64,000 nucleotides of DNA, from IMG/VR virus record IMGVR_UViG_3300006735_000018, positions 28,963 to 92,962 of that record; one strand, written 5' to 3'. Within the stretch, counting starts at the first letter, position 1, and each line of letters starts with the position of its first letter. The notes below the pieces were generated by a model that saw nothing but the letters and a program-made list of their open reading frames with translations, had not been told where the DNA came from and made no database searches. A program made the position numbers and the translations under genes. Below, in pieces: positions 1 to 64,000 of this stretch. The DNA comes from a virus.

Positions 1-996
1 TGGGTATGGTGTTGGTCCGTAATTAGAGGTTAAATAACCATGTATGTCTAAACCACTATCCAAAGGTCCCCAATCAGAAGTTTCATAATCCATACTAACT
101 GGTGTTGAGAATCCTGGTGGGGTAAATGTGTAGGTTTGACCAGTATTAAAAACCCCAGCCCATACATCAGCTCCCGTTAAAAATGGTATAGCTACTTGGT
201 GTGACACTGAACTGGTACCCCAAGGTCCTACCATTCTAACATTTACAGTATAAACCCCATTATTTGTATAAGTGTGTACTACAGTATCTAATGGTGCTGT
301 TACAGTTACTGGTGCAGCTAAAGGGTCACCCCAATCTACAGTATATTGTATATTTTCTAACCATTTAAAAAATCTAAATTCAGTACTGTTTGTTAAACTA
401 ACCGTTTTTTTTGTTGGGTCAAGTGGGTCCCCAACCACAACAAAGTTAGAAAAATTGTCCGAATGTTCCATTTCACCATCCCACATAGAGTAATGACCTA
501 TATCGTTTAGGTCTTGGTCTAATAGTATGACTAACTGTGAATCATTACTATTTCTACCTGTTCTATTACAACATTTACACCAATCGTTTGGGTCTGTAAA
601 TGGGTCTGGTGCCTTTTGTATTCTTAGAGGAAATGATTTTTCTGTAAAAAGTTTTTTCTTAGCTCGTTGTGTTCTTTCTTCACATTTAAGGCAATATTCA
701 TTTTGTTTTTCAAAGTCTAAAGCATAAAATTTTTCACAATCATCTAAAATTAGTCCACAACAATTAGTATTTTTATCAGGACAACAAACATTTAAAGAAC
801 CAGCATAACAATCTAAACAAGCATCTATTACAGCTTGTGCGTTACCCAAATCACTACATGTTTTACAGTCTGGTGAAATTGGTGTTGGTGTTACTGGTAA
901 AGTTCTTCTAACCCCAACTAATTTTTTATCTTCACAAGGTTCTGTCCATTTTCCTGGTATATTACCAGTCCATATTTTATATCTATAAATTTCCAT
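1..996 (-). CDS. Partial (runs off left edge) putative virion structural protein with a Cys-rich N-terminus and a PKD-like domain
   Basis: Not in the ORF track. My translation from the ATG at 996 (TAATG overlap with the upstream stop) is MEIYRYKIWTGNIPG..., open to position 1. It has a PKD-like YTVDWGD...HTYTNNGVYTV signature and many CxxC/CC motifs. Confidence 0.75.
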   Translation of the reverse strand, partial: MEIYRYKIWTGNIPGKWTEPCEDKKLVGVRRTLPVTPTPISPDCKTCSDLGNAQAVIDACLDCYAGSLNVCCPDKNTNCCGLILDDCEKFYALDFEKQNEYCLKCEERTQRAKKKLFTEKSFPLRIQKAPDPFTDPNDWCKCCNRTGRNSNDSQLVILLDQDLNDIGHYSMWDGEMEHSDNFSNFVVVGDPLDPTKKTVSLTNSTEFRFFKWLENIQYTVDWGDPLAAPVTVTAPLDTVVHTYTNNGVYTVNVRMVGPWGTSSVSHQVAIPFLTGADVWAGVFNTGQTYTFTPPGFSTPVSMDYETSDWGPLDSGLDIHGYLTSNYGPTPYP

Positions 997-1925
997 TATG
1001 GGTTTATATATTCATAAAATTTTATAGGTGTAGTAAAATCTCCACCTACTTGAGGACCCAAACCACTATTAGCGTTATATAAATTTATATCGTATTCATT
1101 AAACATGTATGTAAAATCTGTAGGGTCAAAAGTTAATTGATAGTAATAGTATTCTGGAATACTTAGTTTGTAAGTATTTAGTGGTTGTATTTTATTTATA
1201 AATTTATGTATTTTTCCTGTTTCAGCATTAAAAAACTTACAAGACATATAGAATACATTATATTTTACTAATTCTCTATTCTTTAACCACTGTATATAAT
1301 AATTTTCGGTATTTCTACCTATAGATGCAAATTCAAACCTAGAGGATTCTAATTTATCATAGTAGTATGGTGGTCCATTATAGATACCATCTTGTAAATC
1401 TTCTATTTCTTTATCTCTATAAGCTAGTGGGTCATAGTTTATTGAGGTATCATCGTTAGATATTTCTAGTAATGAAGAATAAGGTCCTGTTTCGGTAAAA
1501 CTTTTTCCATTGTTAGCAGGATTTATTATAGAAAAATACAACCTTTGTCTTTGTGGGTCTGGTGTGTCATAAAAATCAAATTTAAAAAAACTTCTAGTAA
1601 AATTACTTTTTCTATCTATAATATCTGGGTGACTTATACCTACAACCGAATAATCTGGAATGTAATCTAGTGGGTCAGCTGTTGCTGTGGAAACCATACT
1701 AAATTGCATATCATAAAATATGTGTTTTTCTGGATGTTCGGTTTTAGGTGAATATCTAGTAGTTTCAAAATCTTGTGTTATATTAATATTGTCCTGCATT
1801 TCTGACCTTTCATACAGTTCAACTAATTGTTCTCTACCTAAAGATTCATCAAAATCATTAGCTATAGGGAATGAAACTTTTTTATCAGTTTCACTTCTTA
1901 ATATTCTCATTCTATTCACAGTCAT
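996..1925 (-). CDS. Hypothetical virion/baseplate-associated protein
   Basis: 309-aa ORF, translationally coupled to its neighbours, in the operon downstream of the baseplate wedge genes. Confidence 0.6.
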   Translation of the reverse strand: MTVNRMRILRSETDKKVSFPIANDFDESLGREQLVELYERSEMQDNINITQDFETTRYSPKTEHPEKHIFYDMQFSMVSTATADPLDYIPDYSVVGISHPDIIDRKSNFTRSFFKFDFYDTPDPQRQRLYFSIINPANNGKSFTETGPYSSLLEISNDDTSINYDPLAYRDKEIEDLQDGIYNGPPYYYDKLESSRFEFASIGRNTENYYIQWLKNRELVKYNVFYMSCKFFNAETGKIHKFINKIQPLNTYKLSIPEYYYYQLTFDPTDFTYMFNEYDINLYNANSGLGPQVGGDFTTPIKFYEYINP

Positions 1926-3648
1926 CTGCCGGTAAACTTATATAAGGTGGTGTTAGGTAATCTTTATCGATAATTATTGGTTTTATCTTAAAAATTACAT
2001 TTGTGTATGGATAATGTGCCCCATTTACAAAAGGATAATTTACCCCATTAGTTTCAGATTCGTAAAAACCTATAGGTAACATTTCTCTCCATCTAAATTG
2101 ATTTTCGTAATTTGAGTAGGTTGCGTATTGTGAAACAAATTCAAAATTATCATGTACCGAAGGTGCTTCTGATAATTTTCTAATAGGTATTCTATGGTGT
2201 GGTTGGTAGTAGTACCCTCCTTGTATTTCATTAAAACTATTACCGTCTAGACCTGAATCGTAAAAAGAAAATCCGTCAGTTAAAATATCGTTATATGTTA
2301 ATTTATGATAAACTTCAGATACTATTCTTTCACCTATGTCCCATTTATTGTACTCTACAAAAGCACCCGTAAAGGTATCACCACTCTGTGGTAAGTTCCA
2401 AGGTGTTGTAAGATTTGGTTCTATGTTATTATTTGGATATGGGTCTACAATTCCTGTTGGTTTAAAGTTCCAATCCCAACCGATACCTACAGGACTACCA
2501 TTTTTAGTTTTCCAAATTCTAGTTTCATTAACAGCAAAAACACTTAAATATAAATCTAGAATAGGTCTTCCTAAGTTATCAGAATAATCACTAACATCTA
2601 AATCATTATTAAAATTCCACAAATATGATTTATAATCACTTTTAGTAACTATATGTTCTATACCTAGAGTTGGTGCATCTTCATCCCTAAAATTTTTTTC
2701 TCTTTTAGAAAAAATACCAAACTCAAAACCAGTCCTATCTAAAACATCGTCTGTTGGTTTTGTTAAAATTTTATGTGAATGAACATAATAATCTGATAGT
2801 GTTTCACTTACATTACTTGGGTCTATTAATCTTTTAAATACACCAAAGTCACTATTAGTAACAGTTATAGTAGAATCTTGTAGTAGAACAGTAAACACTT
2901 TTTGTTCACTACCTAAGGTTTCATCACCTAATGAAAAAATAGGTAATGTAGTTTTACCATTTAACATAGTGACCAAATTAACCCCACCCATTGTAGCGAT
3001 AGTACCTGTTGTCTGTAAAACGATGTATTCACCCTCATTTAGTCCATGATTTACTGGACAAGTAAACTTTACACCACTTTTACCTTGTATCTTAACATTT
3101 TCAACAAAAAATGGTATACCGTCACCAGCTTGAAATGTTATTCCAGAATAACTAACAACACCACTATCATCTTTTGATGAAATGGTATATTCCATTGGGT
3201 AGTCGGACACACTATCATGTATGTAAGATTCATATATTACCCAATTATCCTTTTTTGCTTTTATTTCTTGGTAGTTATGTGCTGAAGTTAATGCTGTATA
3301 TGTTATAAAGTCAAAAAAGCTACTTGCTGGATACCCACACGCAGCTGTAGATGCGGAAGGTATTATAGGGTCATAGTAAAGATGGTTAGAAACAAATAAT
3401 GGGTCATAACTACAACCAGAAATAACATTATCATATAAAACATTTATTTTACCATATAATCTGTAAATATAACTTTCTTCTCGTTCTCTAATATATTGGT
3501 CTGCTAAATTTAATACTAAATTTCTTTCCCCTTCAATTAAAGTTCTAGTAGTGGACTCTAAAGAATATGGAATTCTTAAATTCTTATCTTGAGCACCTAT
3601 ATATTTTTGGGAACCTCTAACTATATGTAAACTTTCTGGATATCTCAT
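1912..3648 (-). CDS. Hypothetical virion/baseplate-associated protein
   Basis: 578-aa ORF with overlapping start/stop at both ends; structural gene context. Confidence 0.6.
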   Translation of the reverse strand: MRYPESLHIVRGSQKYIGAQDKNLRIPYSLESTTRTLIEGERNLVLNLADQYIREREESYIYRLYGKINVLYDNVISGCSYDPLFVSNHLYYDPIIPSASTAACGYPASSFFDFITYTALTSAHNYQEIKAKKDNWVIYESYIHDSVSDYPMEYTISSKDDSGVVSYSGITFQAGDGIPFFVENVKIQGKSGVKFTCPVNHGLNEGEYIVLQTTGTIATMGGVNLVTMLNGKTTLPIFSLGDETLGSEQKVFTVLLQDSTITVTNSDFGVFKRLIDPSNVSETLSDYYVHSHKILTKPTDDVLDRTGFEFGIFSKREKNFRDEDAPTLGIEHIVTKSDYKSYLWNFNNDLDVSDYSDNLGRPILDLYLSVFAVNETRIWKTKNGSPVGIGWDWNFKPTGIVDPYPNNNIEPNLTTPWNLPQSGDTFTGAFVEYNKWDIGERIVSEVYHKLTYNDILTDGFSFYDSGLDGNSFNEIQGGYYYQPHHRIPIRKLSEAPSVHDNFEFVSQYATYSNYENQFRWREMLPIGFYESETNGVNYPFVNGAHYPYTNVIFKIKPIIIDKDYLTPPYISLPADDCE

Positions 3649-6600
3649 TATATTACTACGTAATCATCTGTGCTTTCTTTTTCTAATGGTACATACTTCT
3701 TAACAAATGTATCATAAGAAGTTGCTCCAGGTATTAAACCAAAATAATAATGATAACCCATACCTAAAGATACTCTAGATTGTGGTTGATTTGCTGTTAT
3801 AGGTGTTGTAGGTAAAGGTGTCCCGTTATTTGTTTGCCAAGTAAATATATCTTGTATGTTACCAAAAGCTATATCACTTTCGTTTGTTGCCCAATCCCCA
3901 TCATACCATTGGGTACTACCATACCCACCACCATTTTTATCCCAAGGAAAGAATGGTACTATTTGAGAGGTGTTGTTATTAACTTCAACTATACATTCTC
4001 TAATGTGTTCGGCTGAAGGATTTATAGTATCACCACTACTTAATTGTACTGTCATTTCAACACTATCGTCTGAAGAACCTCCAGCACCTGGTACACTTAC
4101 CGACCTATTTATCCAAGCGGCTTCTCCTTCAAATTGCCATCCAAGTTGCCAAGTTGGATTACTTGGACTTATTTGTGCTGTAGAAGGCCAACTACTGTCC
4201 CACATGGTAGAACCATTAGCCCATGTGTTTCCACCAGATGGTGGATAATCCCAACCCATGTTATCCGCTGTATATCTTGTAGCTGGGTCACAATCTGGCG
4301 GGTTACATAACACAGCAAAATAATTTATTTCAGCGGTATCTGGTGCTTCATATTCTACCACACCTACCTCATTAAATTGTGATAGTATAGAAGCCATACC
4401 ACCATTAAGTTCTCTTCTTCTACCTGGTTGTGACCAAGTTTCATTTCTTCTAAATGGTGTTCTTAAGTTTATTAAATCAAAAGCACTATTATTGTAGTTA
4501 ACTATTTCATTTATAGCGTCAAATAAAAAATCACCCGCTCCATTAAATGTAGTACTTCCAATATTAGGTGCGACAGAACAACCTTCACTAGCACCTCCAC
4601 TATTAGTACATATTTCACCTATATTAGTTTTTACTGGACCTAAATCCATTATTGTAGTTGGCCAATGTAGATTTCTATTATTTGCTCCAGCAGCCTTTTC
4701 CTGACCTAAAGTAGCCATATACCCTATTGGTCCACCTATTAAAAACCCAACTAATGGTGGTATACTAGCGTCAAAGAAAGGACTACCACGAAACACACCA
4801 GTTCCTGTGGCAAAATCATAACTATAAGGTGTACATCTATAATAATATTGTTGGTCCCTTGTATGGAAATATACTATTTCGTCACAATGTTGTGACCTAT
4901 ACTTACCCTCAACTTTACTAGGTCTAATTTTAGCTCTAAATTGAAATGCGTATAATACCCCACCAACATAGTTATTTGACCAAAAATAATTCATTAGTCC
5001 GTCACACATAGACCTAAATAAATTTTCTCTTTTTCTCCAATCTATAATCATAGCTACCTTTGTAGGTTCTGAATTAAAAATACTTCCTATAGCACTTAAA
5101 ATATTATCCCAATCAATACTATAACAACCTTGGTCTAAAGCTTTATCGTCATTTGTTGGTGTATTACACTCTAAGTAGTCATTATCGTCATCCCCTTCAT
5201 CGTCGCAACCCACTAAACCACCACAACAATCTTGGTTTGCACTACCATTTACAGCGGTAGTGTAACAACCACATTTATCACACTCTGGATATTTTGTTAA
5301 TCTTAAAAATAAACAACCAAAAATATCACTACAAGAAACACTTAAACCGTTGGCTGCTTGTTCACAAGGACATGTGTTACAAGTACAATGTCTCTTTCTT
5401 TTCCTTTTACTCCAAAAATAAATTACATTACAAAGAACACATATAATACCCATAACCACACGGTAAATTAAATCTATTATAATCATAATTATAGCAACTA
5501 TGGTACACACTAAAACCATAATAAAATATAGCATGGTGTATATTCCTTGTAAAAATCTTGTTATAAATTGATTGATTACAATTGCAAAATTAACATTTTT
5601 GTTAGCTGAGTTCATTGGGAATGGTGCTGCTTGTCCAGCACAACTATCTTCTTGTCTTGGTGCTATTTCTTTTACCCCTATAAAAGCATCTTTAGCTCTA
5701 TGTTTCCAATGGTTATGAAATGATGTTAGGGTATATACTTTAGAATATTCAAATTCATAAAAAACATCATTACATGATAGGATATCACCACTATCAACAG
5801 ATGCTTCCGCGTAATCATAATAATTTACAGAAAAAGCATAACTTCTTTGGTCTACAATTGTAGTTTGTGGTGGGTTTACACCTAAAATATTATATGGGAA
5901 TGTGCTAGTAAAATCGACACCTTCTTTTGAGTGTTCTTTAATTTGTGGAACTAAAAAAGCTCCTCTTTTTCTTTGTCTTGCTGTACCAGTTGTTTCTAAT
6001 GGTTTAATCCTAAATCTATATTTCCCTTTTGTTGGTATTCCTATTCCTGGTTTTTTAGATATTTCTTGTTCACCAAATTCGTTTGTTATCACATAATCTA
6101 AATTCATTGGTACGTTAACTAGAAAGGCTCCATTTTCATCAATTGTATACCCACCATTAATGTCAAATCTTTCTAAAACAGGCACCAATTCTGTTTGTCC
6201 TGGATTATTTGTATAACCAGTAGGTCTAACATCTTCTTTAAAAAATGGTGTCCACCTTATAGATTCTAAACTTCCTTGTGCGGGAGCTAAATTACAAAGT
6301 TCACCCATATCTCTTTTAGGTTTACAGTTTTTATTAACTGATGACCTTTCTGTGTCAGTAACTAGTGAACCCATAAAAACAGCTGTAGGTTTTATTTCTA
6401 CACTTCCAGATTCTCTTAAATCAAAATCGGCTCTAGTTATTGTAGCTCCACATCCAGAATCTGCATCACCCCACAAAGGTTTTACATCTATAGATTTTGA
6501 TAACATAACTATTTGTGGTAAAGCGTCTAGATTTGGGTCTGTTTTAAATTCTGCTCCATTAAAAGAAGCTTCTGGTTCTCCTTGTAATTTAAAATCTTCA

Positions 6601-7142
6601 GGTACCATTGAAAAACATCCTATGTCAGATAGGTCGACATTCATAACTAAAGTGTGTTCACCTAAAGGTACACCATAAATCATAAAGTCACCACTATCAT
6701 TTGTTTTGGCTGTGTATTTGTAATATTTGTCATACACATAAGAAACTTCTTGGTTAAGTAATGCGTTATCTAGGGATGGAAAACTACCTGTAGATTGGTG
6801 TCCGTTATAGTTTGGTACACTGGATAATAAATTATACCTATAACCTTCTTCATTTCTATAGTTTTGTGTTTTATAAGGATATAAGGCACTTATTACTGGA
6901 TTTTCTTCATCCTCACTATCTAAAGGTACGAATACAGATACTTTAGCGTTTGGTAGTCCGAAACCACCGTTAACTAGAACTCTACCACATACAACACCAA
7001 AATTAGAGCAGTCCTTTGGGTAAACATCTGTTTGATGTAACCTTAGACTTAATATTTCTAATAAATCAAAATCTTGATTTAAATCTAAAGTGATTTCTTT
7101 ATCTACACCGATTTCGGTTCTAACTCTTAAACTTTTTAGCAT
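3648..7142 (-). CDS. Large structural protein with an N-terminal beta-sandwich (carboxypeptidase-regulatory-like) domain, an internal hydrophobic segment and a Cys-rich region
   Basis: 1164 aa. GRVLVNGGFGLPNAKVSVF...TNDSGDFMIYGVPLG is a prealbumin-like pattern. A hydrophobic run at about aa 520-580 is followed by KRKRKR and a Cys cluster. Adjacent to the gp6-like gene. Confidence 0.6.
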   Translation of the reverse strand: MLKSLRVRTEIGVDKEITLDLNQDFDLLEILSLRLHQTDVYPKDCSNFGVVCGRVLVNGGFGLPNAKVSVFVPLDSEDEENPVISALYPYKTQNYRNEEGYRYNLLSSVPNYNGHQSTGSFPSLDNALLNQEVSYVYDKYYKYTAKTNDSGDFMIYGVPLGEHTLVMNVDLSDIGCFSMVPEDFKLQGEPEASFNGAEFKTDPNLDALPQIVMLSKSIDVKPLWGDADSGCGATITRADFDLRESGSVEIKPTAVFMGSLVTDTERSSVNKNCKPKRDMGELCNLAPAQGSLESIRWTPFFKEDVRPTGYTNNPGQTELVPVLERFDINGGYTIDENGAFLVNVPMNLDYVITNEFGEQEISKKPGIGIPTKGKYRFRIKPLETTGTARQRKRGAFLVPQIKEHSKEGVDFTSTFPYNILGVNPPQTTIVDQRSYAFSVNYYDYAEASVDSGDILSCNDVFYEFEYSKVYTLTSFHNHWKHRAKDAFIGVKEIAPRQEDSCAGQAAPFPMNSANKNVNFAIVINQFITRFLQGIYTMLYFIMVLVCTIVAIIMIIIDLIYRVVMGIICVLCNVIYFWSKRKRKRHCTCNTCPCEQAANGLSVSCSDIFGCLFLRLTKYPECDKCGCYTTAVNGSANQDCCGGLVGCDDEGDDDNDYLECNTPTNDDKALDQGCYSIDWDNILSAIGSIFNSEPTKVAMIIDWRKRENLFRSMCDGLMNYFWSNNYVGGVLYAFQFRAKIRPSKVEGKYRSQHCDEIVYFHTRDQQYYYRCTPYSYDFATGTGVFRGSPFFDASIPPLVGFLIGGPIGYMATLGQEKAAGANNRNLHWPTTIMDLGPVKTNIGEICTNSGGASEGCSVAPNIGSTTFNGAGDFLFDAINEIVNYNNSAFDLINLRTPFRRNETWSQPGRRRELNGGMASILSQFNEVGVVEYEAPDTAEINYFAVLCNPPDCDPATRYTADNMGWDYPPSGGNTWANGSTMWDSSWPSTAQISPSNPTWQLGWQFEGEAAWINRSVSVPGAGGSSDDSVEMTVQLSSGDTINPSAEHIRECIVEVNNNTSQIVPFFPWDKNGGGYGSTQWYDGDWATNESDIAFGNIQDIFTWQTNNGTPLPTTPITANQPQSRVSLGMGYHYYFGLIPGATSYDTFVKKYVPLEKESTDDYVVI

Positions 7143-7215
7143 TGCGTGGGTTTATATCATAAATAGTTGTTATTGCAAAACTAAGAATAGGTTTAGGATT
7201 AAATTATGTAAATAA

Positions 7216-9069
7216 TTATGAAAAGTTTGGCCTGTTGATTTGTTTAACACGTACACGAATATCAATATCTGGATATCTTACCTGTGGCATTTCATCTGGT
7301 TGGAAGAATAGTGTTTGGTCTACCACCCCTATTTGGTATGTAGAACTAATTGTGGAACCTGAAACTAGTGGTTGTGACGTGATTGAATTGGAGTACGTCC
7401 CACCTACTTCGTTGTATACTCTGATATCTATAACATTTAACACACCTGGTTGTTCCGACACTCTAGCGTAAAGATTACTAAGACTAATAGTTTCCCCTAA
7501 TTCATGAGAATCTATATCAAAAAAGTTTTTTACAGATTCTATAACATTAGAAACAACTTGTCCTTGATTTACATCGGTGGTTATTACTACATCTATATCT
7601 AAACTTAAATCGATTACTTTACCAGAAGATACTTCTATATAATCATTTAACATCCTATAGTTAGACAAATACTCAGATACGTTATTTTTTAAAGTAGAAC
7701 TAACATTAGATGTTAAAGCTCCATTAGGTGAGTAGGATAATAGACTAAGTTTTACTTTATTCTCTATTTCTGTAACACCAACTTTTGCTGCCGCACCAAA
7801 GTGAGCCGGCATTGTTCTTACTCTAGCTATATAATCATTTATAGTGACCGCTCTATTTTGTGCTGCAAAGTTAAAGGTAACATAATTTCTAACTTCTTCG
7901 GTAGACATTTGGTCGTCACCACCTAAAGCTGATGTTACGTTTGTAACTTGTAGACTATTAGATACGTTATTGTTAATTAGGGATACTGGTCCTGAAACTA
8001 CAAAATCTATAAGACCTAACGAATTTATCGCTCCAGCTCCTAAATTAGAGGCTTTTCCACCACCAACCCTATACTGTATGAATAGTGTACTATTTGGTTT
8101 TGGTATTGTACCTAAAGAAATATTATTTATAAATTTATTTAAATTTATATTAATCCCATATTTTGAAAACTCATCTAATAATTTTTGTGAATTGTTATTT
8201 CCACTACCAAAAGTTAAAAAAAAGAAACCTTCGGGAGTAAATTCCGTTATGAATTTATTATCAGTTCTTATATATTTACCAATTTTTAAACCAGGGTCAT
8301 CAGCTGGAGTCGATTCATCTATTTCAAAAACTTCAGATTCTGCCAATGCTTGCATTTCATACCATTTATTTTCTCTAGCTGTTATAAATTCTAAAGCTGA
8401 AGGTAAATTTGTATAACCTAAACCTTCTTTTTGTATTACAGAAGTCACACCAAGTACATTTCTTTCTGGTAAAAATAATTTTAAAAATGGTTTACTATCT
8501 ATATCGGTAATTTCTTTTTTAAACACTTTAGTTACACCATTTACAACCACCTCTCTTTTAGTAATTGTGTAGTTTTGAATTATACCATTACTATTATAGT
8601 TTGGTACTTTGGTTCTATTTACAGCCCCTTCTACATTGTATTGTGATGAAAAGTCACAATCATTTACCAATTCAAATACTTGACCACCACCTCTTACTTG
8701 AGCTCCTCTTCTTAAAAAACCTAAATATCTACTATCTTCTTTATCCCCTCTTGCTGGGACCACAATAGAAAAATCACATAATGTTATAGATGGTCTATTT
8801 CCTGGTATTTTAAGCCCATAAGTTCTAGCTATATTAAAAATAGAACTTCTTTCCTGTGCATAATCTAAAACAGTTTCTTGTAACGACCTATCAATACTAA
8901 AATGTAAATTGTCAGCTACAGCAGCATTTAAATCTAAAAATACTGAAAATATAGAAGCGTCATTAGAATTTTTTATTAAATCTGGATAATATATATTTGT
9001 TAGTCTAAGTAGTTCATTTCTTAAACCTAGAAAATCTCTTTCTGTGTAAGCTATTTTTTTCTCTGCCAT
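7216..9069 (-). CDS. Baseplate wedge protein (T4 gp6 / baseplate J-like)
   Basis: N-terminal YTERDF..LR..L; YRVGGG..SN, ALGGDD and AQNRAVTINDY motifs typical of gp6-like proteins; follows the gp25-like gene. Confidence 0.88.
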   Translation of the reverse strand: MAEKKIAYTERDFLGLRNELLRLTNIYYPDLIKNSNDASIFSVFLDLNAAVADNLHFSIDRSLQETVLDYAQERSSIFNIARTYGLKIPGNRPSITLCDFSIVVPARGDKEDSRYLGFLRRGAQVRGGGQVFELVNDCDFSSQYNVEGAVNRTKVPNYNSNGIIQNYTITKREVVVNGVTKVFKKEITDIDSKPFLKLFLPERNVLGVTSVIQKEGLGYTNLPSALEFITARENKWYEMQALAESEVFEIDESTPADDPGLKIGKYIRTDNKFITEFTPEGFFFLTFGSGNNNSQKLLDEFSKYGININLNKFINNISLGTIPKPNSTLFIQYRVGGGKASNLGAGAINSLGLIDFVVSGPVSLINNNVSNSLQVTNVTSALGGDDQMSTEEVRNYVTFNFAAQNRAVTINDYIARVRTMPAHFGAAAKVGVTEIENKVKLSLLSYSPNGALTSNVSSTLKNNVSEYLSNYRMLNDYIEVSSGKVIDLSLDIDVVITTDVNQGQVVSNVIESVKNFFDIDSHELGETISLSNLYARVSEQPGVLNVIDIRVYNEVGGTYSNSITSQPLVSGSTISSTYQIGVVDQTLFFQPDEMPQVRYPDIDIRVRVKQINRPNFS

Positions 9070-9070
9070 G

Positions 9071-9577
9071 TTATAAATTTATAATTATAAAATCTCTTGT
9101 ACCAAACACATCATCTTTTATACTATAATCTATAAAAATTTTAGTAGTATATTCTTCAGTACCATCACCAGCTATTCTATATATTCTATCATCTAAGTCG
9201 GTGTCCAAGGTACTATCATTAGAAACTAATGATGGGTGGTTGGATGAATTATTTTTTCTTTCTTCTTCTCTAACGTCTTCCAAATTTTGTAATTTTATTT
9301 CATTAACAATTATATTTGGTATGTATTTTTGAATTACGTCTCTAAGTTCTGAGTCTATAGCTTGAAATGTTGTGGTGTCTAGTGGTTCAAAAATGTACTC
9401 GTATAATCTTGTACCAAAATCTGGTAAAAAGTACCTAGACCCCTTTCTTGTTAATATAAGGTGTATCAAATCAGCTTTAGTTTCTTCCGCTACTGTAGTT
9501 GTTGTTTTTAAAAAAAAACCACTATCACTATCTTGGAAGGGAAAAGCTATACCATATCTTTCTCTAGCTATTGTCAT
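9071..9577 (-). CDS. Baseplate wedge subunit, gp25/GPW family
   Basis: GIAFPF...LILTRKGSRYFLPDFGTRLYEYIFEP is the gp25 signature. Confidence 0.9.
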   Translation of the reverse strand: MTIARERYGIAFPFQDSDSGFFLKTTTTVAEETKADLIHLILTRKGSRYFLPDFGTRLYEYIFEPLDTTTFQAIDSELRDVIQKYIPNIIVNEIKLQNLEDVREEERKNNSSNHPSLVSNDSTLDTDLDDRIYRIAGDGTEEYTTKIFIDYSIKDDVFGTRDFIIINL

Positions 9578-9601
9578 ATTAAATAAATACTATAGTTTAA
9601 A

Positions 9602-9811
9602 TTATCTATTAACTCTTTGAAACATTCCTTCTAGGATTTCTTCTATTGCTGATATAACAGCGTACTCGTCATTACCCCAGTTGGACTTATGACGTTCAAT
9701 AAGTCTTTCAACTATATATTTAACGTCTTTATCTAATAATTCCCATTTTCTATCATCCTGGGGTTGCCAGTATGACTCCTCTCTTAATATTTTTTTAATT
9801 AGTTTGTCCAT
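9602..9811 (-). CDS. Small hypothetical protein with a MDKLIKKILREE leader
   Basis: The ORF track gives 9602..9829. The ATG at 9811 lies just downstream of a TATTTAT motif (9819-9825) and is the more likely start. Confidence 0.6.
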   Translation of the reverse strand: MDKLIKKILREESYWQPQDDRKWELLDKDVKYIVERLIERHKSNWGNDEYAVISAIEEILEGMFQRVNR

Positions 9812-10034
9812 TATTATTATAAATATCACATCTAAGTTCTTTATTTAACTTAAGGTGTGGTGGCCAAAAAGGACAGTGTCTACAACCACTACCACAACAA
9901 CTTCCTCTTCTTTTATGATACTCTTCTGTCATTACCATAACACCTCCTTCCCAATAAAAATCTTTAGGTTGTAATTTAGGTTTTAAAAATTCCTTATAGT
10001 GTAACTCACTAATCCAATCGTCATTCCTTTTCAT
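9795..10034 (-). CDS. DUF5522-like Cys-rich small protein
   Basis: FYWEGG.MVMTEEYHKRRGSCCGSGCRHCPF matches the DUF5522 pattern as I recall it. Confidence 0.75.
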   Translation of the reverse strand: MKRNDDWISELHYKEFLKPKLQPKDFYWEGGVMVMTEEYHKRRGSCCGSGCRHCPFWPPHLKLNKELRCDIYNNNGQTN

Positions 10035-10197
10035 TTTTCACTTCTTTTACTTCTTCTTTATGCCCACAACTAGGACAAGTTATTTTATTTTTTAATATGT
10101 CATTAGAAAACAAATGGTAGTCAGCAATTGACCACCATTTATTACACTTACCACAATTAAAGTGGTATAATATTTCTTTACTAAATTTGTGTTTCAC
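10021..10197 (-). CDS. Small zinc-ribbon protein (58 aa, missed by ORF track)
   Basis: GTG start overlapping the nrdJ end: MKHKFSKEILYHFNCGKCNKWWSIADYHLFSNDILKNKITCPSCGHKEEVKEVKNEKE*. Two CxxC pairs; it fills the gap between nrdJ and the DUF5522-like gene. Confidence 0.75.
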   Translation of the reverse strand: MKHKFSKEILYHFNCGKCNKWWSIADYHLFSNDILKNKITCPSCGHKEEVKEVKNEKE

Positions 10198-12100
10198 TTA
10201 GTTCTGTTTCTTTTTCGTTTTTTTCTAAAGATTTTAAATCAACGTCAATTTCACATTGGCCACCTGAACAAGCTAGTTCACCAGATAAATCTGTATTATC
10301 ATCTAACTCAACAACTTTAGTTAAATCTACATTAGTTAATGATTTCATCATTTCATTATATTTTTCTTTAGTAATATCTTCAAATGGTGCTTGAGTATAT
10401 GTTCCTCCATTATATGGTAAAACAGAAAGACCATTATAATATTTTCTATTTTCCCACATCCATTCACCAGCTGAATCCCATTCGTTTTCTCTTAATGAAA
10501 TAGTTGCTGATACATTGTGTGAGTTTGAACCTTTTCTGTGTCCACTTCTAACCCACTCTGTAGCAATTTTTTTAACTCTCTCTAACAAATCAAAAGGAGA
10601 TTCTGTTCTCATAATTGCACCTTCTGGGGCTTTTTGTGGGACAGATATTACTGCGGTATCATGTGGTCTAAAATATTCATCTTCAACCAGTTCTGGGTGG
10701 TTTAATTTTAAGTAAGTGTAAATAGCTTCATTCTTGCCAACTCTAACTCTTCTAATATAATAATCATTATGCCAAGCATGGATACCTGATGATGTACCTA
10801 AAGTTAAAGAGGTTGTTCCTGCGGGTTTAACAGTTGTTGTTCTAGCTGCTGGATTTATACCTAATAATTTAGAAACTCTAGTATTTTCTCTTTTTACTAA
10901 ACTTGCAGCTTTTTTAGTGTCATAATTAAGTACCTTACCAGAACCAATACCTGTCATCGACACACCTATAAGAGCATCTTTTTCAGTGGTTTCTCTCCAA
11001 ACATCTCTTAGATAGTGGAATGCTGTATACCCAGCTTGAAGTGTTCCGATAAATGCAGCTACTTTAACTCTTTCGTTTAAATCTTCTTGAGATTCTATAT
11101 TTGAAACATTTACCTCACACAAGTTACAGAATTGGTACGGTCTTAAAGCTATTTCACAACATGGATTAGTTCCCCAATCTTTATCATTATTTAGATAGAT
11201 TCCTGGTTCACCAGAATTAGATAACTCAACTCTTTTCCATAAGTCCATAAAAAATTCTTTAGTAATTTTATGTCTCATTAATACAGCGGAGTTGTTAGCT
11301 CTACCTCTTTGGGGGTTTAGTTCCCACCAATTACCAGCTTTACAACCAATCATAAGGTCATCATCAGCTGAAAATAAACTAATTAAAGCTGCACGTCTAA
11401 TACCACCCGCTAATACAGCATCTGCTATATAACATACAATATCATGGACTTCTATAGTTGTAAGTTGGTCTCCGTTTTCTTTACCAGATAATATACCTTC
11501 AATTTTTACTAAACATTCTTTTAATGGTTGTGGTCCTGGGGCTTTACCTCCTGATGTTATTAATCTTGCACCTTTTGCTCTAATATCAGAATAATCAAAT
11601 TCTATTCTTGAACCCCCACCATTCATATATGATTTCATAAGAACTTTAATAGAATCTGCCCAACCTTCAATAGAATCTCCAATTAAAAATCTTCGTTTTC
11701 TTTTTGGATATGGCTTTTGTATAACTGGTAATTTAGCAACGTGATGTTTTTGTACAGAGTATCCTACACCTGTTCCACCTAATAATAAGAACATACACTC
11801 ACTAAAACTATCGATATGGTCAATAGGCATATAAGCACAATTGTATATTCTATTAGGAGATATCTCAATTGGTTTTCCACCAAATTGCATTGACCTCATT
11901 GATGGTAATACTTTTTTATTGTACACAAATTTATACTTATCCTCTATTTCATCTTTTAGATGTGGATATTTTTTAATGTGCATATTTTTATTCCTAGTAA
12001 CTAACTCTTCCCAAGTTTCTCGTCTCTCTAGTTCTGGTAGATATTTTGCGTACTTCATGTAGACAGTAATATCAGATAAAATTTTGTTTGAAATTTCCAT
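10181..12100 (-). CDS. nrdJ: Class II (adenosylcobalamin-dependent) ribonucleotide reductase
   Basis: RETWEE, LPSMRSMQFGG, NCAY, GGTGVG, GTNPCCEI (catalytic NPCxE), CNLCE, TTVKPAGT and the C-terminal redox pair ACSGGQC. Confidence 0.93.
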   Translation of the reverse strand: MEISNKILSDITVYMKYAKYLPELERRETWEELVTRNKNMHIKKYPHLKDEIEDKYKFVYNKKVLPSMRSMQFGGKPIEISPNRIYNCAYMPIDHIDSFSECMFLLLGGTGVGYSVQKHHVAKLPVIQKPYPKRKRRFLIGDSIEGWADSIKVLMKSYMNGGGSRIEFDYSDIRAKGARLITSGGKAPGPQPLKECLVKIEGILSGKENGDQLTTIEVHDIVCYIADAVLAGGIRRAALISLFSADDDLMIGCKAGNWWELNPQRGRANNSAVLMRHKITKEFFMDLWKRVELSNSGEPGIYLNNDKDWGTNPCCEIALRPYQFCNLCEVNVSNIESQEDLNERVKVAAFIGTLQAGYTAFHYLRDVWRETTEKDALIGVSMTGIGSGKVLNYDTKKAASLVKRENTRVSKLLGINPAARTTTVKPAGTTSLTLGTSSGIHAWHNDYYIRRVRVGKNEAIYTYLKLNHPELVEDEYFRPHDTAVISVPQKAPEGAIMRTESPFDLLERVKKIATEWVRSGHRKGSNSHNVSATISLRENEWDSAGEWMWENRKYYNGLSVLPYNGGTYTQAPFEDITKEKYNEMMKSLTNVDLTKVVELDDNTDLSGELACSGGQCEIDVDLKSLEKNEKETELSETQI

Positions 12101-12116
12101 ATTTTTTATTTTTATT

Positions 12117-13490
12117 TTATTTATTTAGTAGTTTTTCTCTTCTTTCTAGAGCGTCCATAACTCTTTTTCGATTTCTTTGTGTTTTGTCCTCTTCAAAACC
12201 TAAGAATGTTTGTGTAGATTCGGTATTAATTTCCAATGTAGCATTGTCAAATGTACAGTTTTCAAATATAATACCATCTTGACCTAATCTAGACTTAGTT
12301 ATAGCGATAGTAGCTAAACCAAGTTCTTTTTGTTGTAATGTTTTTGCCACTGAAATTATGACATGTCCAACTTGAGCTTTCTTTATAGACCCACCCATTT
12401 GGTCTGTAGTAACCACTTCTGAAGAAATAGAAGACCTATTACCTTGTGCTGCTGTCCAACCAACTAGATTTAACTCATGACACATAGCTTCATATTTTCT
12501 CATAACAGAACCTTCACCTTTCCATTCATCATTAAAACTTCTATCTGGGATTACACAATCTATGTAATCTAAAACTACAATATCTAAATTTACACCCTCT
12601 GAAGTTATTTTTCTAATTTGATTTTTTATTTGTGCGATAGTAAACTCGTCTGAAGCTAACTTTTTTAATATTAGTTTACCTCCATTTTTTTTCATCTCAT
12701 CAGCCTTAGAGAGTACTTTTTCTTTATTTTCACTAAGTTTTTGTGGTTCTATACCAGTCCAACAAGTAAAGTGCTTTCTTTGTATAATTTTAGGGTTGTC
12801 TTCAAAAAATATTTGTAAGACATTATATCCCATATTAAAAGCGGTATTAGCGAATCTTGTTAGTATTGTAGTTTTACCCACACCTGTTGGTGCTAATATA
12901 ACACCTAACTCACCTTTTGCTAGTCCACCATTCAATAAATTGTCGATGCCGTCTATGCCAGTAGGGATTGGGTGTCTATAATCATCTTTTAAAACATCTT
13001 CTAGATTTTGAAATACTTCTACCGTTCCTTCGTCACCCTCACCAATACTAATAGCTTCTCTTATATATTCCTCACACTTATCATAACTTTCAAATTCACC
13101 TTTTTCTAGTATAGTTTCTACTTTTCTAATAGCTTTTTTTAACTCTTGTTGTTTACAAAATTTTATAGTTTTTTCCTTTATAAATAAGTGGTCTTCAAAA
13201 GAAGCTTCCTTTACGTCCCTTAACATATCAATAACACATTTTTTAGCCATTTCAGAAGAAATTTCTAATTGTGTTAATTGTTCTATACCTTCAAAAGATG
13301 GAATACTCTGGTACTTTTCGTAATACTCTTTCATCATTTGCATAATTAATTTAAAGTATTGGTTATCAAAATATTTTGATTGTATACTATCAATTATAGA
13401 TTGTGCAAATAATTTATCTGTTATAATTAGATTTAATATTTTTAGTTGGAAGTTATATCCTAGGTATCCAAAATTCTCGGTGTTTGTCAT
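12117..13490 (-). CDS. dnaB: Replicative DNA helicase (DnaB / T4 gp41-like)
   Basis: IPTGIDGIDNLLNGG, Walker A APTGVGKTT, Walker B LDYID, WTAAQGNR and KSRLG. Confidence 0.92.
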   Translation of the reverse strand: MTNTENFGYLGYNFQLKILNLIITDKLFAQSIIDSIQSKYFDNQYFKLIMQMMKEYYEKYQSIPSFEGIEQLTQLEISSEMAKKCVIDMLRDVKEASFEDHLFIKEKTIKFCKQQELKKAIRKVETILEKGEFESYDKCEEYIREAISIGEGDEGTVEVFQNLEDVLKDDYRHPIPTGIDGIDNLLNGGLAKGELGVILAPTGVGKTTILTRFANTAFNMGYNVLQIFFEDNPKIIQRKHFTCWTGIEPQKLSENKEKVLSKADEMKKNGGKLILKKLASDEFTIAQIKNQIRKITSEGVNLDIVVLDYIDCVIPDRSFNDEWKGEGSVMRKYEAMCHELNLVGWTAAQGNRSSISSEVVTTDQMGGSIKKAQVGHVIISVAKTLQQKELGLATIAITKSRLGQDGIIFENCTFDNATLEINTESTQTFLGFEEDKTQRNRKRVMDALERREKLLNK

Positions 13491-13526
13491 ATAATGTTGT
13501 TTAGAAATAAATATTAAAATTACTAA

Positions 13527-13955
13527 TTAAAGTTGCTTATCTAGGTAGTAAGTCTCAGGATTTCTTAATGACAAAACGTCAGTTAACTCTCTTAATATAT
13601 AAGAAATTTGTGGTCTTATATCTACGGAGTATCTTACTCTTGGTGGATAAAGGTTGGCAGAGAATATTCTTTCCATTATTACATAGTTTCCTTTTTTAAT
13701 CGTTATCGTAAAAACTTCATTTTCTTCCTGTAATTTTGACACATCTTCTTTAAAAAATTCATCAATAACATCTATAGTTTTTGAGATTAATTGTTCGTTT
13801 ATGATTGTTTTTATGTATTTAACACTTTCATACAGGTCAACGGAACGAGTTGTTTTAGGGTTATGGTTTCTAACTGTAAAAAATCTTTGACATATAATAT
13901 TATCATTTATAGATAATACGAATTCAAACTTTTCTTTTTCTTCAAATTGTTTCAT
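13527..13955 (-). CDS. Hypothetical protein in the replication operon
   Basis: 142-aa ORF between the exonuclease and the helicase; no recognisable motif. Confidence 0.6.
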   Translation of the reverse strand: MKQFEEKEKFEFVLSINDNIICQRFFTVRNHNPKTTRSVDLYESVKYIKTIINEQLISKTIDVIDEFFKEDVSKLQEENEVFTITIKKGNYVIMERIFSANLYPPRVRYSVDIRPQISYILRELTDVLSLRNPETYYLDKQL

Positions 13956-13956
13956 T

Positions 13957-14967
13957 TTATAAAATTTTTTTAAATTTATTTTTTTCTATTCTAGTTAAAG
14001 TTAAAAATGGTTTAGTAAAATTTAAGAAAGATTCATCAGAATTTCCAATAAAATTAAATAAACCATCTTCCATCATCATCCTTAATAGATTTTTATATGA
14101 ACGCCCTTCTGGGTCCATGTTTTCATTTATTAATTGTTTAATTTCTATTTGTTCTTTTTTTGGTAACAACGATGTTCCCAAATCAACTAAAAATGTATTT
14201 CTAACAAAAAAATCTTCGCCTAATTCTCCTTCTTTTGTTATACCTTTTACAATATTTTTTAGTCTAAAATTTTTATCTCCTTTTTCGTATTTATTTTTAC
14301 AAATCGATAAAAACTCTTTAAGTTCTATTTTTTTATTTTTTATTTCAGGTACTAAATTAATTAATGTTTTTATACCAACATTTTTAATACCACTTATATC
14401 GTCAGATGAGTCCCCACATATAATTTTAATTAATTTTATATTTTCTACAGGAACTATATGTTTTTCAAATTTAATCTTATCACCTTTTTTAACTATTTCT
14501 AAATTGTTTAGTAGTTTTAAATTTGTGTTTGTGGATACTAGTTGGGTTAAATCTCTATCGTTAGATAATATTGTAATTTTTTCTTTAGTATTTTGTGAAC
14601 TGTAAAAAGCTATACAGTCGTCGGCTTCATGACCTTCAAATTCACACTGTCTAATAAAAATTTCTTCTAAGTATTGTTGTACTCTTACTTTTTGTAAGTA
14701 TAAAGATTCACGTTTTTCGTCAGTTAATCTTTTATTAATTCTTTTAGCTTTATATTGTGGATATAACTTTCTTCTACTTTCATAGTTTTTTTTACCATCC
14801 CAAGCAACAACAATTTTATTAAAATTATATTCTGTTATTAATTTTTTTATTGTATTAAGAAAATAAAATACGGCACCTAGATTAGTGTCTTTATTTTGGA
14901 AATTTTTTAGTCCGTGAAATCCTAATTGTAGTAATGAGTTTCCGTCAACAAGAAGAGTTTTAGTCAC
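13957..14967 (-). CDS. 5'-3' exonuclease / flap endonuclease (PolI 5' domain, T4 RNase H-like)
   Basis: LLVDGNSL, VAWDG, RRKLYPQYKAKR, EADDCIA, SNDRDLTQL and GDSSDDISGIKNVGIKT. Confidence 0.92.
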   Translation of the reverse strand: MTKTLLVDGNSLLQLGFHGLKNFQNKDTNLGAVFYFLNTIKKLITEYNFNKIVVAWDGKKNYESRRKLYPQYKAKRINKRLTDEKRESLYLQKVRVQQYLEEIFIRQCEFEGHEADDCIAFYSSQNTKEKITILSNDRDLTQLVSTNTNLKLLNNLEIVKKGDKIKFEKHIVPVENIKLIKIICGDSSDDISGIKNVGIKTLINLVPEIKNKKIELKEFLSICKNKYEKGDKNFRLKNIVKGITKEGELGEDFFVRNTFLVDLGTSLLPKKEQIEIKQLINENMDPEGRSYKNLLRMMMEDGLFNFIGNSDESFLNFTKPFLTLTRIEKNKFKKIL

Positions 14968-14991
14968 TTTTTTATAATTAAAGGTTAAACA

Positions 14992-15426
14992 CTATTTTTC
15001 TACTTCTAAAAGTTCTATTTCAAAATTTAAATCTTTACCAGCTAGTGGGTGATTCATATCTAAAGTTACCTCTGTTTTAGTAACTTCTAATATTGTAGCT
15101 GTAGCTGGTTTACCACTTTTAGTATTCCCCTTTATTCTTTCATCAATAATAAATCTAAAGTCTTTTGGGAATTCATTTCTTGGTGTTTTTAGTACAGCTT
15201 CTTCTAAGTATTCACCGTACGCGTCTTTAACTGGAATATGTATCTTTTTTTTATCACCAACAGACATAGTTCTTACAGTATTTTCAAAATCTTTTAAAAC
15301 TATACCATTACCAGTTGTAAACTCTAAAGGTTCTTTTCTTTTTATAGAATTGTCAAATTCAGAACCATCTTTTAATGTACCTACATAATGTACTTTAACT
15401 TTTTTACCTAAACCTATATTATTCAT
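14992..15426 (-). CDS. FKBP-type peptidyl-prolyl cis-trans isomerase (SlyD/SlpA-like)
   Basis: VKVHYVGTLKDGSEFDNS...PLEF..G...AYG...LDMNHPLAGKDLNFEIELLEV. The likely start is the ATG at 15426 overlapping the recA stop (ORF track start 15465). Confidence 0.9.
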   Translation of the reverse strand: MNNIGLGKKVKVHYVGTLKDGSEFDNSIKRKEPLEFTTGNGIVLKDFENTVRTMSVGDKKKIHIPVKDAYGEYLEEAVLKTPRNEFPKDFRFIIDERIKGNTKSGKPATATILEVTKTEVTLDMNHPLAGKDLNFEIELLEVEK

Positions 15427-16423
15427 TTTCTTTTTCTTCTTTTGTATCGAATTCACCACCAACACCTAGTTGTTCAGACCAAAAGGTAGCGTATTCTTGT
15501 TTATATTTTTCTATTGATTTCTTTTCTTCCGAAGTTTCTTTGCCAGCTAAAAAACCGTGAGGTGTTATTAAAATTTTACCATCCTCATAACCTAAACCAT
15601 TAACATGATTTTTCATAATTGTTATTTTTGTTCTAGTTGCAAATTTAACTTTTCTTTTTTCTTTAACAGCTGAAATATTTGTTGTTCCAGCATTTTTTTG
15701 ATTTCCAAACCTAAATACTAATGTAGAATTTAACCACAAAGCTTCACCCCCTTTTGCTTTAATTTTAGGTTGACCAAAAGGGTTATCTGGTAATTCTACC
15801 CATGGTTGATTTACCACTACTAGTGTATTTGTATATTTTGAGTCTTCTCTTCTAGATTTACCAATCCTTTGGTTGATTCCCATACCAATCTTGTCCGCAA
15901 ATACGGCCGCGTTGTGCATTTTACCACCTTTTCCATCAAATGTCATTTTACATGGTATTGAACCTACGGAATCCCATAAAAATAATAAGTCGTAGTCTAG
16001 TTCACCTTTTTCTTGAGCGTCTAATAAAGAATTTATATAATCTGTAATTTGTTCTATATATTCAAAGTCGTTATTGAATAGAAAAAATCCTTCCCAGTCT
16101 ATTTCACCTGTACTTTCATCCACCACTTCCTCACAATCAAAACCTAATAACTTAGCGTAATTAAATCCCCACTTCTGTTCAGTTATTATTATTACTGGTA
16201 ATACACCTTTTTTCTGTGCATCAACAGCTGTTTTAATAAGTGCTGTAGTCTTACCGGTATCTGAATGACCTAAAAACATTTGTAAATGGCCCATAGCTGG
16301 ACCAGGTATTCCCGTTGCGTCAAGGAATGCTGGTCCTAGGTCAAAAAATTTGTCTGATTTAAATTTAGCCTTTTTAGAGAATTTACTCTTTATGTCTGAA
16401 AAACTTCTTTTCTTTAATGCCAT
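15419..16423 (-). CDS. recA: RecA/UvsX-like recombinase
   Basis: Walker A GHSDTGKTT, Walker B LFLWDSVG, VVNQ, KGGEA and KNHV motifs. Confidence 0.88.
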   Translation of the reverse strand: MALKKRSFSDIKSKFSKKAKFKSDKFFDLGPAFLDATGIPGPAMGHLQMFLGHSDTGKTTALIKTAVDAQKKGVLPVIIITEQKWGFNYAKLLGFDCEEVVDESTGEIDWEGFFLFNNDFEYIEQITDYINSLLDAQEKGELDYDLLFLWDSVGSIPCKMTFDGKGGKMHNAAVFADKIGMGINQRIGKSRREDSKYTNTLVVVNQPWVELPDNPFGQPKIKAKGGEALWLNSTLVFRFGNQKNAGTTNISAVKEKRKVKFATRTKITIMKNHVNGLGYEDGKILITPHGFLAGKETSEEKKSIEKYKQEYATFWSEQLGVGGEFDTKEEKENE

Positions 16424-16434
16424 TTATATATTTT

Positions 16435-17301
16435 TTAAAACGGTAAATCTTCGTCTGCTTGTTGGTTTGCTTGTGGGTCTGTAGTTGTATTTGTACTACT
16501 CATATCCACAGTACTATTTGTTTTAGCGTTTGGGTCATCGTAAGTGTATTTTTTTAATTCACTATCCCAAACTGGGTCTAACCCTTTAGAGATTGCCTCT
16601 AGGTACTCAACAGGTTTTTGTGAATAAACATCTTTCCAAGTTCTTTCATCAGAAGTCCATTCTGTACCCTTAGCGTTATCTTCTGTTAACTTACCTGGGT
16701 CTTCATACATTACCGAAGATACTGTTGTATATTCCCCTCTTCCTCCTGGTAATGGAACAGCTTGTAAAATAAGAATTAAATCTCTACCCTCATTAACATC
16801 TGTAATATCACCTTTATTTCTCCAAATAGGAATAATTTTATCGATTGGTCCGTCACCTTTCCAATTATGTTTAAATCTCCAAAATTTTACACCATCTTCC
16901 TCCTTATCTCTATCAATAACTTTTACTATGTAAAATTTTTGTGAACGATACTGTCTTGCTAATTCTTTTGATTGTTCGTCACCAGCTAATTTAAGTGCTT
17001 CTTCCACTTCATTTAATGGGCTTCTTTCACCTGTTGGTTTTCCAGAAGAATCTTTTCCTGGGTCATAAATTTTCATCCATCTACCTTGTACTTGTGTGTT
17101 GTGAAAAAACACTTCTTTAAATGGTGAACTACCATCTGTGGTAGGTAGAATTCTAATTCTTTTTTCACCTGATTTAACACCTTTAGGTAGTGCTACGGTA
17201 AAATATTGTTTTAATCTGTCTTCGTCTGACATTCTTGGTTTTGAAGATGTTGCCTGTTTGTTTTTTTCGTATTGGGCTAATACAGCGTCTAATGAACTCA
17301 T
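16435..17301 (-). CDS. Single-stranded DNA-binding protein (T4 gp32-like)
   Basis: RIRILP...PF.E..FH, VIDRD.E.DGVKFWRF, DITD..EGRDL and the acidic tail DEDLPF. Confidence 0.85.
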   Translation of the reverse strand: MSSLDAVLAQYEKNKQATSSKPRMSDEDRLKQYFTVALPKGVKSGEKRIRILPTTDGSSPFKEVFFHNTQVQGRWMKIYDPGKDSSGKPTGERSPLNEVEEALKLAGDEQSKELARQYRSQKFYIVKVIDRDKEEDGVKFWRFKHNWKGDGPIDKIIPIWRNKGDITDVNEGRDLILILQAVPLPGGRGEYTTVSSVMYEDPGKLTEDNAKGTEWTSDERTWKDVYSQKPVEYLEAISKGLDPVWDSELKKYTYDDPNAKTNSTVDMSSTNTTTDPQANQQADEDLPF

Positions 17302-17338
17302 AATTTATATTTTTTTTTAATAATTAATTTCTTTAATA

Positions 17339-17367
17339 AAGGTAACTAACTTATTCCGGGTTGTCAA
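17339..17367 (-). promoter_or_regulatory. Host sigma70-type promoter for the SSB-recA-PPIase-exonuclease-helicase-nrdJ operon
   Basis: Minus strand TTGACA-17 nt-TACCTT, located just after a terminator and about 40 nt before the SSB start. Confidence 0.7.
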
Positions 17368-17391
17368 TTATATGGGTATAAATAATTCCAT

Positions 17392-17416
17392 AAAAAAAGC
17401 CCTTTGTTAGGGCTTT
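17392..17416 (-). terminator. Rho-independent terminator
   Basis: AAAGCCCT/AGGGCTTT stem with a T-run on the minus strand, downstream of 17443..18198. Confidence 0.75.
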
Positions 17417-17442
17417 AAATATATACTATTTTTTTTATAGGG

Positions 17443-18198
17443 TCAAACGTTAAAACTTTTTTGTATCTCTGTTTCAGAATAATTATCAACGTCTTCAGGT
17501 GTTAATATGTATTCTTCTTTACCTTGTTCTTTATATTTGTCTTGGTTATCATTCCAAAAATCAGATAGTGATTGGTCAAAAGGTCCAGAATCCTGTTTTC
17601 TTAAATCTAACTTTTCTTCTTCACTTTTTGGTCTATACTTTTCTATTTTTTGTTCTAGACTACTAATTTGATTCATTAGTTGGTCCATTCCTGTTAATTT
17701 TTCTTCCATACCATCTAACATAGACATTAAGGATTCTAACTTATCATTAGTTTCTGATGTATTTTTTTCCAAAGTTTCTTGATTACTAACTAAATCAGTA
17801 ACCTCAACTTCTGTAGTATTTTCATCTTCTTTTTCTGGAGCTCCTGGTATTGCTGGTGGAGGTGTAGTTGGTAGTGTAGTTGGTGCTGCTGGTGGAGTAG
17901 GTGGTGCTGCTGGAATATTCTCGTCTGTTGGGGCGTCACCTGTTTCCATCTCAACTTCAGCGTCACCTAAACCTAATTCATCAAAACTAGTAGTATCTTC
18001 ATCATCTTCAGTTTCAACATCAGCTTCAACATCTTCCTGTTCACCTAATTCTGTTTTACCTAATATTCTTTCAACATGACTTCCCATACCTAAATTACCA
18101 AAACCACCCAAGTTTTGTTCACTAAGATTTTGAGAATTATAACCAATTTGATTAAATCTTTTTAACTCATTTAATAATTTTTTTTCTAAATTATCCAT
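17443..18198 (-). CDS. Acidic coiled-coil protein with a Pro-rich linker (possible head internal or scaffold-like protein)
   Basis: 251 aa; LLNELKRF leader, LSEQ and LGEQ sites, PAAPPTPP linker, heptad-like region. Confidence 0.6.
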   Translation of the reverse strand: MDNLEKKLLNELKRFNQIGYNSQNLSEQNLGGFGNLGMGSHVERILGKTELGEQEDVEADVETEDDEDTTSFDELGLGDAEVEMETGDAPTDENIPAAPPTPPAAPTTLPTTPPPAIPGAPEKEDENTTEVEVTDLVSNQETLEKNTSETNDKLESLMSMLDGMEEKLTGMDQLMNQISSLEQKIEKYRPKSEEEKLDLRKQDSGPFDQSLSDFWNDNQDKYKEQGKEEYILTPEDVDNYSETEIQKSFNV

Positions 18199-18430
18199 TT
18201 AATAATTGTTTTACTTGACCGTTAGGGGATTCAACTTTTACTTTTCTATTTACTCTAATTTCGTTTTCTACTCTCTCAATTAAACCATCTCTACTTCTTA
18301 TAGTGTAACAAATTCCAGTATCTAAATCACAAACTTCTTGACCTTCAGGTGAGTTACCATTTTCAACTATATTGTTTGTATTTTTACCTAAAAAATTACC
18401 TAATTTTTGTCTTAAATTGTCTGTTATCAT
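18191..18430 (-). CDS. Hypothetical protein
   Basis: 79 aa containing EVCDLDTGICY; preceded by TATTTAT at 18446-18452. Confidence 0.65.
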   Translation of the reverse strand: MITDNLRQKLGNFLGKNTNNIVENGNSPEGQEVCDLDTGICYTIRSRDGLIERVENEIRVNRKVKVESPNGQVKQLLNG

Positions 18431-18487
18431 AATATTCTTTATTATATAAATATTGTTAATATAAATAAAATCTTTTATACTCTATAT

Positions 18488-21400
18488 TTAAACACTTTGT
18501 TCATTTCCAAGATAGTCACTACTAAAACTATTAGGGTTTAGATATGACTTAATTTCTTTAAGATTTTCATTTAACTGATACTTTATTATTTCATAATGTA
18601 AGTGAACACCAGTAGAATATCCAGTAGTACCCATAACACCTATTTTAGTATTTTTATTAATACTCGAATTTACACCACTATTTGTTATAGTTTCTTCTTT
18701 TATATGAGCTAATATAAATTTATATCGAGTAACCGCTCCCGCAACATATGCCGATAAATCAGTTGGTTTGATGAGAATTTTTTCGATAACTATATGATTT
18801 CCATAACCTCCACCACATTTTTTTGCTGTTGCACTAGAACCAGGTTTACACCCACTAATTTTACCTGTTATTATACCCGTTATTGGTGATAATAAGTCTA
18901 TGTCTGTACCTCTAAATTCTGATTTAGGTGAATAATCTATTCCTTTGTGTGGTCTTTGACCAATAACCGCACCCGTTGACTCATCAACAATGTCTCTTTG
19001 TACCCAGAATGATTGGGCTTCTGTTGGTGTTACTATTTTACTTAGGTCTACAGGGTCTACTACAGCAAAAGTTAAAGTACTTATATCATCATCACTAATT
19101 GTTAACTCTTCAGGTACTGTTAAATTGTGTGGGTCTAGGTGTGGTGTTGTACTAGATACTGGTGTTTCCTCTAAATCACTATCCATACTTTTAAGTAATG
19201 TTTCTTGTATTGAGGATATTAAATCTGTTATTTTAGGTAGACTAGGTATTCCCACTCTAACACCATTAAAAGTTGTTGACATATCATTAGGTGTAATAGT
19301 ATGGTTTACATCCATTATCAAATATGGGCCACTAAACATAGGTAAATATCTTAGTTGAAAGTATGTTGTTGGTTGTATTAAAGCGTTACCCATAGAAGTT
19401 ACTTGACATTTATAAGACCTAGATTTATATAGGTTAAATAAATTTAGTGAATTAGTGGAAACTTTGGACCCACTGGCCACCTTACCCATATCTTCTAAAA
19501 TTCTAAAAGATTCACTTGTGTTTGGAAATTCTGACTGGTCTAACCCAATACTTTCAAAAATTTGTTGATTTGGTATACCAAAATCTACAGCGAAGGCTAC
19601 AACCTTATTATTTAAATCTTTTTCTTCTTGCCCTTGTGGTATTGGTTGACATAGTGGGTTTGGACTTACCCTATTTAACACAAAGGTATCATTATTATAA
19701 CCGTAGGTTGATGTTTTCACATCTAGACTGGTTGATGGTGGTCCTACATATTGACAGAGATATTTAGGTGATGATAATGTATAGTCAACTGTTTTAAAAG
19801 CACCAAACATAGCGTTACCTTGACCCTGTGTGTCGTGTTCCTCCATATTATAAAAATTAACATAAGAAGGTAGGGGTATAAAATTAAAAAAGTTTTTAGC
19901 ACACAAAGTACTTACAAAACCACCTATAGTTTGTTTAACTGACGTAGATGGGTTATCTGTAAATGGCGTATCTAACCCTAAAAATTGGTATATGTCTATA
20001 ACCGCGTCATTACCAATATCTATATTACCCCTATCTAAGAACATAAATTTTTCAAATTGTGTATTATAAGAAGGTAGAGCCTTAGAGTTTGTTGGTGTTG
20101 GTGCATTCAAATCTTCTCCTTGAACTTGAGTACCTGATATCCATTTATCGTTAAATGTTTTAAATACTTGGTATAACTCTAATTTAAGATTGTCCGCAAC
20201 AATTTTAGGTCTACCATCATCTTTACCACCATCATTATTATTAGAATTATTTAATCCTTTTGTTGGGTCTAGTTTTGCTACCTGTTTGAATAATTCATTA
20301 ACATAGTATTTATCATAACTTATAAGATTATCTAAATAGGTATTTAATCTGTTAGAAAATTCTGATTTTGACAATCCGTTAACCGCTGTTGGGTTTGTAC
20401 GTAAAGTTTCTGTTAGATATTGTTTAAGTATTGGTGCGAATTGTCGTGCTAGGGTTGGTGAGATATTGAAGTTTTTAAAGAAGTCAAAACATATAGCTGT
20501 AGCGTTATTGTGTGCAATATCAATACCCACATCTCTTTTAGGTAAAACAGTTCGACTAATAATAAACGTAAAGGTAATATCAGGGGTACCACCCGGATAT
20601 AGTGATGCGTCATAACTTTTCAACTCCATTACTGGAATTAAAGGTGCTTTATCTAATATATAATACATTAATTGTTTTGTAGATATTTTAGGACCACCAG
20701 GTCCTGTAGGACTTACAACAATATCCCAACCATTAACAGAACCATGTTTATATATTACTTTTTGTTTTAAAAATATTCTACTTATAGTTAAGAAATTTTT
20801 ATACTGTGTTTTAGCAATATCTATAGTTTTATGTGTTAAATTACCGTTTGGTCTGGCGTCAATATCTACCTCAGCGTCTATACTATTTTTATCTACAACC
20901 ATTAATTTTTTAAATATAGATTTAAAGGTTGTAAACTCACCTTCTACTACTGTAGCGTTTGGATTTGTTGGTTCACAAAAATTTAAAAATTGTGTTTCAA
21001 ACTCATTTAAAACCTGTTCAGGAAAAATAGAAAGTATTTCTGTGATATCATCATAATTGGTGGTTGTATTATCAGTATTGTTAATATTCCAAGCTTGTTG
21101 ATTTGGTTGGGTGGTGTCTATTCTTTTAAAGTAATTACTGCTAGGTACTCTCCCATATAACCCACCATATTGTAATGGTATACTTCCTGGTTGTGTAACA
21201 TCAAACGCCCCATAACCAGCTCCACCCCATAAAAATCTTGCACTACCATCAAAACCAGCTGTATTTATATTGTCCTCCATGAAACTTAAATCGGTATTAA
21301 CTAAAGCACCAGCTGAAGGATATAATATATAATATGGGTCTGTAGCTGGGTCTATTTCTGTAATTCCTTGTGTACCCACATTAGTGGAGTCTATAAAAGT

Positions 21401-24400
21401 GGAATAAAAATTATATTCTATACCGTTTTTAGAAAAGGTTAAATCTTCTTCTTTTTCAAGTTCCATACCACCAGCTACTATACCTGTAAACATATTATTT
21501 ACATTAGTTGAACCTGGTACCCAACTACCAACACTAGGTAGTATAGTTTTATCAGTAACAATTGTATGTACAGCATTTATTAGTCTAGGCCAAAAACCTA
21601 AGGTTATTTCTTCAGTATTTAAACCTGGTAATATATTACCATTATATGACCAATCATACCAACCCATACCATTTGCAAATGATGGGTCCGCATACCACTC
21701 ATTACACCTAATATTACCATCTATTCCGGTTCCACCACCATCACCACCACCTAATCCACAAAATGTACTATTTTCAGGAGCTATAGGACCATTTTTATAT
21801 TCATGCCATATGGAACCTATTTTTAAAATAAACGAATATGGTAGTTCATGATAACCAGCTAATTGTTTTATAGCTTGAGCTACATAAGCTCCATATTGGT
21901 GTTTACCTTGGTATTCTGTTATTACTTTTTCTAATGTACTAGTAACTGGTAGAGAATTTAAAAAGAGGTATGCCGCATCTTTGTAGGGTTCTGGGTTACC
22001 AATTTGTTCTTCTGTAAAAGCTTTATATATTGCATTAGCAAACCAAGGTGTATTCATCATAGAAACTATTTGTGATGAAAATGAGTTTGAGGTATAGTTT
22101 ATACCGTCAGTAGTACTTTGTAATTCAATGGTAGGTTCTTTAGTTGTGTAGTATTGTTCCCAGTTATCAAAAGTGGTAAATGTACTAACATAATCCCAAT
22201 CACCCTCAACAACCTCTAACAAACTACCATAAACAGTATCTACATCCCAATTTAAATTAGTATAATATTGACATGATTTACGAAATCCAACGTCGTCTCC
22301 AATTGCTCTTGTCGCATAAACATTTGTTTGTGTGTCTATTTGTAAAACATCTATTTCAAAGAATTTTTCAGCGGTTACATTGGCTGAATCAGACAATTTG
22401 CTCCTTAAACTAGTTAAATTACCAATATTAAATGGATAAAAATCAAACCACCAATCTTGTGTTTTTTTACTTTCTAGAAAAAGTTTTTGATACTTTACAT
22501 AACTACCATTTTCAGTAAATATTTCAACAACACTAGATTCCGGGTACAACCCATAAGATGTGTCAATTATGTCGTTTGGTTTTGAATTAAAACTACTTAG
22601 ATATGGGGTGTTAATATGTCCATTTTCCCATAATAAAAATTTATCCTGTGAGTCTTCTGATAAAATATTTATTAAAGAATTATAGTCTATGTTATTATCT
22701 TTAAAAAATTCTTGTAAATTAAAATCACTTTCAATAGCCACCATTAAATTTTTAGCATCATTTTGTGCAGCTTCTAATAATGTATCAACAATTTGTGATG
22801 GTTTAGATTTATAACCTGTAATACCCACATAATTAGTGAAGTCACTTGCCCTATCTAATATTTCCCATAATATACTATTTTTAACAGTGTAACTATAAGC
22901 CTTTTCTATAAAAGGAAATTGTCTTACAGATAAAGCTATTTGTCCAGTATACCTTACTTCATTATCAGATTGAAATGGTACTTGGTTGACTCTGGAGTGA
23001 ATTGCTTTTGTATATTCTTCTATGAACTCTACTTCAGGCCACCATAAAGCATTTTGTGCGTTAGTTTCTGAAAGACTACCGGCAGCTCCTGGATATTGTA
23101 AAACATATCTATTTTCATTGTCGTCATATTGATAGTATTGTGGCCAAGGAAAAACCTCCTTACCACCCTTAACACTATCTTCATATCCTTTCTTATTTGT
23201 TATTACGGACTTTACCCTTTCTGGTGTTGTTCTCTGTTCAAACGCCTTTGTATGAACTCTATCCATCAACCTTAAATAGGTGTCAACACCTGCAATAACA
23301 ACACTCATTAAATTCCTAATTGATGGGTAAAATGATAGACTTTGTTGGAATACTGTTTTTAGTTTATCACTAGCTTCAGTTTGTGCTTTTTTATAATTTT
23401 TTTCAAATTCTTCCAATACTCTACCATAAACACCCCCAAAACTTTTTGGTGAATCAAATAAAACGTACCAACCTTTGGAGTCTGGTTTTAATTTACTAAT
23501 ATCGTTAGAATTTGTATTTACAGCTCTTTGGTTTTCTACAGTAAAATCTTTAATTAAATTTACAGCCTCTTTTCCAGTTAAACCAAAAGTAACATTATCC
23601 CCCAATTGTTTTTTGTAACCCTCTATTATATATTTTAATTTAGATTCAGCATTACTAATGTATTCATCTGTGATTTCTTTAAGTCTAAAAGCGTGAGCTA
23701 CTACTTTTTTATCATCACTATCTGGATTACCAGTAGAACCCAATGTCATATCTAATAATTCTTCACGACTTTCATCTATAAAGTTTTCCATCCAACCATT
23801 AGTACCTCTTATAGCGTTCCAAAAATTTTTTAAGTGTTCTTGATATGTTTTTTGGTCATTACTAAATCTTAAGTCTGCTTTACTAAAGTTTTTTTTAAGG
23901 TTATCGGTAAAACCCTCAACCTTACCTATCAATTCAAAAATTGTGAGGTGTGGAAAATCTTGTGGTATTAATTTCTTTTTTTTATATATCCCATAAACAT
24001 CATCCATAATTTTTCTACCTAATCCTTTAGGTGTTTCTTCATTGTTTGATTGTTTAACTACTGGGTATAGGTAAGGAGCTAACATAGCTTGTTGTAGATT
24101 AATATCATTTAATAAAGCTATGTGATTACCGATAAAAGTACCTGTAACATTATAGTCACCAGAATTACTATCAAAATTAGCTTGGAAGTTTGTCATAGCT
24201 AATTGATACTTTACAGCTTTACCGTAGTAACCCTTTACGGTTAACTCAAATTGTGGATAGGGTAAGTGAAAAAATGCTGTGTAAGGTGTGTTTGTCTCTG
24301 CTTGTTCAAATAAAGTTTTACCTCTAACGTCAGTAAAATTTATAGTAACTTGTGGGACAAATGAAGAACTTATTTTTATATCTATGTTTGTTATACCAAA

Positions 24401-24808
24401 ACCCTGAAAATCACTTTTATTTTCTATACTTTTAGTAAAAAAAGTTTGTCCTTGTTCGTTAGTATCTTCGGTACGTACTATTTTATTTACCGATGGGTCG
24501 GTAAACGCGTCTGTCCAATCACTATCTAAAGATTTTTTATTTTTAGGTTTTAAAAAGTTTATTTCACCATCAAATAAATCAACCTTAACTCCACTATCAG
24601 AAGCCCCCTTACCTTGAATTAGTTTAGACCTAGGTATTACTCTAGCTGTTAAATTTACATATATAACTAAGTCTTCGTGTCTAACTAGTCTATCTTCAAT
24701 ACTTTGTCCGTCAGCACTCTGTATCTTATTAGGGTCTATTAGAATTAGATTATCACAAACTTGTTTTGTATAAACACTTTCACTAGCGTTAAGAATATCA
24801 TCTGCCAT
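18488..24808 (-). CDS. Giant baseplate hub/tail-associated protein with a C-terminal M23 metallopeptidase
   Basis: 2106 aa. The N-terminal FGITNIDI...PQVTINFTDVRG and the late CQVTSMGNALIQP...YLIMDVNHTI segments are hub/VgrG-like. The C-terminus has M23 motifs HKGID, GGYGNHI and GVMGTTGYSTGVHLHYE. Confidence 0.8.
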   Translation of the reverse strand: MADDILNASESVYTKQVCDNLILIDPNKIQSADGQSIEDRLVRHEDLVIYVNLTARVIPRSKLIQGKGASDSGVKVDLFDGEINFLKPKNKKSLDSDWTDAFTDPSVNKIVRTEDTNEQGQTFFTKSIENKSDFQGFGITNIDIKISSSFVPQVTINFTDVRGKTLFEQAETNTPYTAFFHLPYPQFELTVKGYYGKAVKYQLAMTNFQANFDSNSGDYNVTGTFIGNHIALLNDINLQQAMLAPYLYPVVKQSNNEETPKGLGRKIMDDVYGIYKKKKLIPQDFPHLTIFELIGKVEGFTDNLKKNFSKADLRFSNDQKTYQEHLKNFWNAIRGTNGWMENFIDESREELLDMTLGSTGNPDSDDKKVVAHAFRLKEITDEYISNAESKLKYIIEGYKKQLGDNVTFGLTGKEAVNLIKDFTVENQRAVNTNSNDISKLKPDSKGWYVLFDSPKSFGGVYGRVLEEFEKNYKKAQTEASDKLKTVFQQSLSFYPSIRNLMSVVIAGVDTYLRLMDRVHTKAFEQRTTPERVKSVITNKKGYEDSVKGGKEVFPWPQYYQYDDNENRYVLQYPGAAGSLSETNAQNALWWPEVEFIEEYTKAIHSRVNQVPFQSDNEVRYTGQIALSVRQFPFIEKAYSYTVKNSILWEILDRASDFTNYVGITGYKSKPSQIVDTLLEAAQNDAKNLMVAIESDFNLQEFFKDNNIDYNSLINILSEDSQDKFLLWENGHINTPYLSSFNSKPNDIIDTSYGLYPESSVVEIFTENGSYVKYQKLFLESKKTQDWWFDFYPFNIGNLTSLRSKLSDSANVTAEKFFEIDVLQIDTQTNVYATRAIGDDVGFRKSCQYYTNLNWDVDTVYGSLLEVVEGDWDYVSTFTTFDNWEQYYTTKEPTIELQSTTDGINYTSNSFSSQIVSMMNTPWFANAIYKAFTEEQIGNPEPYKDAAYLFLNSLPVTSTLEKVITEYQGKHQYGAYVAQAIKQLAGYHELPYSFILKIGSIWHEYKNGPIAPENSTFCGLGGGDGGGTGIDGNIRCNEWYADPSFANGMGWYDWSYNGNILPGLNTEEITLGFWPRLINAVHTIVTDKTILPSVGSWVPGSTNVNNMFTGIVAGGMELEKEEDLTFSKNGIEYNFYSTFIDSTNVGTQGITEIDPATDPYYILYPSAGALVNTDLSFMEDNINTAGFDGSARFLWGGAGYGAFDVTQPGSIPLQYGGLYGRVPSSNYFKRIDTTQPNQQAWNINNTDNTTTNYDDITEILSIFPEQVLNEFETQFLNFCEPTNPNATVVEGEFTTFKSIFKKLMVVDKNSIDAEVDIDARPNGNLTHKTIDIAKTQYKNFLTISRIFLKQKVIYKHGSVNGWDIVVSPTGPGGPKISTKQLMYYILDKAPLIPVMELKSYDASLYPGGTPDITFTFIISRTVLPKRDVGIDIAHNNATAICFDFFKNFNISPTLARQFAPILKQYLTETLRTNPTAVNGLSKSEFSNRLNTYLDNLISYDKYYVNELFKQVAKLDPTKGLNNSNNNDGGKDDGRPKIVADNLKLELYQVFKTFNDKWISGTQVQGEDLNAPTPTNSKALPSYNTQFEKFMFLDRGNIDIGNDAVIDIYQFLGLDTPFTDNPSTSVKQTIGGFVSTLCAKNFFNFIPLPSYVNFYNMEEHDTQGQGNAMFGAFKTVDYTLSSPKYLCQYVGPPSTSLDVKTSTYGYNNDTFVLNRVSPNPLCQPIPQGQEEKDLNNKVVAFAVDFGIPNQQIFESIGLDQSEFPNTSESFRILEDMGKVASGSKVSTNSLNLFNLYKSRSYKCQVTSMGNALIQPTTYFQLRYLPMFSGPYLIMDVNHTITPNDMSTTFNGVRVGIPSLPKITDLISSIQETLLKSMDSDLEETPVSSTTPHLDPHNLTVPEELTISDDDISTLTFAVVDPVDLSKIVTPTEAQSFWVQRDIVDESTGAVIGQRPHKGIDYSPKSEFRGTDIDLLSPITGIITGKISGCKPGSSATAKKCGGGYGNHIVIEKILIKPTDLSAYVAGAVTRYKFILAHIKEETITNSGVNSSINKNTKIGVMGTTGYSTGVHLHYEIIKYQLNENLKEIKSYLNPNSFSSDYLGNEQSV

Positions 24809-25115
24809 AATATAAGAAATGTTTATCTAATTCACTTTTGTAGTCTTGTAAACTAACTGTTAGTGGGAAAGGTACTCTAATTATTCTACCGTCAGTTATA
24901 TTCCATTCTTGTCCACCATATTCTGGATTTGCTTGTAATATTAACCAACCAAAATAAGGTGTGTTGTATATTTGTTGAGATATTTTATCTAGTCTGCTTC
25001 GTCCTACTTTATAGACTAGGTATTTATCTGAACTTTTTTTAGGTATGTTTATCAACGGTACGGTTCTCGATTGTCCATTAACCTCAAAATCTTTATATCT
25101 GTTATAATATGACAT
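24798..25115 (-). CDS. LysM-like baseplate wedge protein (gp53/gpX-like)
   Basis: RLDKISQQIYNTPYFGWLILQANP...IRVP; located next to the hub gene. Confidence 0.75.
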   Translation of the reverse strand: MSYYNRYKDFEVNGQSRTVPLINIPKKSSDKYLVYKVGRSRLDKISQQIYNTPYFGWLILQANPEYGGQEWNITDGRIIRVPFPLTVSLQDYKSELDKHFLYYGR

Positions 25116-25116
25116 T

Positions 25117-26208
25117 TTACGTAATACTTATATTTTTTCTTATTTTTAGGTTATAACTACTATTATTGGTACCCATAATTGTAGAATCGAAAAACCTTCT
25201 AACTAATGATAACTCACTATTACTTTGTGTAAAGGTAACTTCGAAGTTATCTACAGCTTTAGGTATAGATTTAACTTTTTCTAATTGTTCTGGAATTTCT
25301 GTTTTACCAAAATGTTTTTCGTATTTTTTTGTATCGTAATTTAAAAGTGTTATCGAAAATTTTAATAAATTTATTCTAAATTTTTCTGATATTTCTTTTT
25401 TTACCCCATCACTATATTTTCTTTTTACTTTGGTTAACTCTTTTATTAATTCATTATTTCTATAAAAAATTAAATTTTCAGCATAACTATATCTAACATG
25501 GGAATCCATATATCTAATAATTTCGTCAGTCATTAATTTATCCATAAAGAATAAGTATTCGTTTGGGTAGGTTAACTTATTTGTGTATTCTGGTGTTACA
25601 GAACCAAACATATAAGAACAAAAATTACCTATAGTATTTGTTGTTGCGGAAACATCACTTAATAAGTTAGTGGTGCTAGTTCCTGTGGTTAAAGTATAAC
25701 TTACCAAACCATTATTAGAACTACCAGTTAGATACCCACCAACATTTGCAAAAACTAAATTAAGTTTGTCTATATTTTTAGATAAATCTAATTGTCTATC
25801 TCTTAATTCTACTAAAAACTCAACTAATAAAGTTCTTAACTCTTTCCAAGAACTTTTAGAATGTTTTAATAAAACTTTTTTAACATATTCTCTGTCTAAA
25901 TCACTACTTCCAAAAGGTAGTTCTTGTTGTATACCTGTTGTTTCAGCTGTTATAGAGTTTTTTAATTCCACATATTTTTCATCTAACCTTTTTAAAGAAT
26001 CCTGTGGAAAACCTACTAGGTTTATACTCCTATTCATTATATTGCCCCATTCATAACTTACATATCTAAAAGTTTCTTCTAAAACACCATGTCCTTGTTG
26101 ATTGTATAAATCTATAAAACTAGTATTTAAAAATTCACTGTAATTTTTTGAGCTAGTTAAAAAATTATTATAAAGTACTTTATATTTTGATTCTCCTGTA
26201 AGTGCCAT
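25117..26208 (-). CDS. Hypothetical tail/baseplate protein
   Basis: 363-aa ORF coupled within the tail operon. Confidence 0.55.
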   Translation of the reverse strand: MALTGESKYKVLYNNFLTSSKNYSEFLNTSFIDLYNQQGHGVLEETFRYVSYEWGNIMNRSINLVGFPQDSLKRLDEKYVELKNSITAETTGIQQELPFGSSDLDREYVKKVLLKHSKSSWKELRTLLVEFLVELRDRQLDLSKNIDKLNLVFANVGGYLTGSSNNGLVSYTLTTGTSTTNLLSDVSATTNTIGNFCSYMFGSVTPEYTNKLTYPNEYLFFMDKLMTDEIIRYMDSHVRYSYAENLIFYRNNELIKELTKVKRKYSDGVKKEISEKFRINLLKFSITLLNYDTKKYEKHFGKTEIPEQLEKVKSIPKAVDNFEVTFTQSNSELSLVRRFFDSTIMGTNNSSYNLKIRKNISIT

Positions 26209-29200
26209 TATTCTGTTTCTAGATGTCCTTCACCACCTCCTTCAGTATCCCCCTCAGAGGTTACTGTTGGTCCTTCTGGTTTTTTAAAGAAGTTAACGAA
26301 ATTATCAGCTATTTGGTCTAGTGACATTGTAGCCTCTGGTATAGTTTGAGGTTGAGCTCTTTCATCGTAAAGTTCTGTATTCGCAAAGTAACTAAACGAT
26401 AAAGCGTTTTGTAATTTACTAACTGGACCTTCAAGACTTTGTCCACCAATAAATTTAAAGTTAGTTTGTACACTAACAATCATTGGTTGTACCCCCACAC
26501 CTTCTGGGTTTAAGTCTAAAAGATTTTCATCATAAGAATAACTAACAGAATCAAATACAACTTTAGAATGGTAAAAATCACCTATTCTTAACACACATAC
26601 CGGTGGTGGTCCAAAAGCTGTGTTATCAGCATCTACAACACTAGTCCCTTGTTCTGTCACAGTAGGTATTGTTTTACCTGGTCTTACACATTGTAACATA
26701 AAAGTTAATCTAGAGTTAAGTCCTTCTGGTGTCATAGAATGAAAAGCTGGGTGAAAAAATTTCAAATTATCTCTTAGTGACTGGTATACAAAGGGGTATT
26801 GTTCTCTTAAAAAGGTAAAGTAGTTTGCTTCACCTAACAATTTTCTAATAACACTAGTTATGGTATTTCTTTTATCTTGTGCTCCAATTCTAAATCCACC
26901 AGTAACTGTACCTTGGTCTACATTATCAACATTAATTTGAGCATTTTCAGCATCAGTCTCTTGATTATTTTCTATATTCTGTGCTTCTTCTGTAGTTAAA
27001 TGACCACCCATATCTTGTTCTTCTGATAAATTATTTAAAACAGTATCCTCAGCGTCATTATGTACATCATTGGTAACCTCTTGGGACCCACCTACTACAG
27101 CTGTCTGTAAAGCGTTAAGTACATCTAAACCTATATTCGGGTATTGTTGTGCTAGTTGGTATATGTCAAATTTTCTACATCCAGCAAAAAAAGCTTCCAA
27201 TACAGCATCTGCCTCCGCATCACTCATACCTTTTAACTGCATATCCACTATAGCGTTTAGTGTTGATGGATGGTCAACAACTATCTTCCAAGATAACGTA
27301 CCTAACCTTTCTGTGTGGTTGTATGTGTATATAGGTTCCGGTCTACCTAAAAAATTAGTACTACTCCAACTAGCAGAGTTTGTATCCCCTACTTGTATAT
27401 CATATGGTGGAAACCACATTATTCTACCACCGTTTGGTCCTTTTTCTGAAGCTGGTAAATTGCTTTGTTCTCCGGTACCTCTCCATGATAAATTTTCAAT
27501 AGAGAACATATATTTTTTAACTTTAGTACCTTCAGGCATACTTGTAGATTTACCACCATCTCTATTTGTTGGTGCTATATTTAAATTAAATGTAGAATCT
27601 AATATAGAATTTGTATTTTTCCATTGATTACCTTCAGACCTAACTAAATTACTATATGTGGAATATGTTCTATCTTTAGTCCAAGCTCTACAATATTCCA
27701 CACAATTCCAAACTACCTCACCTGGTGTAAATGAAGTTACTCTAGAACCTTTAGATATGTTTTTATATCCATCATTAAATACCTTAGAAACTTGGTCTAT
27801 CGCGTTACCAGCATGTTTCCATTTTGCCCCACCGTAAGCCGGTGCAGAATCCATAAGATTTTGGGTGTAGTCTAATAATCCCCCCTTTTTCTTAGGTTTT
27901 AAATCTGACCTTGTTGAGTAGAATTGCATTGATTGTTCACCTGAAGATATTGAATTTCTTCCGTACCAAGTGAATCCACCCTCTATGGTACCACCATCTG
28001 TTAATGCTTTCCCTAAAGGCCCTATTTGGTAGTATCTCCATAAAGCTCTACCTTCCACATTATCAAACTCTTTATAAACTTCGGAAGGACCATAAACTAA
28101 AGCTCTAATTTCTCTACCAAAAACATCTTTAGGTGTAGCTTCTATAGGTGACTGTATTAGACTAGGTTCTGTATTTTTACTACCCACATAATAGTGAGCT
28201 ATTGGTGCTTTTACCGATGGGTCTACCTGTACTCTAGTGTAATCAGGTCTAAATATATTGTAGTTAAGATTATTAAATAACTGAGACTGTTGGTCTTTCC
28301 CCATAAATTCTATAAACTTGTCAGATGGTGAAGGTACACTAGATGGTGTGTTAGGTAATGGGTTAGACCCTGTTATACCATTCCATATACCATTTAAAAT
28401 ATTACCCGCTTGTGTAAAAAAGTCATCTTGTGAAATATTATTAGCTCCTTGACCAACAATACTATTAATATTTAAAGGCATGGCTGGTGTAGTATAAAAT
28501 CCTGGTATTGGTGATTGTATAGAGTATACACCTTCTAATCTAGATAGGTAGTCTGACTTTGGTGGTATTATTGACCCAGGTGATGTTGTTATATTTAGAG
28601 TAGCGTCACCATTTTCACTTATATTAAAATCAAACTTAGCTAGATTAAAACCTAAATTATCTTTTAAATATGGAAATGAAGACTTTATCAACATAGAGTC
28701 ATCCAAAACCATAGAATTTAAGGTCACTAATTGTCCATTATTACTATTAACGGATTGCATTATTTCAATAGCTGTGTAATCGGAATATCTAAAAGAATCA
28801 AAAGATAGCCCTGGAACAAACCCTTGTGGTTGTAGTGTGTTAGGACTTATGTATTGTAGTTGAGCTTCGGTAACTAAATTAACCACGTTTATTGATAGTG
28901 GGTCTCCGTAGCCACTTTGTGGCCCATATTTGTTTACTAAGAACTGTGTTTCCTTTAAAGGAATTCCGTTCATATCATTAACATCTTCAGGTATTGGGGA
29001 ATCTTTAACAGAAACCCAATTTTGTGATGACACAACTACACTACCTGGTTGTTGGTCACCGTTTGGTGGAATTGGGTTTCCTCTATTTAAATAAGAACCA
29101 TCGAGATTTCTAGCAAGTAAAGCTTCTCTAAGTTTTTGCGTACTTAAAACAGAAATATTAAAATCTCCTTGAGCAAATGGGTATGTGATTCCTGTATTTT

Positions 29201-29213
29201 TACCTACTGACAT
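26208..29213 (-). CDS. Tail tube initiator/baseplate protein (gp48/CIS tube-like domains)
   Basis: WFPPYDI...SWSSTNFLGRPEPIYTYNHTERLGTLSW and PPVCVLRIGDFY...SVSYSY motifs; immediately downstream of the tape measure gene. Confidence 0.65.
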   Translation of the reverse strand: MSVGKNTGITYPFAQGDFNISVLSTQKLREALLARNLDGSYLNRGNPIPPNGDQQPGSVVVSSQNWVSVKDSPIPEDVNDMNGIPLKETQFLVNKYGPQSGYGDPLSINVVNLVTEAQLQYISPNTLQPQGFVPGLSFDSFRYSDYTAIEIMQSVNSNNGQLVTLNSMVLDDSMLIKSSFPYLKDNLGFNLAKFDFNISENGDATLNITTSPGSIIPPKSDYLSRLEGVYSIQSPIPGFYTTPAMPLNINSIVGQGANNISQDDFFTQAGNILNGIWNGITGSNPLPNTPSSVPSPSDKFIEFMGKDQQSQLFNNLNYNIFRPDYTRVQVDPSVKAPIAHYYVGSKNTEPSLIQSPIEATPKDVFGREIRALVYGPSEVYKEFDNVEGRALWRYYQIGPLGKALTDGGTIEGGFTWYGRNSISSGEQSMQFYSTRSDLKPKKKGGLLDYTQNLMDSAPAYGGAKWKHAGNAIDQVSKVFNDGYKNISKGSRVTSFTPGEVVWNCVEYCRAWTKDRTYSTYSNLVRSEGNQWKNTNSILDSTFNLNIAPTNRDGGKSTSMPEGTKVKKYMFSIENLSWRGTGEQSNLPASEKGPNGGRIMWFPPYDIQVGDTNSASWSSTNFLGRPEPIYTYNHTERLGTLSWKIVVDHPSTLNAIVDMQLKGMSDAEADAVLEAFFAGCRKFDIYQLAQQYPNIGLDVLNALQTAVVGGSQEVTNDVHNDAEDTVLNNLSEEQDMGGHLTTEEAQNIENNQETDAENAQINVDNVDQGTVTGGFRIGAQDKRNTITSVIRKLLGEANYFTFLREQYPFVYQSLRDNLKFFHPAFHSMTPEGLNSRLTFMLQCVRPGKTIPTVTEQGTSVVDADNTAFGPPPVCVLRIGDFYHSKVVFDSVSYSYDENLLDLNPEGVGVQPMIVSVQTNFKFIGGQSLEGPVSKLQNALSFSYFANTELYDERAQPQTIPEATMSLDQIADNFVNFFKKPEGPTVTSEGDTEGGGEGHLETE

Positions 29214-29255
29214 ATTTTATTCTTTTAATATAAATAGATTAGGTTATAATTTTAA

Positions 29256-31436
29256 TTATGATGGTGTAGTAACATTTAAACCAGCTAGACTAGTACCTAT
29301 AGCCTGTATTACTGTTGGGTCTAGTGCTGACATTATTTGTTTTGGTGTTAGTCTTATTGTATTACCATCATACATAATTTCTAAAGGGTTGAATACGACG
29401 TTAACCGTGTTACCCCCACCACCAGTAGTACTGTTGTTTATATAATTAGATATAACGTTTTGTCCTTCTGGTGTGTTTTCTAAATAACTATTTATCATAT
29501 TAGGGTCATACCCTGGATAAGCTCCACCTGTGGCCGCCCCACCAGTAGAACTACCTCTTTCTGTATTTCTCATAGATTCATCAAGAGCTGGTGATACTGG
29601 ACTACCAGACATACCTGGAACTCTATCTAAGAAATTTGGGATAAATTCACCAAAATCACCCATTATGTCCACTAAATTATTACCAGTCGCTCCAGTTCCT
29701 GCGGTAACCCCACCTAAACCTTCACCAAGTAAAAAATTACCTAATCCAGATTGAGCTAGTTCACCAGCAAAATCTTTAGCTGTAGTACCTAATAATCCAG
29801 ATGCTGCAGCTTGTGTCATTAAATTTTGTATTATAGCTGTATTTGCTGCCATACCCTCTTGTACCGAAAGTTGGGCCTTGTTAACATCTTCTAGGTTCAT
29901 TGTATCCTTTTGGGATTGTTTTTGTATTTTTGCTAGTAGTTCTCCACCATCTTTCGCAAAAACCTCACCTAATTCATCAAAAGATAATTCTTTATCACCA
30001 AGAGTTAACGAAAACGTACCGTCAGGATTAATGTCAGCCATAGAAGCTATTAATTCTTTATCCTCTTGACTAAGTTCTGGTATACCACCTAATTTACCAA
30101 TTGCTTGTGTTCTTTTAGCGGCTTTAATTGCTGTTTCTGCAAGATTATTATAATCTTGACCTGTAGCTTCAGCTATAGATTTTAACCTCATTCTTTCCCC
30201 TGGTGATATACCAAACTCACCCGTTTCTTTATTAAAGGTTACCGCACTTTCTGCTGTTTTTACAATAGCATCCTGTAGACCCTCGACATCATTTTGAGCC
30301 ATATACATTAACTGGAATGGGTCTAATAGTTCACTAGCGGCACCACCAATCATTTGTAATTTTGAAGCCATTTCAATCGCACCTTCAGGTGTAAAAGCTT
30401 TGTCTGCCATCTGTAACGCGTTTTCGAAATTATAACCCAATACTTGAGCTTTAGCTACCATTTCAGATAAACCGTTTACACCGTTTTGAAAACCGTAAGT
30501 GTTTATCTTATCTATGTTAGCTTCTACTTGTGGTAAGAATTTTGAAACTACAGCACCAAATCTACCAGCTGTAGCTATAGCGTCTTTAGTAATTTCTACA
30601 GCTTCTTTGGAACCGATACCAATTCTATCAAACTGTGCTATAGTATTTGACATATCAATGTCGTATATTTCTTCTAGTTTTGCTGCACCGACTATAGCTT
30701 CTTTTGGTAATATAAAAGCCCTACCGGTATCTTCGGCTGTTTCTTTTAACATCTTCATAGCGTCGTTAGCGGTTAAAGCCCAACCCATAAAGTCCGCTGA
30801 AGCATCGGTTACAGTTTTTATAATATCATCCATGAAGACTTCATCCATCCCCATAGTGTTTATTATATCTTTACGCATTTGGTCGGTTAAAGATATAATA
30901 TCCAAGTATGTACCTAAAGCTTCAGTACTTTTAAACTCACCCTGGGCCCCTTGAGCAATTAAGTCAGTCATGTTTTGCATCATCTGCATAGACTCACCTA
31001 AAGTTAAATCAGCTTGACTTCTGGCTTGTGATAGTTCTTTTAACATTTTACCCAGTTCGGTAGATGTTGTAGAAAAATCATTGTAGTCTGACCTTCCAGG
31101 GTCATCAGTATCAATACCCTTTCTTCTTAAGTAATCTGCTACCGCTCTATCAAAACTAGACTGAGTTACTGTAACGTCACCACCACTTTCATCTTTTAAG
31201 ATTACTTGGTATGATGGTAATGGATTTTTTATTCCTAATTTTTTTGCTAATTCTAATGAAACTATATTACCTTTAGGTCCTAATTTTTTAATGGATTTTA
31301 CCCTAGCAGTATAATTTGGTTCATCTACTGTGTTAAAAATACCTAAGGGTACACCTAATTCTGGATGTGAGGCTAAATAGGGTTTACCGTGTGATAGAAA
31401 CCCCTCAATATGAAGTTGTTTACTTGTATTAAACAT
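29256..31436 (-). CDS. Tail tape measure protein
   Basis: 726 aa, Ala/Met/Gly-rich and helical; canonical position after the tube and chaperone genes. Confidence 0.72.
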   Translation of the reverse strand: MFNTSKQLHIEGFLSHGKPYLASHPELGVPLGIFNTVDEPNYTARVKSIKKLGPKGNIVSLELAKKLGIKNPLPSYQVILKDESGGDVTVTQSSFDRAVADYLRRKGIDTDDPGRSDYNDFSTTSTELGKMLKELSQARSQADLTLGESMQMMQNMTDLIAQGAQGEFKSTEALGTYLDIISLTDQMRKDIINTMGMDEVFMDDIIKTVTDASADFMGWALTANDAMKMLKETAEDTGRAFILPKEAIVGAAKLEEIYDIDMSNTIAQFDRIGIGSKEAVEITKDAIATAGRFGAVVSKFLPQVEANIDKINTYGFQNGVNGLSEMVAKAQVLGYNFENALQMADKAFTPEGAIEMASKLQMIGGAASELLDPFQLMYMAQNDVEGLQDAIVKTAESAVTFNKETGEFGISPGERMRLKSIAEATGQDYNNLAETAIKAAKRTQAIGKLGGIPELSQEDKELIASMADINPDGTFSLTLGDKELSFDELGEVFAKDGGELLAKIQKQSQKDTMNLEDVNKAQLSVQEGMAANTAIIQNLMTQAAASGLLGTTAKDFAGELAQSGLGNFLLGEGLGGVTAGTGATGNNLVDIMGDFGEFIPNFLDRVPGMSGSPVSPALDESMRNTERGSSTGGAATGGAYPGYDPNMINSYLENTPEGQNVISNYINNSTTGGGGNTVNVVFNPLEIMYDGNTIRLTPKQIMSALDPTVIQAIGTSLAGLNVTTPS

Positions 31437-31459
31437 ATAGTCCTTTAAACTATAAATAT

Positions 31460-31660
31460 TTACCTTCTGCTTTTATTACGAGCTTGTTCGATTTCTTTAT
31501 TTCTTTTCTCTATTTCTTCTACAAATTTATCTAAATAAAATCTCCTTTCAAATATTGGCATATTTAAAATATCTTCTCTAGTAAAATTAAAGTTTTTTGT
31601 TAAGTAGTAAATCTCTCCCAACAGGGCATACCTATAGCCCGAAGAAAGGACGAAAAAAGT
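31460..31660 (-). CDS. C-terminal 'T' extension of the tail assembly chaperone, probably reached by frameshifting
   Basis: 66-codon open frame (...FVLSSGYRYALLGEIYYLTKNFNFTREDILNMPIFERRFYLDKFVEEIEKRNKEIEQARNKSRR*) that overlaps the chaperone 3' end in the +1 frame and has no early ATG. Confidence 0.7.
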   Translation of the reverse strand, partial: TFFVLSSGYRYALLGEIYYLTKNFNFTREDILNMPIFERRFYLDKFVEEIEKRNKEIEQARNKSRR

Positions 31661-32390
31661 TCAAACCGAAATTAATATTGTATGTTATTTTTTCACCAGA
31701 AGGTGCGATAGCTACTTTACTAACATCTAAACCTGGTTCTACAGAAGTTAAAAACTTTTTAATTTCTTGAGCGTCTCTTAAAGGTAAAGTATGGATTGTG
31801 CTAGATATAGTCATTGGGTCTTTTTCACCACTAATTTCTACAATACTTTTTTCCAAACGTTTAGTAGCCATAGGTTTTACTTTCATACCTTCATAACTTT
31901 TTTCTAACTCTGATAATTCTAATTTATCTTGTGGTGTCAATAATCTTAATTTACAAACCTTACCTGAAACTGGTAGTTTATATTCAAATAAACCGTCTTT
32001 GTCTGGTTCTACAGTAACTTCTTTAGTTTTTAAAACAGATAAGTCTTCAACGTGTTCAAACTCTTTACCTGTTTTTGGGTCTGTTAATTTAAATCTATAT
32101 TCTGGACCAAAACCTGTATTTCTTAGAAAAACAAAAATAGCTTGTTTATCACATTCAGCTAAATTCATTACATCAACATCTTTATCTAAAACTTTTGCCT
32201 TTAATAGCGTATCCATTAACTCACCTGATTGGGATAGACTAGGTGATGTTAAAATATTTTCATCAGCTGCTGTTAAATAAGCTACCTTTAAAGTTTTTTT
32301 ATTATTAGCGTAAAAAATACCTTTAGATGGTAATTCTACAATATCGTAAGATATGTTAGGTGAAATTTCTGGTGTTTGCATGTTTTCCAT
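31632..32390 (-). CDS. Tail assembly chaperone / baseplate hub assembly protein (T4 gp26-like)
   Basis: VELPSKG.FY, LTAADENIL, LRNTGFG..Y and LPVSGK..K.RLLT; lies between tube and tape measure. Likely start is the ATG at 32390 (ORF track 32411). Confidence 0.78.
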   Translation of the reverse strand: MENMQTPEISPNISYDIVELPSKGIFYANNKKTLKVAYLTAADENILTSPSLSQSGELMDTLLKAKVLDKDVDVMNLAECDKQAIFVFLRNTGFGPEYRFKLTDPKTGKEFEHVEDLSVLKTKEVTVEPDKDGLFEYKLPVSGKVCKLRLLTPQDKLELSELEKSYEGMKVKPMATKRLEKSIVEISGEKDPMTISSTIHTLPLRDAQEIKKFLTSVEPGLDVSKVAIAPSGEKITYNINFGLNFFRPFFGL

Positions 32391-32476
32391 TCTATATAGT
32401 TTTATTAACAATAATATAAAAATTATTTATTAAGTGAATAAAAATTCACAAATATCTACTATAAGTAGTATAAAAC

Positions 32477-32500
32477 AAAAAACCCACATAATTGTGGGTT
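32477..32500 (-). terminator. Rho-independent terminator after the tail tube gene
   Basis: AACCCACA/TGTGGGTT stem with a T-tract on the minus strand. Confidence 0.75.
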
Positions 32501-32525
32501 CTTTAAATATATTTTTAAAATTAAA

Positions 32526-33014
32526 TTAGTAAACTAATATACATCTATCTGGTCTTAATGTTGCTGCTATGTTAGCCATACCTTCATCACTATAAGATAA
32601 ATCGTTAAAATTAACATCGGTTAAGAAACAACCTTGTAATACCCATTTTTCTACAACAACACCTGTTGGGTCTAACATCTCTAAATCTAGATTCTTTTTA
32701 TATCCTGCAGCATAACCCATTCTACCAGTTACCGACTCAGCGTGTAATCTAACCCACTCCATAAGTGCTTGTGAAGCAGAAGGACCAATAGGGTCTCTAA
32801 ACGTAACATTTATTGTGTTCCAAGTAAATCTACCAGCTACGTAAGTTGATGTGTTTAGAAAAGGTATCTCTACGGAACCTATAGTAACTTGTGGTCTTGA
32901 TGTACTTTCTACGTACCATTCGTTAATACCCAGTGAAGAATCAAATCTCATTATAAACCTATTCTTTTTCTTTGGTTCATAAGGTACGGGCATTTTCATT
33001 AATAAATCGGCCAT
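32526..33014 (-). CDS. Tail tube protein (T4 gp19-like)
   Basis: YEPKKKNRF, RP.V, YVAGRFTWNTINVTFRDPI and VVEKWVLQGCF; 162 aa; downstream of the sheath gene. Confidence 0.9.
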   Translation of the reverse strand: MADLLMKMPVPYEPKKKNRFIMRFDSSLGINEWYVESTSRPQVTIGSVEIPFLNTSTYVAGRFTWNTINVTFRDPIGPSASQALMEWVRLHAESVTGRMGYAAGYKKNLDLEMLDPTGVVVEKWVLQGCFLTDVNFNDLSYSDEGMANIAATLRPDRCILVY

Positions 33015-33114
33015 ATTGTTTTAATTTTTAATTTTTGTTATTTGTTAATAAATATAATGTACTTTAATTATTTACTCTATATATCTATAAATATATCGTT
33101 GCAGCAAAATAATA

Positions 33115-33975
33115 TTAATCATCTATTTTAGATACTATAATTTTGTTTTTTTCTCCTTTTGAGGTATCATATATAAAAAAGTTTACTCCAGGATATTCTA
33201 TTTGTAATTCTTTATCAATAAAATCAATAATAGCTTCTATATTTCTTCTATCGTCATCACTAAAACCAATACTTAATCTATCATATTCACCATTAGTTAG
33301 TTTTTTAACACCTTCTACTACTTTTTTAACATAATCTCTTAAAGCTATTTTTTTACCTTCTTCTGGTCTGTCAGCGTCAGAATCTAAACCAAATTTATCT
33401 TTAAATTCTGTGGATGTTACGGGAGAATAATCATTTTGTGATAAATAAAAATCTATTTTTTCTTCCATATTCATGTCTTGTGTTGATGGGTATGTTTTTT
33501 CTATGTTTTCTAACATAAATTTTACTTCTTTTGGTTCAAATGTCATTCCAATTAATAACCTAACCCCCTCTTTAATTGCATGTGGTGGTGTACCTCTAGC
33601 TGTTATTATTGAAAATGGATTAGCGTAAATTAACGACTCTTTAAATTTTTCAAAACTAGGGGCAAACTTTTTATCCTCTATTGCCTTTTTAACATCTGTT
33701 ATAAATGTTTGTGGCTCTGCAAAATCCATAAAAGAATAATCCGTCAATCTATAGTCTGAATCATCACGAACTATAGCAAAATCTTCAGTACTAACATTTA
33801 CCGGTACCCAGTCAAAACCATCTTTTTTTTCCATCTTAATTTCTGTAGGCATATAAAGGATATTATCGTCCCAATCAAAAGAGTATCCTCTTATTTTATC
33901 GGTTGTTATTACCTCACCAATCTCACTTACAAGTTTTGTAAATTGTTTTTCTGTTATTATTAGGTTTTTAGACAT
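33115..33975 (-). CDS. HAD-superfamily phosphatase-like protein with an N-terminal leader
   Basis: HAD motif I FDWDDNI, motif II ITARG, a Lys in EGKK and motif IV GFSDDD; N-terminus MSKNLIITEKQFTKLVSE. Confidence 0.7.
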   Translation of the reverse strand: MSKNLIITEKQFTKLVSEIGEVITTDKIRGYSFDWDDNILYMPTEIKMEKKDGFDWVPVNVSTEDFAIVRDDSDYRLTDYSFMDFAEPQTFITDVKKAIEDKKFAPSFEKFKESLIYANPFSIITARGTPPHAIKEGVRLLIGMTFEPKEVKFMLENIEKTYPSTQDMNMEEKIDFYLSQNDYSPVTSTEFKDKFGLDSDADRPEEGKKIALRDYVKKVVEGVKKLTNGEYDRLSIGFSDDDRRNIEAIIDFIDKELQIEYPGVNFFIYDTSKGEKNKIIVSKIDD

Positions 33976-33999
33976 ATACTATAAATATTTTAAATAGAT

Positions 34000-34030
34000 A
34001 AAAAAAAACGTGATGAAAAAACATCACGTT
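34000..34030 (-). terminator. Rho-independent terminator
   Basis: AACGTGATG/CATCACGTT stem followed by a long T-run on the minus strand, after the sheath/34058 transcript. Confidence 0.75.
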
Positions 34031-34057
34031 AATTTATTGGTATTTTATAACAATCCT

Positions 34058-34816
34058 TTAACCTTTAATTGGATTATATGCCGTCCCCGCTTTATTGACT
34101 CTATTAAACCATTTTTTCATGCCTCTAATCTCTGATTCTGAAATAGGGTTTGTAGTTTTCAATTTTCTACCTTCGTAAGTTACATTGCCTTGTGTTGGTG
34201 GCGTTGGTTTTCCCTTACAAGGTACTTCTGGACAAGATTTAGGACATTTTTTTCCAGGTACAAGACTGTATGGTTTTTGGCCTCTACATTTACAACACTT
34301 TTTCTTAGCAGATGATGTTGTTGGGTCTTCTGGGTCAAATCCATGTCCGTCAGTACTGCTTCCACGTCCACTTTTTGTAGCTTGTTCCCCCATTTCTATT
34401 GCATTTGTTACAAGTTCATCAGGGTTTAAAGACGAACACCCTTGTGGTGTCATTATTTGCCCAGGAGGACACGGAGCTTTTTGGCCAGTCAATGGTTTTG
34501 GTCTTGCTGGTGGAGTTTCACCAAATCCTTTAGGTTTTTCACCCATCTTACCCCTAGGTGTTGGGTCAGTTGGTGTTGGTTTAAGTGATGAAGGTTTTTT
34601 TCCCATTCTACCACCGATACCACTAGGGGTTGGGTTAGTAGGTGTTGGTTTATATATACTAGGTTTTTCGTCTCTTTTTTCGTTTATAAGTTTAATTAAC
34701 CTTTGTAATTGTTCTTCACTAACTACCACTTTTTGTTTTTTACCTTTAGTGTAAGTTTTTTTATTAGTTTTTGGTAAACCTACCTCCTCTGAAAGTAATC
34801 TTTTTTTAAATTTCAT
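34058..34816 (-). CDS. Pro/Lys-rich hypothetical protein with Cys clusters
   Basis: 252 aa; KVVVSEEQLQRLIKLINE motif, duplicated KPTPT.PTP.G, and CCKC...C...C...C. Confidence 0.65.
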   Translation of the reverse strand: MKFKKRLLSEEVGLPKTNKKTYTKGKKQKVVVSEEQLQRLIKLINEKRDEKPSIYKPTPTNPTPSGIGGRMGKKPSSLKPTPTDPTPRGKMGEKPKGFGETPPARPKPLTGQKAPCPPGQIMTPQGCSSLNPDELVTNAIEMGEQATKSGRGSSTDGHGFDPEDPTTSSAKKKCCKCRGQKPYSLVPGKKCPKSCPEVPCKGKPTPPTQGNVTYEGRKLKTTNPISESEIRGMKKWFNRVNKAGTAYNPIKG

Positions 34817-34825
34817 AATTGTCTA

Positions 34826-37800
34826 TTATATGTCTTCAAATGAAGCTCCTGTTGGAGTTATTAGGAATTCAATAAATATGAATTCTAGTGCTCTTGTTGG
34901 TTTGATGTAAATCTTACCGTTCATTTCATTTCTATCGATTTCTTCTGGGTCATCTGATAATACAACTCTAAAGTCTGTTAAACCTCTATCTCTTCTTATA
35001 GAGTCTAAAATTGGGTTAACTAAGTCTAGGAATTGTTGTCTTACCACATCATCATTTTGTTCGAATAGTAATCTAACCGCAACTGCTGAAATCAGTTTTC
35101 TAGTTTGTAATAACAATCTTCTTACATTTATTCTATCTAAAGCCGATTCTTTAACTTGTAAAGTCTTGTTACCAAATATAATCGGACCTACATCACTAAA
35201 TGTAGCGATTGGGTTAATTCTACCAACATATAACGTATCTCTATCGTCTAAAGTTAGTTTTGTTCTAGCTTTTATTGCGTTAACGATACCTCTAGTATAA
35301 CCAGCCGATGCGAACCATGGGAAAGCTATATTATCTGTTAATGCTAAGTTTCTAGTAACTTCAGCTGTTGGTGGAATATATAATTGTTTATTTGTGTTAT
35401 TATCTCTAACAAGTACCCAAGGATAGTAAGTCGCTGTATAGTTAGAATCTATAAAACTATCTTCTACATTGTTAACAGCTTCTGTTGGGTCAATTTTATT
35501 ACTCGCGTCTGAAGTAGTACTAACAAATAAGTTGTAATCTGGTGTTGTAGTGATATATAGTGAATCCGCTCTTTCGTTTTCAACCATATCTATAGTGTCA
35601 TTTACTAAAGCTAAGTTGTTAACATAATCAATTCCTGGTGTAGCGAACACATTAATATCTACAGCTTCAGGGTTTTCAAATTTATGAATCGCTTGTTTGT
35701 AAGCGTCATAATCTGTATTTGACTCTGTAGATGAAATCTTTTTAAACGACCCTAAACCACTAGCGTCAGTATATGTTGAGTCTGCACATGCTCCATATTT
35801 GTAACCTGTCATACCTAGTCTATAAGCGTCTTCGTTTGTTCTAGTCTTTCTATACTCATCCCATCCATCAAAACCACCATAAGGTGCTAATGTAAACTTT
35901 CTAGATTGTATCTTATAATAAGGGTTAGTTGTTGACGTTGGTTCTGATTTAAAGTCTGCTTCACCAACCATAAACATAGATTTACCACTTAAAGTAGATG
36001 CTGTTTCTGTTAAATAAGAACCTGAACCTGCTATAACCACTGTAGCTCCAGAATCCATATGGAATCCTTGTGTTAACACTGGCCAGTCACTACCAGTAGT
36101 ATCAGTACAAACTGAAGCTGGTGTTTTAAATCCTTTATATTCAAAGAAGTCAAAGTCAATAGCCGCACCATCTCCATCAGAGAATCCTAAATAATTTTTT
36201 CTAAGATTATCTCCCGCTGAAACAGAAGCGTTACTAAGATTACCCGCTGAATCATAATATGGGTCAAACACAACTTCACCTGGTGTAAAGTATTTAGTTT
36301 TCCATTTTGGGTACGGGTTTACTGTACTTGTACAAGATTCTCTAAATTTATAACCTTCGAATCCAGCCGGTAAAGCGTCTTTTAAGTCACCTTCAATAAC
36401 TGGGTCAGTTAATTCTAACATTGTGTAAGTAGACCTTAATTCGTATTCACCATCTGAAGTACCAATTTTTCTAGCTATAAAGTTTGGTGCTGTTGGGTCT
36501 AAACTACATCTAGTGTATTTTTCGAATACTATTGGGTTAGCGTCTGTATCATAAAAATCTCTAACGACAACATCGAATTCTACTCTTTCGAAAGAAATGT
36601 TAGTTATAGATATTTTATGTTCTCTATTTGCTGCTGAACCGTCTGAGATTGATATGAATCTAAATAATCTAGAAACTTCGTTACCTCGTAATTCAGAAAC
36701 AACATAAGGTGTTCTAGGTGTTTGCCACTCATTCATGTACCAACCTAAAGAAGTTCTTAGTGTATTGTTAAATCTAGCTGCTGGTCTGTAACATGTACAA
36801 CAGTTAATTCCTCTAATTTTTTGTCTTCTATATAGATACTTTAGTAAATTAGGGTATATTTCTTCTACAAAAATAGGAATTTCATTAGCTTCTCTATCAA
36901 ACACCTTTCTACCTAAAACTCTAGATAGATAATTTTTCTTAGTATTATCTAAGGATGCTGTAAATTTAGATATTACACCTTCATCTGTTTTTGCCGAAAT
37001 ACCAAAATTAGCAAATGGGTCTCTTAAAACATCGTTATATGTACCTGTACAATCAAAGTCTACATCACCTTGTTTGTAACCATCTCCCGTACTTGCACTA
37101 ATTTTATATACTGGTCCACCACTTGTAAGTGTACTTTCACCTCTGGACCTTAAAGTTGCAATTGTCATGTTATGATAATCAGTGTTTGCACTTACACAAC
37201 TATAATTTGCGTAAGCCCCACTTAATGTTAATCCTAAATAAGTTACAGCTGAACAACTTCCAGTGTAGAATGTTGTAAAGGCTGAAACTGAATTACCAGT
37301 AAAGAACCAAGAATCAGTAGCGTTAGTTGTTCCGGTTAAACCATTTGCTACAACCGAACCTGCTTTAAGTCCTGGAGAATATGTAAGTGAATTAGCAAGA
37401 CCATTAGTACTAGCGTCTCCTAGTAAACCGGTATTGGCAAATCCACTTAAGGTTACTTGTACCGCTGTATAAGCTGGAGAACTTCCACCAATGGACGTTC
37501 CTGCACAAGTTTGTAATTTATAATCTGATACAGCTCCTGAATACTGTGCTGCTGTAAATGTTGTTACAGCTGCAGATAACGTACTACCAGTACCATTTGA
37601 ACCTACGAAAGGATAAACTGTTGGTTGATAAGCGGATAAAGCTAATGGTCCTCCGTTTAGAGCACCTTCTGCGTTACCCCAAGATTCTGTTCCTGATGAA
37701 TATGAGAAGTAATTACCTGAAGAAATTTGTCCAGGTATATTATTACCACCGTTTGTAGCTGCACCGTAGAATGACCATTCAGACCACGATGATGCTGAAG

Positions 37801-38935
37801 TTGATGCTGTATAACCATTTAAGTTAACTACGTGAGTTGAACTACCTGGTTTAATTAAGTTAGGTAGTATAGCGTATACTGTTGTACTAGCTTTATCGTC
37901 TGATGAACCTGATACTCCAGTACTAACAGCTCCCTCAACATAAGTTGTAGCTGTAGAAGCTGAACTAACAAACATTGTAAACGCACCTCCTGAGTAACAA
38001 CTATTTGTACAAGAATCTACGTCATATTTGTAATCAAATAATGAGTTATACCAACCATCATTAGTATCTGCTGAAAAATCAGCACTTTTAATAGCTTCTG
38101 GTGCTGAAGCTCCAACACCTGTTGGTCCAGCTGTTAAGTTATTTGCTATACCTAATCTATTATATGAATCAACCGGTAAACCAGTTGTTCCTGTAATTCT
38201 TGCGTATTGTTGACTTGTTGTTGAAGAAGCTATAAAACCGTATTGGTAAAATTCTGTAGCTCCAGTTATATCAAATGAACTCTGGTCATTATCTAATGTA
38301 GCGTTAACAAAGTGAGCTATTTCATCTACTAGAGTACCAACAGCACTACCTTGACCATTATACCAAGTTTCACCTGTTATTTGTTCTGCTGTTCTAAATG
38401 GTCCATTAACACCAGCAATTGGTGAAACTGTTAAACCACTTAACGCATCTGCGAAAGCAGTACCGTTTGAGTAAGTTGTGTATATATTGGATGTGTTTAG
38501 TGTTCCACCTGTAAGTGGGACATATATCCTATCTTCCCAAGCAGATACGGTTTGTCCTGTAGAACCACTTGCTACATATAACTCATCTAATTCACCTATT
38601 GTTAATAACTGCCATGATGGTCCAGCGTCATAACCAGATAACCCTAACACTCTTGTCACAAACAATTGGTTAGATTGTGATAGGTAAGACCTAGCAATAA
38701 ATGATGTCTCATATTTAGGAATCTGTGATTCTGTGAACTTTTCTGGGTCCGTATCACCGAACCTTGTTCTAAATTTATCAAAAGAATCTATGAATATAGG
38801 TTCAAATGCTGGACCTTTTTTTGTTTCACCAGCAACCCCTAGGGTTGTTACTCCAACACTTTGTGCTACAAACGTTAAATCCTTCTCTGCGGTGTATACA
38901 CCTGGAGATACGAATACTTTTTGATTTTCAGCCAT
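34826..38935 (-). CDS. Tail sheath protein (T4 gp18-like) with a large insertion
   Basis: FVSPGVYTAEKD, GETKKGPAFEP, ATYYPW, PWFASAGYTRG, INPI, GNKTLQ, DRINVRRLL, LFEQND and IYIKPTRALEFI. Confidence 0.93.
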   Translation of the reverse strand: MAENQKVFVSPGVYTAEKDLTFVAQSVGVTTLGVAGETKKGPAFEPIFIDSFDKFRTRFGDTDPEKFTESQIPKYETSFIARSYLSQSNQLFVTRVLGLSGYDAGPSWQLLTIGELDELYVASGSTGQTVSAWEDRIYVPLTGGTLNTSNIYTTYSNGTAFADALSGLTVSPIAGVNGPFRTAEQITGETWYNGQGSAVGTLVDEIAHFVNATLDNDQSSFDITGATEFYQYGFIASSTTSQQYARITGTTGLPVDSYNRLGIANNLTAGPTGVGASAPEAIKSADFSADTNDGWYNSLFDYKYDVDSCTNSCYSGGAFTMFVSSASTATTYVEGAVSTGVSGSSDDKASTTVYAILPNLIKPGSSTHVVNLNGYTASTSASSWSEWSFYGAATNGGNNIPGQISSGNYFSYSSGTESWGNAEGALNGGPLALSAYQPTVYPFVGSNGTGSTLSAAVTTFTAAQYSGAVSDYKLQTCAGTSIGGSSPAYTAVQVTLSGFANTGLLGDASTNGLANSLTYSPGLKAGSVVANGLTGTTNATDSWFFTGNSVSAFTTFYTGSCSAVTYLGLTLSGAYANYSCVSANTDYHNMTIATLRSRGESTLTSGGPVYKISASTGDGYKQGDVDFDCTGTYNDVLRDPFANFGISAKTDEGVISKFTASLDNTKKNYLSRVLGRKVFDREANEIPIFVEEIYPNLLKYLYRRQKIRGINCCTCYRPAARFNNTLRTSLGWYMNEWQTPRTPYVVSELRGNEVSRLFRFISISDGSAANREHKISITNISFERVEFDVVVRDFYDTDANPIVFEKYTRCSLDPTAPNFIARKIGTSDGEYELRSTYTMLELTDPVIEGDLKDALPAGFEGYKFRESCTSTVNPYPKWKTKYFTPGEVVFDPYYDSAGNLSNASVSAGDNLRKNYLGFSDGDGAAIDFDFFEYKGFKTPASVCTDTTGSDWPVLTQGFHMDSGATVVIAGSGSYLTETASTLSGKSMFMVGEADFKSEPTSTTNPYYKIQSRKFTLAPYGGFDGWDEYRKTRTNEDAYRLGMTGYKYGACADSTYTDASGLGSFKKISSTESNTDYDAYKQAIHKFENPEAVDINVFATPGIDYVNNLALVNDTIDMVENERADSLYITTTPDYNLFVSTTSDASNKIDPTEAVNNVEDSFIDSNYTATYYPWVLVRDNNTNKQLYIPPTAEVTRNLALTDNIAFPWFASAGYTRGIVNAIKARTKLTLDDRDTLYVGRINPIATFSDVGPIIFGNKTLQVKESALDRINVRRLLLQTRKLISAVAVRLLFEQNDDVVRQQFLDLVNPILDSIRRDRGLTDFRVVLSDDPEEIDRNEMNGKIYIKPTRALEFIFIEFLITPTGASFEDI

Positions 38936-39065
38936 TTTTAAACGATTTTATTTATTTTATATTTTATTAGATAAATATTGATTTCAATTCCAAAAGTTTA
39001 CTAATTAAACAATATAATTATATAGAGTAGGAATATTTTCTACCTTTTCTCTACCTTTAGCTAAT

Positions 39066-39212
39066 ATGAAGATAAAAAACCTTAAAATAAGACCAGAGTA
39101 TCACAAACTACTAAAAGACTATTGTAAATCTAATGGTTTGGTTATGTCTAGATTTTTAGAAAAGCTTATAAAAGAAAAATGTATTAAGAAAAAAGACATT
39201 TATGGTGAGTAG
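39066..39212 (+). CDS. Ribbon-helix-helix (Arc/CopG-like) DNA-binding protein (48 aa, missed by ORF track)
   Basis: MKIKNLKIRPEYHKLLKDYCKSNGLVMSRFLEKLIKEKCIKKKDIYGE*. An alternating beta-strand (KNLKI) precedes helix-G-x-x-M-S-helix. Confidence 0.7.
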   Translation: MKIKNLKIRPEYHKLLKDYCKSNGLVMSRFLEKLIKEKCIKKKDIYGE

Positions 39213-39214
39213 TT

Positions 39215-40327
39215 TTATGGGTAAATAAGTTCTTCTAAGACTATTTGGGAATTTGCTAAAGGACCTACTTCTTTAACTATAGTAACTTCAAGAACATCAC
39301 CTATATCTACTTCTATTTTACCTTGTGTTGTAGTTCCATTTATTTTATATACAACTGAAAGAACATTATCTGACCTAACTAATGTTACTGTGGCCTTATA
39401 AGCATATGTGACTGATTGGACTGTTCCAGTTGGAACATCCTCAAACCCAAAATCTAGTTTTCTTCTAAATTTATTTTTATTATATATATTAATTTGGTTT
39501 TGGTCTACTATGGAAGGACTTCCATTACCTGTTTTTTTATGAGAAGTGTTTGTATCAAAAAACAATAAAGACCTATTAATTGCTGGTTTAACTTCAAACT
39601 CATCTTCATCAATTAAAAAACCCTGTAGTTGGAACGAATAATTTTGTTGGTAATATCTTCTATCTTCAGTGTCTATTACACTTTCGTCACTTATACTTTC
39701 TGAGACTATTGGTATGTAGTGTCCTTTAACAAATGTATAAGCCTGTCTAGAACTGAATTTTTGCATTACAATTTTATTAAATTGATTTAGTTCTCTCATC
39801 CTATTACAAATTATCTTAACATCGTAGGTTATATCTACAGGTATTGGTTGTGGTATACTATATATGTCTACTCCTTTTCTATTTCCATCCCAAGTAGGTA
39901 CTTTCGCAAAATGAAATTGTTTTCTATCAGGAATTGTATATTGTAGGGATGGGTTAGTCCCGTAAACTACTTGTGGTTGTCTAACCACAACAATAAAAGG
40001 TAACGAAACATTTTTATCTTCAGTACTAAAACTCCAAGACTGGGAAAATTCACCCCACCTTTGTAATGTTAATATTCTATCTATTACAGGTATCTTTTTA
40101 CCTGAAGTACTAGTATCTAAATCATTTTTAACAAAATCTAACATGCCCCTATCCATATCAGCGTGTAATACTGATTTTGGTAAGTAGGTCCCATCCTCGG
40201 TTATAAGTTCACTTAATTCTCTTCTTCTATTAGGTGTTGTTAAACCATTATAACCAGAATCATATTGTGGTTGTGGTGGTCTAGGACTAATATTAATATT
40301 TGTTTTAAGTTTTTTAGGTAATGCCAT
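39215..40327 (-). CDS. Tail terminator / sheath stabiliser (T4 gp15-like)
   Basis: LP.I.V.R and IPQPIPVDITYDVKI...ELNQ motifs; sits between the neck gene and the sheath gene. Confidence 0.65.
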   Translation of the reverse strand: MALPKKLKTNINISPRPPQPQYDSGYNGLTTPNRRRELSELITEDGTYLPKSVLHADMDRGMLDFVKNDLDTSTSGKKIPVIDRILTLQRWGEFSQSWSFSTEDKNVSLPFIVVVRQPQVVYGTNPSLQYTIPDRKQFHFAKVPTWDGNRKGVDIYSIPQPIPVDITYDVKIICNRMRELNQFNKIVMQKFSSRQAYTFVKGHYIPIVSESISDESVIDTEDRRYYQQNYSFQLQGFLIDEDEFEVKPAINRSLLFFDTNTSHKKTGNGSPSIVDQNQINIYNKNKFRRKLDFGFEDVPTGTVQSVTYAYKATVTLVRSDNVLSVVYKINGTTTQGKIEVDIGDVLEVTIVKEVGPLANSQIVLEELIYP

Positions 40328-40845
40328 TATATTCCTTTAAATTCATTAGGGCTCACATATGAGCAAGTTATTGTTCTATAGAAAGGTTTATAACCCCCTA
40401 TTGTGTGTGCTAAATCAGATGTGACCCTACCATCATTAGTTACAGTATAGTATCTCATTCTATCTTCTGTTTCCGCATAACCAACATAATCACCATAGGA
40501 AATATCAATATCTAATTCTTCTAAATGTTTCATATAAACACTTAATGTCATATTTCCAGGTTCCATTTGATTTACTAATCCTGAAGCGTAGGAAGAGTTT
40601 TTTGGTTCTGATATACTTACATAAGCATTAAACTCTACAGGTGCTTTATATCTAATCTCTTCAGGTCCAGCTTCACCATAAACATCATCATTGTCTGATT
40701 TCTCTCTATCAACTCTAAATAAAACTAAAGTAAAGTTCATATCACCATGTAGCCATTCCATACCCATTTCTTGTTCAAGACTAAAATCTTCCGACGCAAA
40801 AAATCTGGATATCCTTGTAATTGGTATTTTTTTCTGTTCTGCCAT
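40327..40845 (-). CDS. Neck / head-closure protein (T4 gp14-like)
   Basis: VLFRVD...DDVYGEA...YKAPVE...GDYV; upstream of the tail terminator gene. Confidence 0.65.
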   Translation of the reverse strand: MAEQKKIPITRISRFFASEDFSLEQEMGMEWLHGDMNFTLVLFRVDREKSDNDDVYGEAGPEEIRYKAPVEFNAYVSISEPKNSSYASGLVNQMEPGNMTLSVYMKHLEELDIDISYGDYVGYAETEDRMRYYTVTNDGRVTSDLAHTIGGYKPFYRTITCSYVSPNEFKGI

Positions 40846-40863
40846 ATAATAATAAATAGTTTG

Positions 40864-40894
40864 TTGTCTATGTTATGCTTTTATATTATATTTG
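40864..40894 (+). promoter_or_regulatory. Bacteroidota-type promoter (-33 TTG, -7 TAnnTTTG)
   Basis: TTG at 40864, a 20-nt spacer and TATATTTG at 40887-40894, just before the SNF2 ATG. Confidence 0.6.
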
Positions 40895-40903
40895 TAATAT
40901 TAT

Positions 40904-42643
40904 ATGGAACTAAATTTACCGGAAATAGAAGCAAAAAAACTACTTTCAGAATATTCTGGAGCTAATAACTATATACTACAATTAAAATATTCATATGAGA
41001 TATACAAATCTAAAACACTAACAAGGTCTCAAGCTGAATATATCATTAATAATTACGATAAGACACCTAAAGTAGCAAGGAAGTGGGTGGAAATAGATGA
41101 TTATTTTTCAGAAAGTTTAATGACTGATAATTTTTTAAGTGAAAAACCTAAATCTATTTGGGTTGAAAAAATATTATCGGAAAAGCCCAAGGCTTTTCAT
41201 ATATGGGGTAAAATATTAGAAAAACAAAAACTCTATAGTTTTTGGGTACCTAAAAATCAAATTATACCAAACACAGAAAGAAAGGTTACTGTAGATTTTT
41301 CACCATATTCACATAGAATGCCTTACGAACATCAAAAAACAGCTGTAGAAAAATTATTAGGTAATGATAAATTTATACTAGCTGATGATATGGGTGTGGG
41401 TAAAACTACAAGTGCTACTATAGCTGCTATTGAAAGTGGGGCAAAAAAAGTTTTAATAATATGTCCAGCTACCCTTAAATTAAACTGGAAAAGAGAGATT
41501 GAAAATTATTCTGATGATAAGATTTCTATAATCCAAGGTAAGAATTGGGAGTGTGGTAAGTTTGTTATTATTAATTATGATATTCTTAAAAACTTTCACA
41601 GTTTAGATAAAAAAGATGACATTACAACTATTTTAGATGAAAATTTTGATTTGGTTGTTATCGACGAAGCTCATTATATTTCTAATACAAAAGCACAAAG
41701 GACTAAATTGGCTAATGATATTGTGAAAAAGATAGGTAGGGTTTGGTTATTAACTGGTACCCCAATGACGTCACGTCCTATGAATTATTATAATCTTCTA
41801 AAACTAGTTGATTCTAGAGTAGCCAAGAACTGGGTTAGTTACGTTAAAAGATATTGTGAAGGATTTCAAATAAATAGAGGAGGTAGAAAAATCTGGTTAA
41901 CTCATGGTGCCTCAAATCTTGATGAATTGAGGGATAGGACTAAACAAAAGGTGTTAAGACGTTTAAAAGAAGAAATACTGGATTTACCTGATAAAATTAT
42001 AACACCTATATTTTTAGAACTTAATTCAAAAGAATATAAAAAGGAGGTTGGTGAGTATTTAGATTGGGCAAATGAAAATAAAAACGAAAGTCTTAGTATA
42101 CAATTAAATAAGTTAATGAAGGTTAGGCAAATAATAGCTAAAGAAAAACTAAATAATACTTTTGAATTAATTGACCAGTGTTTAGAACAAGATAAGAAAG
42201 TTATTGTTTTTACAAATTTTACAGAACCTCTAATGGAAATTTGGTCAAAATACAAAAAAATGGCTGTTCCGTTATACGGTAAAATGAGTCAAGAACAAAG
42301 ACAGGAAAGTGTAGATTCTTTTCAAAATGACCCAAAAACAAAAATATTTGTTTCAAACATAAAAGCTGGTGGTGTCGGTATTACCCTAACTGCTGGTGAA
42401 GTTGTTATTTTTAATGATTTGTCTTTTGTACCTTCAGATATGGCACAAGCAGAAGATAGGGCTTTTAGAATTGGTCAAAAGAAAAATGTATCTTGCTTAT
42501 ATCCAATATTTGAGAATACTTTAGAAAAGATAATATATAACATAGTACAAAAGAAAAAGCGTATCATCGATACCGTTATGGGTGACCACATAGAAGAAGA
42601 CGATTTGATGTTAAGTATTTTAGAAGAAATGCAATTACTCTAG
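40904..42643 (+). CDS. SNF2-family helicase (SMARCAL1/HARP-like)
   Basis: LADDMGVGKT, ICPATLKLNWKREI, DEAH, LTGTP, RRLK, GVGITLT and QAEDRAFRIGQ. Confidence 0.92.
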   Translation: MELNLPEIEAKKLLSEYSGANNYILQLKYSYEIYKSKTLTRSQAEYIINNYDKTPKVARKWVEIDDYFSESLMTDNFLSEKPKSIWVEKILSEKPKAFHIWGKILEKQKLYSFWVPKNQIIPNTERKVTVDFSPYSHRMPYEHQKTAVEKLLGNDKFILADDMGVGKTTSATIAAIESGAKKVLIICPATLKLNWKREIENYSDDKISIIQGKNWECGKFVIINYDILKNFHSLDKKDDITTILDENFDLVVIDEAHYISNTKAQRTKLANDIVKKIGRVWLLTGTPMTSRPMNYYNLLKLVDSRVAKNWVSYVKRYCEGFQINRGGRKIWLTHGASNLDELRDRTKQKVLRRLKEEILDLPDKIITPIFLELNSKEYKKEVGEYLDWANENKNESLSIQLNKLMKVRQIIAKEKLNNTFELIDQCLEQDKKVIVFTNFTEPLMEIWSKYKKMAVPLYGKMSQEQRQESVDSFQNDPKTKIFVSNIKAGGVGITLTAGEVVIFNDLSFVPSDMAQAEDRAFRIGQKKNVSCLYPIFENTLEKIIYNIVQKKKRIIDTVMGDHIEEDDLMLSILEEMQLL

Positions 42644-42667
42644 GTATTTATTAAAAAATATGCCTTA

Positions 42668-44311
42668 ATGAGTCTTATCCGAGAAGAAATAAATAGAGTT
42701 AGAGAAATAATGGGTTTACCTGTAATTAAAGAACAGGTAGAAATACCAGCTGACACTTCTCGTAATATGAAAAATAATGTCTATAAAGATTTCTGGAATA
42801 AATATGATACTATGACTTATTGTAATTTTTTAGAGTACTGGAAAAATAAATACAATGAAGAGTACAGTGAAAACAATGGTGGTAGTTATGAACAATCTGT
42901 TAAAGACGCTTTTGAAAAACATAAAACTTCAAAATTACCACTAAGACTCCTTAATACTTTTGCTTGGATAGAAAATCGTGGTCGTGAAAAAGGCGATAAC
43001 GGTCAAGGTTGTTGGGGATTATTTCAATATTGTAGACCTTATTGGTCGGATTATGGTATAACTAGTCAAGAGGATGCTGAAAATGCAGATATCGCTACAA
43101 GACAATTTGTAAAACACGCTACAAGTTTAGGTAATAGTTTTTCTAGTAGTATTGGGGTGGATGTTTTTACTCCAGAAAATCAGTGGTTATTATATCTTGT
43201 ATGGCAACAAGGTTCTGGTGGTATTAGAAGAATTTATAATAATTGTGAAGATACAGAAACATTTAAAGGTGATAAAATATTTGTAAAACCAGAACTGAAA
43301 ACCATAGGACCTAAAACAGTAGGAGATATTGAAATGGGCAAAGATACATTACAAAGAGGTGATAGTGGTGATTTAGTTAAATATGTACAACTTATGTTAG
43401 TTAACGACTATAGTATCGATTTAGGTGAAAGTGGTCCTATGAATGATGGTATAGATGGTAAGTTTTTAGATATTATGGAAGATGGTGTAAAAGAATTCCA
43501 AGAAAGATTTAATTTAGTGGTAGATGGTGTTGTAGGTAGGTGTACATTAGAAACTATAGTTAAGGGTAGAACCCCTAGATGTTGTAGAAAAAATGCTTGT
43601 AAAAAAGATAATTGTAAAGATTCTGTTTGGTGTAGTAAAATTAAAAAGGATAAAGAAAAAATAACTAAAAATAAGAAGAAGGACGACAAAGAGGTAAATG
43701 TGAATAATGTAACACCTGGTAATAAACTACCTGGTAACTTTGCTGAAATACCTGGTGGACAAGGAAACTTTAGATGTGAACAACCTACCCTTAAAGAGTT
43801 GGCCAAAGTATTTGAGGATTACCCCGATATAGAAAGGGTTGTTAGGATGAATAACGAAGAGGGGACCGGTGTTGAAAAACATGATGAAAAAGCATATGTA
43901 GAATCTACAGGTAGAGAATATATATGGTTTAATGCTCATGACCCTTATCGTGGTGGAAGAAACTATGAAACTGGTTACACCGGAGCTGTAGAAAAGGGAT
44001 TAAACGAACTTAATAAAGGTAACACTTTAATTCATTGTACACATGGTGCTGATAGAACTGGTTTTGTTGTAGCTGCCTACATTAAAGAAAGACTGGGTTG
44101 GTCTAATGAAAAGTTATGGGACTATACCACTCAATTTAATGGTTGGGATGGTGGTTATGATGGTTGTTGTGCTAATGCAAAATATAGGAGTAAATTAATT
44201 TGTAACGCTACTAATTTTGTTTACTACCTATCTTCCTTTTATCCTATAAAAGAGTGGTGTGAAGCTAAAGAAGCCAGAATGGATTGTAAAGTTTGTAAAA
44301 AATATAAATAA
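42668..44311 (+). CDS. Multidomain protein: lysozyme/transglycosylase-like, peptidoglycan-binding and CX5R protein-tyrosine/dual-specificity phosphatase
   Basis: FAWIENRG...GCWGLFQY (SLT-like); LQRGDSGDLVKYVQ...DGKF...VKEFQ...LVVDGVVG (PG_binding_1); IHCTHGADRTG (PTP P-loop). Confidence 0.78.
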   Translation: MSLIREEINRVREIMGLPVIKEQVEIPADTSRNMKNNVYKDFWNKYDTMTYCNFLEYWKNKYNEEYSENNGGSYEQSVKDAFEKHKTSKLPLRLLNTFAWIENRGREKGDNGQGCWGLFQYCRPYWSDYGITSQEDAENADIATRQFVKHATSLGNSFSSSIGVDVFTPENQWLLYLVWQQGSGGIRRIYNNCEDTETFKGDKIFVKPELKTIGPKTVGDIEMGKDTLQRGDSGDLVKYVQLMLVNDYSIDLGESGPMNDGIDGKFLDIMEDGVKEFQERFNLVVDGVVGRCTLETIVKGRTPRCCRKNACKKDNCKDSVWCSKIKKDKEKITKNKKKDDKEVNVNNVTPGNKLPGNFAEIPGGQGNFRCEQPTLKELAKVFEDYPDIERVVRMNNEEGTGVEKHDEKAYVESTGREYIWFNAHDPYRGGRNYETGYTGAVEKGLNELNKGNTLIHCTHGADRTGFVVAAYIKERLGWSNEKLWDYTTQFNGWDGGYDGCCANAKYRSKLICNATNFVYYLSSFYPIKEWCEAKEARMDCKVCKKYK

Positions 44312-44781
44312 TGAATGACTTTGAAAGACTTATAGACGATTTGGACCCCGTAAAAGGTGGTCCCCTAACAACACTGACTAACCCAGAGAGACACGACGTG
44401 GCGAGGTTTATAGAGCAGCTTAGGTTGTGGGGTAAATATAATATGGTAATGACAGATTTAAGTCCGTTTCTAACTGATGCTAAATCTGTTATAGAAGGAG
44501 AACTCGCTCAAGAGATACTATTATATGCAAAAGAAACAGAAGAATTTCCGGTTAATATGTCAGAATTTATGGAAAATCAACCAGAATCATTACGATATAT
44601 TTGGGAAAACTCTCAAAAAATGAGAGATTTAATGACTAGAGCTACATTAAGATTTATGGAGTCACAAAATTTAGGTATGGACGATAAAAATATTAATGAT
44701 GTTTTTAAAATGTTATCTAGAAAAATTTATCAAAGTATTTTAAGAGGACCCTTTTTAAGTAGAATCCAATCAAAAAGCTAA
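44311..44781 (+). CDS. Hypothetical protein
   Basis: 156 aa, coupled to the upstream gene. Confidence 0.6.
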   Translation: MNDFERLIDDLDPVKGGPLTTLTNPERHDVARFIEQLRLWGKYNMVMTDLSPFLTDAKSVIEGELAQEILLYAKETEEFPVNMSEFMENQPESLRYIWENSQKMRDLMTRATLRFMESQNLGMDDKNINDVFKMLSRKIYQSILRGPFLSRIQSKS

Positions 44782-45834
44782 AGATGGGAATGTGTTTCTA
44801 GAAATTTCTGGAAAATTATCAACCACATTAGTTTTTAACCAAGGACCCCAATTATCATAAATGTTTTCACTCCAACTCCAAAAATTCTTATAACTAATAG
44901 GTCCACTAATAGGTTTTGCTTGTTCTGGTTTAAAAGGTGTATTATTTTTCATAGACTCATATAAATTATTACTAGAACTATAAAGTAACATCATTAGTGG
45001 TAAATTTAACCCGTCCATTTCCATTTTACTCATTAATGTGCCAGTTTCTAATGAAAGTGGTACTAAATAAGACATGGTTTGTGGTTTTATCTTAAACTGA
45101 TTTAATTTTTGTTTTACGTTTTGTGGTTGTAAATCTAATTGTTTTACTAACTTATCTTCTATAATTTTTATAAGTTTATTAGATTGTATTTTTTTTATAT
45201 CACCTATTTTATCGTCACTATCAAACTTAGTTTTCATATTAATTTCTGGTACTGAATCCCCTTCTGTACTTTGTGAACTTTGTGTAGTTTGTGTAGTTTG
45301 TGTGTCTTGTGTTGTTTGTGGTTGTGATGTTTGTCTAGGTTCCGAAGTTGTATCTATAGGTTCTACCGTTGTTACTGTTGGTCTTGTTATTGGCCTTCTT
45401 CTAACTTCACCACTACATGGTGAATTACTTATACAGTCTCTTTGTGTGTTATAATAAGGAAATCCATAAAACAATGTTCTTTGTATACCAGCATCATCTC
45501 TAATTTGTTGACATCTTGGGAAATTTACGGGGTCTTTACATATCCATTTACCCATAAGTTCTCTTCTTTCTTGTTCTCTTTCCCTATCTTCTAAGTCTTC
45601 TCGTTCCCTTTCTTGTCTTTCTCTATCGTCTATTCTTTCTTCTTCTCTTTCCCTATCCTCCCTTTCTCTATCTTCTCTTTCACGTTCCCTATCCTCAATT
45701 TCTCTATCTTCTGGTTCTCTACTAGGGGTTTCCCTGTCTACTTCAACGTCACGTCTAAGGTCCATATCTTCAACGTCCTCTTTATCCCTAACCTGTTCTA
45801 ATATAACTTTATGTATGATATTCAATAATTTCAT
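44770..45834 (-). CDS. Hypothetical protein with an R/E/D charged repeat, a Cys mini-domain and a Thr/Gln linker
   Basis: 354 aa; leader MKLLNIIHKVILEQ, EDREREE repeats, C..C..C..C module and QTT repeats. Confidence 0.65.
   Translation of the reverse strand: MKLLNIIHKVILEQVRDKEDVEDMDLRRDVEVDRETPSREPEDREIEDREREREDREREDREREEERIDDRERQEREREDLEDREREQERRELMGKWICKDPVNFPRCQQIRDDAGIQRTLFYGFPYYNTQRDCISNSPCSGEVRRRPITRPTVTTVEPIDTTSEPRQTSQPQTTQDTQTTQTTQSSQSTEGDSVPEINMKTKFDSDDKIGDIKKIQSNKLIKIIEDKLVKQLDLQPQNVKQKLNQFKIKPQTMSYLVPLSLETGTLMSKMEMDGLNLPLMMLLYSSSNNLYESMKNNTPFKPEQAKPISGPISYKNFWSWSENIYDNWGPWLKTNVVDNFPEISRNTFPSLAF
45560..45745 (-). repeat. Low-complexity (EDRER)n charged repeat in the coding sequence
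   Basis: Imperfect tandem E-D-R-E-R repeats; pyrimidine-rich on the + strand. Confidence 0.7.
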
Positions 45835-45861
45835 ATAATATAAATACCTAGATTAATTGTA

Positions 45862-45891
45862 TAAAAAAACCCTGACCGTCGTCAGGGTTTT
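45862..45891 (-). terminator. Rho-independent terminator
   Basis: AAAACCCTGAC/GTCAGGGTTTT stem with a 4-nt loop and a T-run on the minus strand, downstream of the OMP gene. Confidence 0.8.
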
Positions 45892-45996
45892 CGCAACTCT
45901 TAGTAATTTAAAATCCGTAATTAGTTTCCATTTTTTGGTTGCGGGAAAAAACTTTCACTAATTTGCAACCGTTCTAAATTACCTAACCTGTCTTTT

Positions 45997-46431
45997 TTAG
46001 AATCTATATGATAAACCAAGATTGAAAGTGCCCTCTCTTTCTCCGTTCTCATCTTCTTTTAATCCCATACTGTAATTTGGTTCAACGTATAAACCATTCC
46101 ACACATTGTATGAATAACCTAAACCTAGCGTTAAGTTGTCCATCATTTCTTCTGTTGGAGCTTGAACTGATACATACACGTTTGCGTTCCAGTTGTATCT
46201 CCCCCAAAGGTCGTAAGACTTGTCACCTAATGAATCTTCTCCAGCTGTTACTAAACCAACAGTCCAAGTATCGTTTAATTTATAACCAATACCCATGTTG
46301 TCAGTTAAGTTAGACATTTCGAATGATTCACCATCTTCTGGTGAACTGTAAGTTGTTACTACCATGAAATTCTGTGCTGATGCAAATAATGTTGAAAGTG
46401 CTACAGCGGATGTTAAAATCAATTTTTTCAT
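45997..46431 (-). CDS. Small outer-membrane beta-barrel protein
   Basis: Sec signal peptide (MKKLIL...ASA|Q), amphipathic beta-strands (MGIGYKL, LGLGYSY, YVEPNYS) and a C-terminal BAM signal LGLSYRF. Confidence 0.8.
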   Translation of the reverse strand: MKKLILTSAVALSTLFASAQNFMVVTTYSSPEDGESFEMSNLTDNMGIGYKLNDTWTVGLVTAGEDSLGDKSYDLWGRYNWNANVYVSVQAPTEEMMDNLTLGLGYSYNVWNGLYVEPNYSMGLKEDENGEREGTFNLGLSYRF

Positions 46432-46512
46432 TTTTTCTATTTAACTTTTTTTTATATTCTTTTTTATATTATTTCTCTTTTTAAAGATGGTGCGAATAAC
46501 CATCTTTTAGTT

Positions 46513-46737
46513 TTACTTCTTAACGAAGAATGACGTTAAAAGTACTAACACGATTAAACCTACGAAACCTCCTTCACCAAGTGAAGTGATAAGAGCAGAA
46601 AGATTTGCTACTACATCCATTCCGAAAACTGAACCACCTGTTAAGACGTACCACAAGATTGATACTGGAACTACAGCCATTAAAACTGAACCTAGTCCTC
46701 CAAAAAATCCTGTAATCATTTTCATTACGTTATCCAT
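46513..46737 (-). CDS. Small integral membrane protein
   Basis: 74 aa, almost entirely hydrophobic with 2-3 predicted TM helices, Gly-rich; co-oriented with the OMP gene. Confidence 0.72.
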   Translation of the reverse strand: MDNVMKMITGFFGGLGSVLMAVVPVSILWYVLTGGSVFGMDVVANLSALITSLGEGGFVGLIVLVLLTSFFVKK

Positions 46738-47020
46738 AATTAATTTTTTTTAAAGTTTATGATTACACCAAATTACGGTGTATTCGTTATGATAAATACC
46801 ACTAAATTTAGTCAAAATAACCAAAATTTACAATTATCTTTGTAGTTAAAAACCCTAAAAATGAAAAAATCACCTATATTAAACACCATACACAACAAAA
46901 ATTTAGCCGCTATTTTTTTAAAAAAAATTGTAATAATTTTAAAATTTAACTAAAAATTAACCACTTTTTACTAATGGATATTACTAATTTCATGTATATT
47001 TATAATAAAAAGTATAAGTT

Positions 47021-47830
47021 ATGAATAGAAGAAAAGATGTTAAACTCTTAGAAAACGTAATCCGTAAAATGGTTTCTGAATCAAAAGCGGGTGATATTAA
47101 ACAAGAAGTACAAGCAGCTTATGACGCTGTTAAGGCTGTAAAAAATAAACTTAAGGGTATGGGTAAAACCAACAAAGACTTAAAGGTAATGAAAGCCGCT
47201 GCAAGAAAAATGGTTGATGAGTTAGAGGATTTGGAGGATTTAGACATGGAAGAGGAAATGACTGAAATGGATGATGAGACTGTTAAAAGGAATGAACAAT
47301 CTGAAGGTTATGGTACTTTTAAAGGTTTAGGTATGAATGAGAATAAAGTTATAAAGTTGTCTGAAAACGATTTAAACGTTCTTTTAAAGAATGTTGTAGC
47401 TAAAAAAAAAGATAAGTTAAGGGAAAACTTATTAAGAGACGTTAAAAACACTTATAGTTTAATAAGAGACAGAATTGTTATAGAAGGGGTACAAAACCTA
47501 AGAATCCCTAATTACACCCAATTAATTAACGAACAATCAGAATGGAGTGGTGGTCGTAATCCTGGTGCTTCAGCCGCTGATGGTATAGAGAATATATTAG
47601 ATAACCTAAAGAAAGCGTGGAGTATGATTAAAGATTCCACAACTAGAAAACAAATATCCAATACTTTAACTAAATTAAATAATTTTGCAACCTATACAGC
47701 TGAATTAATAGGTTCAGGACAAAGTCAATCAGCCCCTAGAAGTTACGAGCAATTAGCTGACCCATTACCTTACCCTGAATTAGACGAACCTGAAGATTTA
47801 GAAGATATTGACGATGAAATTTCTATGTAG
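47021..47830 (+). CDS. Acidic helical hypothetical protein (possible head internal protein)
   Basis: 269 aa with multiple I/L-x-E sites and an internal KVIKLSENDLNVLLKNVV motif; preceded by TATTTAT at 46997-47003. Confidence 0.65.
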   Translation: MNRRKDVKLLENVIRKMVSESKAGDIKQEVQAAYDAVKAVKNKLKGMGKTNKDLKVMKAAARKMVDELEDLEDLDMEEEMTEMDDETVKRNEQSEGYGTFKGLGMNENKVIKLSENDLNVLLKNVVAKKKDKLRENLLRDVKNTYSLIRDRIVIEGVQNLRIPNYTQLINEQSEWSGGRNPGASAADGIENILDNLKKAWSMIKDSTTRKQISNTLTKLNNFATYTAELIGSGQSQSAPRSYEQLADPLPYPELDEPEDLEDIDDEISM

Positions 47831-47835
47831 AATAT

Positions 47836-47862
47836 AAAAAGAGTCCTCTAGGACTCTTTTTT
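47836..47862. terminator. Bidirectional Rho-independent terminator
   Basis: AAAAAGAGTCC-TCTA-GGACTCTTTTT between convergent genes. Confidence 0.85.
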
Positions 47863-48094
47863 ATTTAATTATCTTACCACCGTTACCTAAAATTAATACT
47901 ACAATAAGTGGACATAATAATGGTGATTTTAAAAAATGTGTAAAAATATAGAAATTATACCAACCATTAGACGGGTTTCCATTACGTTTTTTTTCAAAAT
48001 TTAAATAATTTTCCTGAAGTTGTTTTTTATTAAGTTCAACAAAAGGTACCATTACTATTAATGAAAAAAGAATATATCCTAGTATGTATGTCAT
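47861..48094 (-). CDS. Small two-TM membrane protein
   Basis: 77 aa with hydrophobic N- and C-terminal segments; upstream TATATTTG motif at 48124-48131. Confidence 0.6.
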   Translation of the reverse strand: MTYILGYILFSLIVMVPFVELNKKQLQENYLNFEKKRNGNPSNGWYNFYIFTHFLKSPLLCPLIVVLILGNGGKIIK

Positions 48095-48258
48095 GTTATT
48101 AGTATTTTAAGGTTTTTACTATACAAATATACGAAAAAAAAATATAATTAGTTACAATATATCGCACAAAAAAGAGCCATATAGACTCTTTTTTAATTTT
48201 ACCGCACTATAAAATCCCCAAGGTTTGAGGATTTTAAATTTTTATGATGTTTTTAAAA

Positions 48259-48591
48259 TTATCTTCTTCTAATCTTTCTCATTCTTTTGTAACCTTCTTT
48301 CATCATCTCTACACCCATATCCATGTCCATTTTACCTCCACCTGCAGGAGTCATATCACTTGACATAGGACCCGATGGTGCCATAACCTTGTCGTCTTGT
48401 ACTAATGGTTTACAACATGAACAGTCTGATGATTGGTCTTGAAAATCTATAGTACCATAACAACCTTCGTCGTCACCACACTCACACCACCATTCTACAT
48501 CCTTTTCTACCAATAAAGGTTTTTTTGATTCCTTAATAACTCTAGCAATGATTGATTGTAGATTTTTTTCAGTTAGTCTAATTTTTTTCAT
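48259..48591 (-). CDS. Small protein with an N-terminal leader and a Cys-rich core
   Basis: MKKIRLTEKNLQSIIARVIKES followed by WWCECG...GC...DCSCC. Confidence 0.7.
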   Translation of the reverse strand: MKKIRLTEKNLQSIIARVIKESKKPLLVEKDVEWWCECGDDEGCYGTIDFQDQSSDCSCCKPLVQDDKVMAPSGPMSSDMTPAGGGKMDMDMGVEMMKEGYKRMRKIRRR

Positions 48592-48716
48592 AATAATATA
48601 TTTTTATTAATAAATATGTGACAGTTTATAAAAAAACTTAGTTGGTATTTTGGTTTGTAAATTTAATATAAAATTATATTAGTTTAGATGATATTTATAT
48701 ATAAAACGGTATTACT

Positions 48717-49871
48717 ATGGCACAAGCACTAATTTCAGCAGCAAAAAGAGAAAAGTTATTTAGACAATGTAAACATATGTTAGGTGCTCCTATACGTGGG
48801 GTGGAATTATTAGATGAAATGATGGATACTGCGTTAGAAATAGCTATTTTAGATTACGGAATGTACGTACAGGATTGGTTAATTGAAAATCAATGGCAAA
48901 ATCTAGCAAATCAAGATTTAGATAATATTTCTTTAACTAACGCTTTTATGACGAAAGGTTTTGATTTAGAAACACAATACACATACGCTTATTCTAAAAT
49001 AGTAGGTTTACAAGCTGGTGGTCCATGGGAATTAAAACAAGACTTTATAACATTAGTTAACAATCAACAAGTTTATGAAATTCCAGCTTATAGAGAAGTA
49101 AATGAACTTATGTGGTACCAAAGAGCTGAACTAAATGAATCTTTTATCGACCCATTTTTAGGTGGGTTCGGTGGTGGTGGATTTGGTGGGGGTGGAACCT
49201 TTGGGTATGCTCAAATGGGATTACAAGGTTCTTACTTTATGATGCCTGCATTTGATATCCTCTTAAGAATGCAAGATAGAAACTTAAAAAATAGACTTAT
49301 AGGTGGTGATTTAACATATAGAATAACCGCTGGACCTGGTGGTACTGGAGGAGACCCTCACGGTGCAAAAAGAAACGTACACCTAATGAATGTTCCTGGT
49401 GGTAAATTTGATTTTGGTAATGTAGGTCAGGAAAGAGTTTACTATTGGTATTACGACACTTCTACTAGTGGTTCTACAGGTAGTAGAGAGGAATGTTTAA
49501 TAAAAAATAGAGATATAGCTTTATTACCTAGTGATATTAGATTAGATGAAATACCTTATGAAGAGTTGAATTCACCAGCCCAGTCTTGGGTTAGACGATA
49601 TTTCTTTGCGAAATGTAAAGAAATGTTAGGTAGAGTTAGAGGTAAGTTTGGTGGAGCTTTAAAGACACCGGACGCTGATTTAACTTTAGAGTACGATAGT
49701 TTATTAAATGAATCTAAGGAAGAAATTGCTAAGTTAATTGAAGAATTGTCCGAAAGATTAGTTAGAATGAAGGATACAACTCAAAAAGAAGAACAAGCTA
49801 GTAACGCTGAAACACTTAATAGAAGTTTAAGTTATAGACCTATGAATCCAGGACCTATCTATATAATATAA
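48717..49871 (+). CDS. Neck protein (T4 gp13-like head-tail adaptor)
   Basis: LGAP...VEL at the N-terminus and WVRRY..A.CKEMLGRVRGKF...LTL....LL.E...E...L.EEL at the C-terminus. Confidence 0.8.
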   Translation: MAQALISAAKREKLFRQCKHMLGAPIRGVELLDEMMDTALEIAILDYGMYVQDWLIENQWQNLANQDLDNISLTNAFMTKGFDLETQYTYAYSKIVGLQAGGPWELKQDFITLVNNQQVYEIPAYREVNELMWYQRAELNESFIDPFLGGFGGGGFGGGGTFGYAQMGLQGSYFMMPAFDILLRMQDRNLKNRLIGGDLTYRITAGPGGTGGDPHGAKRNVHLMNVPGGKFDFGNVGQERVYYWYYDTSTSGSTGSREECLIKNRDIALLPSDIRLDEIPYEELNSPAQSWVRRYFFAKCKEMLGRVRGKFGGALKTPDADLTLEYDSLLNESKEEIAKLIEELSERLVRMKDTTQKEEQASNAETLNRSLSYRPMNPGPIYII

Positions 49872-49877
49872 TATAAT

Positions 49878-50840
49878 ATGGGATTTTATACACAAGTAGA
49901 TTATTCGAGACAATTAAAACAGTCATCTGCAAATACAGCTGTATTTTCAGGTTCATCAACACATTATGGCGATGTACGGGCGGCAAACCCAACTAGCTAT
50001 TCCTACAATAGGGGTTACACTCTAGATAACTATTCAGGTAGTTCTGGTTTTAGTTTTGTGGTACAAACATCTAACACATTAAGTGGTATGACTGATTATA
50101 GTGATGGTAGAACTTCTACTTATGGTGTTTCTATAACAGCTTATTCTGGACTTTCTAGTGGTAATACTGTCTTATCTATAGCTCAGGTACCTCTATTACC
50201 GGTTAATCCTGGAGCGACATCATTAACTTTAACAGCTAGTTGTTTACAAATAGCTACAGGTAATTTAATTTCTTCATCTTCTACAGATTTAGGTATTGAT
50301 ACTTTAGGTAATGTGGTAATTGATACGTCTTCTAGAAGATTTAAAGAAAATATAGAAGATATAGATTTTAAAAATTTAGATAAGTTATTAGAACTAAACC
50401 CTAGAAAATTTAAATGGAAATCAAATAAAAGTGATGATTGGGGTTACATAGCTGAAGAGGTGGAATCTTTAGGTTTAACTGATTTTGTAAATTATGAAGG
50501 TGGTGTACCTCACTCTGTAAAATATAAGAAACTTACAATTTTATTAATAGCTTATTTAAAAAAACACGGTTTAGGTAATAGTAAAACTGTTACTTGTGAC
50601 TGTCCTAAAGAAGAGTTTGTTGTTTTAACTAAAGACACAACATATCTTCTTGATAGTACAAAAGCAAAAAAATACATAATAAAATCTTTAGCTAATTGTA
50701 GTGTAGAACCTGATATGGGTTTAATAGACAATGAGTGGGATTCTTTGGATATGTTACCTGAAAGTTGTGTAGAATTTAGATTTTACGAACCTCTGTCCTC
50801 TTGGATGATTGTTTCTTCAGACGGTATTAAGGAGTCCTAA
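49878..50840 (+). CDS. Tail-fibre-type protein with a peptidase S74 intramolecular chaperone domain
   Basis: SSRRFKENIEDI...L.LNPRKFKWK...WGYIAEEVE...V.Y..L..LLI. Confidence 0.75.
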   Translation: MGFYTQVDYSRQLKQSSANTAVFSGSSTHYGDVRAANPTSYSYNRGYTLDNYSGSSGFSFVVQTSNTLSGMTDYSDGRTSTYGVSITAYSGLSSGNTVLSIAQVPLLPVNPGATSLTLTASCLQIATGNLISSSSTDLGIDTLGNVVIDTSSRRFKENIEDIDFKNLDKLLELNPRKFKWKSNKSDDWGYIAEEVESLGLTDFVNYEGGVPHSVKYKKLTILLIAYLKKHGLGNSKTVTCDCPKEEFVVLTKDTTYLLDSTKAKKYIIKSLANCSVEPDMGLIDNEWDSLDMLPESCVEFRFYEPLSSWMIVSSDGIKES

Positions 50841-53546
50841 TTCCTCCATAAAATAATTTTCACTAGTATTTATTTTTTTCCAGTACATCTTTTCTTCTCT
50901 AGATAGTTCTAATATTTCATCTAAAGAGTCTTGGTCACCTTTTTTCCTACCTATACCATTTATTAAATTACATTGAGTTTTGGTGTAGTATTCTCTATCT
51001 TCTGGATTTTTCTTCAATAAACTATCTCTGACTTCTGGTTTAAAACAAACCAATAACGGTTCTACTCTTTTATTAAAACCAGAAATATATCTAGGTACAT
51101 TATATTCACCCATAGCACCGCTTTCTAAATCATTTTCAGATATTAGATAAGAATTTAAAATAATTTCTTCAGTGCCATCTTTTTTCTTTTTTCTTTGTAC
51201 ATCACCATGAGACATTACTTTACCATTGTTAACATAATATATAGTGTCACCCAAAGAAACGGTAATATTTTCTTTAATTATTAACTCCATATGTGCTTGT
51301 CTAGACATTAAATTACCAGCTTTTGTTCTTTGTGTACACCTTTTTTTATAAGCTTCTACTTTTTGTTTAACTCTAGCCTTATTAGCTATTTTAGCTAAAG
51401 GTATTTCTTTATTATATATTTTTGTTAAATATTCATAATAATACTCAACAAATTGACCACCTTTACCCTCTAGTAATAATCTTAAACCAACATCAATAAA
51501 TTCTTCTAAATAACCTTGTAATTTTTTAGATTTAATTGAGTTACCTGTGAGTTTAACTGTACCGTTAGGCATTAATAAAGCGTAGTTTTTTCTAGCTACA
51601 TTAATACAAGAAGGCCATTGACCGTCAGTATCTAACCCCATTTCACCCCTCATAAATAAATCATTATATTCAGCAACATCAGCTTCACTACCATTATATT
51701 CTTTATCTTTTTTTACTAATTCATTTTTACCTAAACCAATATATTTTCTATCATCAACATCTTCAGGACAAGAAAAGTTAACCCCATCTGTATCCATAAC
51801 TAAAGGGTCATAACCTCTACTCATAAAAAATCTAACCATTTGTCTTAAATATTGTCTAGCCGTACATGTTACCTTTTCACCCATATCCATATCACCCCAA
51901 GGAAAAACCTGTGGTGCTGATAGTGACCCAAACATTGAGTTAATGAATATTTTAATGGGTAGTTGTTTTCTACCGAACGATTCTGATTTTTTCTTATCTG
52001 TAGAATAATATTTAGATGCTAAATTTTTATATCTAATCCTAGTATCTCTAAAGTATTTTAACATGCCTTTCATAGCGTTTGTAACATCACACTCTGGAAA
52101 AACATCGTGGACTAGTTGTATTGATGGGTATAGTGAACTAAAATCTAATTTAAGGACATTTGTTGAATATCCAGTTTTGACAAGTCTAGATAGACCACCA
52201 ACAAATGGTCTTTTACTATTTTTAGCTGGTACAGCTAAACCTCTATGGTATGACCAAGCCAACATTAACATTTTCCAAAGAGTAGCTGTACCCATTGTAG
52301 AAACTCTTTCGTATGATGTAGGTACCATACTAGCTAATAAAAAAGAAGCTTGATTAAACTGACCGTCAACTTCTTGTGTTTCCCATAAATCGTCAATTAA
52401 GTACATTTCTACAATTTTTTCACCATTAACTTTTTTATAAACTTTTGGGTGTCTTTTGTCTAGTTTTTTTAATCCTGGTTCGTCTATAGATTTATATTTA
52501 CCATTTTCAATATTTAAATAGAACTCTTTATTTTCAGAATATGTCGATGCGATTTTATCACCCGGCACATAAACTCGGTTAGGTTTTTCAGACTTACTAA
52601 ATTGTGTTATATATTTTAACCCCCAACTTTTAATTTCAGAGTTGATTGTTTGAGCTCTTCTAACAGAGTGGGCTATATCTAAAGAATTGTAACCCCATAT
52701 TTTTAGTTGTTTATAATCTTCTATTTCCGCACCTAGTTTTAAAACACCATCTTTCATTTTATAATCCTCATTAGGGTTTAAAGTTTTAAACTCTTTTGTA
52801 TTCATACCTAGAATTTCAGCTCTTTTAAATAACCAAGGCCAGTCAAAATTAGATGAGTTATACCCACCAATTATACTGGGTTTTATTTCATCTATAATAT
52901 CAAAAAATTGATATATGGCTTCAATTTCTGATTCTGGTGTATCTTTTACTTCTATAACTTTTTCATAACCCCTATTATCTTTTATACCTATCATAAAAAT
53001 TCTTCCGTCTTCTGGGTCTAAAGCTGTTGTTTCTAAGTCAAAAACTAATCTATGGACATCATCATATTCGTCAAAACCTTTAAATAATCTTTTTCTTTTT
53101 TGTATTAAGTATTGTTCTATAGGTGGTAATATTTGAATACTACTTCTATTATCTTCACCCCAAGGATTTAAACCACCTTGTTTAAAAAAACTAACTAATT
53201 CTCTATATGACTTTGTTGTTTTAATTAAGTAAGTTAACCCATTTTCTAATCTTACATTTTCAGCTGTTTCTAATCTTTCAACAATAATACCGTATTTGGT
53301 CATCGCTGCTTTTTGTTTGTGTTTGTTGTTTTGGTAAAAGTTTTTTTTGCTTAGGTTACCTACCCAACAAAATGGGGTAAATGTGTCTGTTTCTATAATT
53401 TTACCTTTTACTGGACATTGTTTGATTTTATAAATCTTACCTGTCCTATAACCATATTCTAAAGCTACTATGTGTTTTTCTGGGTCTGAACCATGAAGGA
53501 ATTCATGGATTTCTTCTAATGTTGCGTTTTTTAAATTTTCTGTCAT
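50817..53546 (-). CDS. polB: Family B DNA polymerase
   Basis: ExoI FDLETT, ExoII GYNSSNFDW, ExoIII YLIDD, motif A LDFSSLYPS, motif B KIFINSMFG and motif C MDTDG. Confidence 0.95.
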   Translation of the reverse strand: MTENLKNATLEEIHEFLHGSDPEKHIVALEYGYRTGKIYKIKQCPVKGKIIETDTFTPFCWVGNLSKKNFYQNNKHKQKAAMTKYGIIVERLETAENVRLENGLTYLIKTTKSYRELVSFFKQGGLNPWGEDNRSSIQILPPIEQYLIQKRKRLFKGFDEYDDVHRLVFDLETTALDPEDGRIFMIGIKDNRGYEKVIEVKDTPESEIEAIYQFFDIIDEIKPSIIGGYNSSNFDWPWLFKRAEILGMNTKEFKTLNPNEDYKMKDGVLKLGAEIEDYKQLKIWGYNSLDIAHSVRRAQTINSEIKSWGLKYITQFSKSEKPNRVYVPGDKIASTYSENKEFYLNIENGKYKSIDEPGLKKLDKRHPKVYKKVNGEKIVEMYLIDDLWETQEVDGQFNQASFLLASMVPTSYERVSTMGTATLWKMLMLAWSYHRGLAVPAKNSKRPFVGGLSRLVKTGYSTNVLKLDFSSLYPSIQLVHDVFPECDVTNAMKGMLKYFRDTRIRYKNLASKYYSTDKKKSESFGRKQLPIKIFINSMFGSLSAPQVFPWGDMDMGEKVTCTARQYLRQMVRFFMSRGYDPLVMDTDGVNFSCPEDVDDRKYIGLGKNELVKKDKEYNGSEADVAEYNDLFMRGEMGLDTDGQWPSCINVARKNYALLMPNGTVKLTGNSIKSKKLQGYLEEFIDVGLRLLLEGKGGQFVEYYYEYLTKIYNKEIPLAKIANKARVKQKVEAYKKRCTQRTKAGNLMSRQAHMELIIKENITVSLGDTIYYVNNGKVMSHGDVQRKKKKDGTEEIILNSYLISENDLESGAMGEYNVPRYISGFNKRVEPLLVCFKPEVRDSLLKKNPEDREYYTKTQCNLINGIGRKKGDQDSLDEILELSREEKMYWKKINTSENYFMEELGLLNTV

Positions 53547-53604
53547 TATCGTTTGTATTATTATCTTCGTGATTATTCACGAGTTTTACTTAACATTCGA
53601 TAAA

Positions 53605-53633
53605 AATATAATAAAGTTTTTTTGAGATATCAA
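53605..53633 (-). promoter_or_regulatory. Sigma70-type promoter for the DNA polymerase gene
   Basis: Minus strand TTGATA-17 nt-TATATT upstream of polB. Confidence 0.55.
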
Positions 53634-54020
53634 TTAACAGACGCAAGAAGCTGAAACAAAAGAATCTGTAATGTTTATAAACAAGTCTTCTCTAATTGGG
53701 ACTTTGAGTTCACTGCATTCGTCGTGTAAAAATATAGAAAACATGGCTTGGTATCTACCTACTTTTTTAACATCTTTTTTTCTCCACCTATAATATATGT
53801 AATATTCTGTTGGTGCGTTAGGTGATAGTAGAATCTTTTGTACTAAACCAGCTGGTTGGTTTAATATTCTGTAGGTTCCGTCATCTACACTTTTCATCGA
53901 GAACCTTATTGTGGAATTTTCTAGTTTATCGTGTAAGGTATCAAATTCATTTCTACCATCTCTAACTAATTCCATTTTTAAAATGGGTTCTAATGAATCT
54001 TTTCTTATAAAAAATTCCAT
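53634..54020 (-). CDS. BppU-like baseplate/fibre-associated protein
   Basis: FFIRKDSLEP.L...IRFSM...YYRW...D....GRY.A.F.I resembles the BppU N-terminal fold. Confidence 0.55.
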   Translation of the reverse strand: MEFFIRKDSLEPILKMELVRDGRNEFDTLHDKLENSTIRFSMKSVDDGTYRILNQPAGLVQKILLSPNAPTEYYIYYRWRKKDVKKVGRYQAMFSIFLHDECSELKVPIREDLFINITDSFVSASCVC

Positions 54021-54032
54021 AATTAATTTGTT

Positions 54033-55241
54033 TTAATGTCCAGTCATGGCGATATACCCATCATCAACTAACCCTATTTTTGCCCAATGTGTTCCACCCG
54101 TATATACTCTTATATTGTCACCGTCAAAAAACATTAACCCTTTGTGGTTTATCTTATCTTGAGTAGTTCCGGAAATACCTGGGTCAAACTTAAACATGTT
54201 ATTACTATGGTCTTCAATTAATGGTAACATAAATCCTTGTGCGTTATGTCCAGCCCCGGAAAAGATTTGGAAAGCTGCTCCCTTTAAGAGTTTTGAGTCA
54301 TTAAATGTTTTACCAGAAGAAAGTACTGACACACCTGAATGAGCTACTGTTAAAGCGTTATTTAATGAAGCGAAACCACTACCTGCTGTTCCTGTACCAT
54401 TACCTACAACAAATAAATCTGAAGTCATATTTCCTCTACCCACAACAAAGTGTGATGTTCCTGACGCGGTTGTTGCACTTCCTGCTGCGAATGAAGCTAA
54501 TGCTGATGCGGTTGTTCCAGTTCCCATAGCAAATGAAGCGTCGGAACTTGATGTGTTACCCGTACCAAAAGCTGTAGACATTTGACCAGTAACATTATTA
54601 CCACCACCGAAACCAACAGCTAAGTTTCCAGAGACCGTATTTGCTGAACCAGCAGCAAATGAATATAGTCCTGTCGACGTTAGTACTTTACCTAAAGCGA
54701 AAGCTCCTGTACTATTGGTTACTGTATTTGCTGAACCAAAGGCTGCTCCAACTAAACCTGAAACATTATGTCCCTTACCAAAAGCTGATGAAAAAGTTCC
54801 ACCAATTGTATGACCAGAACCTACACCTATTTTTGTAGTACCTGAAATAACACCACCACCTGCTGCACCAGTACTATTTCCTGATACTGTTAAACAATCT
54901 TGTATGATTATACCACCACCAGCAGCATTACCTCCAGGAGATGTAAGACCACTTATAGTCCCGTTTACAACTATAGCTGCAAAAGCTGCGTCACCAGCTC
55001 CAGATGCTGTATACCCACCTGAGTATACTGTAACACCCGAATTAAATGTTGCATTACCAGAAACGGTACCACCACTTGCAAATAAACCTACTGGGTGAGT
55101 AAATCCGTCTGGATTTTTTATGTATAGTTCATACTGGCTTTGTGTACCGGTACCACTACTAGCATATAAAGCTGTATGTCCTGTTGGTGGATTGGCTATA
55201 TGAGCTGGTTGTTCTGTTAAAAGTCTAATGTACGATGGCAT
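54033..55241 (-). CDS. Tail fibre/adhesin with YadA-head-like repeats
   Basis: Approximately 14-residue repeats of the type S.AFG..N..SG (SSAFGKGHNVSG, STAFGTGNTSS, SFAMGTGTTAS) followed by LFVVGNG. Confidence 0.7.
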   Translation of the reverse strand: MPSYIRLLTEQPAHIANPPTGHTALYASSGTGTQSQYELYIKNPDGFTHPVGLFASGGTVSGNATFNSGVTVYSGGYTASGAGDAAFAAIVVNGTISGLTSPGGNAAGGGIIIQDCLTVSGNSTGAAGGGVISGTTKIGVGSGHTIGGTFSSAFGKGHNVSGLVGAAFGSANTVTNSTGAFALGKVLTSTGLYSFAAGSANTVSGNLAVGFGGGNNVTGQMSTAFGTGNTSSSDASFAMGTGTTASALASFAAGSATTASGTSHFVVGRGNMTSDLFVVGNGTGTAGSGFASLNNALTVAHSGVSVLSSGKTFNDSKLLKGAAFQIFSGAGHNAQGFMLPLIEDHSNNMFKFDPGISGTTQDKINHKGLMFFDGDNIRVYTGGTHWAKIGLVDDGYIAMTGH

Positions 55242-55297
55242 ATTCTATTTTTTTTGTTTAATTATCTTTATATATAATTATTTTGTTATTTACAAAA

Positions 55298-58200
55298 CTA
55301 CTTGTAAGTATTTCCTAATAATGTAACAATAGCATCTAAAGACTCATCCATTTTAATTATAACACATTCAAGAGTGTCTTCTGGGTTCATCCAAACAGGC
55401 ATTGTTACTTCAACTGCTACTTCTTGTTTAAATTTCTTATAAAATTTAACTGAAGATATATTTTCTTGTGTATACCCTCTAAATTTAACTTGGTTATCAC
55501 CACTGGTAAAGTATAAGTTATTAGATAAATATCCAAATATTGCTTTTATATCATACATATTACCCTCTGTTAGGTATAATGTTTGTGACGAATCACAAGC
55601 ATTTTTTGAACAGTTTTTTGTAAATTCACAATCTATTAAATTATACCTATCTTTATTAACTAAAAAGTTGTGATATATTTCATCAGCTTGTAGAGGTTTT
55701 GTATAATATCTTAATTGTGATATTCCACCCATCCAAGTTCCAGCAAAATTCTTTTCTATTAAAAGACCTAAATCATCTGGGTCTTGTTCTAAACGTTGTA
55801 TAGGTTCATCTAAAGTACAAGCTGTATAACTAGTAAACCCAGTACCACCACTAACAGTACTAAGGTCACAAGTATCAGTACTAAGTCCTGTTTCATCACA
55901 AGGTGACATCGTCATATTTTCTAATAGTCCTATTGAAGCACCACCCCAAGCTATATTATATGGTACACCGACTTGTAAATCTCTATGTTGGTTTAATGTT
56001 CTAGGTATTATTTCTTCAAAGTCTTCAACAACAAAGTGTCTTCTACCGTTAATATAAAAGACTAATTTACCCCGTCTATACTCATCATGTGACAACCAAG
56101 AACCGAAAGTTGTTGCTGCTGTAAAACAACAATCGTTTGCTGTTTTACCAGAAATACCCGAACAATCAAACTCATAATAACCATCTTCTGGTACTAAAGG
56201 TAATTCATCAAATACATTATTACATCTTGGGGCAGCCACTGCTGCCGTTATACCAGAAAAAAGATATAGTGGGTCTAGTAACCCACCTAATGAATATTCT
56301 ACCCCATTACCTAGACTTTGGGCACAACTTGTGCCTGTTATTAATGGGAAGTTCCTTTCGTAAGTTACAGCAACATGTATCCATGTGTCCTCACAAGTAC
56401 CTGAATTTATTATTGACGGACATATTACATCAGAATATTTTTCTTCAATATGGTAACCACAAACAAACGTATCTCCAGTTGTACAACCTGAACCTACAGC
56501 TGTACCCCCAGTAGTTTCACAAGTACCTGTATATCTTATAGTTCTATAACCTATTTTAAAATCTGGTGTTATTCTGAAACCTAAATTATTAGAAACAATG
56601 TCATTAGTCATTGAGGACATCGTAACTGTTGTTGACGTACCTCCTGTTGCTATATCAAATGGTGATGTAGCAATAACAGCAGGTCCTAAAGTGTGACCAC
56701 TTATTATATCCATACAACAGTTATAACCACTCATACTTGTACAACCAGTTTCGCTAGGAAATTCATTGTGGAATTTATTTTCGGCCCTAGTACCTGTATA
56801 AAAGAAGAAACCTGAGTTATTAGGGTAATCATCATTTACCGTTCTAGTGTCCGCAGTACAATTTAAATTTTGAGTTCTTGCTGTTAACCAGGTGTCTGTA
56901 CCATAATCATATCCCGTATATTTCATACCATAACATGCAGTATCCACACAATCACCCTCTGAATCTACAACATAAGAGAAATCATACACCTCACCTTTTG
57001 GTTCTTCTTGTGGTACATCAAAACCAGCTGTTTTACAACATAAGCATTGTTGGTCTTCTTTCATTTCTGGTTCAAAACAAACTCTCCTACAAAACTCTTC
57101 AACCCTAGGGTCTCTACACTTGTAACGAGCAGGGTCTTCATCACTAGAGTAATCAAAACACGAAAATTTTGTATAAAACTCCGTACAATCTACACTATCT
57201 GGTAATATAACACCTGACTCTGTAACTGTAACACCTGTATTCCAAATTGGGTGTGTGTAATATGTTGTAGGATTTGTTGATGCGTCATAACATCCATCCC
57301 CAGCGTTTACCCTTACATTTTTTTCAACATTATAGTTGGTGGAGAAACATGTACCACCGGTTGTAGTTCCAGTTGCTCTTAGTTTTAAAAGAGTTTCCAT
57401 AGCCCACCCTTCCTCAGCTCTATCAGGTAAAACATTATATGGGTAACCATAAAATTTATAAGTTCCTGTGTAATAACCACCATTTAATTCTTGGTAGTAA
57501 CCACTACTGTCTGTAGAAGAACTAATTGTGTATCTTCTGGTTCCAGACATGTTAAATTTACTAGAATCTTCTGGACCTGGATTGGTTGCGTCTCCTGAGT
57601 CAGGTCTTGCAAAGAATGAAAGAGACACATCTCTAGTTGTAGCTCCACTTTGTGATGGTGCTTGTGTATTAGCACTTACCTGCCACATTTTAAACCTACT
57701 ATCTTGTTCTGTTAATGTAAAAATACCAAAAGGACTAACATCTGAATTACCACTTATAGGTATAGCACCATTATGTAAAGTTATATGCCCAGTTGTTCTC
57801 ATATATGGGACAACACCAATATCAACATACGTTAATTTGTAATTTTCTATTTTATAAACACCTTCGTTACCTTGACTTGTATAACCAGTTCTTCCACCAC
57901 AAGTATCTCCACTATCACCAGTAAATTCACACTCCTCATAAGGACAATCACAATAAGAAAATGCCTGATTCCAATAATTTTGACTTATGATTGATTGTGG
58001 GTAAGCTGAAACACCAATATCTAAAGATGGTACAGGGTAATTAATCAGACCACCAGCAGAATTACCACCAGAAAAAAAACTAGATTGTTGTACAACACTA
58101 ACACCAGTTAAATGTGGTTGTATTGTACAGGCGGTATTATTTAAATCTATCCATAAGGGAAATGTATCACTTTGATTACCCACTTGTGGTGTTCTAGGTG

Positions 58201-58348
58201 TTGTATAACCTATAATGTTATCAGAATAAACAACTTCTCTTTGGAAATTTCGTTCATCAGAAGCTAAATAAAAATCATAATATTCACTATAATTTATTTT
58301 AGCGTCTAATCTTTTTCCGTAATTATTTAATAAATTTTGTGTTCCCAT
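55298..58348 (-). CDS. Large Cys-rich virion protein with a LamG/ConA-like domain
   Basis: 1016 aa; WIHVAVTY, LVFYING and GGISQLRYY.KPL.ADEI are LamG-like strands interrupted by Cys-rich inserts. Confidence 0.62.
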   Translation of the reverse strand: MGTQNLLNNYGKRLDAKINYSEYYDFYLASDERNFQREVVYSDNIIGYTTPRTPQVGNQSDTFPLWIDLNNTACTIQPHLTGVSVVQQSSFFSGGNSAGGLINYPVPSLDIGVSAYPQSIISQNYWNQAFSYCDCPYEECEFTGDSGDTCGGRTGYTSQGNEGVYKIENYKLTYVDIGVVPYMRTTGHITLHNGAIPISGNSDVSPFGIFTLTEQDSRFKMWQVSANTQAPSQSGATTRDVSLSFFARPDSGDATNPGPEDSSKFNMSGTRRYTISSSTDSSGYYQELNGGYYTGTYKFYGYPYNVLPDRAEEGWAMETLLKLRATGTTTGGTCFSTNYNVEKNVRVNAGDGCYDASTNPTTYYTHPIWNTGVTVTESGVILPDSVDCTEFYTKFSCFDYSSDEDPARYKCRDPRVEEFCRRVCFEPEMKEDQQCLCCKTAGFDVPQEEPKGEVYDFSYVVDSEGDCVDTACYGMKYTGYDYGTDTWLTARTQNLNCTADTRTVNDDYPNNSGFFFYTGTRAENKFHNEFPSETGCTSMSGYNCCMDIISGHTLGPAVIATSPFDIATGGTSTTVTMSSMTNDIVSNNLGFRITPDFKIGYRTIRYTGTCETTGGTAVGSGCTTGDTFVCGYHIEEKYSDVICPSIINSGTCEDTWIHVAVTYERNFPLITGTSCAQSLGNGVEYSLGGLLDPLYLFSGITAAVAAPRCNNVFDELPLVPEDGYYEFDCSGISGKTANDCCFTAATTFGSWLSHDEYRRGKLVFYINGRRHFVVEDFEEIIPRTLNQHRDLQVGVPYNIAWGGASIGLLENMTMSPCDETGLSTDTCDLSTVSGGTGFTSYTACTLDEPIQRLEQDPDDLGLLIEKNFAGTWMGGISQLRYYTKPLQADEIYHNFLVNKDRYNLIDCEFTKNCSKNACDSSQTLYLTEGNMYDIKAIFGYLSNNLYFTSGDNQVKFRGYTQENISSVKFYKKFKQEVAVEVTMPVWMNPEDTLECVIIKMDESLDAIVTLLGNTYK

Positions 58349-58353
58349 TGATT

Positions 58354-58386
58354 ATAAATATCATTCTACTACAACTTAATATTTAT
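58354..58386. promoter_or_regulatory. Back-to-back TATTTAT (putative late promoter) motifs for divergent genes
   Basis: TATTTAT on the minus strand at 58354-58360 before 58348(-), and on the plus strand at 58380-58386 before 58406(+). Confidence 0.6.
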
Positions 58387-58405
58387 ATATAAAGAATATT
58401 TAATT

Positions 58406-59116
58406 ATGGCAAAAAAAGAACCTATAGTATTATCTAAAAAAGATATGGAAAAATTACACAAAGACGGTAAATTAAATATAGATAATACGTTATTAGTTTA
58501 TAATGTTAATCCTAAATCAACAACTAAAAAAGACAATGAAGAAGAGATTGATGAGTTAGTTGATTATGATGGTTCTATTGTGGGTAGTAAAGTCCCTTTA
58601 GGTTGGGAAAACGTTAAAACTATGTCGGCAACTAAGACTACGGATGCTACTGTACCTATGAGTAGACAATCTGGTTTAAATGGTCAATATTCTAATGTTT
58701 TAAAGCGTTTTTGGGGTGAGTCTGTTGAGGAAGTTAGTGAACATGATATGAGTGATGTTTTAGGTTATGATGATACCATTTATATGGATGCTGATGAGAC
58801 TATAGAATACTTTAAAAAAGAACATGATATGGATGAAATTGAAGCTGAGGATAGGGCTGAAAGTATGGGTAAGACTGTTAATTTAGATAAAAAAGGTGAA
58901 GAGGGACATAATTTTCAGAGATTAGTTGAGGATGATGATGTTATAAAAATGTTAGAAATAATTTTAAGTAAAAAAGATAAGGATTCTGGTGTACAAAACA
59001 GTGTTAATTCCGAGATTCCTCAATACATAGATAAAAAACTTAGATTAATTCAAAAATACGCTAGAAATAACGGTATAGATATGGGTAGTATTATTAATAA
59101 ATTAAAAGATGAATAA
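58406..59116 (+). CDS. Acidic hypothetical protein
   Basis: 236-aa ORF; first gene of a + strand late-type operon. Confidence 0.6.
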   Translation: MAKKEPIVLSKKDMEKLHKDGKLNIDNTLLVYNVNPKSTTKKDNEEEIDELVDYDGSIVGSKVPLGWENVKTMSATKTTDATVPMSRQSGLNGQYSNVLKRFWGESVEEVSEHDMSDVLGYDDTIYMDADETIEYFKKEHDMDEIEAEDRAESMGKTVNLDKKGEEGHNFQRLVEDDDVIKMLEIILSKKDKDSGVQNSVNSEIPQYIDKKLRLIQKYARNNGIDMGSIINKLKDE

Positions 59117-59576
59117 AGACCTTAAACATGACTTTTATAAATTACCTGATGAATTATTAAAAAGTTTACAAAGTAATTTAAAAAATTCTTCTAGTAAATC
59201 TAGTGGTTATGATAGACTTAGTAATTTATGTAAAAATAAAGGAGTAAGTTATGGTCAAGCTAAAAAAATAAAGCATGAAATGGAAAATGGTTTAAATCCT
59301 GAAGCTTACAAACTTGTAGGTGGTGAGGATTTAATTGATTGGATTAATGATACTTTGGGGAGAAATAGAAAAATATCTGATGGAAATAAACGGAGAAAAA
59401 TGAATGCTGGTTTAGAAAATCAATTTAAAAAAACTCACAGTAAAGATAAGAGTAAAAACCCTACAAAAGTTAGGTTAGTTAGCACCCAAAAAAATGCAGA
59501 CGAAATAATTAATAATAGAGCGGTTTACAATGAAGCGTCTCGAATTAGAGACATAATAAACAAAATAATAATATAA
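59109..59576 (+). CDS. Basic hypothetical protein
   Basis: 155 aa, Lys-rich, with C-terminal VYNEASRIRDII. Confidence 0.6.
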   Translation: MNKDLKHDFYKLPDELLKSLQSNLKNSSSKSSGYDRLSNLCKNKGVSYGQAKKIKHEMENGLNPEAYKLVGGEDLIDWINDTLGRNRKISDGNKRRKMNAGLENQFKKTHSKDKSKNPTKVRLVSTQKNADEIINNRAVYNEASRIRDIINKIII

Positions 59577-59577
59577 A

Positions 59578-59925
59578 ATGGCAGATTTTAATCAAAAAAA
59601 GGCAGGTGAAAAATTAACAGACATCTCAGCCAAAACTAGAGAACAATTAATTACCAGAAACACTTATAAAAGTAATAATACTTATAGTGCTAATCACCCA
59701 AACGCTTTAGCAGATGGAGACCCTAAAGGTAAAGGGAACGCACAATACTTAAATGTTTACGATGAAAGTACGGGTGGTAGTTTAGATATTTTAGGTAATG
59801 GTGAAGCTAATAGTGGACGTGTAGGTAATATAAAAAATAACCTATATAATAAATCTAATGAATATTCAGCTGGTAACATGGACACCGGAAATGGATACGC
59901 ACCTACAGTTAGTGAACCAAGATAA
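59578..59925 (+). CDS. Hypothetical protein
   Basis: 115 aa containing HPNALADGDPKGKG. Confidence 0.6.
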   Translation: MADFNQKKAGEKLTDISAKTREQLITRNTYKSNNTYSANHPNALADGDPKGKGNAQYLNVYDESTGGSLDILGNGEANSGRVGNIKNNLYNKSNEYSAGNMDTGNGYAPTVSEPR

Positions 59926-59930
59926 CATAA

Positions 59931-60326
59931 ATGAAACTTTACAATGTCATATCAAACCTTATACTTGAGCAAGCATCTCAATCAGAAATTATAGATGCTA
60001 TAAAAAATAAACATGTCTGTGAATTAGAGTATGAGGATGATATGAGTATAGGTCCAGGTAAACGAGTAATACAACCTGTAGCTTTTGGTGAATCTTTAAG
60101 AAATAATAAAGTTATTAGAGCTTATCAAACATCAGGACCATCATTAAAAGTAAATGAAGAGGGTATTCCTCTACCAGATTGGAGATTATTTAGATTAGAT
60201 AGGATAAGTAATTTTAAACCAATTAAAGGTGAGGATTCTGTTTTTGAGACTTTTACTGAACCACCTATGTATAATCCGTTTGGTGATAAATCTATGAACA
60301 GACTTTTAGTTAATTCAAAATTTTAA
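59931..60326 (+). CDS. Stand-alone WYL-domain protein
   Basis: DAIKNKHVCELEY...GKRVIQPVAFG...IRAYQ...WRLFRLDRI. Confidence 0.78.
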   Translation: MKLYNVISNLILEQASQSEIIDAIKNKHVCELEYEDDMSIGPGKRVIQPVAFGESLRNNKVIRAYQTSGPSLKVNEEGIPLPDWRLFRLDRISNFKPIKGEDSVFETFTEPPMYNPFGDKSMNRLLVNSKF

Positions 60327-60330
60327 AAAT

Positions 60331-60936
60331 ATGAGTGGATTCGAAGCTTTACAACAAAAACTTATTCAAGCAAAAGCTGTGATGAATAAAGTAGATGGGA
60401 TGCCGTCTAAAATGAATGGTACACAACAAACAATGACAGAGTCATCTAATCCTAATTTACCACCTGTTTCTAATAATTTTAATGCTGAAAGTATTAATAA
60501 TGTTATTAGTTCTAATAGTGGTTTACAAAAACCAGTAATTACAGAAGAAAAGGTAAAAAACTCAAAGTTACCTGATGCGATAAAAAAACTTATGATTGAC
60601 CACCCAATTCCTGAAGTAAGTTTTGGTAATAATATACCGGATTCATTAATTGAGGGTGCTGCTGAAAAAATGAAAAAATTATCAGGTTTGGGCACTTCTG
60701 AACCATCTTTTAGTACAAATAAAAAACAAACCTCAAAACCTAAAACACAAAAACTAACTCAAAGTTCACTTAAAAACTTAGTTAAAGAAACTATTAAGGA
60801 ATCTTTAGATGAGTTAATCGAAGAAAGAATAACAAAAAGAATTGTAGAAAGTAATAATCTAAACGAGTCTATTCGGTTAGTTGTTGGTAATACCGTTTTT
60901 GAAGGTAAGATATTAACTACTAAAAAAATTAACTAG
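60331..60936 (+). CDS. Hypothetical protein
   Basis: 201 aa; SKLPDAIKKLMIDHPI and a C-terminal VGNTVFEGKI. Confidence 0.6.
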   Translation: MSGFEALQQKLIQAKAVMNKVDGMPSKMNGTQQTMTESSNPNLPPVSNNFNAESINNVISSNSGLQKPVITEEKVKNSKLPDAIKKLMIDHPIPEVSFGNNIPDSLIEGAAEKMKKLSGLGTSEPSFSTNKKQTSKPKTQKLTQSSLKNLVKETIKESLDELIEERITKRIVESNNLNESIRLVVGNTVFEGKILTTKKIN

Positions 60937-60943
60937 TCTACCT

Positions 60944-60972
60944 TTGACTATATCAATCGTTAGTCTTATTCT
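60944..60972 (+). promoter_or_regulatory. Sigma70-type promoter for the glycosyltransferase operon
   Basis: TTGACT-17 nt-TATTCT just before the ATG at 60979. Confidence 0.6.
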
Positions 60973-60978
60973 TTTGTT

Positions 60979-62214
60979 ATGAATAAACCAAAGTATAAAA
61001 TTTTAGTATTACCTAGTGATAGAACTGGGGTAAGTAAATTTAGGTCGGTAGACCCTCATGTTCATTTACAAAAAATGTATCCTGAAGAATTTTGGGTTGA
61101 TGTCGATTATCAACCAAAATTAGAAGACGAGAACTGGTTGAGTCAGTATGATTTAGTGTTATATCACAGGTCTTTGACTCCTGATTTTGCTAGGTCACAT
61201 GAAGCTGTTAAAAGATTAAAAAAATTAGGAATTCCTTCTATTTGTGATTTAGATGATTATTGGGCACCAACAGTGGACCACCCGGCTCACGCAATTGTTA
61301 AACAAAATCAACTAGACCACCATATAAAAGAAAGTTTAAAAGCAGCAGAAAACATTTCAACAACAACAAAAGTTTTTGCTCAAGAAATGAAAGGATTTTG
61401 TGATAATATATTTGTATTTCCTAACGCTATAAATCCAACTGAAAAACAATTCCAACCTAAAAAAATAGAGTCTAATCGTGTTAGAGTTGGTTGGTTGGGT
61501 GGTTCTTCACATTTAGCTGATTTAGAAATTTTACGTGGATTACCGGGTAAATTAAATGGAACACATAAAGATAAGTTTCAATTTGTTTTATGTGGTTATG
61601 ATTTAAGAGGTAATGTCACAATGATTAACCCAGAAACTGGACAACAACAAACTAGAGATATAGAACCTCACGAATCTGTATGGTATTTGTTTGAAAAAAT
61701 ATTTACCGATGATTTTAGAATTTTATCAAAAGAATATAGTGAATTTTTACATAAATGGAAAAAAGGTAAGTTTGTTAATGAGGAAGATTCTCCTTATAAA
61801 AGAGTTTGGACTAAACCTATTACCACATATGCTGCTAACTATAATAATTTTGATATTTCTTTAGCCCCATTAAAAGAACACATGTTTAATAAAGTTAAAT
61901 CACAATTAAAAGTTATTGAAGCTGGGTTTCATAAAAAAGCTTTAATAGCCCAAAACTTTGGTCCATACCAAATAGATTGTATTAACGCTATAGAAAGAGG
62001 TGGTGGTATAAATAGTAAGGGTAATTGTTTACTAGTTGACTCACATAGAAACCACAAACAGTGGTACCAATACACTAAAAAATTAATAGATAACCCTTCA
62101 CTAGTAGAGGACTTGGGTGAAAAATTATATGAGGCTGTAGCTCCAAAATACCACATAGATGTGACTACAAAATATAGAGCTGAGGTTTATAGAGAATTAA
62201 TAAGAAAATCATAA
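60979..62214 (+). CDS. Glycosyltransferase (GT-B fold, GT4-like)
   Basis: DLDDYW, VFPNAI, RVGWLGGSSHLADL and DISLAPL...FNKVKSQLKVIEAG. Confidence 0.85.
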   Translation: MNKPKYKILVLPSDRTGVSKFRSVDPHVHLQKMYPEEFWVDVDYQPKLEDENWLSQYDLVLYHRSLTPDFARSHEAVKRLKKLGIPSICDLDDYWAPTVDHPAHAIVKQNQLDHHIKESLKAAENISTTTKVFAQEMKGFCDNIFVFPNAINPTEKQFQPKKIESNRVRVGWLGGSSHLADLEILRGLPGKLNGTHKDKFQFVLCGYDLRGNVTMINPETGQQQTRDIEPHESVWYLFEKIFTDDFRILSKEYSEFLHKWKKGKFVNEEDSPYKRVWTKPITTYAANYNNFDISLAPLKEHMFNKVKSQLKVIEAGFHKKALIAQNFGPYQIDCINAIERGGGINSKGNCLLVDSHRNHKQWYQYTKKLIDNPSLVEDLGEKLYEAVAPKYHIDVTTKYRAEVYRELIRKS

Positions 62215-62224
62215 AAATTAAAAA

Positions 62225-62404
62225 ATGGCAGTAGAAATTAATATTATGGAAAATGGACCAATTTTGGTCAAAGGTGAAACCACAGTAAAAAAAGGTGGTA
62301 AAGAAGTAACAGTAAGTGAAAATTACGCGTTGTGTAGATGTGGCAAATCTAAAAATCAACCAATGTGTGATGGAGCACATAAAGAAACTAATTTTAAAGG
62401 ATAA
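62225..62404 (+). CDS. CDGSH iron-sulfur (2Fe-2S) domain protein (59 aa, missed by ORF track)
   Basis: MAVEINIMENGPILVKG...YALCRCGKSKNQPMCDGAHKETNFKG*; matches C-x-C-x2-S-x3-P-x-C-D-G-[SAT]-H exactly. Confidence 0.9.
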   Translation: MAVEINIMENGPILVKGETTVKKGGKEVTVSENYALCRCGKSKNQPMCDGAHKETNFKG

Positions 62405-62408
62405 AAAT

Positions 62409-62639
62409 ATGTACTATCAAGCAATCGTAGCGTTCGACACCGGAAATGTCGATAACAATGGAAACCCCAAAGTTAAAAAATTTAAATATGTTGTAGAATC
62501 AGAGTCAGTTTTTGAAGCTAACAAAAGACTAGCTCATTATTTATCAGAGGATACTAGAGACTCAGAAGTTATATCAGTAGTTAAAGCTCCTTATGAAGAT
62601 ATTTTACATCCAGAACTAACACCAAACTACTATAAGTAA
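62409..62639 (+). CDS. DUF4494-like small protein
   Basis: MYYQAIVAFDTG..DNNG..KVKKFKYVVESESVFEA. The ORF-track start at 62316 overlaps the CDGSH gene, so the ATG at 62409 is preferred. Confidence 0.55.
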   Translation: MYYQAIVAFDTGNVDNNGNPKVKKFKYVVESESVFEANKRLAHYLSEDTRDSEVISVVKAPYEDILHPELTPNYYK

Positions 62640-62671
62640 ATTAGAGTATATTTATAATAAAAACAATTATT

Positions 62672-62962
62672 ATGAATTTCTTTAAAAACATGTTAAGTAG
62701 TGAAGGTAAAGTCTCTAGTAAGAGATTTGTTACTTTCGTATGTCTTCTATTTATGTTAATAGGATACACAGCTAATCTATTCTGGGATTTTACTATCGAG
62801 GAAAATTTATTTCAATCACTACAGTGGATTGTAATGGCTGGTCTTGGTTTTACAGCTGCAGAGAATTTTTCACCTAAAGGTGAGGAGGTTGTAGAAGAAG
62901 AACCAGAACCAACTAGAACAACTGTGACTCACGAATATTATGATGATGAAGAAGACTACTAA
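62672..62962 (+). CDS. Two-TM membrane protein (possible holin-like)
   Basis: SSKRF followed by two hydrophobic helices and an acidic C-terminal tail; TATTTAT upstream at 62649-62655. Confidence 0.55.
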   Translation: MNFFKNMLSSEGKVSSKRFVTFVCLLFMLIGYTANLFWDFTIEENLFQSLQWIVMAGLGFTAAENFSPKGEEVVEEEPEPTRTTVTHEYYDDEEDY

Positions 62963-62967
62963 AAAAC

Positions 62968-62995
62968 AAAAACCACTCGAAAGAGTGGTTTTTTT
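62968..62995. terminator. Bidirectional terminator with a GAAA tetraloop
   Basis: AAAAACCACTC-GAAA-GAGTGGTTTTT between convergent transcripts. Confidence 0.85.
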
Positions 62996-63013
62996 ATTTA
63001 ATATGGTTTTTGT

Positions 63014-63079
63014 TTAACAGTCACAACACGTACAATCACAACTTGTTTCACATTTACATTTTTCACAATTACATTTCAT
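63014..63079 (-). CDS. Metallothionein-like peptide (21 aa, 9 Cys; missed by ORF track)
   Basis: ATG at 63079: MKCNCEKCKCETSCDCTCCDC*. It has an A-rich leader and lies between the upstream stop (63093) and the terminator. Confidence 0.72.
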   Translation of the reverse strand: MKCNCEKCKCETSCDCTCCDC

Positions 63080-63092
63080 AATATTTACTTTT

Positions 63093-63359
63093 TTAATTTA
63101 CTGAATCACAATAGTATCTAACTAAAGTCATAACATCCCCGTGACATCTTGCACAACTTCTATTACCTACCATTTTTTCTTCTTTATTAATTTCTGGACA
63201 TAATTTATCTAACTCACCTAAAAATTCATTATCTGTCATTGATTGTTTAATTTTACCAGCAATATTTCCTGGAATCATATTTGGCCCGGTAAGTATCTGT
63301 TCTTTTACTATTTTTTCTATAGTATTTATCAATTCTGATTCTTTTAATTTAATATTCAC
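63093..63359 (-). CDS. Small protein with a leader and a CxxCH motif
   Basis: MNIKLKESELINTIEKIVKEQ...LC...SCARCH...YC. Confidence 0.65.
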   Translation of the reverse strand: MNIKLKESELINTIEKIVKEQILTGPNMIPGNIAGKIKQSMTDNEFLGELDKLCPEINKEEKMVGNRSCARCHGDVMTLVRYYCDSVN

Positions 63360-63997
63360 CTTAAATATTTTTTTAAATTTTGTTTTAGTATGTTTTCAAA
63401 TATACCCATACCGTCAGCTGTATAATCTGGGTCTGCTGATTGATTCGATATGTTTACATTATATGTAGTTCCAGTAGTATCGTCTTCATCTAACTCATCT
63501 TCCCCCAAATCATACTTATCAGTTGGTTTTGCGATACCTAAACCCATACCTTGATTATTACCGAACCCTAACATCATTTGTTCTTTTACAATTTTTTCTA
63601 TTGTATCTATTAATACTGACTCCCTAACTTGGATTATGTCCGTTTCTTCTTCCCACCAATCAACTGGAGAACCCTTTCTATATGAAAAGTCATAATCATC
63701 ATCTTCCCACCTATCAACTGGGGAACTCTTTCTATCACCTGACCACTCTAAACACCTATTAACACCCGGTTTGTAACCATGGTTTTGATTTCCGTTGTGT
63801 CTTATACAACGATTATTACCACCGTCATATATACTATCTTCTGGTTCAGTATCTAAACATTCATTATATGACATACATCCAGGTGTACCACTATGTGAAC
63901 CGTCTCTTGCCATTCTACAAGCAGTTCTACCACTTCTTCCTCTATTCCAACACTCAAACCTTTCATTAATTATACTTTCACTTATTGACTTATCCAT
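63356..63997 (-). CDS. Hypothetical protein with Cys mini-domains (possibly 5'-truncated by the window edge)
   Basis: The frame is open to the window end. It contains a C..C..C..C module and an internal IIQVRESVLIDTIEKIVKEQ. Confidence 0.6.
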   Translation of the reverse strand: MDKSISESIINERFECWNRGRSGRTACRMARDGSHSGTPGCMSYNECLDTEPEDSIYDGGNNRCIRHNGNQNHGYKPGVNRCLEWSGDRKSSPVDRWEDDDYDFSYRKGSPVDWWEEETDIIQVRESVLIDTIEKIVKEQMMLGFGNNQGMGLGIAKPTDKYDLGEDELDEDDTTGTTYNVNISNQSADPDYTADGMGIFENILKQNLKKYLR

Positions 63998-64000
63998 TGA

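Follow-up and report, generated by a model that had tools for sequence, protein, structure and literature searches.

Short leader peptides recur on otherwise unrelated proteins of an uncultured marine giant phage, and they are real, modular, interchangeable and under selection at the level of the peptide. The window, by which we mean the whole 64-kb stretch of DNA analyzed here, comes from a 93-kb IMG/VR contig that covers ~29% of a roughly 300-kb marine T4-related myovirus genome, and it holds 9-10 credible leader genes. The best reading, towards which we lean with some reserve, is that the leaders are T4-type capsid-targeting propeptides; by that analogy, about ten tagged proteins probably enter the capsid and have their leaders cut off, as happens in T4.

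The GenBank phage collection yielded no close relative: a nucleotide search returned no match to the window DNA, and the window's polymerase matched only Salinibacter phages there, at ~24% identity. Exact-match scans with the last bases of the window found no overlapping contig in viral_contigs or metagenome_contigs. Among the relatives that we compared, G001 has 60 of 73 ORFs in common with the window's contig, at a mean identity of 57%.

Leader classes and the genes that carry them

The initial annotation had described one shared leader. Its 12 quoted peptides all translate as written, at the gene starts it named or inside genes, and the recurrence that it reported stands, but the set comprises three leader classes rather than a single motif. 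Specifically, class A has the consensus K-h-x-L-T-E-x-x-L-x-x-h-h-x-x-h-h-x-E (h, hydrophobic), class B LIKKILREE / MKLxNxIxxxILEQ, and class C EIxRh+xhhG…E-Q; a short-form leader matches the distal half of class A, and leader length ranges from 13 to 27 residues. The carriers are as follows, with bit scores from the leader HMMs treated below.

9602..9811, minus strand: ~69-aa protein, its real start the Met at 9811; class-B leader MDKLIKKILREE, nt 9776-9811 (HMM B, 18.4 bits)
17443..18198, minus strand: very acidic protein, 251 aa; class-C-like leader, residues 1-27, nt 18118-18198
33115..33975, minus strand: HAD-like protein, 286 aa; class-A leader, residues 1-18, nt 33922-33975 (HMM A, 10.6 bits)
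34058..34816, minus strand: Cys-containing basic protein, 252 aa; class-A core, residues 29-46, nt 34679-34732 (HMM A, 5.2 bits)
42668..44311, plus strand: peptidoglycan-binding and Cys-phosphatase protein, 547 aa; class-C leader, residues 1-22, nt 42668-42733 (HMM C, 10.6 bits)
42668..48591, no strand: variable island between helicase and head-tail-adaptor-like gene, with four leader genes
44770..45834, minus strand: acidic repeat protein, 354 aa; short leader, residues 1-13, nt 45796-45834
47021..47830, plus strand: 269-aa protein; internal class-A copy, residues 110-129, nt 47348-47407 (HMM A, 7.4 bits)
48259..48591, minus strand: Cys-rich orphan protein, 110 aa; class-A leader, residues 1-21, nt 48529-48591 (HMM A, 7.8 bits; TATTTAT at -25)
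59931..60326, plus strand: WYL-domain protein, 131 aa; short leader, residues 1-13, nt 59931-59969
60331..60936, plus strand: conserved protein, 201 aa, doubtful member; leader-like internal helix, residues 141-158, nt 60751-60804 (HMM A, 6.7 bits)
63093..63359, minus strand: 88-aa protein with GTG start; class-A leader, residues 1-20, nt 63300-63359 (HMM A, 14.7 bits)
63356..63997, minus strand: 213-aa protein; class-A copy, residues 121-140, nt 63578-63637

The long form, proposed as a leader, is N-terminal in three of its seven copies, but the remaining four are internal (residues 29-46, 110-129, 121-140 and 141-158 of the 34058, 47021, 63356 and 60331 genes, respectively). In the first of these, the core lies within a 46-residue N-terminal module, and the N-terminal 45-66 residues recur on other C-terminal parts in three relatives (L003, L004 and L008). 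The 269-aa protein has a Met at residue 105, ahead of its copy, and its own N-terminus also resembles a leader, though more weakly; what follows the copy is found at different positions in relatives and, in L008, is fused to the 34058-type leader. The 213-aa protein is an in-frame fusion of a Cys-rich N-terminal half to a class-A copy plus a small cargo, with no start codon directly ahead of the copy, and its residues 122-180 correspond in alignment to residues 4-61, at the N-terminus, of 110-132-aa proteins in relatives. The peptide is likewise present in the 60331 gene, but it is doubtful as a member of the long form, being a conserved internal helix of a conserved protein, its position kept in the G001 orthologue and partly in that of a second relative, G003.

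The carriers themselves are diverse. The HAD-like gene sits between the tail sheath and tail tube genes, and its product has 826 homologues in which the leader is kept down to 50% identity. In its AlphaFold2 (AF2) model, residues 1-27 have a pLDDT of 43-52 and the fold begins at residue 29 with values >80; the leader is thus predicted to be structurally detached from the cargo fold. We write "HAD-like" because the label comes only from DxD, T and DD motifs in invariant columns; Pfam and PHROGs gave no match, and Foldseek found none in the PDB at E<=0.001. An identical HAD-like protein is also encoded on a 247,520-bp contig. The WYL-domain assignment is just over threshold (Pfam WYL, 23.2 bits against a cut-off of 21.8), and the leader of this protein also occurs on its orthologues in G001 and G003. 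The 547-aa protein matched PG_binding_1 at 35 bits and Y_phosphatase3 at 23 bits, with DSPc under its cut-off, and its residues 183-312 match PHROG endolysin families. Most leader proteins had no match in Pfam or PHROGs. For the 110-aa Cys-rich protein and another leader protein, GenBank phages yielded nothing useful, and residues 1-40 of the former, searched against 5.8 billion proteins (60-193 aa), returned the query alone.

Modularity and the boundary at the terminal glutamate

Leader HMMs trained only on G001 and G003 were run on the window's proteins and on three nulls: 20 shuffled proteomes, reversed sequences and spurious ORFs. The window's class-A copies scored 14.7, 10.6, 7.8, 7.4, 6.7 and 5.2 bits against null maxima of 4.7 (shuffled), 3.7 (reversed) and 2.6 (spurious ORFs); class B scored 18.4 bits against at most 8.7 across the nulls. 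The two class-C scores, 10.6 and 9.8 bits against a null maximum of 5.9, are not equally independent, because the orthologue (G001 88535-89305) of the gene with the lower score, 17443..18198, was in the training set; more generally, the HMM test is not fully independent, since the training rows include orthologues of window genes. Chance amphipathic helices in an AT-rich genome are ruled out by these nulls. Further, N-termini in the window genome resemble each other more than mid or C-terminal segments do, with 7 N-terminal pairs scoring >=35 against 0, 0 and 2 for shuffled N-termini, and the motif was missing from replication proteins, as RNR, DnaB, polymerase, helicase, exonuclease and recombinase all scored no higher than the null.

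The same pattern extends across 1.35 Mb of relatives, where 174 leader matches fell in 65 families, compared with 0-1 in reversed controls. About 75% of these matches are N-terminal, and leaders stand at the N-terminus of 53 unrelated protein families; at an 8-bit threshold, 86 of 119 class-A matches begin no later than residue 12. For those pairs that were compared, what lies behind the leader scores at background. Specifically, the N-termini of the acidic repeat and WYL-domain proteins score 45 against each other and their remainders 29, which is background, while the class-B leader of the 9602 gene recurs on five unrelated G003 genes. Leaders are also swapped on one cargo: HAD-like proteins start with a class-A leader in most relatives and with a class-B leader in L057 and L069.

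The modules end at a glutamate. One class-A leader occurs on 49 unrelated database proteins, with near-total identity through L-T-E and none beyond; over these families, positions 1-27 hold 2.5-4.3 bits each, as far as L25-x-E27, position 28 (Q/E/D/N) holds 1.9 bits, and all later positions hold <0.8 bits. The search scored residues 1-40, and the sharpness of this boundary follows in part from selection, because matches were picked for leader similarity. As the initial annotation had it, leaders end in a hydrophobic-x-Glu: h-x-E closes the leader in 53 of 53 families, and [LIVMF]-x-E-[QEDNS] does so in 50 of 53, against 154 of 923 control N-termini (17%). The I/L-x-E match alone is weak, because 49% of control N-termini carry [LIVMF]-x-E in these K/E/I/L-rich proteomes. 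A search of PDB sequences with the class-A profile gave only chance-level matches.

Identical leader residues are often written with different codons (30% to 55%), at a nucleotide identity of only 50-80%, which shows that selection acts on the peptide and rules out recent DNA duplication as the origin of the leaders. Within the window, the 63093 leader and the copy in the gene upstream share 14 of 20 residues, 6 of these 14 with different codons, and codons differ at 4 of 9 residues identical between the short leaders of the 44770 and 59931 genes.

Proposed capsid targeting and competing explanations

Were the leaders capsid-targeting propeptides, each would form a short amphipathic helix, preceded in the long form by a strand-like K-h-x-L-T-E piece, and would dock its protein on the scaffold or core of the assembling prohead. 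After shell closure, a gp21-type (Peptidase_S77) protease would cut after the Glu of the terminal [L/I/V]-x-E, freeing within the head a cargo that would leave together with the DNA at infection. We infer prohead-core binding, cleavage, virion residence and injection by analogy with T4, and the "early-effector arsenal" of the initial annotation is likewise conjecture. The sequence-level predictions of capsid targeting that could be tested were borne out (modular, swappable leaders, an h-x-E end, a boundary at Glu, a detached leader, absence from replication proteins and a protease in relatives); position is mixed, about 75% of matches in relatives being N-terminal and four window copies internal. 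Also in favour of this reading, leader genes lie in structural operons or follow an upstream motif common to structural genes, and they are enriched in the variable part of the genome (counts below).

A gp21-like protease, which the initial annotation had expected elsewhere in the genome, was found in two relatives but not on the window's own contig. In G001 and G003, PF03420 (Peptidase_S77) scored 88-90 bits, over its cut-off, and the gene order runs portal, two small proteins, protease, acidic scaffold and gp23-like capsid protein. This capsid protein matches T4 gp23, and I-K-E44, L-Y-E51 and I-N-E60, the last followed by Q, precede its conserved core. Neither protease nor head module was found on the 93-kb contig (~29% complete), nor was Peptidase_S77 found in eight other fragments searched, five further relatives' fragments among them. 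Class-A leaders are absent from the nearest isolates; Flavobacterium phage immuto and Microcystis phage Mel-JY01, which share the protease and whose heads are related, lack them, and therefore the protease does not imply these leaders. Leader-bearing cargoes that would attack the cell wall include a Peptidase_M23 protein in G001 and the peptidoglycan-binding protein in the window, and such cargoes suit ejected proteins because T7 gp16, a capsid-internal protein, is ejected with a lytic transglycosylase domain.

Among competing explanations, the one that survives best, though we consider it unlikely, is that the leader is an uncleaved docking or oligomerization helix for a hub other than the prohead, such as a chaperone, a tail/baseplate assembly factor, or a replication or lysis complex. 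The internal copies, one of which is a conserved internal helix, would suit such a role, as would the location of many leader genes in tail gene clusters between sheath and tube, and not only near head genes. Such a helix would not account for three different leader sequences that share the same terminal h-x-E-[QE], for similarity that stops exactly at the terminal Glu and gives way to a variable, often low-complexity linker, or for a T4-type protease of that specificity class in relatives.

It is very unlikely that the leaders are membrane-seeking helices that bring their proteins to the host inner membrane. They are amphipathic, two window leaders have net charges of +4 and +8, and cell-wall enzymes are among the cargoes; most window leaders, however, have a net charge of 0 to +1, carriers include acidic soluble proteins, a WYL protein and a HAD-like enzyme, and membrane binding would explain neither the invariant Glu at the end nor the sharp module boundary at that residue.

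Less probable again is that the shared 5' ends arose incidentally, through recombination at mobile regulatory cassettes made up of a promoter and the start of a gene, the peptide itself being functionless. Modular shuffling of this kind is known in T4-type genomes, and leader genes are enriched in variable regions: 9 of 13 lack a full homologue in G001, compared with 11 of 60 other genes (Fisher p = 6e-4), the 44770 gene has no homologue there at all, and no ORF of the 42668..48591 island has a full-length one, a single 202-aa G001 gene occupying its place. TATTTAT, noted earlier ahead of several leader genes, indeed occurs <=60 nt upstream in 6 of 13 leader genes and in 20 of 73 genes genome-wide (~1.4 expected). 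The sharp boundary could, moreover, be a recombination joint. Against this stand the differing codons and low nucleotide identity, the peptide's retention in homologues at 50% identity, internal copies without promoter context, and the convergence of three distinct classes on one ending.

Least probable is a RiPP-like role, in which a modifying enzyme would recognize its substrates by the leader. A single leader spread over many unrelated proteins does fit a one-maturase, many-substrate pattern, but no conserved enzyme gene was seen beside leader genes, and a radical-SAM recognition tag was rejected after Radical_SAM (PF04055) gave no match in five related fragments (~630 kb), all 14 control genomes having matched.

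Capsid targeting can also be extended to a wider reading, possible but doubtful, in which uncultured giant marine phages related to T4, forming a cosmopolitan clade, would use an interchangeable capsid-loading code of at least three classes to direct 7-20% of their proteome to the head and deliver it along with the DNA, with dozens to hundreds of fast-changing cargo families that include cell-wall hydrolases, phosphatases and WYL-type proteins. In this reading, the classes might differ in the partner on which they dock in the prohead core or in the number of copies that they bring there. Such a set of effectors carried in the virion would match in scale the effector repertoires of bacterial secretion systems. 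Should the leaders indeed bring cargo into the head, the proteins that a whole group of abundant, uncultured ocean phages injects could be picked out by one simple sequence rule. Hundreds of unknown proteins would then become candidates for acting in the opening minutes of infection, for example in counter-defence, in breaching the wall or in taking over the host.

Comparison with known loading systems

Encapsulin cargo-loading peptides show that a short portable peptide can direct diverse enzymes into an HK97-fold shell. The likeness is an analogy only, as their peptide is C-terminal and uncleaved, and the shell is a cellular nanocompartment.

Closer in kind are phiKZ, 201phi2-1 and SPN3US, also giant phages with many cleaved head proteins, in which gp21-related proteases remove long propeptides from head and ejection proteins, cutting after Glu at what can be several sites per propeptide; in SPN3US, the diverged paralogues gp53 and gp54 have identical N-termini (PMC5694885, PMC9026906). 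Their propeptides are mostly >100 residues, compared with 13-27 here, and form no portable tag across unrelated families. Further, their P3 residue is small (S/A/G-x-E), whereas here it is L/I/V/F/M in 53 of 53 families, a uniformity that arises because the site was so defined.

The closest parallel is T4 itself, where a stretch of ten residues at the N-terminus of IPIII is enough for packaging, with residues 4 and 7 involved in targeting, residues 8 and 10 in processing, and cleavage after Glu (PMC9026906, PMC3012670, PMC5694885). Like the T4 capsid-targeting sequence (IPI, IPII, IPIII and Alt; removed by gp21), the leaders are short N-terminal peptides common to unrelated proteins and end in hydrophobic-x-Glu; relatives encode a protease of the gp21 family and a capsid protein of the gp23 family, their head genes follow the order seen in T4, and cargo genes vary between related phages. 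In contrast, T4 has one class of ~10 residues on a handful of proteins, whereas here three classes of 13-27 residues, without sequence similarity to the T4 sequence, occupy ~7-20% of ORFs in dozens of families. T4 cleavage sites have small residues at P1', unlike the predominant Q/E/D found here. To our knowledge, T4 capsid-targeting sequences are strictly N-terminal, whereas some copies here, where the system is known from sequence alone, are internal. Were the proposed function true, a targeting principle that serves three or four proteins in T4 would be seen at work in a large, modular, multi-class system, and the leaders could provide new portable tags for the packaging of foreign proteins in phage heads.

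Leader classes and the contig that carries them

The proteins examined here, otherwise unrelated, share short leader peptides that fall into three classes. All twelve of the peptides quoted in the initial annotation are present in the window, and its view that leaders are shared holds, but the single class it described separates into three. Specifically, class A (the long form) reads K-h-x-L-(T/S/K)-E-x-x-L-x-x-h-h-x-x-h-h-x-E, class B (the short form) reads LIKKILREE, with a variant MKL-x-N-x-I-x-x-x-ILEQ, and class C reads E-I-x-R-h-+-x-h-h-G/N … E-Q. A model of the MKL variant also detects class-A leaders over their distal half, which suggests that the short form is a truncated class A. Leader HMMs were trained on two related contigs only and then scored on the window's genome, a test that is not fully independent, as orthologues of window genes make up some of the training rows; class-A scores were 14.7, 10.6, 7.8, 7.4, 6.7, and 5.2 bits, relative to null maxima of 4.7 (shuffled proteomes), 3.7 (reversed sequences), and 2.6 bits (spurious ORFs). 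The class-B (18.4 bits) and class-C (10.6 and 9.8 bits) HMMs likewise exceeded their own nulls, and no replication protein rose above the null, the comparison that the initial annotation had proposed. Leader matches occurred in 14% of the ORFs of the window's genome, and in 7% and 20%, respectively, of those of two large related IMG/VR contigs, G001 and G003. Outside the window, a 640-aa protein (genome bases 124-2046, +) has a class-A-like start and a second copy at residue 421; these copies score 2.1 and 4.1 bits, inside the null range of the relatives-trained model.

At 64 kb, the window spans bases 28,963-92,962 of one IMG/VR viral contig (92,962 bp, topology linear), for which the CheckV completeness of 29% suggests a genome size near 300 kb. 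The window has a GC content of ~32% and the gene set of a contractile-tailed phage, with baseplate wedge proteins, a tail tube, and a baseplate hub, as well as replication genes for ribonucleotide reductase, DnaB helicase, family-B polymerase, an exonuclease, a UvsX-like recombinase, and an ssDNA-binding protein. Two further genes are large, the sheath unusually so:

34826-38935 (-): tail sheath, 1369 aa, only the last ~300 residues of which match sheath families
18488-24808 (-): 2106-aa protein with a C-terminal M23-type metallopeptidase domain and tape-measure-like placement

DNA and protein searches of GenBank returned no close isolate. Of 73 ORFs in the window's genome, 60 are common to G001, at a mean identity of 57%. 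In G001, ~22 kb of sugar-nucleotide and glycosyltransferase-like genes (27353-49623, loci L084-L085) lie amid structural genes, and nothing similar was seen at the corresponding place in the window's genome.

Modularity of leaders and cargoes

We fetched 80 related IMG/VR loci and read G001 (156 kb) and G003 (127 kb) in full. Across 1.35 Mb of this material (1250 ORFs), we found 174 leader matches, spread over 65 families with no relationship to one another past the leader, with 0-1 matches in reversed controls; about three-quarters of the matches begin within the first 12 residues. Further, when the first 40 residues of a single G003 class-A leader were queried against 5.8 billion proteins, 278 were retrieved; behind the leader, the best 120 of these form 51 clusters. 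When one representative per family was aligned in the same register (49 sequences), all positions through L25-x-E27 were nearly invariant, position 28 was Q, E, D, or N, and information fell below 0.8 bits from position 29 onward, although residues 1-40 had been scored; conservation before the Glu arises partly by construction, because matches were picked for leader similarity, but its abrupt end does not.

Leaders are also exchanged. The family of the HAD-like protein carries class A in most relatives and class B in two loci (L057 and L069), while the N-terminal 45-66 residues of the product of 34058-34816 reappear on other C-terminal parts in relatives, including one locus (L008) in which this type of N-terminus is fused to a C-terminal domain that the window has in 47021-47830. 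Between leader pairs, different codons encode 30-55% of identical residues, which argues for selection on the peptide rather than a recently copied DNA segment and contradicts an origin of the leaders as a recombination by-product. Farther afield, the uncultured phage LR756508 (484 kb) has two N-terminal leader copies and one internal copy, and immuto and Mel-JY01, the nearest isolates with related heads, have no class-A leader. On visual inspection, a long ORF at LR756508.1 ~143.9-146.9 kb (L102) seems to have an intein-like insert with motifs of the homing-endonuclease type; a class-A-like leader copy comes ~500 codons into the frame.

A widespread cargo is the following:

33115-33975 (-): HAD-like protein, 286 aa, class-A leader

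Marine metagenomes contain 826 homologues of it, including some on 250-290 kb contigs, and an identical protein is encoded on a 247,520-bp assembly. The leader is kept in homologues as distant as 50% identity, but the segment of 7-12 residues from the leader Glu to the first conserved strand varies freely. In an AlphaFold2 model built from 64 aligned sequences (mean pLDDT 80.8), residues 1-27 have a pLDDT of 43-52 with a lone helix at 9-19, and the confident fold starts at residue 29; as modeled, the leader is an appendage outside the domain. Foldseek gave no PDB match at E<=0.001 and only faint MDP-1-type HAD matches. The cargoes that can be named are this HAD-like enzyme (by motifs only), a WYL-domain protein, a peptidoglycan-binding and Cys-phosphatase protein, and a Peptidase_M23 protein of G001.

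Genomic setting of the leader genes

Leader genes sit within structural operons: 34058-34816 and the gene for the HAD-like protein lie between sheath and tube, and G003 has six leader genes around the tube gene and five immediately upstream of the portal and terminase. Leader genes are overrepresented in the genome's variable part: a full-length G001 homologue is missing for 9 of 13 leader genes versus 11 of 60 other genes (p = 6e-4). Two such features are:

42668-48591: variable island with four leader genes
44770-45834 (-): 354-aa orphan, a short leader followed by long, very acidic E/D/R repeats, with no homologue in G001

The TATTTAT motif noted earlier before several leader genes does occur within 60 nt upstream of 6 of the 13. 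On the coding strand it precedes 20 of 73 genes within that distance, versus ~1.4 expected by chance; these are mostly structural (sheath, tube, baseplate) and leader genes, and also DnaB (12117-13490). The (A)TATTTAT(A) element lies mostly 11-26 nt, and up to 42 nt, upstream of the gene start (for example, -23 of 26208-29213, -22 of 29256-31436, -42 of 34826-38935, and -25 of 48717-49871), and is probably a promoter element.

Head module, candidate cleavage, and comparison with T4

The gp21-like protease proposed to remove the leaders was found in relatives, with Peptidase_S77 matches in G001 and G003 (88 and 90 bits; cut-off 27), and gave no match on the window's own 29%-complete contig or on eight other related fragments, each only 11-39% complete. 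Both relatives show the order portal, two small proteins, protease, very acidic scaffold-like protein, and major capsid protein, which is also annotated in Flavobacterium phage immuto and matches the T4 order, 20-67-68-21-22-23; in G001, 14274-15017, 15059-15496, and 16395-17987 encode the two small proteins and the scaffold-like protein. Among the matches of the relatives' capsid protein are the structures of T4 gp23 and gp24, together with thousands of T4-like phages. The stretch that precedes its conserved core contains I-K-E44, L-Y-E51, and I-N-E60 then Q in G001, and V-K-E, L-Y-E, and L-T-E then A in G003, the alignment to T4 being weak across these candidate cut sites. In the window, a 96-aa protein (62672-62962, +) shares its first 40 residues, without a difference, with the product of a G001 gene (19921-20211) directly 3' of the major capsid gene, while the window counterpart follows a glycosyltransferase cluster, suggesting that the head module is placed differently or lies just past the contig end.

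Each of the 53 families whose leader is N-terminal shows [LIVMF]-x-E with Glu at residues 10-34, in itself weak evidence, because 49% of control N-termini have one; [LIVMF]-x-E-[QEDNS] occurs in 50 of 53 leader families versus 154 of 923 control proteins. The stronger point in favor of a putative cut site is that three different leader sequences share one ending, at which homology stops.

Three of the seven long-form copies described initially are indeed N-terminal, and four are internal. The copy in 63356-63997, together with the part behind it, aligns to the N-terminal ends of relatives' proteins of 110-132 aa, which indicates that this gene joins a Cys-rich piece, in frame, to an otherwise ordinary leader-plus-cargo unit. 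The internal copy of 47021-47830 comes immediately after a Met (residue 105). In 60331-60936, where the protein as a whole is conserved, the copy is a conserved helix in its interior, which makes its membership doubtful. Under the protease model, proteins with internal copies would be cut into two pieces. The main rival, in which the leader is a docking helix for another hub and is not cleaved, accommodates internal copies, as such a helix would function at any position. A membrane-seeking helix agrees with the amphipathic character of the leaders but not with their terminal Glu, which is invariant, or with the low net charge found in most of those in the window. For a radical-SAM recognition tag there is no support, as none of five related fragments has a Radical_SAM match.

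We consider capsid targeting the best reading, at slightly better than an even chance, and we infer every mechanistic step beyond the sequences themselves. The initial observation stands with corrections, and its capsid-targeting interpretation is partly supported. In T4, the first ten residues of IPIII are enough for packaging, with residues 4 and 7 serving targeting, 8 and 10 serving processing, and cleavage coming after Glu; the targeting sequence is all that the varied internal proteins have in common (PMC9026906, PMC3012670, PMC5694885). We found no published description of such leaders in uncultured T4-related phages in the open-access literature. Judged from their sequences, the leaders would resemble the T4 system in working, whereas they do not resemble the T4 tag in sequence, are longer, come in several classes, occur on far more families, and are partly internal.

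Follow-up and report, generated by a model that had tools for sequence, protein, structure and literature searches.

At positions 63014 to 63079 on the minus strand of the window (the whole 64-kb stretch of viral DNA that we analyzed) lies a micro-gene for a peptide of just 21 amino acids, nine of which are cysteine. It is almost certainly a real protein-coding gene and is presumably translated. Comparison with related loci shows that it is conserved at the protein level and that it is carried by phages and also by cells. As to its role, we put the probability that the peptide works as a minimal metallothionein, holding a metal-thiolate cluster, at roughly 55%.

The micro-gene and the contig that carries it

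The micro-gene consists of an ATG (63079-63077), 20 more codons, and a TAA (63016-63014), and it encodes MKCNCEKCKCETSCDCTCCDC. Nine of the 21 residues are cysteine (43%), laid out as CxCxxCxCxxxCxCxCCxC, and phenylalanine, tryptophan, tyrosine, and histidine are absent. The original prediction had described the ORF in these terms (nine cysteines in CxC and CC arrays, no aromatic residues), and the sequence agrees. From stop to stop, the frame has only six extra codons upstream, and the ATG is the sole start codon. The prediction also remarked that all nine cysteines are encoded by TGT. This is true but uninformative, as it reflects codon bias: the long ORFs of the contig contain 431 TGT codons versus 12 TGC codons.

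On its upstream side, the micro-gene follows two other genes on the minus strand. A spacer of 13 nt (63080-63092), which is A/T-rich and lacks a Shine-Dalgarno (SD) motif, separates its ATG from the stop codon of an 88-amino-acid ORF (63093-63359). The product of this ORF has an N-terminal motif of the ESELI..IEK.VKE type and a C terminus with cysteine and histidine. The 88-amino-acid ORF is overlapped by a 213-amino-acid gene of the same transcription unit (63356-63997). Neither of these two upstream genes had a match in Pfam or PHROG. The short spacer without an SD motif implies cotranscription with the upstream genes, and all three genes appear to form one unit.

On its downstream side, a bidirectional intrinsic terminator (62968-62993, both strands) begins 20 nt past the stop codon. 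It has an 11-bp stem, a 4-nt loop, and T runs on both sides, and it scores as a terminator on either strand. The stem shows compensatory changes across syntenic loci, that is, it is conserved. Next comes a convergent gene for a 96-amino-acid membrane protein (62672-62962, plus strand). Because the terminator is followed by a convergent gene, the transcription unit ends with the micro-gene, as had been proposed. The convergent unit also includes, directly after a glycosyltransferase gene, a gene for a 59-amino-acid phage protein with a CDGSH iron-sulfur domain (62225-62404, plus strand; PF09360, E = 5e-17). A 131-amino-acid protein encoded at 59931-60326 (plus strand) has a weak match to the WYL domain (E = 7e-5).

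The window is the final 64 kb of a 92,962-bp virus record from IMG/VR, with a CheckV completeness of 29%. The contig codes for a tail sheath, a baseplate wedge, a DNA polymerase, a helicase, and a ribonucleotide reductase, which bears out the claim that the micro-gene is phage encoded. The DNA polymerase is only about 25% identical to that of any phage in GenBank, and when we compared the region and the peptide to GenBank phages using BLAST, there was no match. Given the sheath, baseplate, polymerase, and reductase genes, the low completeness, and the distant polymerase, the source is a fragment of an uncultured, probably jumbo, myovirus.

Beside the baseplate genes, two adjacent ORFs of about 1,000 amino acids are 6.1 to 6.3% cysteine, compared to an average of 1.5% for the long ORFs of the contig. 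They lie on the minus strand, at positions 1-996 of the window and in the piece of the contig upstream of it (L426:384-3371 and L426:3391-6459). Pfam had no family for these two ORFs or for two other cysteine-rich ORFs. One suggestion in the original prediction was that the peptide supplies cysteine-rich virion proteins with metal. This is speculation: many phage contexts of the family are unrelated to this one, bacterial chromosomes have the family too, and we therefore draw no link to these ORFs.

Conservation of the nine cysteines

In 100 first-order Markov simulations of the 64-kb window, ORFs of 15 to 60 amino acids had at most 7 cysteines, versus 9 in the real micro-gene. We then turned to 80 related viral loci, which were fetched via the convergent 96-amino-acid gene and so were chosen blind to the micro-gene. 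In nine of the 80, the interval between the terminator and the upstream gene likewise contains an ORF of 20 to 21 codons. These nine relatives retain every one of the nine cysteines, while eight other positions vary. In the remaining loci, other genes occupy the spot; the micro-gene is therefore an accessory gene.

We also ran two DNA patterns against IMG/VR. The C-terminal pattern (the last five cysteines and the stop codon) had 70 matches, and about 55 of these are free-standing ORFs of 19 to 22 amino acids with an ATG and an N-terminal CxCxxCxC. The N-terminal pattern (the ATG and the first four cysteines) matched at least 126 loci. Among the N-terminal matches listed, 115 of 126 are exactly 21 amino acids long and end with CxCxCCxC and a stop codon, a half that lies outside the pattern. 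A search of related phage contigs for conserved cysteine positions had been proposed as a check on the original prediction; such positions are found both in the syntenic relatives and among the pattern matches, and the prediction of a genuine small gene that gene callers miss holds up. The C-terminal pattern also caught Actinomycetota proteins of about 350 to 470 amino acids that end in long cysteine-rich tails (...PWS..K.R..., then CDC/CCxC arrays ending in CCDC; loci L162, L168, L170, L178, L195, L203, and L209, among others). These seem to be unrelated to the micro-gene family.

We defined members of the family by M-x0-2-CxCxxCxC-x2-3-CxCxCCxC, followed by a stop within 0 to 2 codons. The ORF in the window fits this definition exactly. 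After de-duplication, the family has at least 126 distinct loci: 115 from IMG/VR, including the window, and 11 contigs from bacterial genomes. These loci give 99 distinct peptides of 19 to 23 amino acids, and 79 of the peptides have exactly 21. The consensus is MKC[ND]CK[VIT]C[NKG]CG[TK]SC[DEN]C[TNS]CC[DN]C. Across the 99 peptides, cysteine accounts for 42.8% of residues, followed by asparagine, lysine, aspartate, serine, threonine, glycine, and glutamate; there is a single histidine. Aromatic residues (F, W, or Y) are absent from all 99, including the 11 bacterial ones. One further bacterial copy, outside the 99, has a tyrosine at residue 2.

The invariance of the nine cysteines is partly by construction: the definition of a member demanded nine, and the use of two half-patterns offsets this only partly. 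Each DNA pattern fixes part of the motif, so divergent members would be missed. We did see two kinds of variants. In 2 loci (L250 and L289), histidine replaces the sixth cysteine, and a 36-amino-acid variant with 13 cysteines has a duplicated CxCxxCxC module (L090:795-905, minus strand).

The pattern of nucleotide changes also points to selection on a protein. In 52 distinct coding sequences, the cysteine codons have no changes at positions 1 and 2, and 126 TGT/TGC changes at 468 third positions. Over all codons of these sequences, variation at position 3 is about 2.5 times that at positions 1 and 2. The positions of the start and the stop are fixed across the member loci. The in-register antisense frame is open in 123 of the 126 member loci, so we base the coding call not on openness but on two other features: start and stop positions that are fixed, and variation at the third base. 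If the loci were read antisense, the third-base variation would land on first codon positions.

The 15 nt before the ATG of the 126 member loci are 61% A and 31% T (92% A+T), and just 4 of the 126 have an SD-like motif. SD-poor initiation is known in Bacteroidota, and the A/T-rich, SD-poor starts of this family fit that style.

Phage and chromosomal settings

Many uncultured marine phages carry the family, in heterogeneous contexts that include replication genes, candidate genes for internal proteins, and an FAD dehydrogenase. In the window's jumbo lineage, the gene directly upstream is always from one family with the N-terminal motif ESELI.LIEK.VKE; the family of the 213-amino-acid gene occupies this position in 12 member loci, including the window. 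In another set of phages, the micro-gene lies among T4-like replication genes, for a primase, a clamp loader, a Cas4-like exonuclease, and a SegE-type homing endonuclease. The primase of one carrier shares 62% identity with that of Flavobacterium phage vB_FspM_immuto, which is the nearest cultured relative of this carrier lineage and has no nine-cysteine ORF. In 42 loci, a gene for an FAD/NAD-binding dehydrogenase begins about 125 nt downstream of the micro-gene. Across all of these contexts, only the peptide itself is constant: the nine cysteines, the distances between them, and a stop codon immediately behind the last one.

Neighbors of the micro-gene share an N-terminal amphipathic motif, which is ESELI.LIEK.VKE in some and MKL.DIILE or MDNFDL.KYLAEG elsewhere (window 63093-63359 and 63356-63997, minus strand; loci L007, L010, L024, L059, L077, and L093, among others). 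We take this motif to resemble the capsid-targeting leaders of T4 internal proteins. Some of these neighboring proteins end in a segment that contains cysteine and histidine.

To separate the micro-gene from the FAD gene, we used a control set of 80 FAD-gene loci that were fetched blind to the peptide; 53 of these had enough upstream sequence. A hairpin element was present in 51 of the 53 loci and the nine-cysteine ORF in just 8, which assigns the element to the FAD gene. The site upstream has several alternative occupants, and the micro-gene is one of them. The same counts led us to reject two ideas, namely that the ORF is part of an attenuator and that the FAD protein is its disulfide-reductase partner, because the element tracks the FAD gene and not the ORF. 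For the FAD protein, the only family match was a generic Rossmann one; its identity to the "NAD(FAD)-utilizing dehydrogenases" of Campylobacter phages is about 25%, and a search of the PDB found no relative.

The element of the FAD gene is a candidate for a new cis-regulatory RNA or a promoter-terminator module. One part is a 5-bp hairpin whose 9-nt loop, ATTCATAGC, is invariant. There are 31 distinct versions of the stem, all fully paired, with several types of base pair at each position. An invariant CTGTGGC, 18 to 29 nt after this hairpin, marks the start of a terminator-like hairpin whose loop is TTTGG, and GTATATTA follows. CAUAGC of the first loop could pair with GCUGUG. We considered whether the sequence after the downstream hairpin might be a tRNA, but it is not, and the element did not match any family in Rfam. 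All of the loci with this element (L346 to L425, L085, L088, L104, L112, L116, and L124, among others) are outside the window's contig.

The family is also found in bacterial chromosomes. When we scanned prokaryotes with one genome for each species, true members of 20 to 23 amino acids were present in 11 contigs, all of them from marine Bacteroidota (Flavobacteriaceae, Cryomorphaceae, Cytophagales, Marinoscillum, and "Candidatus Marisimplicoccus"). The surroundings are plainly cellular in all 11 contigs; for instance, one copy is just upstream of tuf-nusG-rplKAJL-rpoB. In a sample of 401 Flavobacteriales genomes, only the seed genome and TGT/TGC microsatellites matched. Within the genus of "Ca. 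Marisimplicoccus," the nine-cysteine pattern was present in 22 of 34 species genomes (these are 0.6 to 1.4 Mb, and many are incomplete), and a reversed control pattern had 0 matches.

We examined the chromosomal slot at 15 loci: 11 of the 12 that were fetched from the genus search, along with 4 contigs from the scan across species (the loci are among L427 to L438, L160, L175, L179, and L205, from genomes of about 1.2 Mb). The twelfth locus from the genus search lacks an ATG-started ORF. In all 15, a gene for a cation exchanger (Na_Ca_ex, or CaCA) is divergent from the micro-gene and starts a few hundred nucleotides from it. In 12 of the 15, the exchanger gene and the micro-gene are separated by an ORF of 119 amino acids. 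Judging from their sequences, we take an ORF beyond the exchanger gene to be glutamine-synthetase-like (7 of 15 loci) and an ORF downstream on the other strand to be pirin-like (14 of 15). The flanking proteins are 56 to 90% identical to those of the reference locus. A single syntenic slot with flanking proteins this diverged indicates that the chromosomal micro-gene has been vertically inherited, under long-term selection, within the genus. This genus-level syntenic conservation beside a CaCA gene is new here. Among the first 11 cellular contexts that we examined, no metal-resistance operon or metal-sensing repressor was beside the micro-gene, and the sole metal-related neighbor of the cellular copies that we examined is the divergent exchanger.

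The cellular distribution, the kinship of one carrier lineage to a Flavobacterium phage, and the SD-less, A-rich starts together suggest that the host of the window's phage belongs to the Bacteroidota.

Metal binding and other possible functions

Metallothioneins are small, cysteine-rich, aromatic-free proteins that are unstructured before they bind metal, and they form trinuclear or tetranuclear thiolate clusters (PMC4101491; PMC6337107). Every hallmark of metallothioneins that can be judged from a sequence is present in the peptide. Its molecular mass is low (21 amino acids, and 19 to 23 across the family); its cysteine content is high, in CxC, CC, and CxxC arrays (9 of 21 residues, and 42.8% over the 99 distinct peptides); and aromatic residues, which metallothioneins lack (PMC4101491), do not occur in those 99. 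High cysteine content and CxC arrays are suggestive of a metallothionein, but they are not specific.

The prediction of a metallothionein-like peptide thus stands as far as these hallmarks go, but the peptide does not match the models of described metallothionein families. In particular, Pfam and NCBIfam gave no family at E ≤ 10 for the window's peptide, for two relatives, or for the 36-amino-acid variant. Such short and biased queries are hard for HMMER, so the lack of a match excludes membership by model and does not exclude a similar function. A phmmer search of the PDB with the peptide found nothing at E ≤ 10, and a search of one protein collection with a 40-amino-acid read-through form of the peptide yielded no candidate. 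Since no model or solved structure matches, homology to described metallothioneins is not supported. A weak lead comes from the ESM Atlas, where a neighbor of the 36-amino-acid variant is a Metallothio_5 cluster (score 0.81).

If the peptide is a metallothionein, its nine thiolates would enclose a small metal-thiolate cluster. A three-metal domain of the beta type contains nine cysteines, so the simplest structural reading would be either three divalent ions (Zn or Cd) in an M(II)3Cys9 cluster, as in beta-type domains, or else a Cu(I) cluster. The peptide would then buffer or hand on a trace metal in the infected cell. We infer metal binding, its stoichiometry, and its physiological role from the sequences and their distribution. 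Three observations fit metal binding, although they do not prove it: the variant with histidine for the sixth cysteine, as histidine is another metal ligand; the 36-amino-acid variant with its duplicated module, as modular growth occurs in metallothioneins; and the pairing with a divergent cation exchanger across a genus.

We considered several other explanations for the peptide. First, it might be a cysteine-rich and possibly zinc-stabilized mini-effector that modulates a specific host or phage protein, for takeover or antidefense, instead of buffering metal. The phage copies do lie beside replication genes, in variable regions of small accessory genes and SegE-type homing endonucleases that are reminiscent of the hyperplastic regions of T4-like phages, and the neighboring genes often bear the N-terminal motif that has been read as a capsid-targeting tag. 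However, the same peptide is a stable and syntenic chromosomal gene across a bacterial genus, which is awkward for a phage-specific weapon. Also, the non-cysteine positions vary freely, which leaves little surface for specific recognition. We consider this explanation to be unlikely, though it is the best of the alternatives.

Second, the peptide might be a thiol or redox buffer, or a scavenger of electrophiles or reactive oxygen species, that acts via free thiols and disulfides instead of bound metal. A content of 43% cysteine would suit this role, and metallothioneins are also credited with roles in oxidative stress (PMC11237414). But bulk thiol chemistry does not require an exact spacing or number of cysteines, and the would-be partner reductase is not linked to the peptide: the FAD/NAD enzyme of the 42 loci comes with an upstream element of its own (51 of the 53 control loci) far more often than with the peptide (8 of the 53). 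This makes a thiol buffer improbable, about half as credible as an effector.

Third, the peptide might be the precursor of a RiPP (a ribosomally synthesized and posttranslationally modified peptide), as it is small and cysteine-rich, and phage RiPP genes have been reported (PMC11118758). It has no leader region, though: its first cysteine is at residue 2 to 4. Among the largest recurrent clusters of neighbors that we annotated, there was no radical-SAM, YcaO, or lanthipeptide-type enzyme, and no neighbor is constant across contexts. A RiPP precursor is therefore very improbable.

Fourth, an ORF that is rich in cysteine codons could be the leader peptide of a ribosome-mediated attenuator that senses the charging of Cys-tRNA and thereby controls a gene downstream. 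At 14 loci, the order of ORF, hairpin, terminator-like hairpin, and gene does look like an attenuator. In the window, in contrast, the terminator is followed by a convergent gene, and there is nothing downstream on the micro-gene's strand; the contexts also differ widely between loci. Furthermore, a leader would not need the conservation seen in the non-cysteine residues, in the length, and at the C-terminal CCxC-stop, and the hairpin element accompanies the FAD gene (51 of 53 loci), whereas the ORF is present at 8 of the 53. We give this idea hardly any weight.

Least likely of all is that there is no gene here, just a chance ORF in a TGT/ACA-rich stretch or an element that acts as DNA or RNA: the ORF is very short, lacks an SD motif, abuts a terminator, and has an open antisense frame, but simulations never gave nine cysteines, at least 126 distinct loci share a fixed ATG and stop with cysteine codons that vary only at the third base, and synteny is kept across a bacterial genus even though the flanking proteins are just 56 to 90% identical.

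Returning to the metallothionein reading, we can tentatively go further, although we consider this extended version somewhat less probable than not. The peptide may be the shortest gene-encoded metallothionein, with 20 to 21 residues and a single M(II)3Cys9 or Cu(I) cluster, which serves as a housekeeping buffer in flavobacteria and has been captured repeatedly by phages. Zinc, cadmium, cobalt, and copper are scarce in the ocean. If the extended version is correct, then streamlined marine flavobacteria keep the peptide as a housekeeping buffer for trace metals, and many ocean phages have captured the gene repeatedly for auxiliary control of Zn, Cu, or Cd during infection. This would be a previously unseen route from viruses to the cycling of trace metals in the sea, and it would offer a testable link between phage infection and the trace-metal economy of the ocean.

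If metal binding by itself is correct, then metallothioneins extend to phages, and to sizes below that of any described member. It would also mean that a class of genes in many viral contigs and one bacterial genus is missing from the libraries of families and structures that we searched. This absence is most likely due to the peptide's size, which is below the reporting limit of gene callers. Our literature searches turned up no phage- or virus-encoded metallothionein, no cysteine-rich phage micro-protein of this kind, and no report of this peptide. And should the metal reading fail, there would still be a peptide of 21 residues to explain, with nine fixed cysteines and long-term purifying selection in cells as well as viruses.

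If our inference holds, the peptide works like a one-cluster metallothionein, yet it fits no described family. Among known systems, the beta-type (three-metal) domains of animal metallothioneins resemble it in having CxC-rich arrays, nine cysteines, and no aromatic residues. They are about 30 residues long, whereas the core of the phage peptide is about 19 residues, with a different spacing of the cysteines and a CC pair near its end. The phage peptide is also free-standing, while the animal beta domain is one domain of a 60-residue protein. The origins differ as well (phages and Bacteroidota versus animals), and there is no detectable sequence homology between the two. Without metal, the animal domain has no fixed fold, and it holds a three-metal cluster (PMC4101491).

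The bacterial metallothioneins SmtA/BmtA (PF02069) and the mycobacterial MymT are, like the phage peptide, prokaryotic, small, and cysteine-rich, with CxC motifs, but their length is more than double. SmtA has a zinc-finger-like fold and histidine among its ligands. The peptide did not match the PF02069 model even at E ≤ 10. MymT has a mass of 4.9 kDa and binds 4 to 6 Cu(I) ions (PMC6337107).

A fungal type, the metallothionein of Neurospora crassa, has about 25 residues and 7 cysteines. Both it and the phage peptide are tiny, gene-encoded, and aromatic-free, with successive CxC units and a single cluster (which the phage peptide would have if it binds metal). The phage peptide differs in having nine cysteines instead of seven, in being shorter, and in its spacing. 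The fungal peptide is a Cu(I) metallothionein (Lerch 1980, as cited in PMC6337107).
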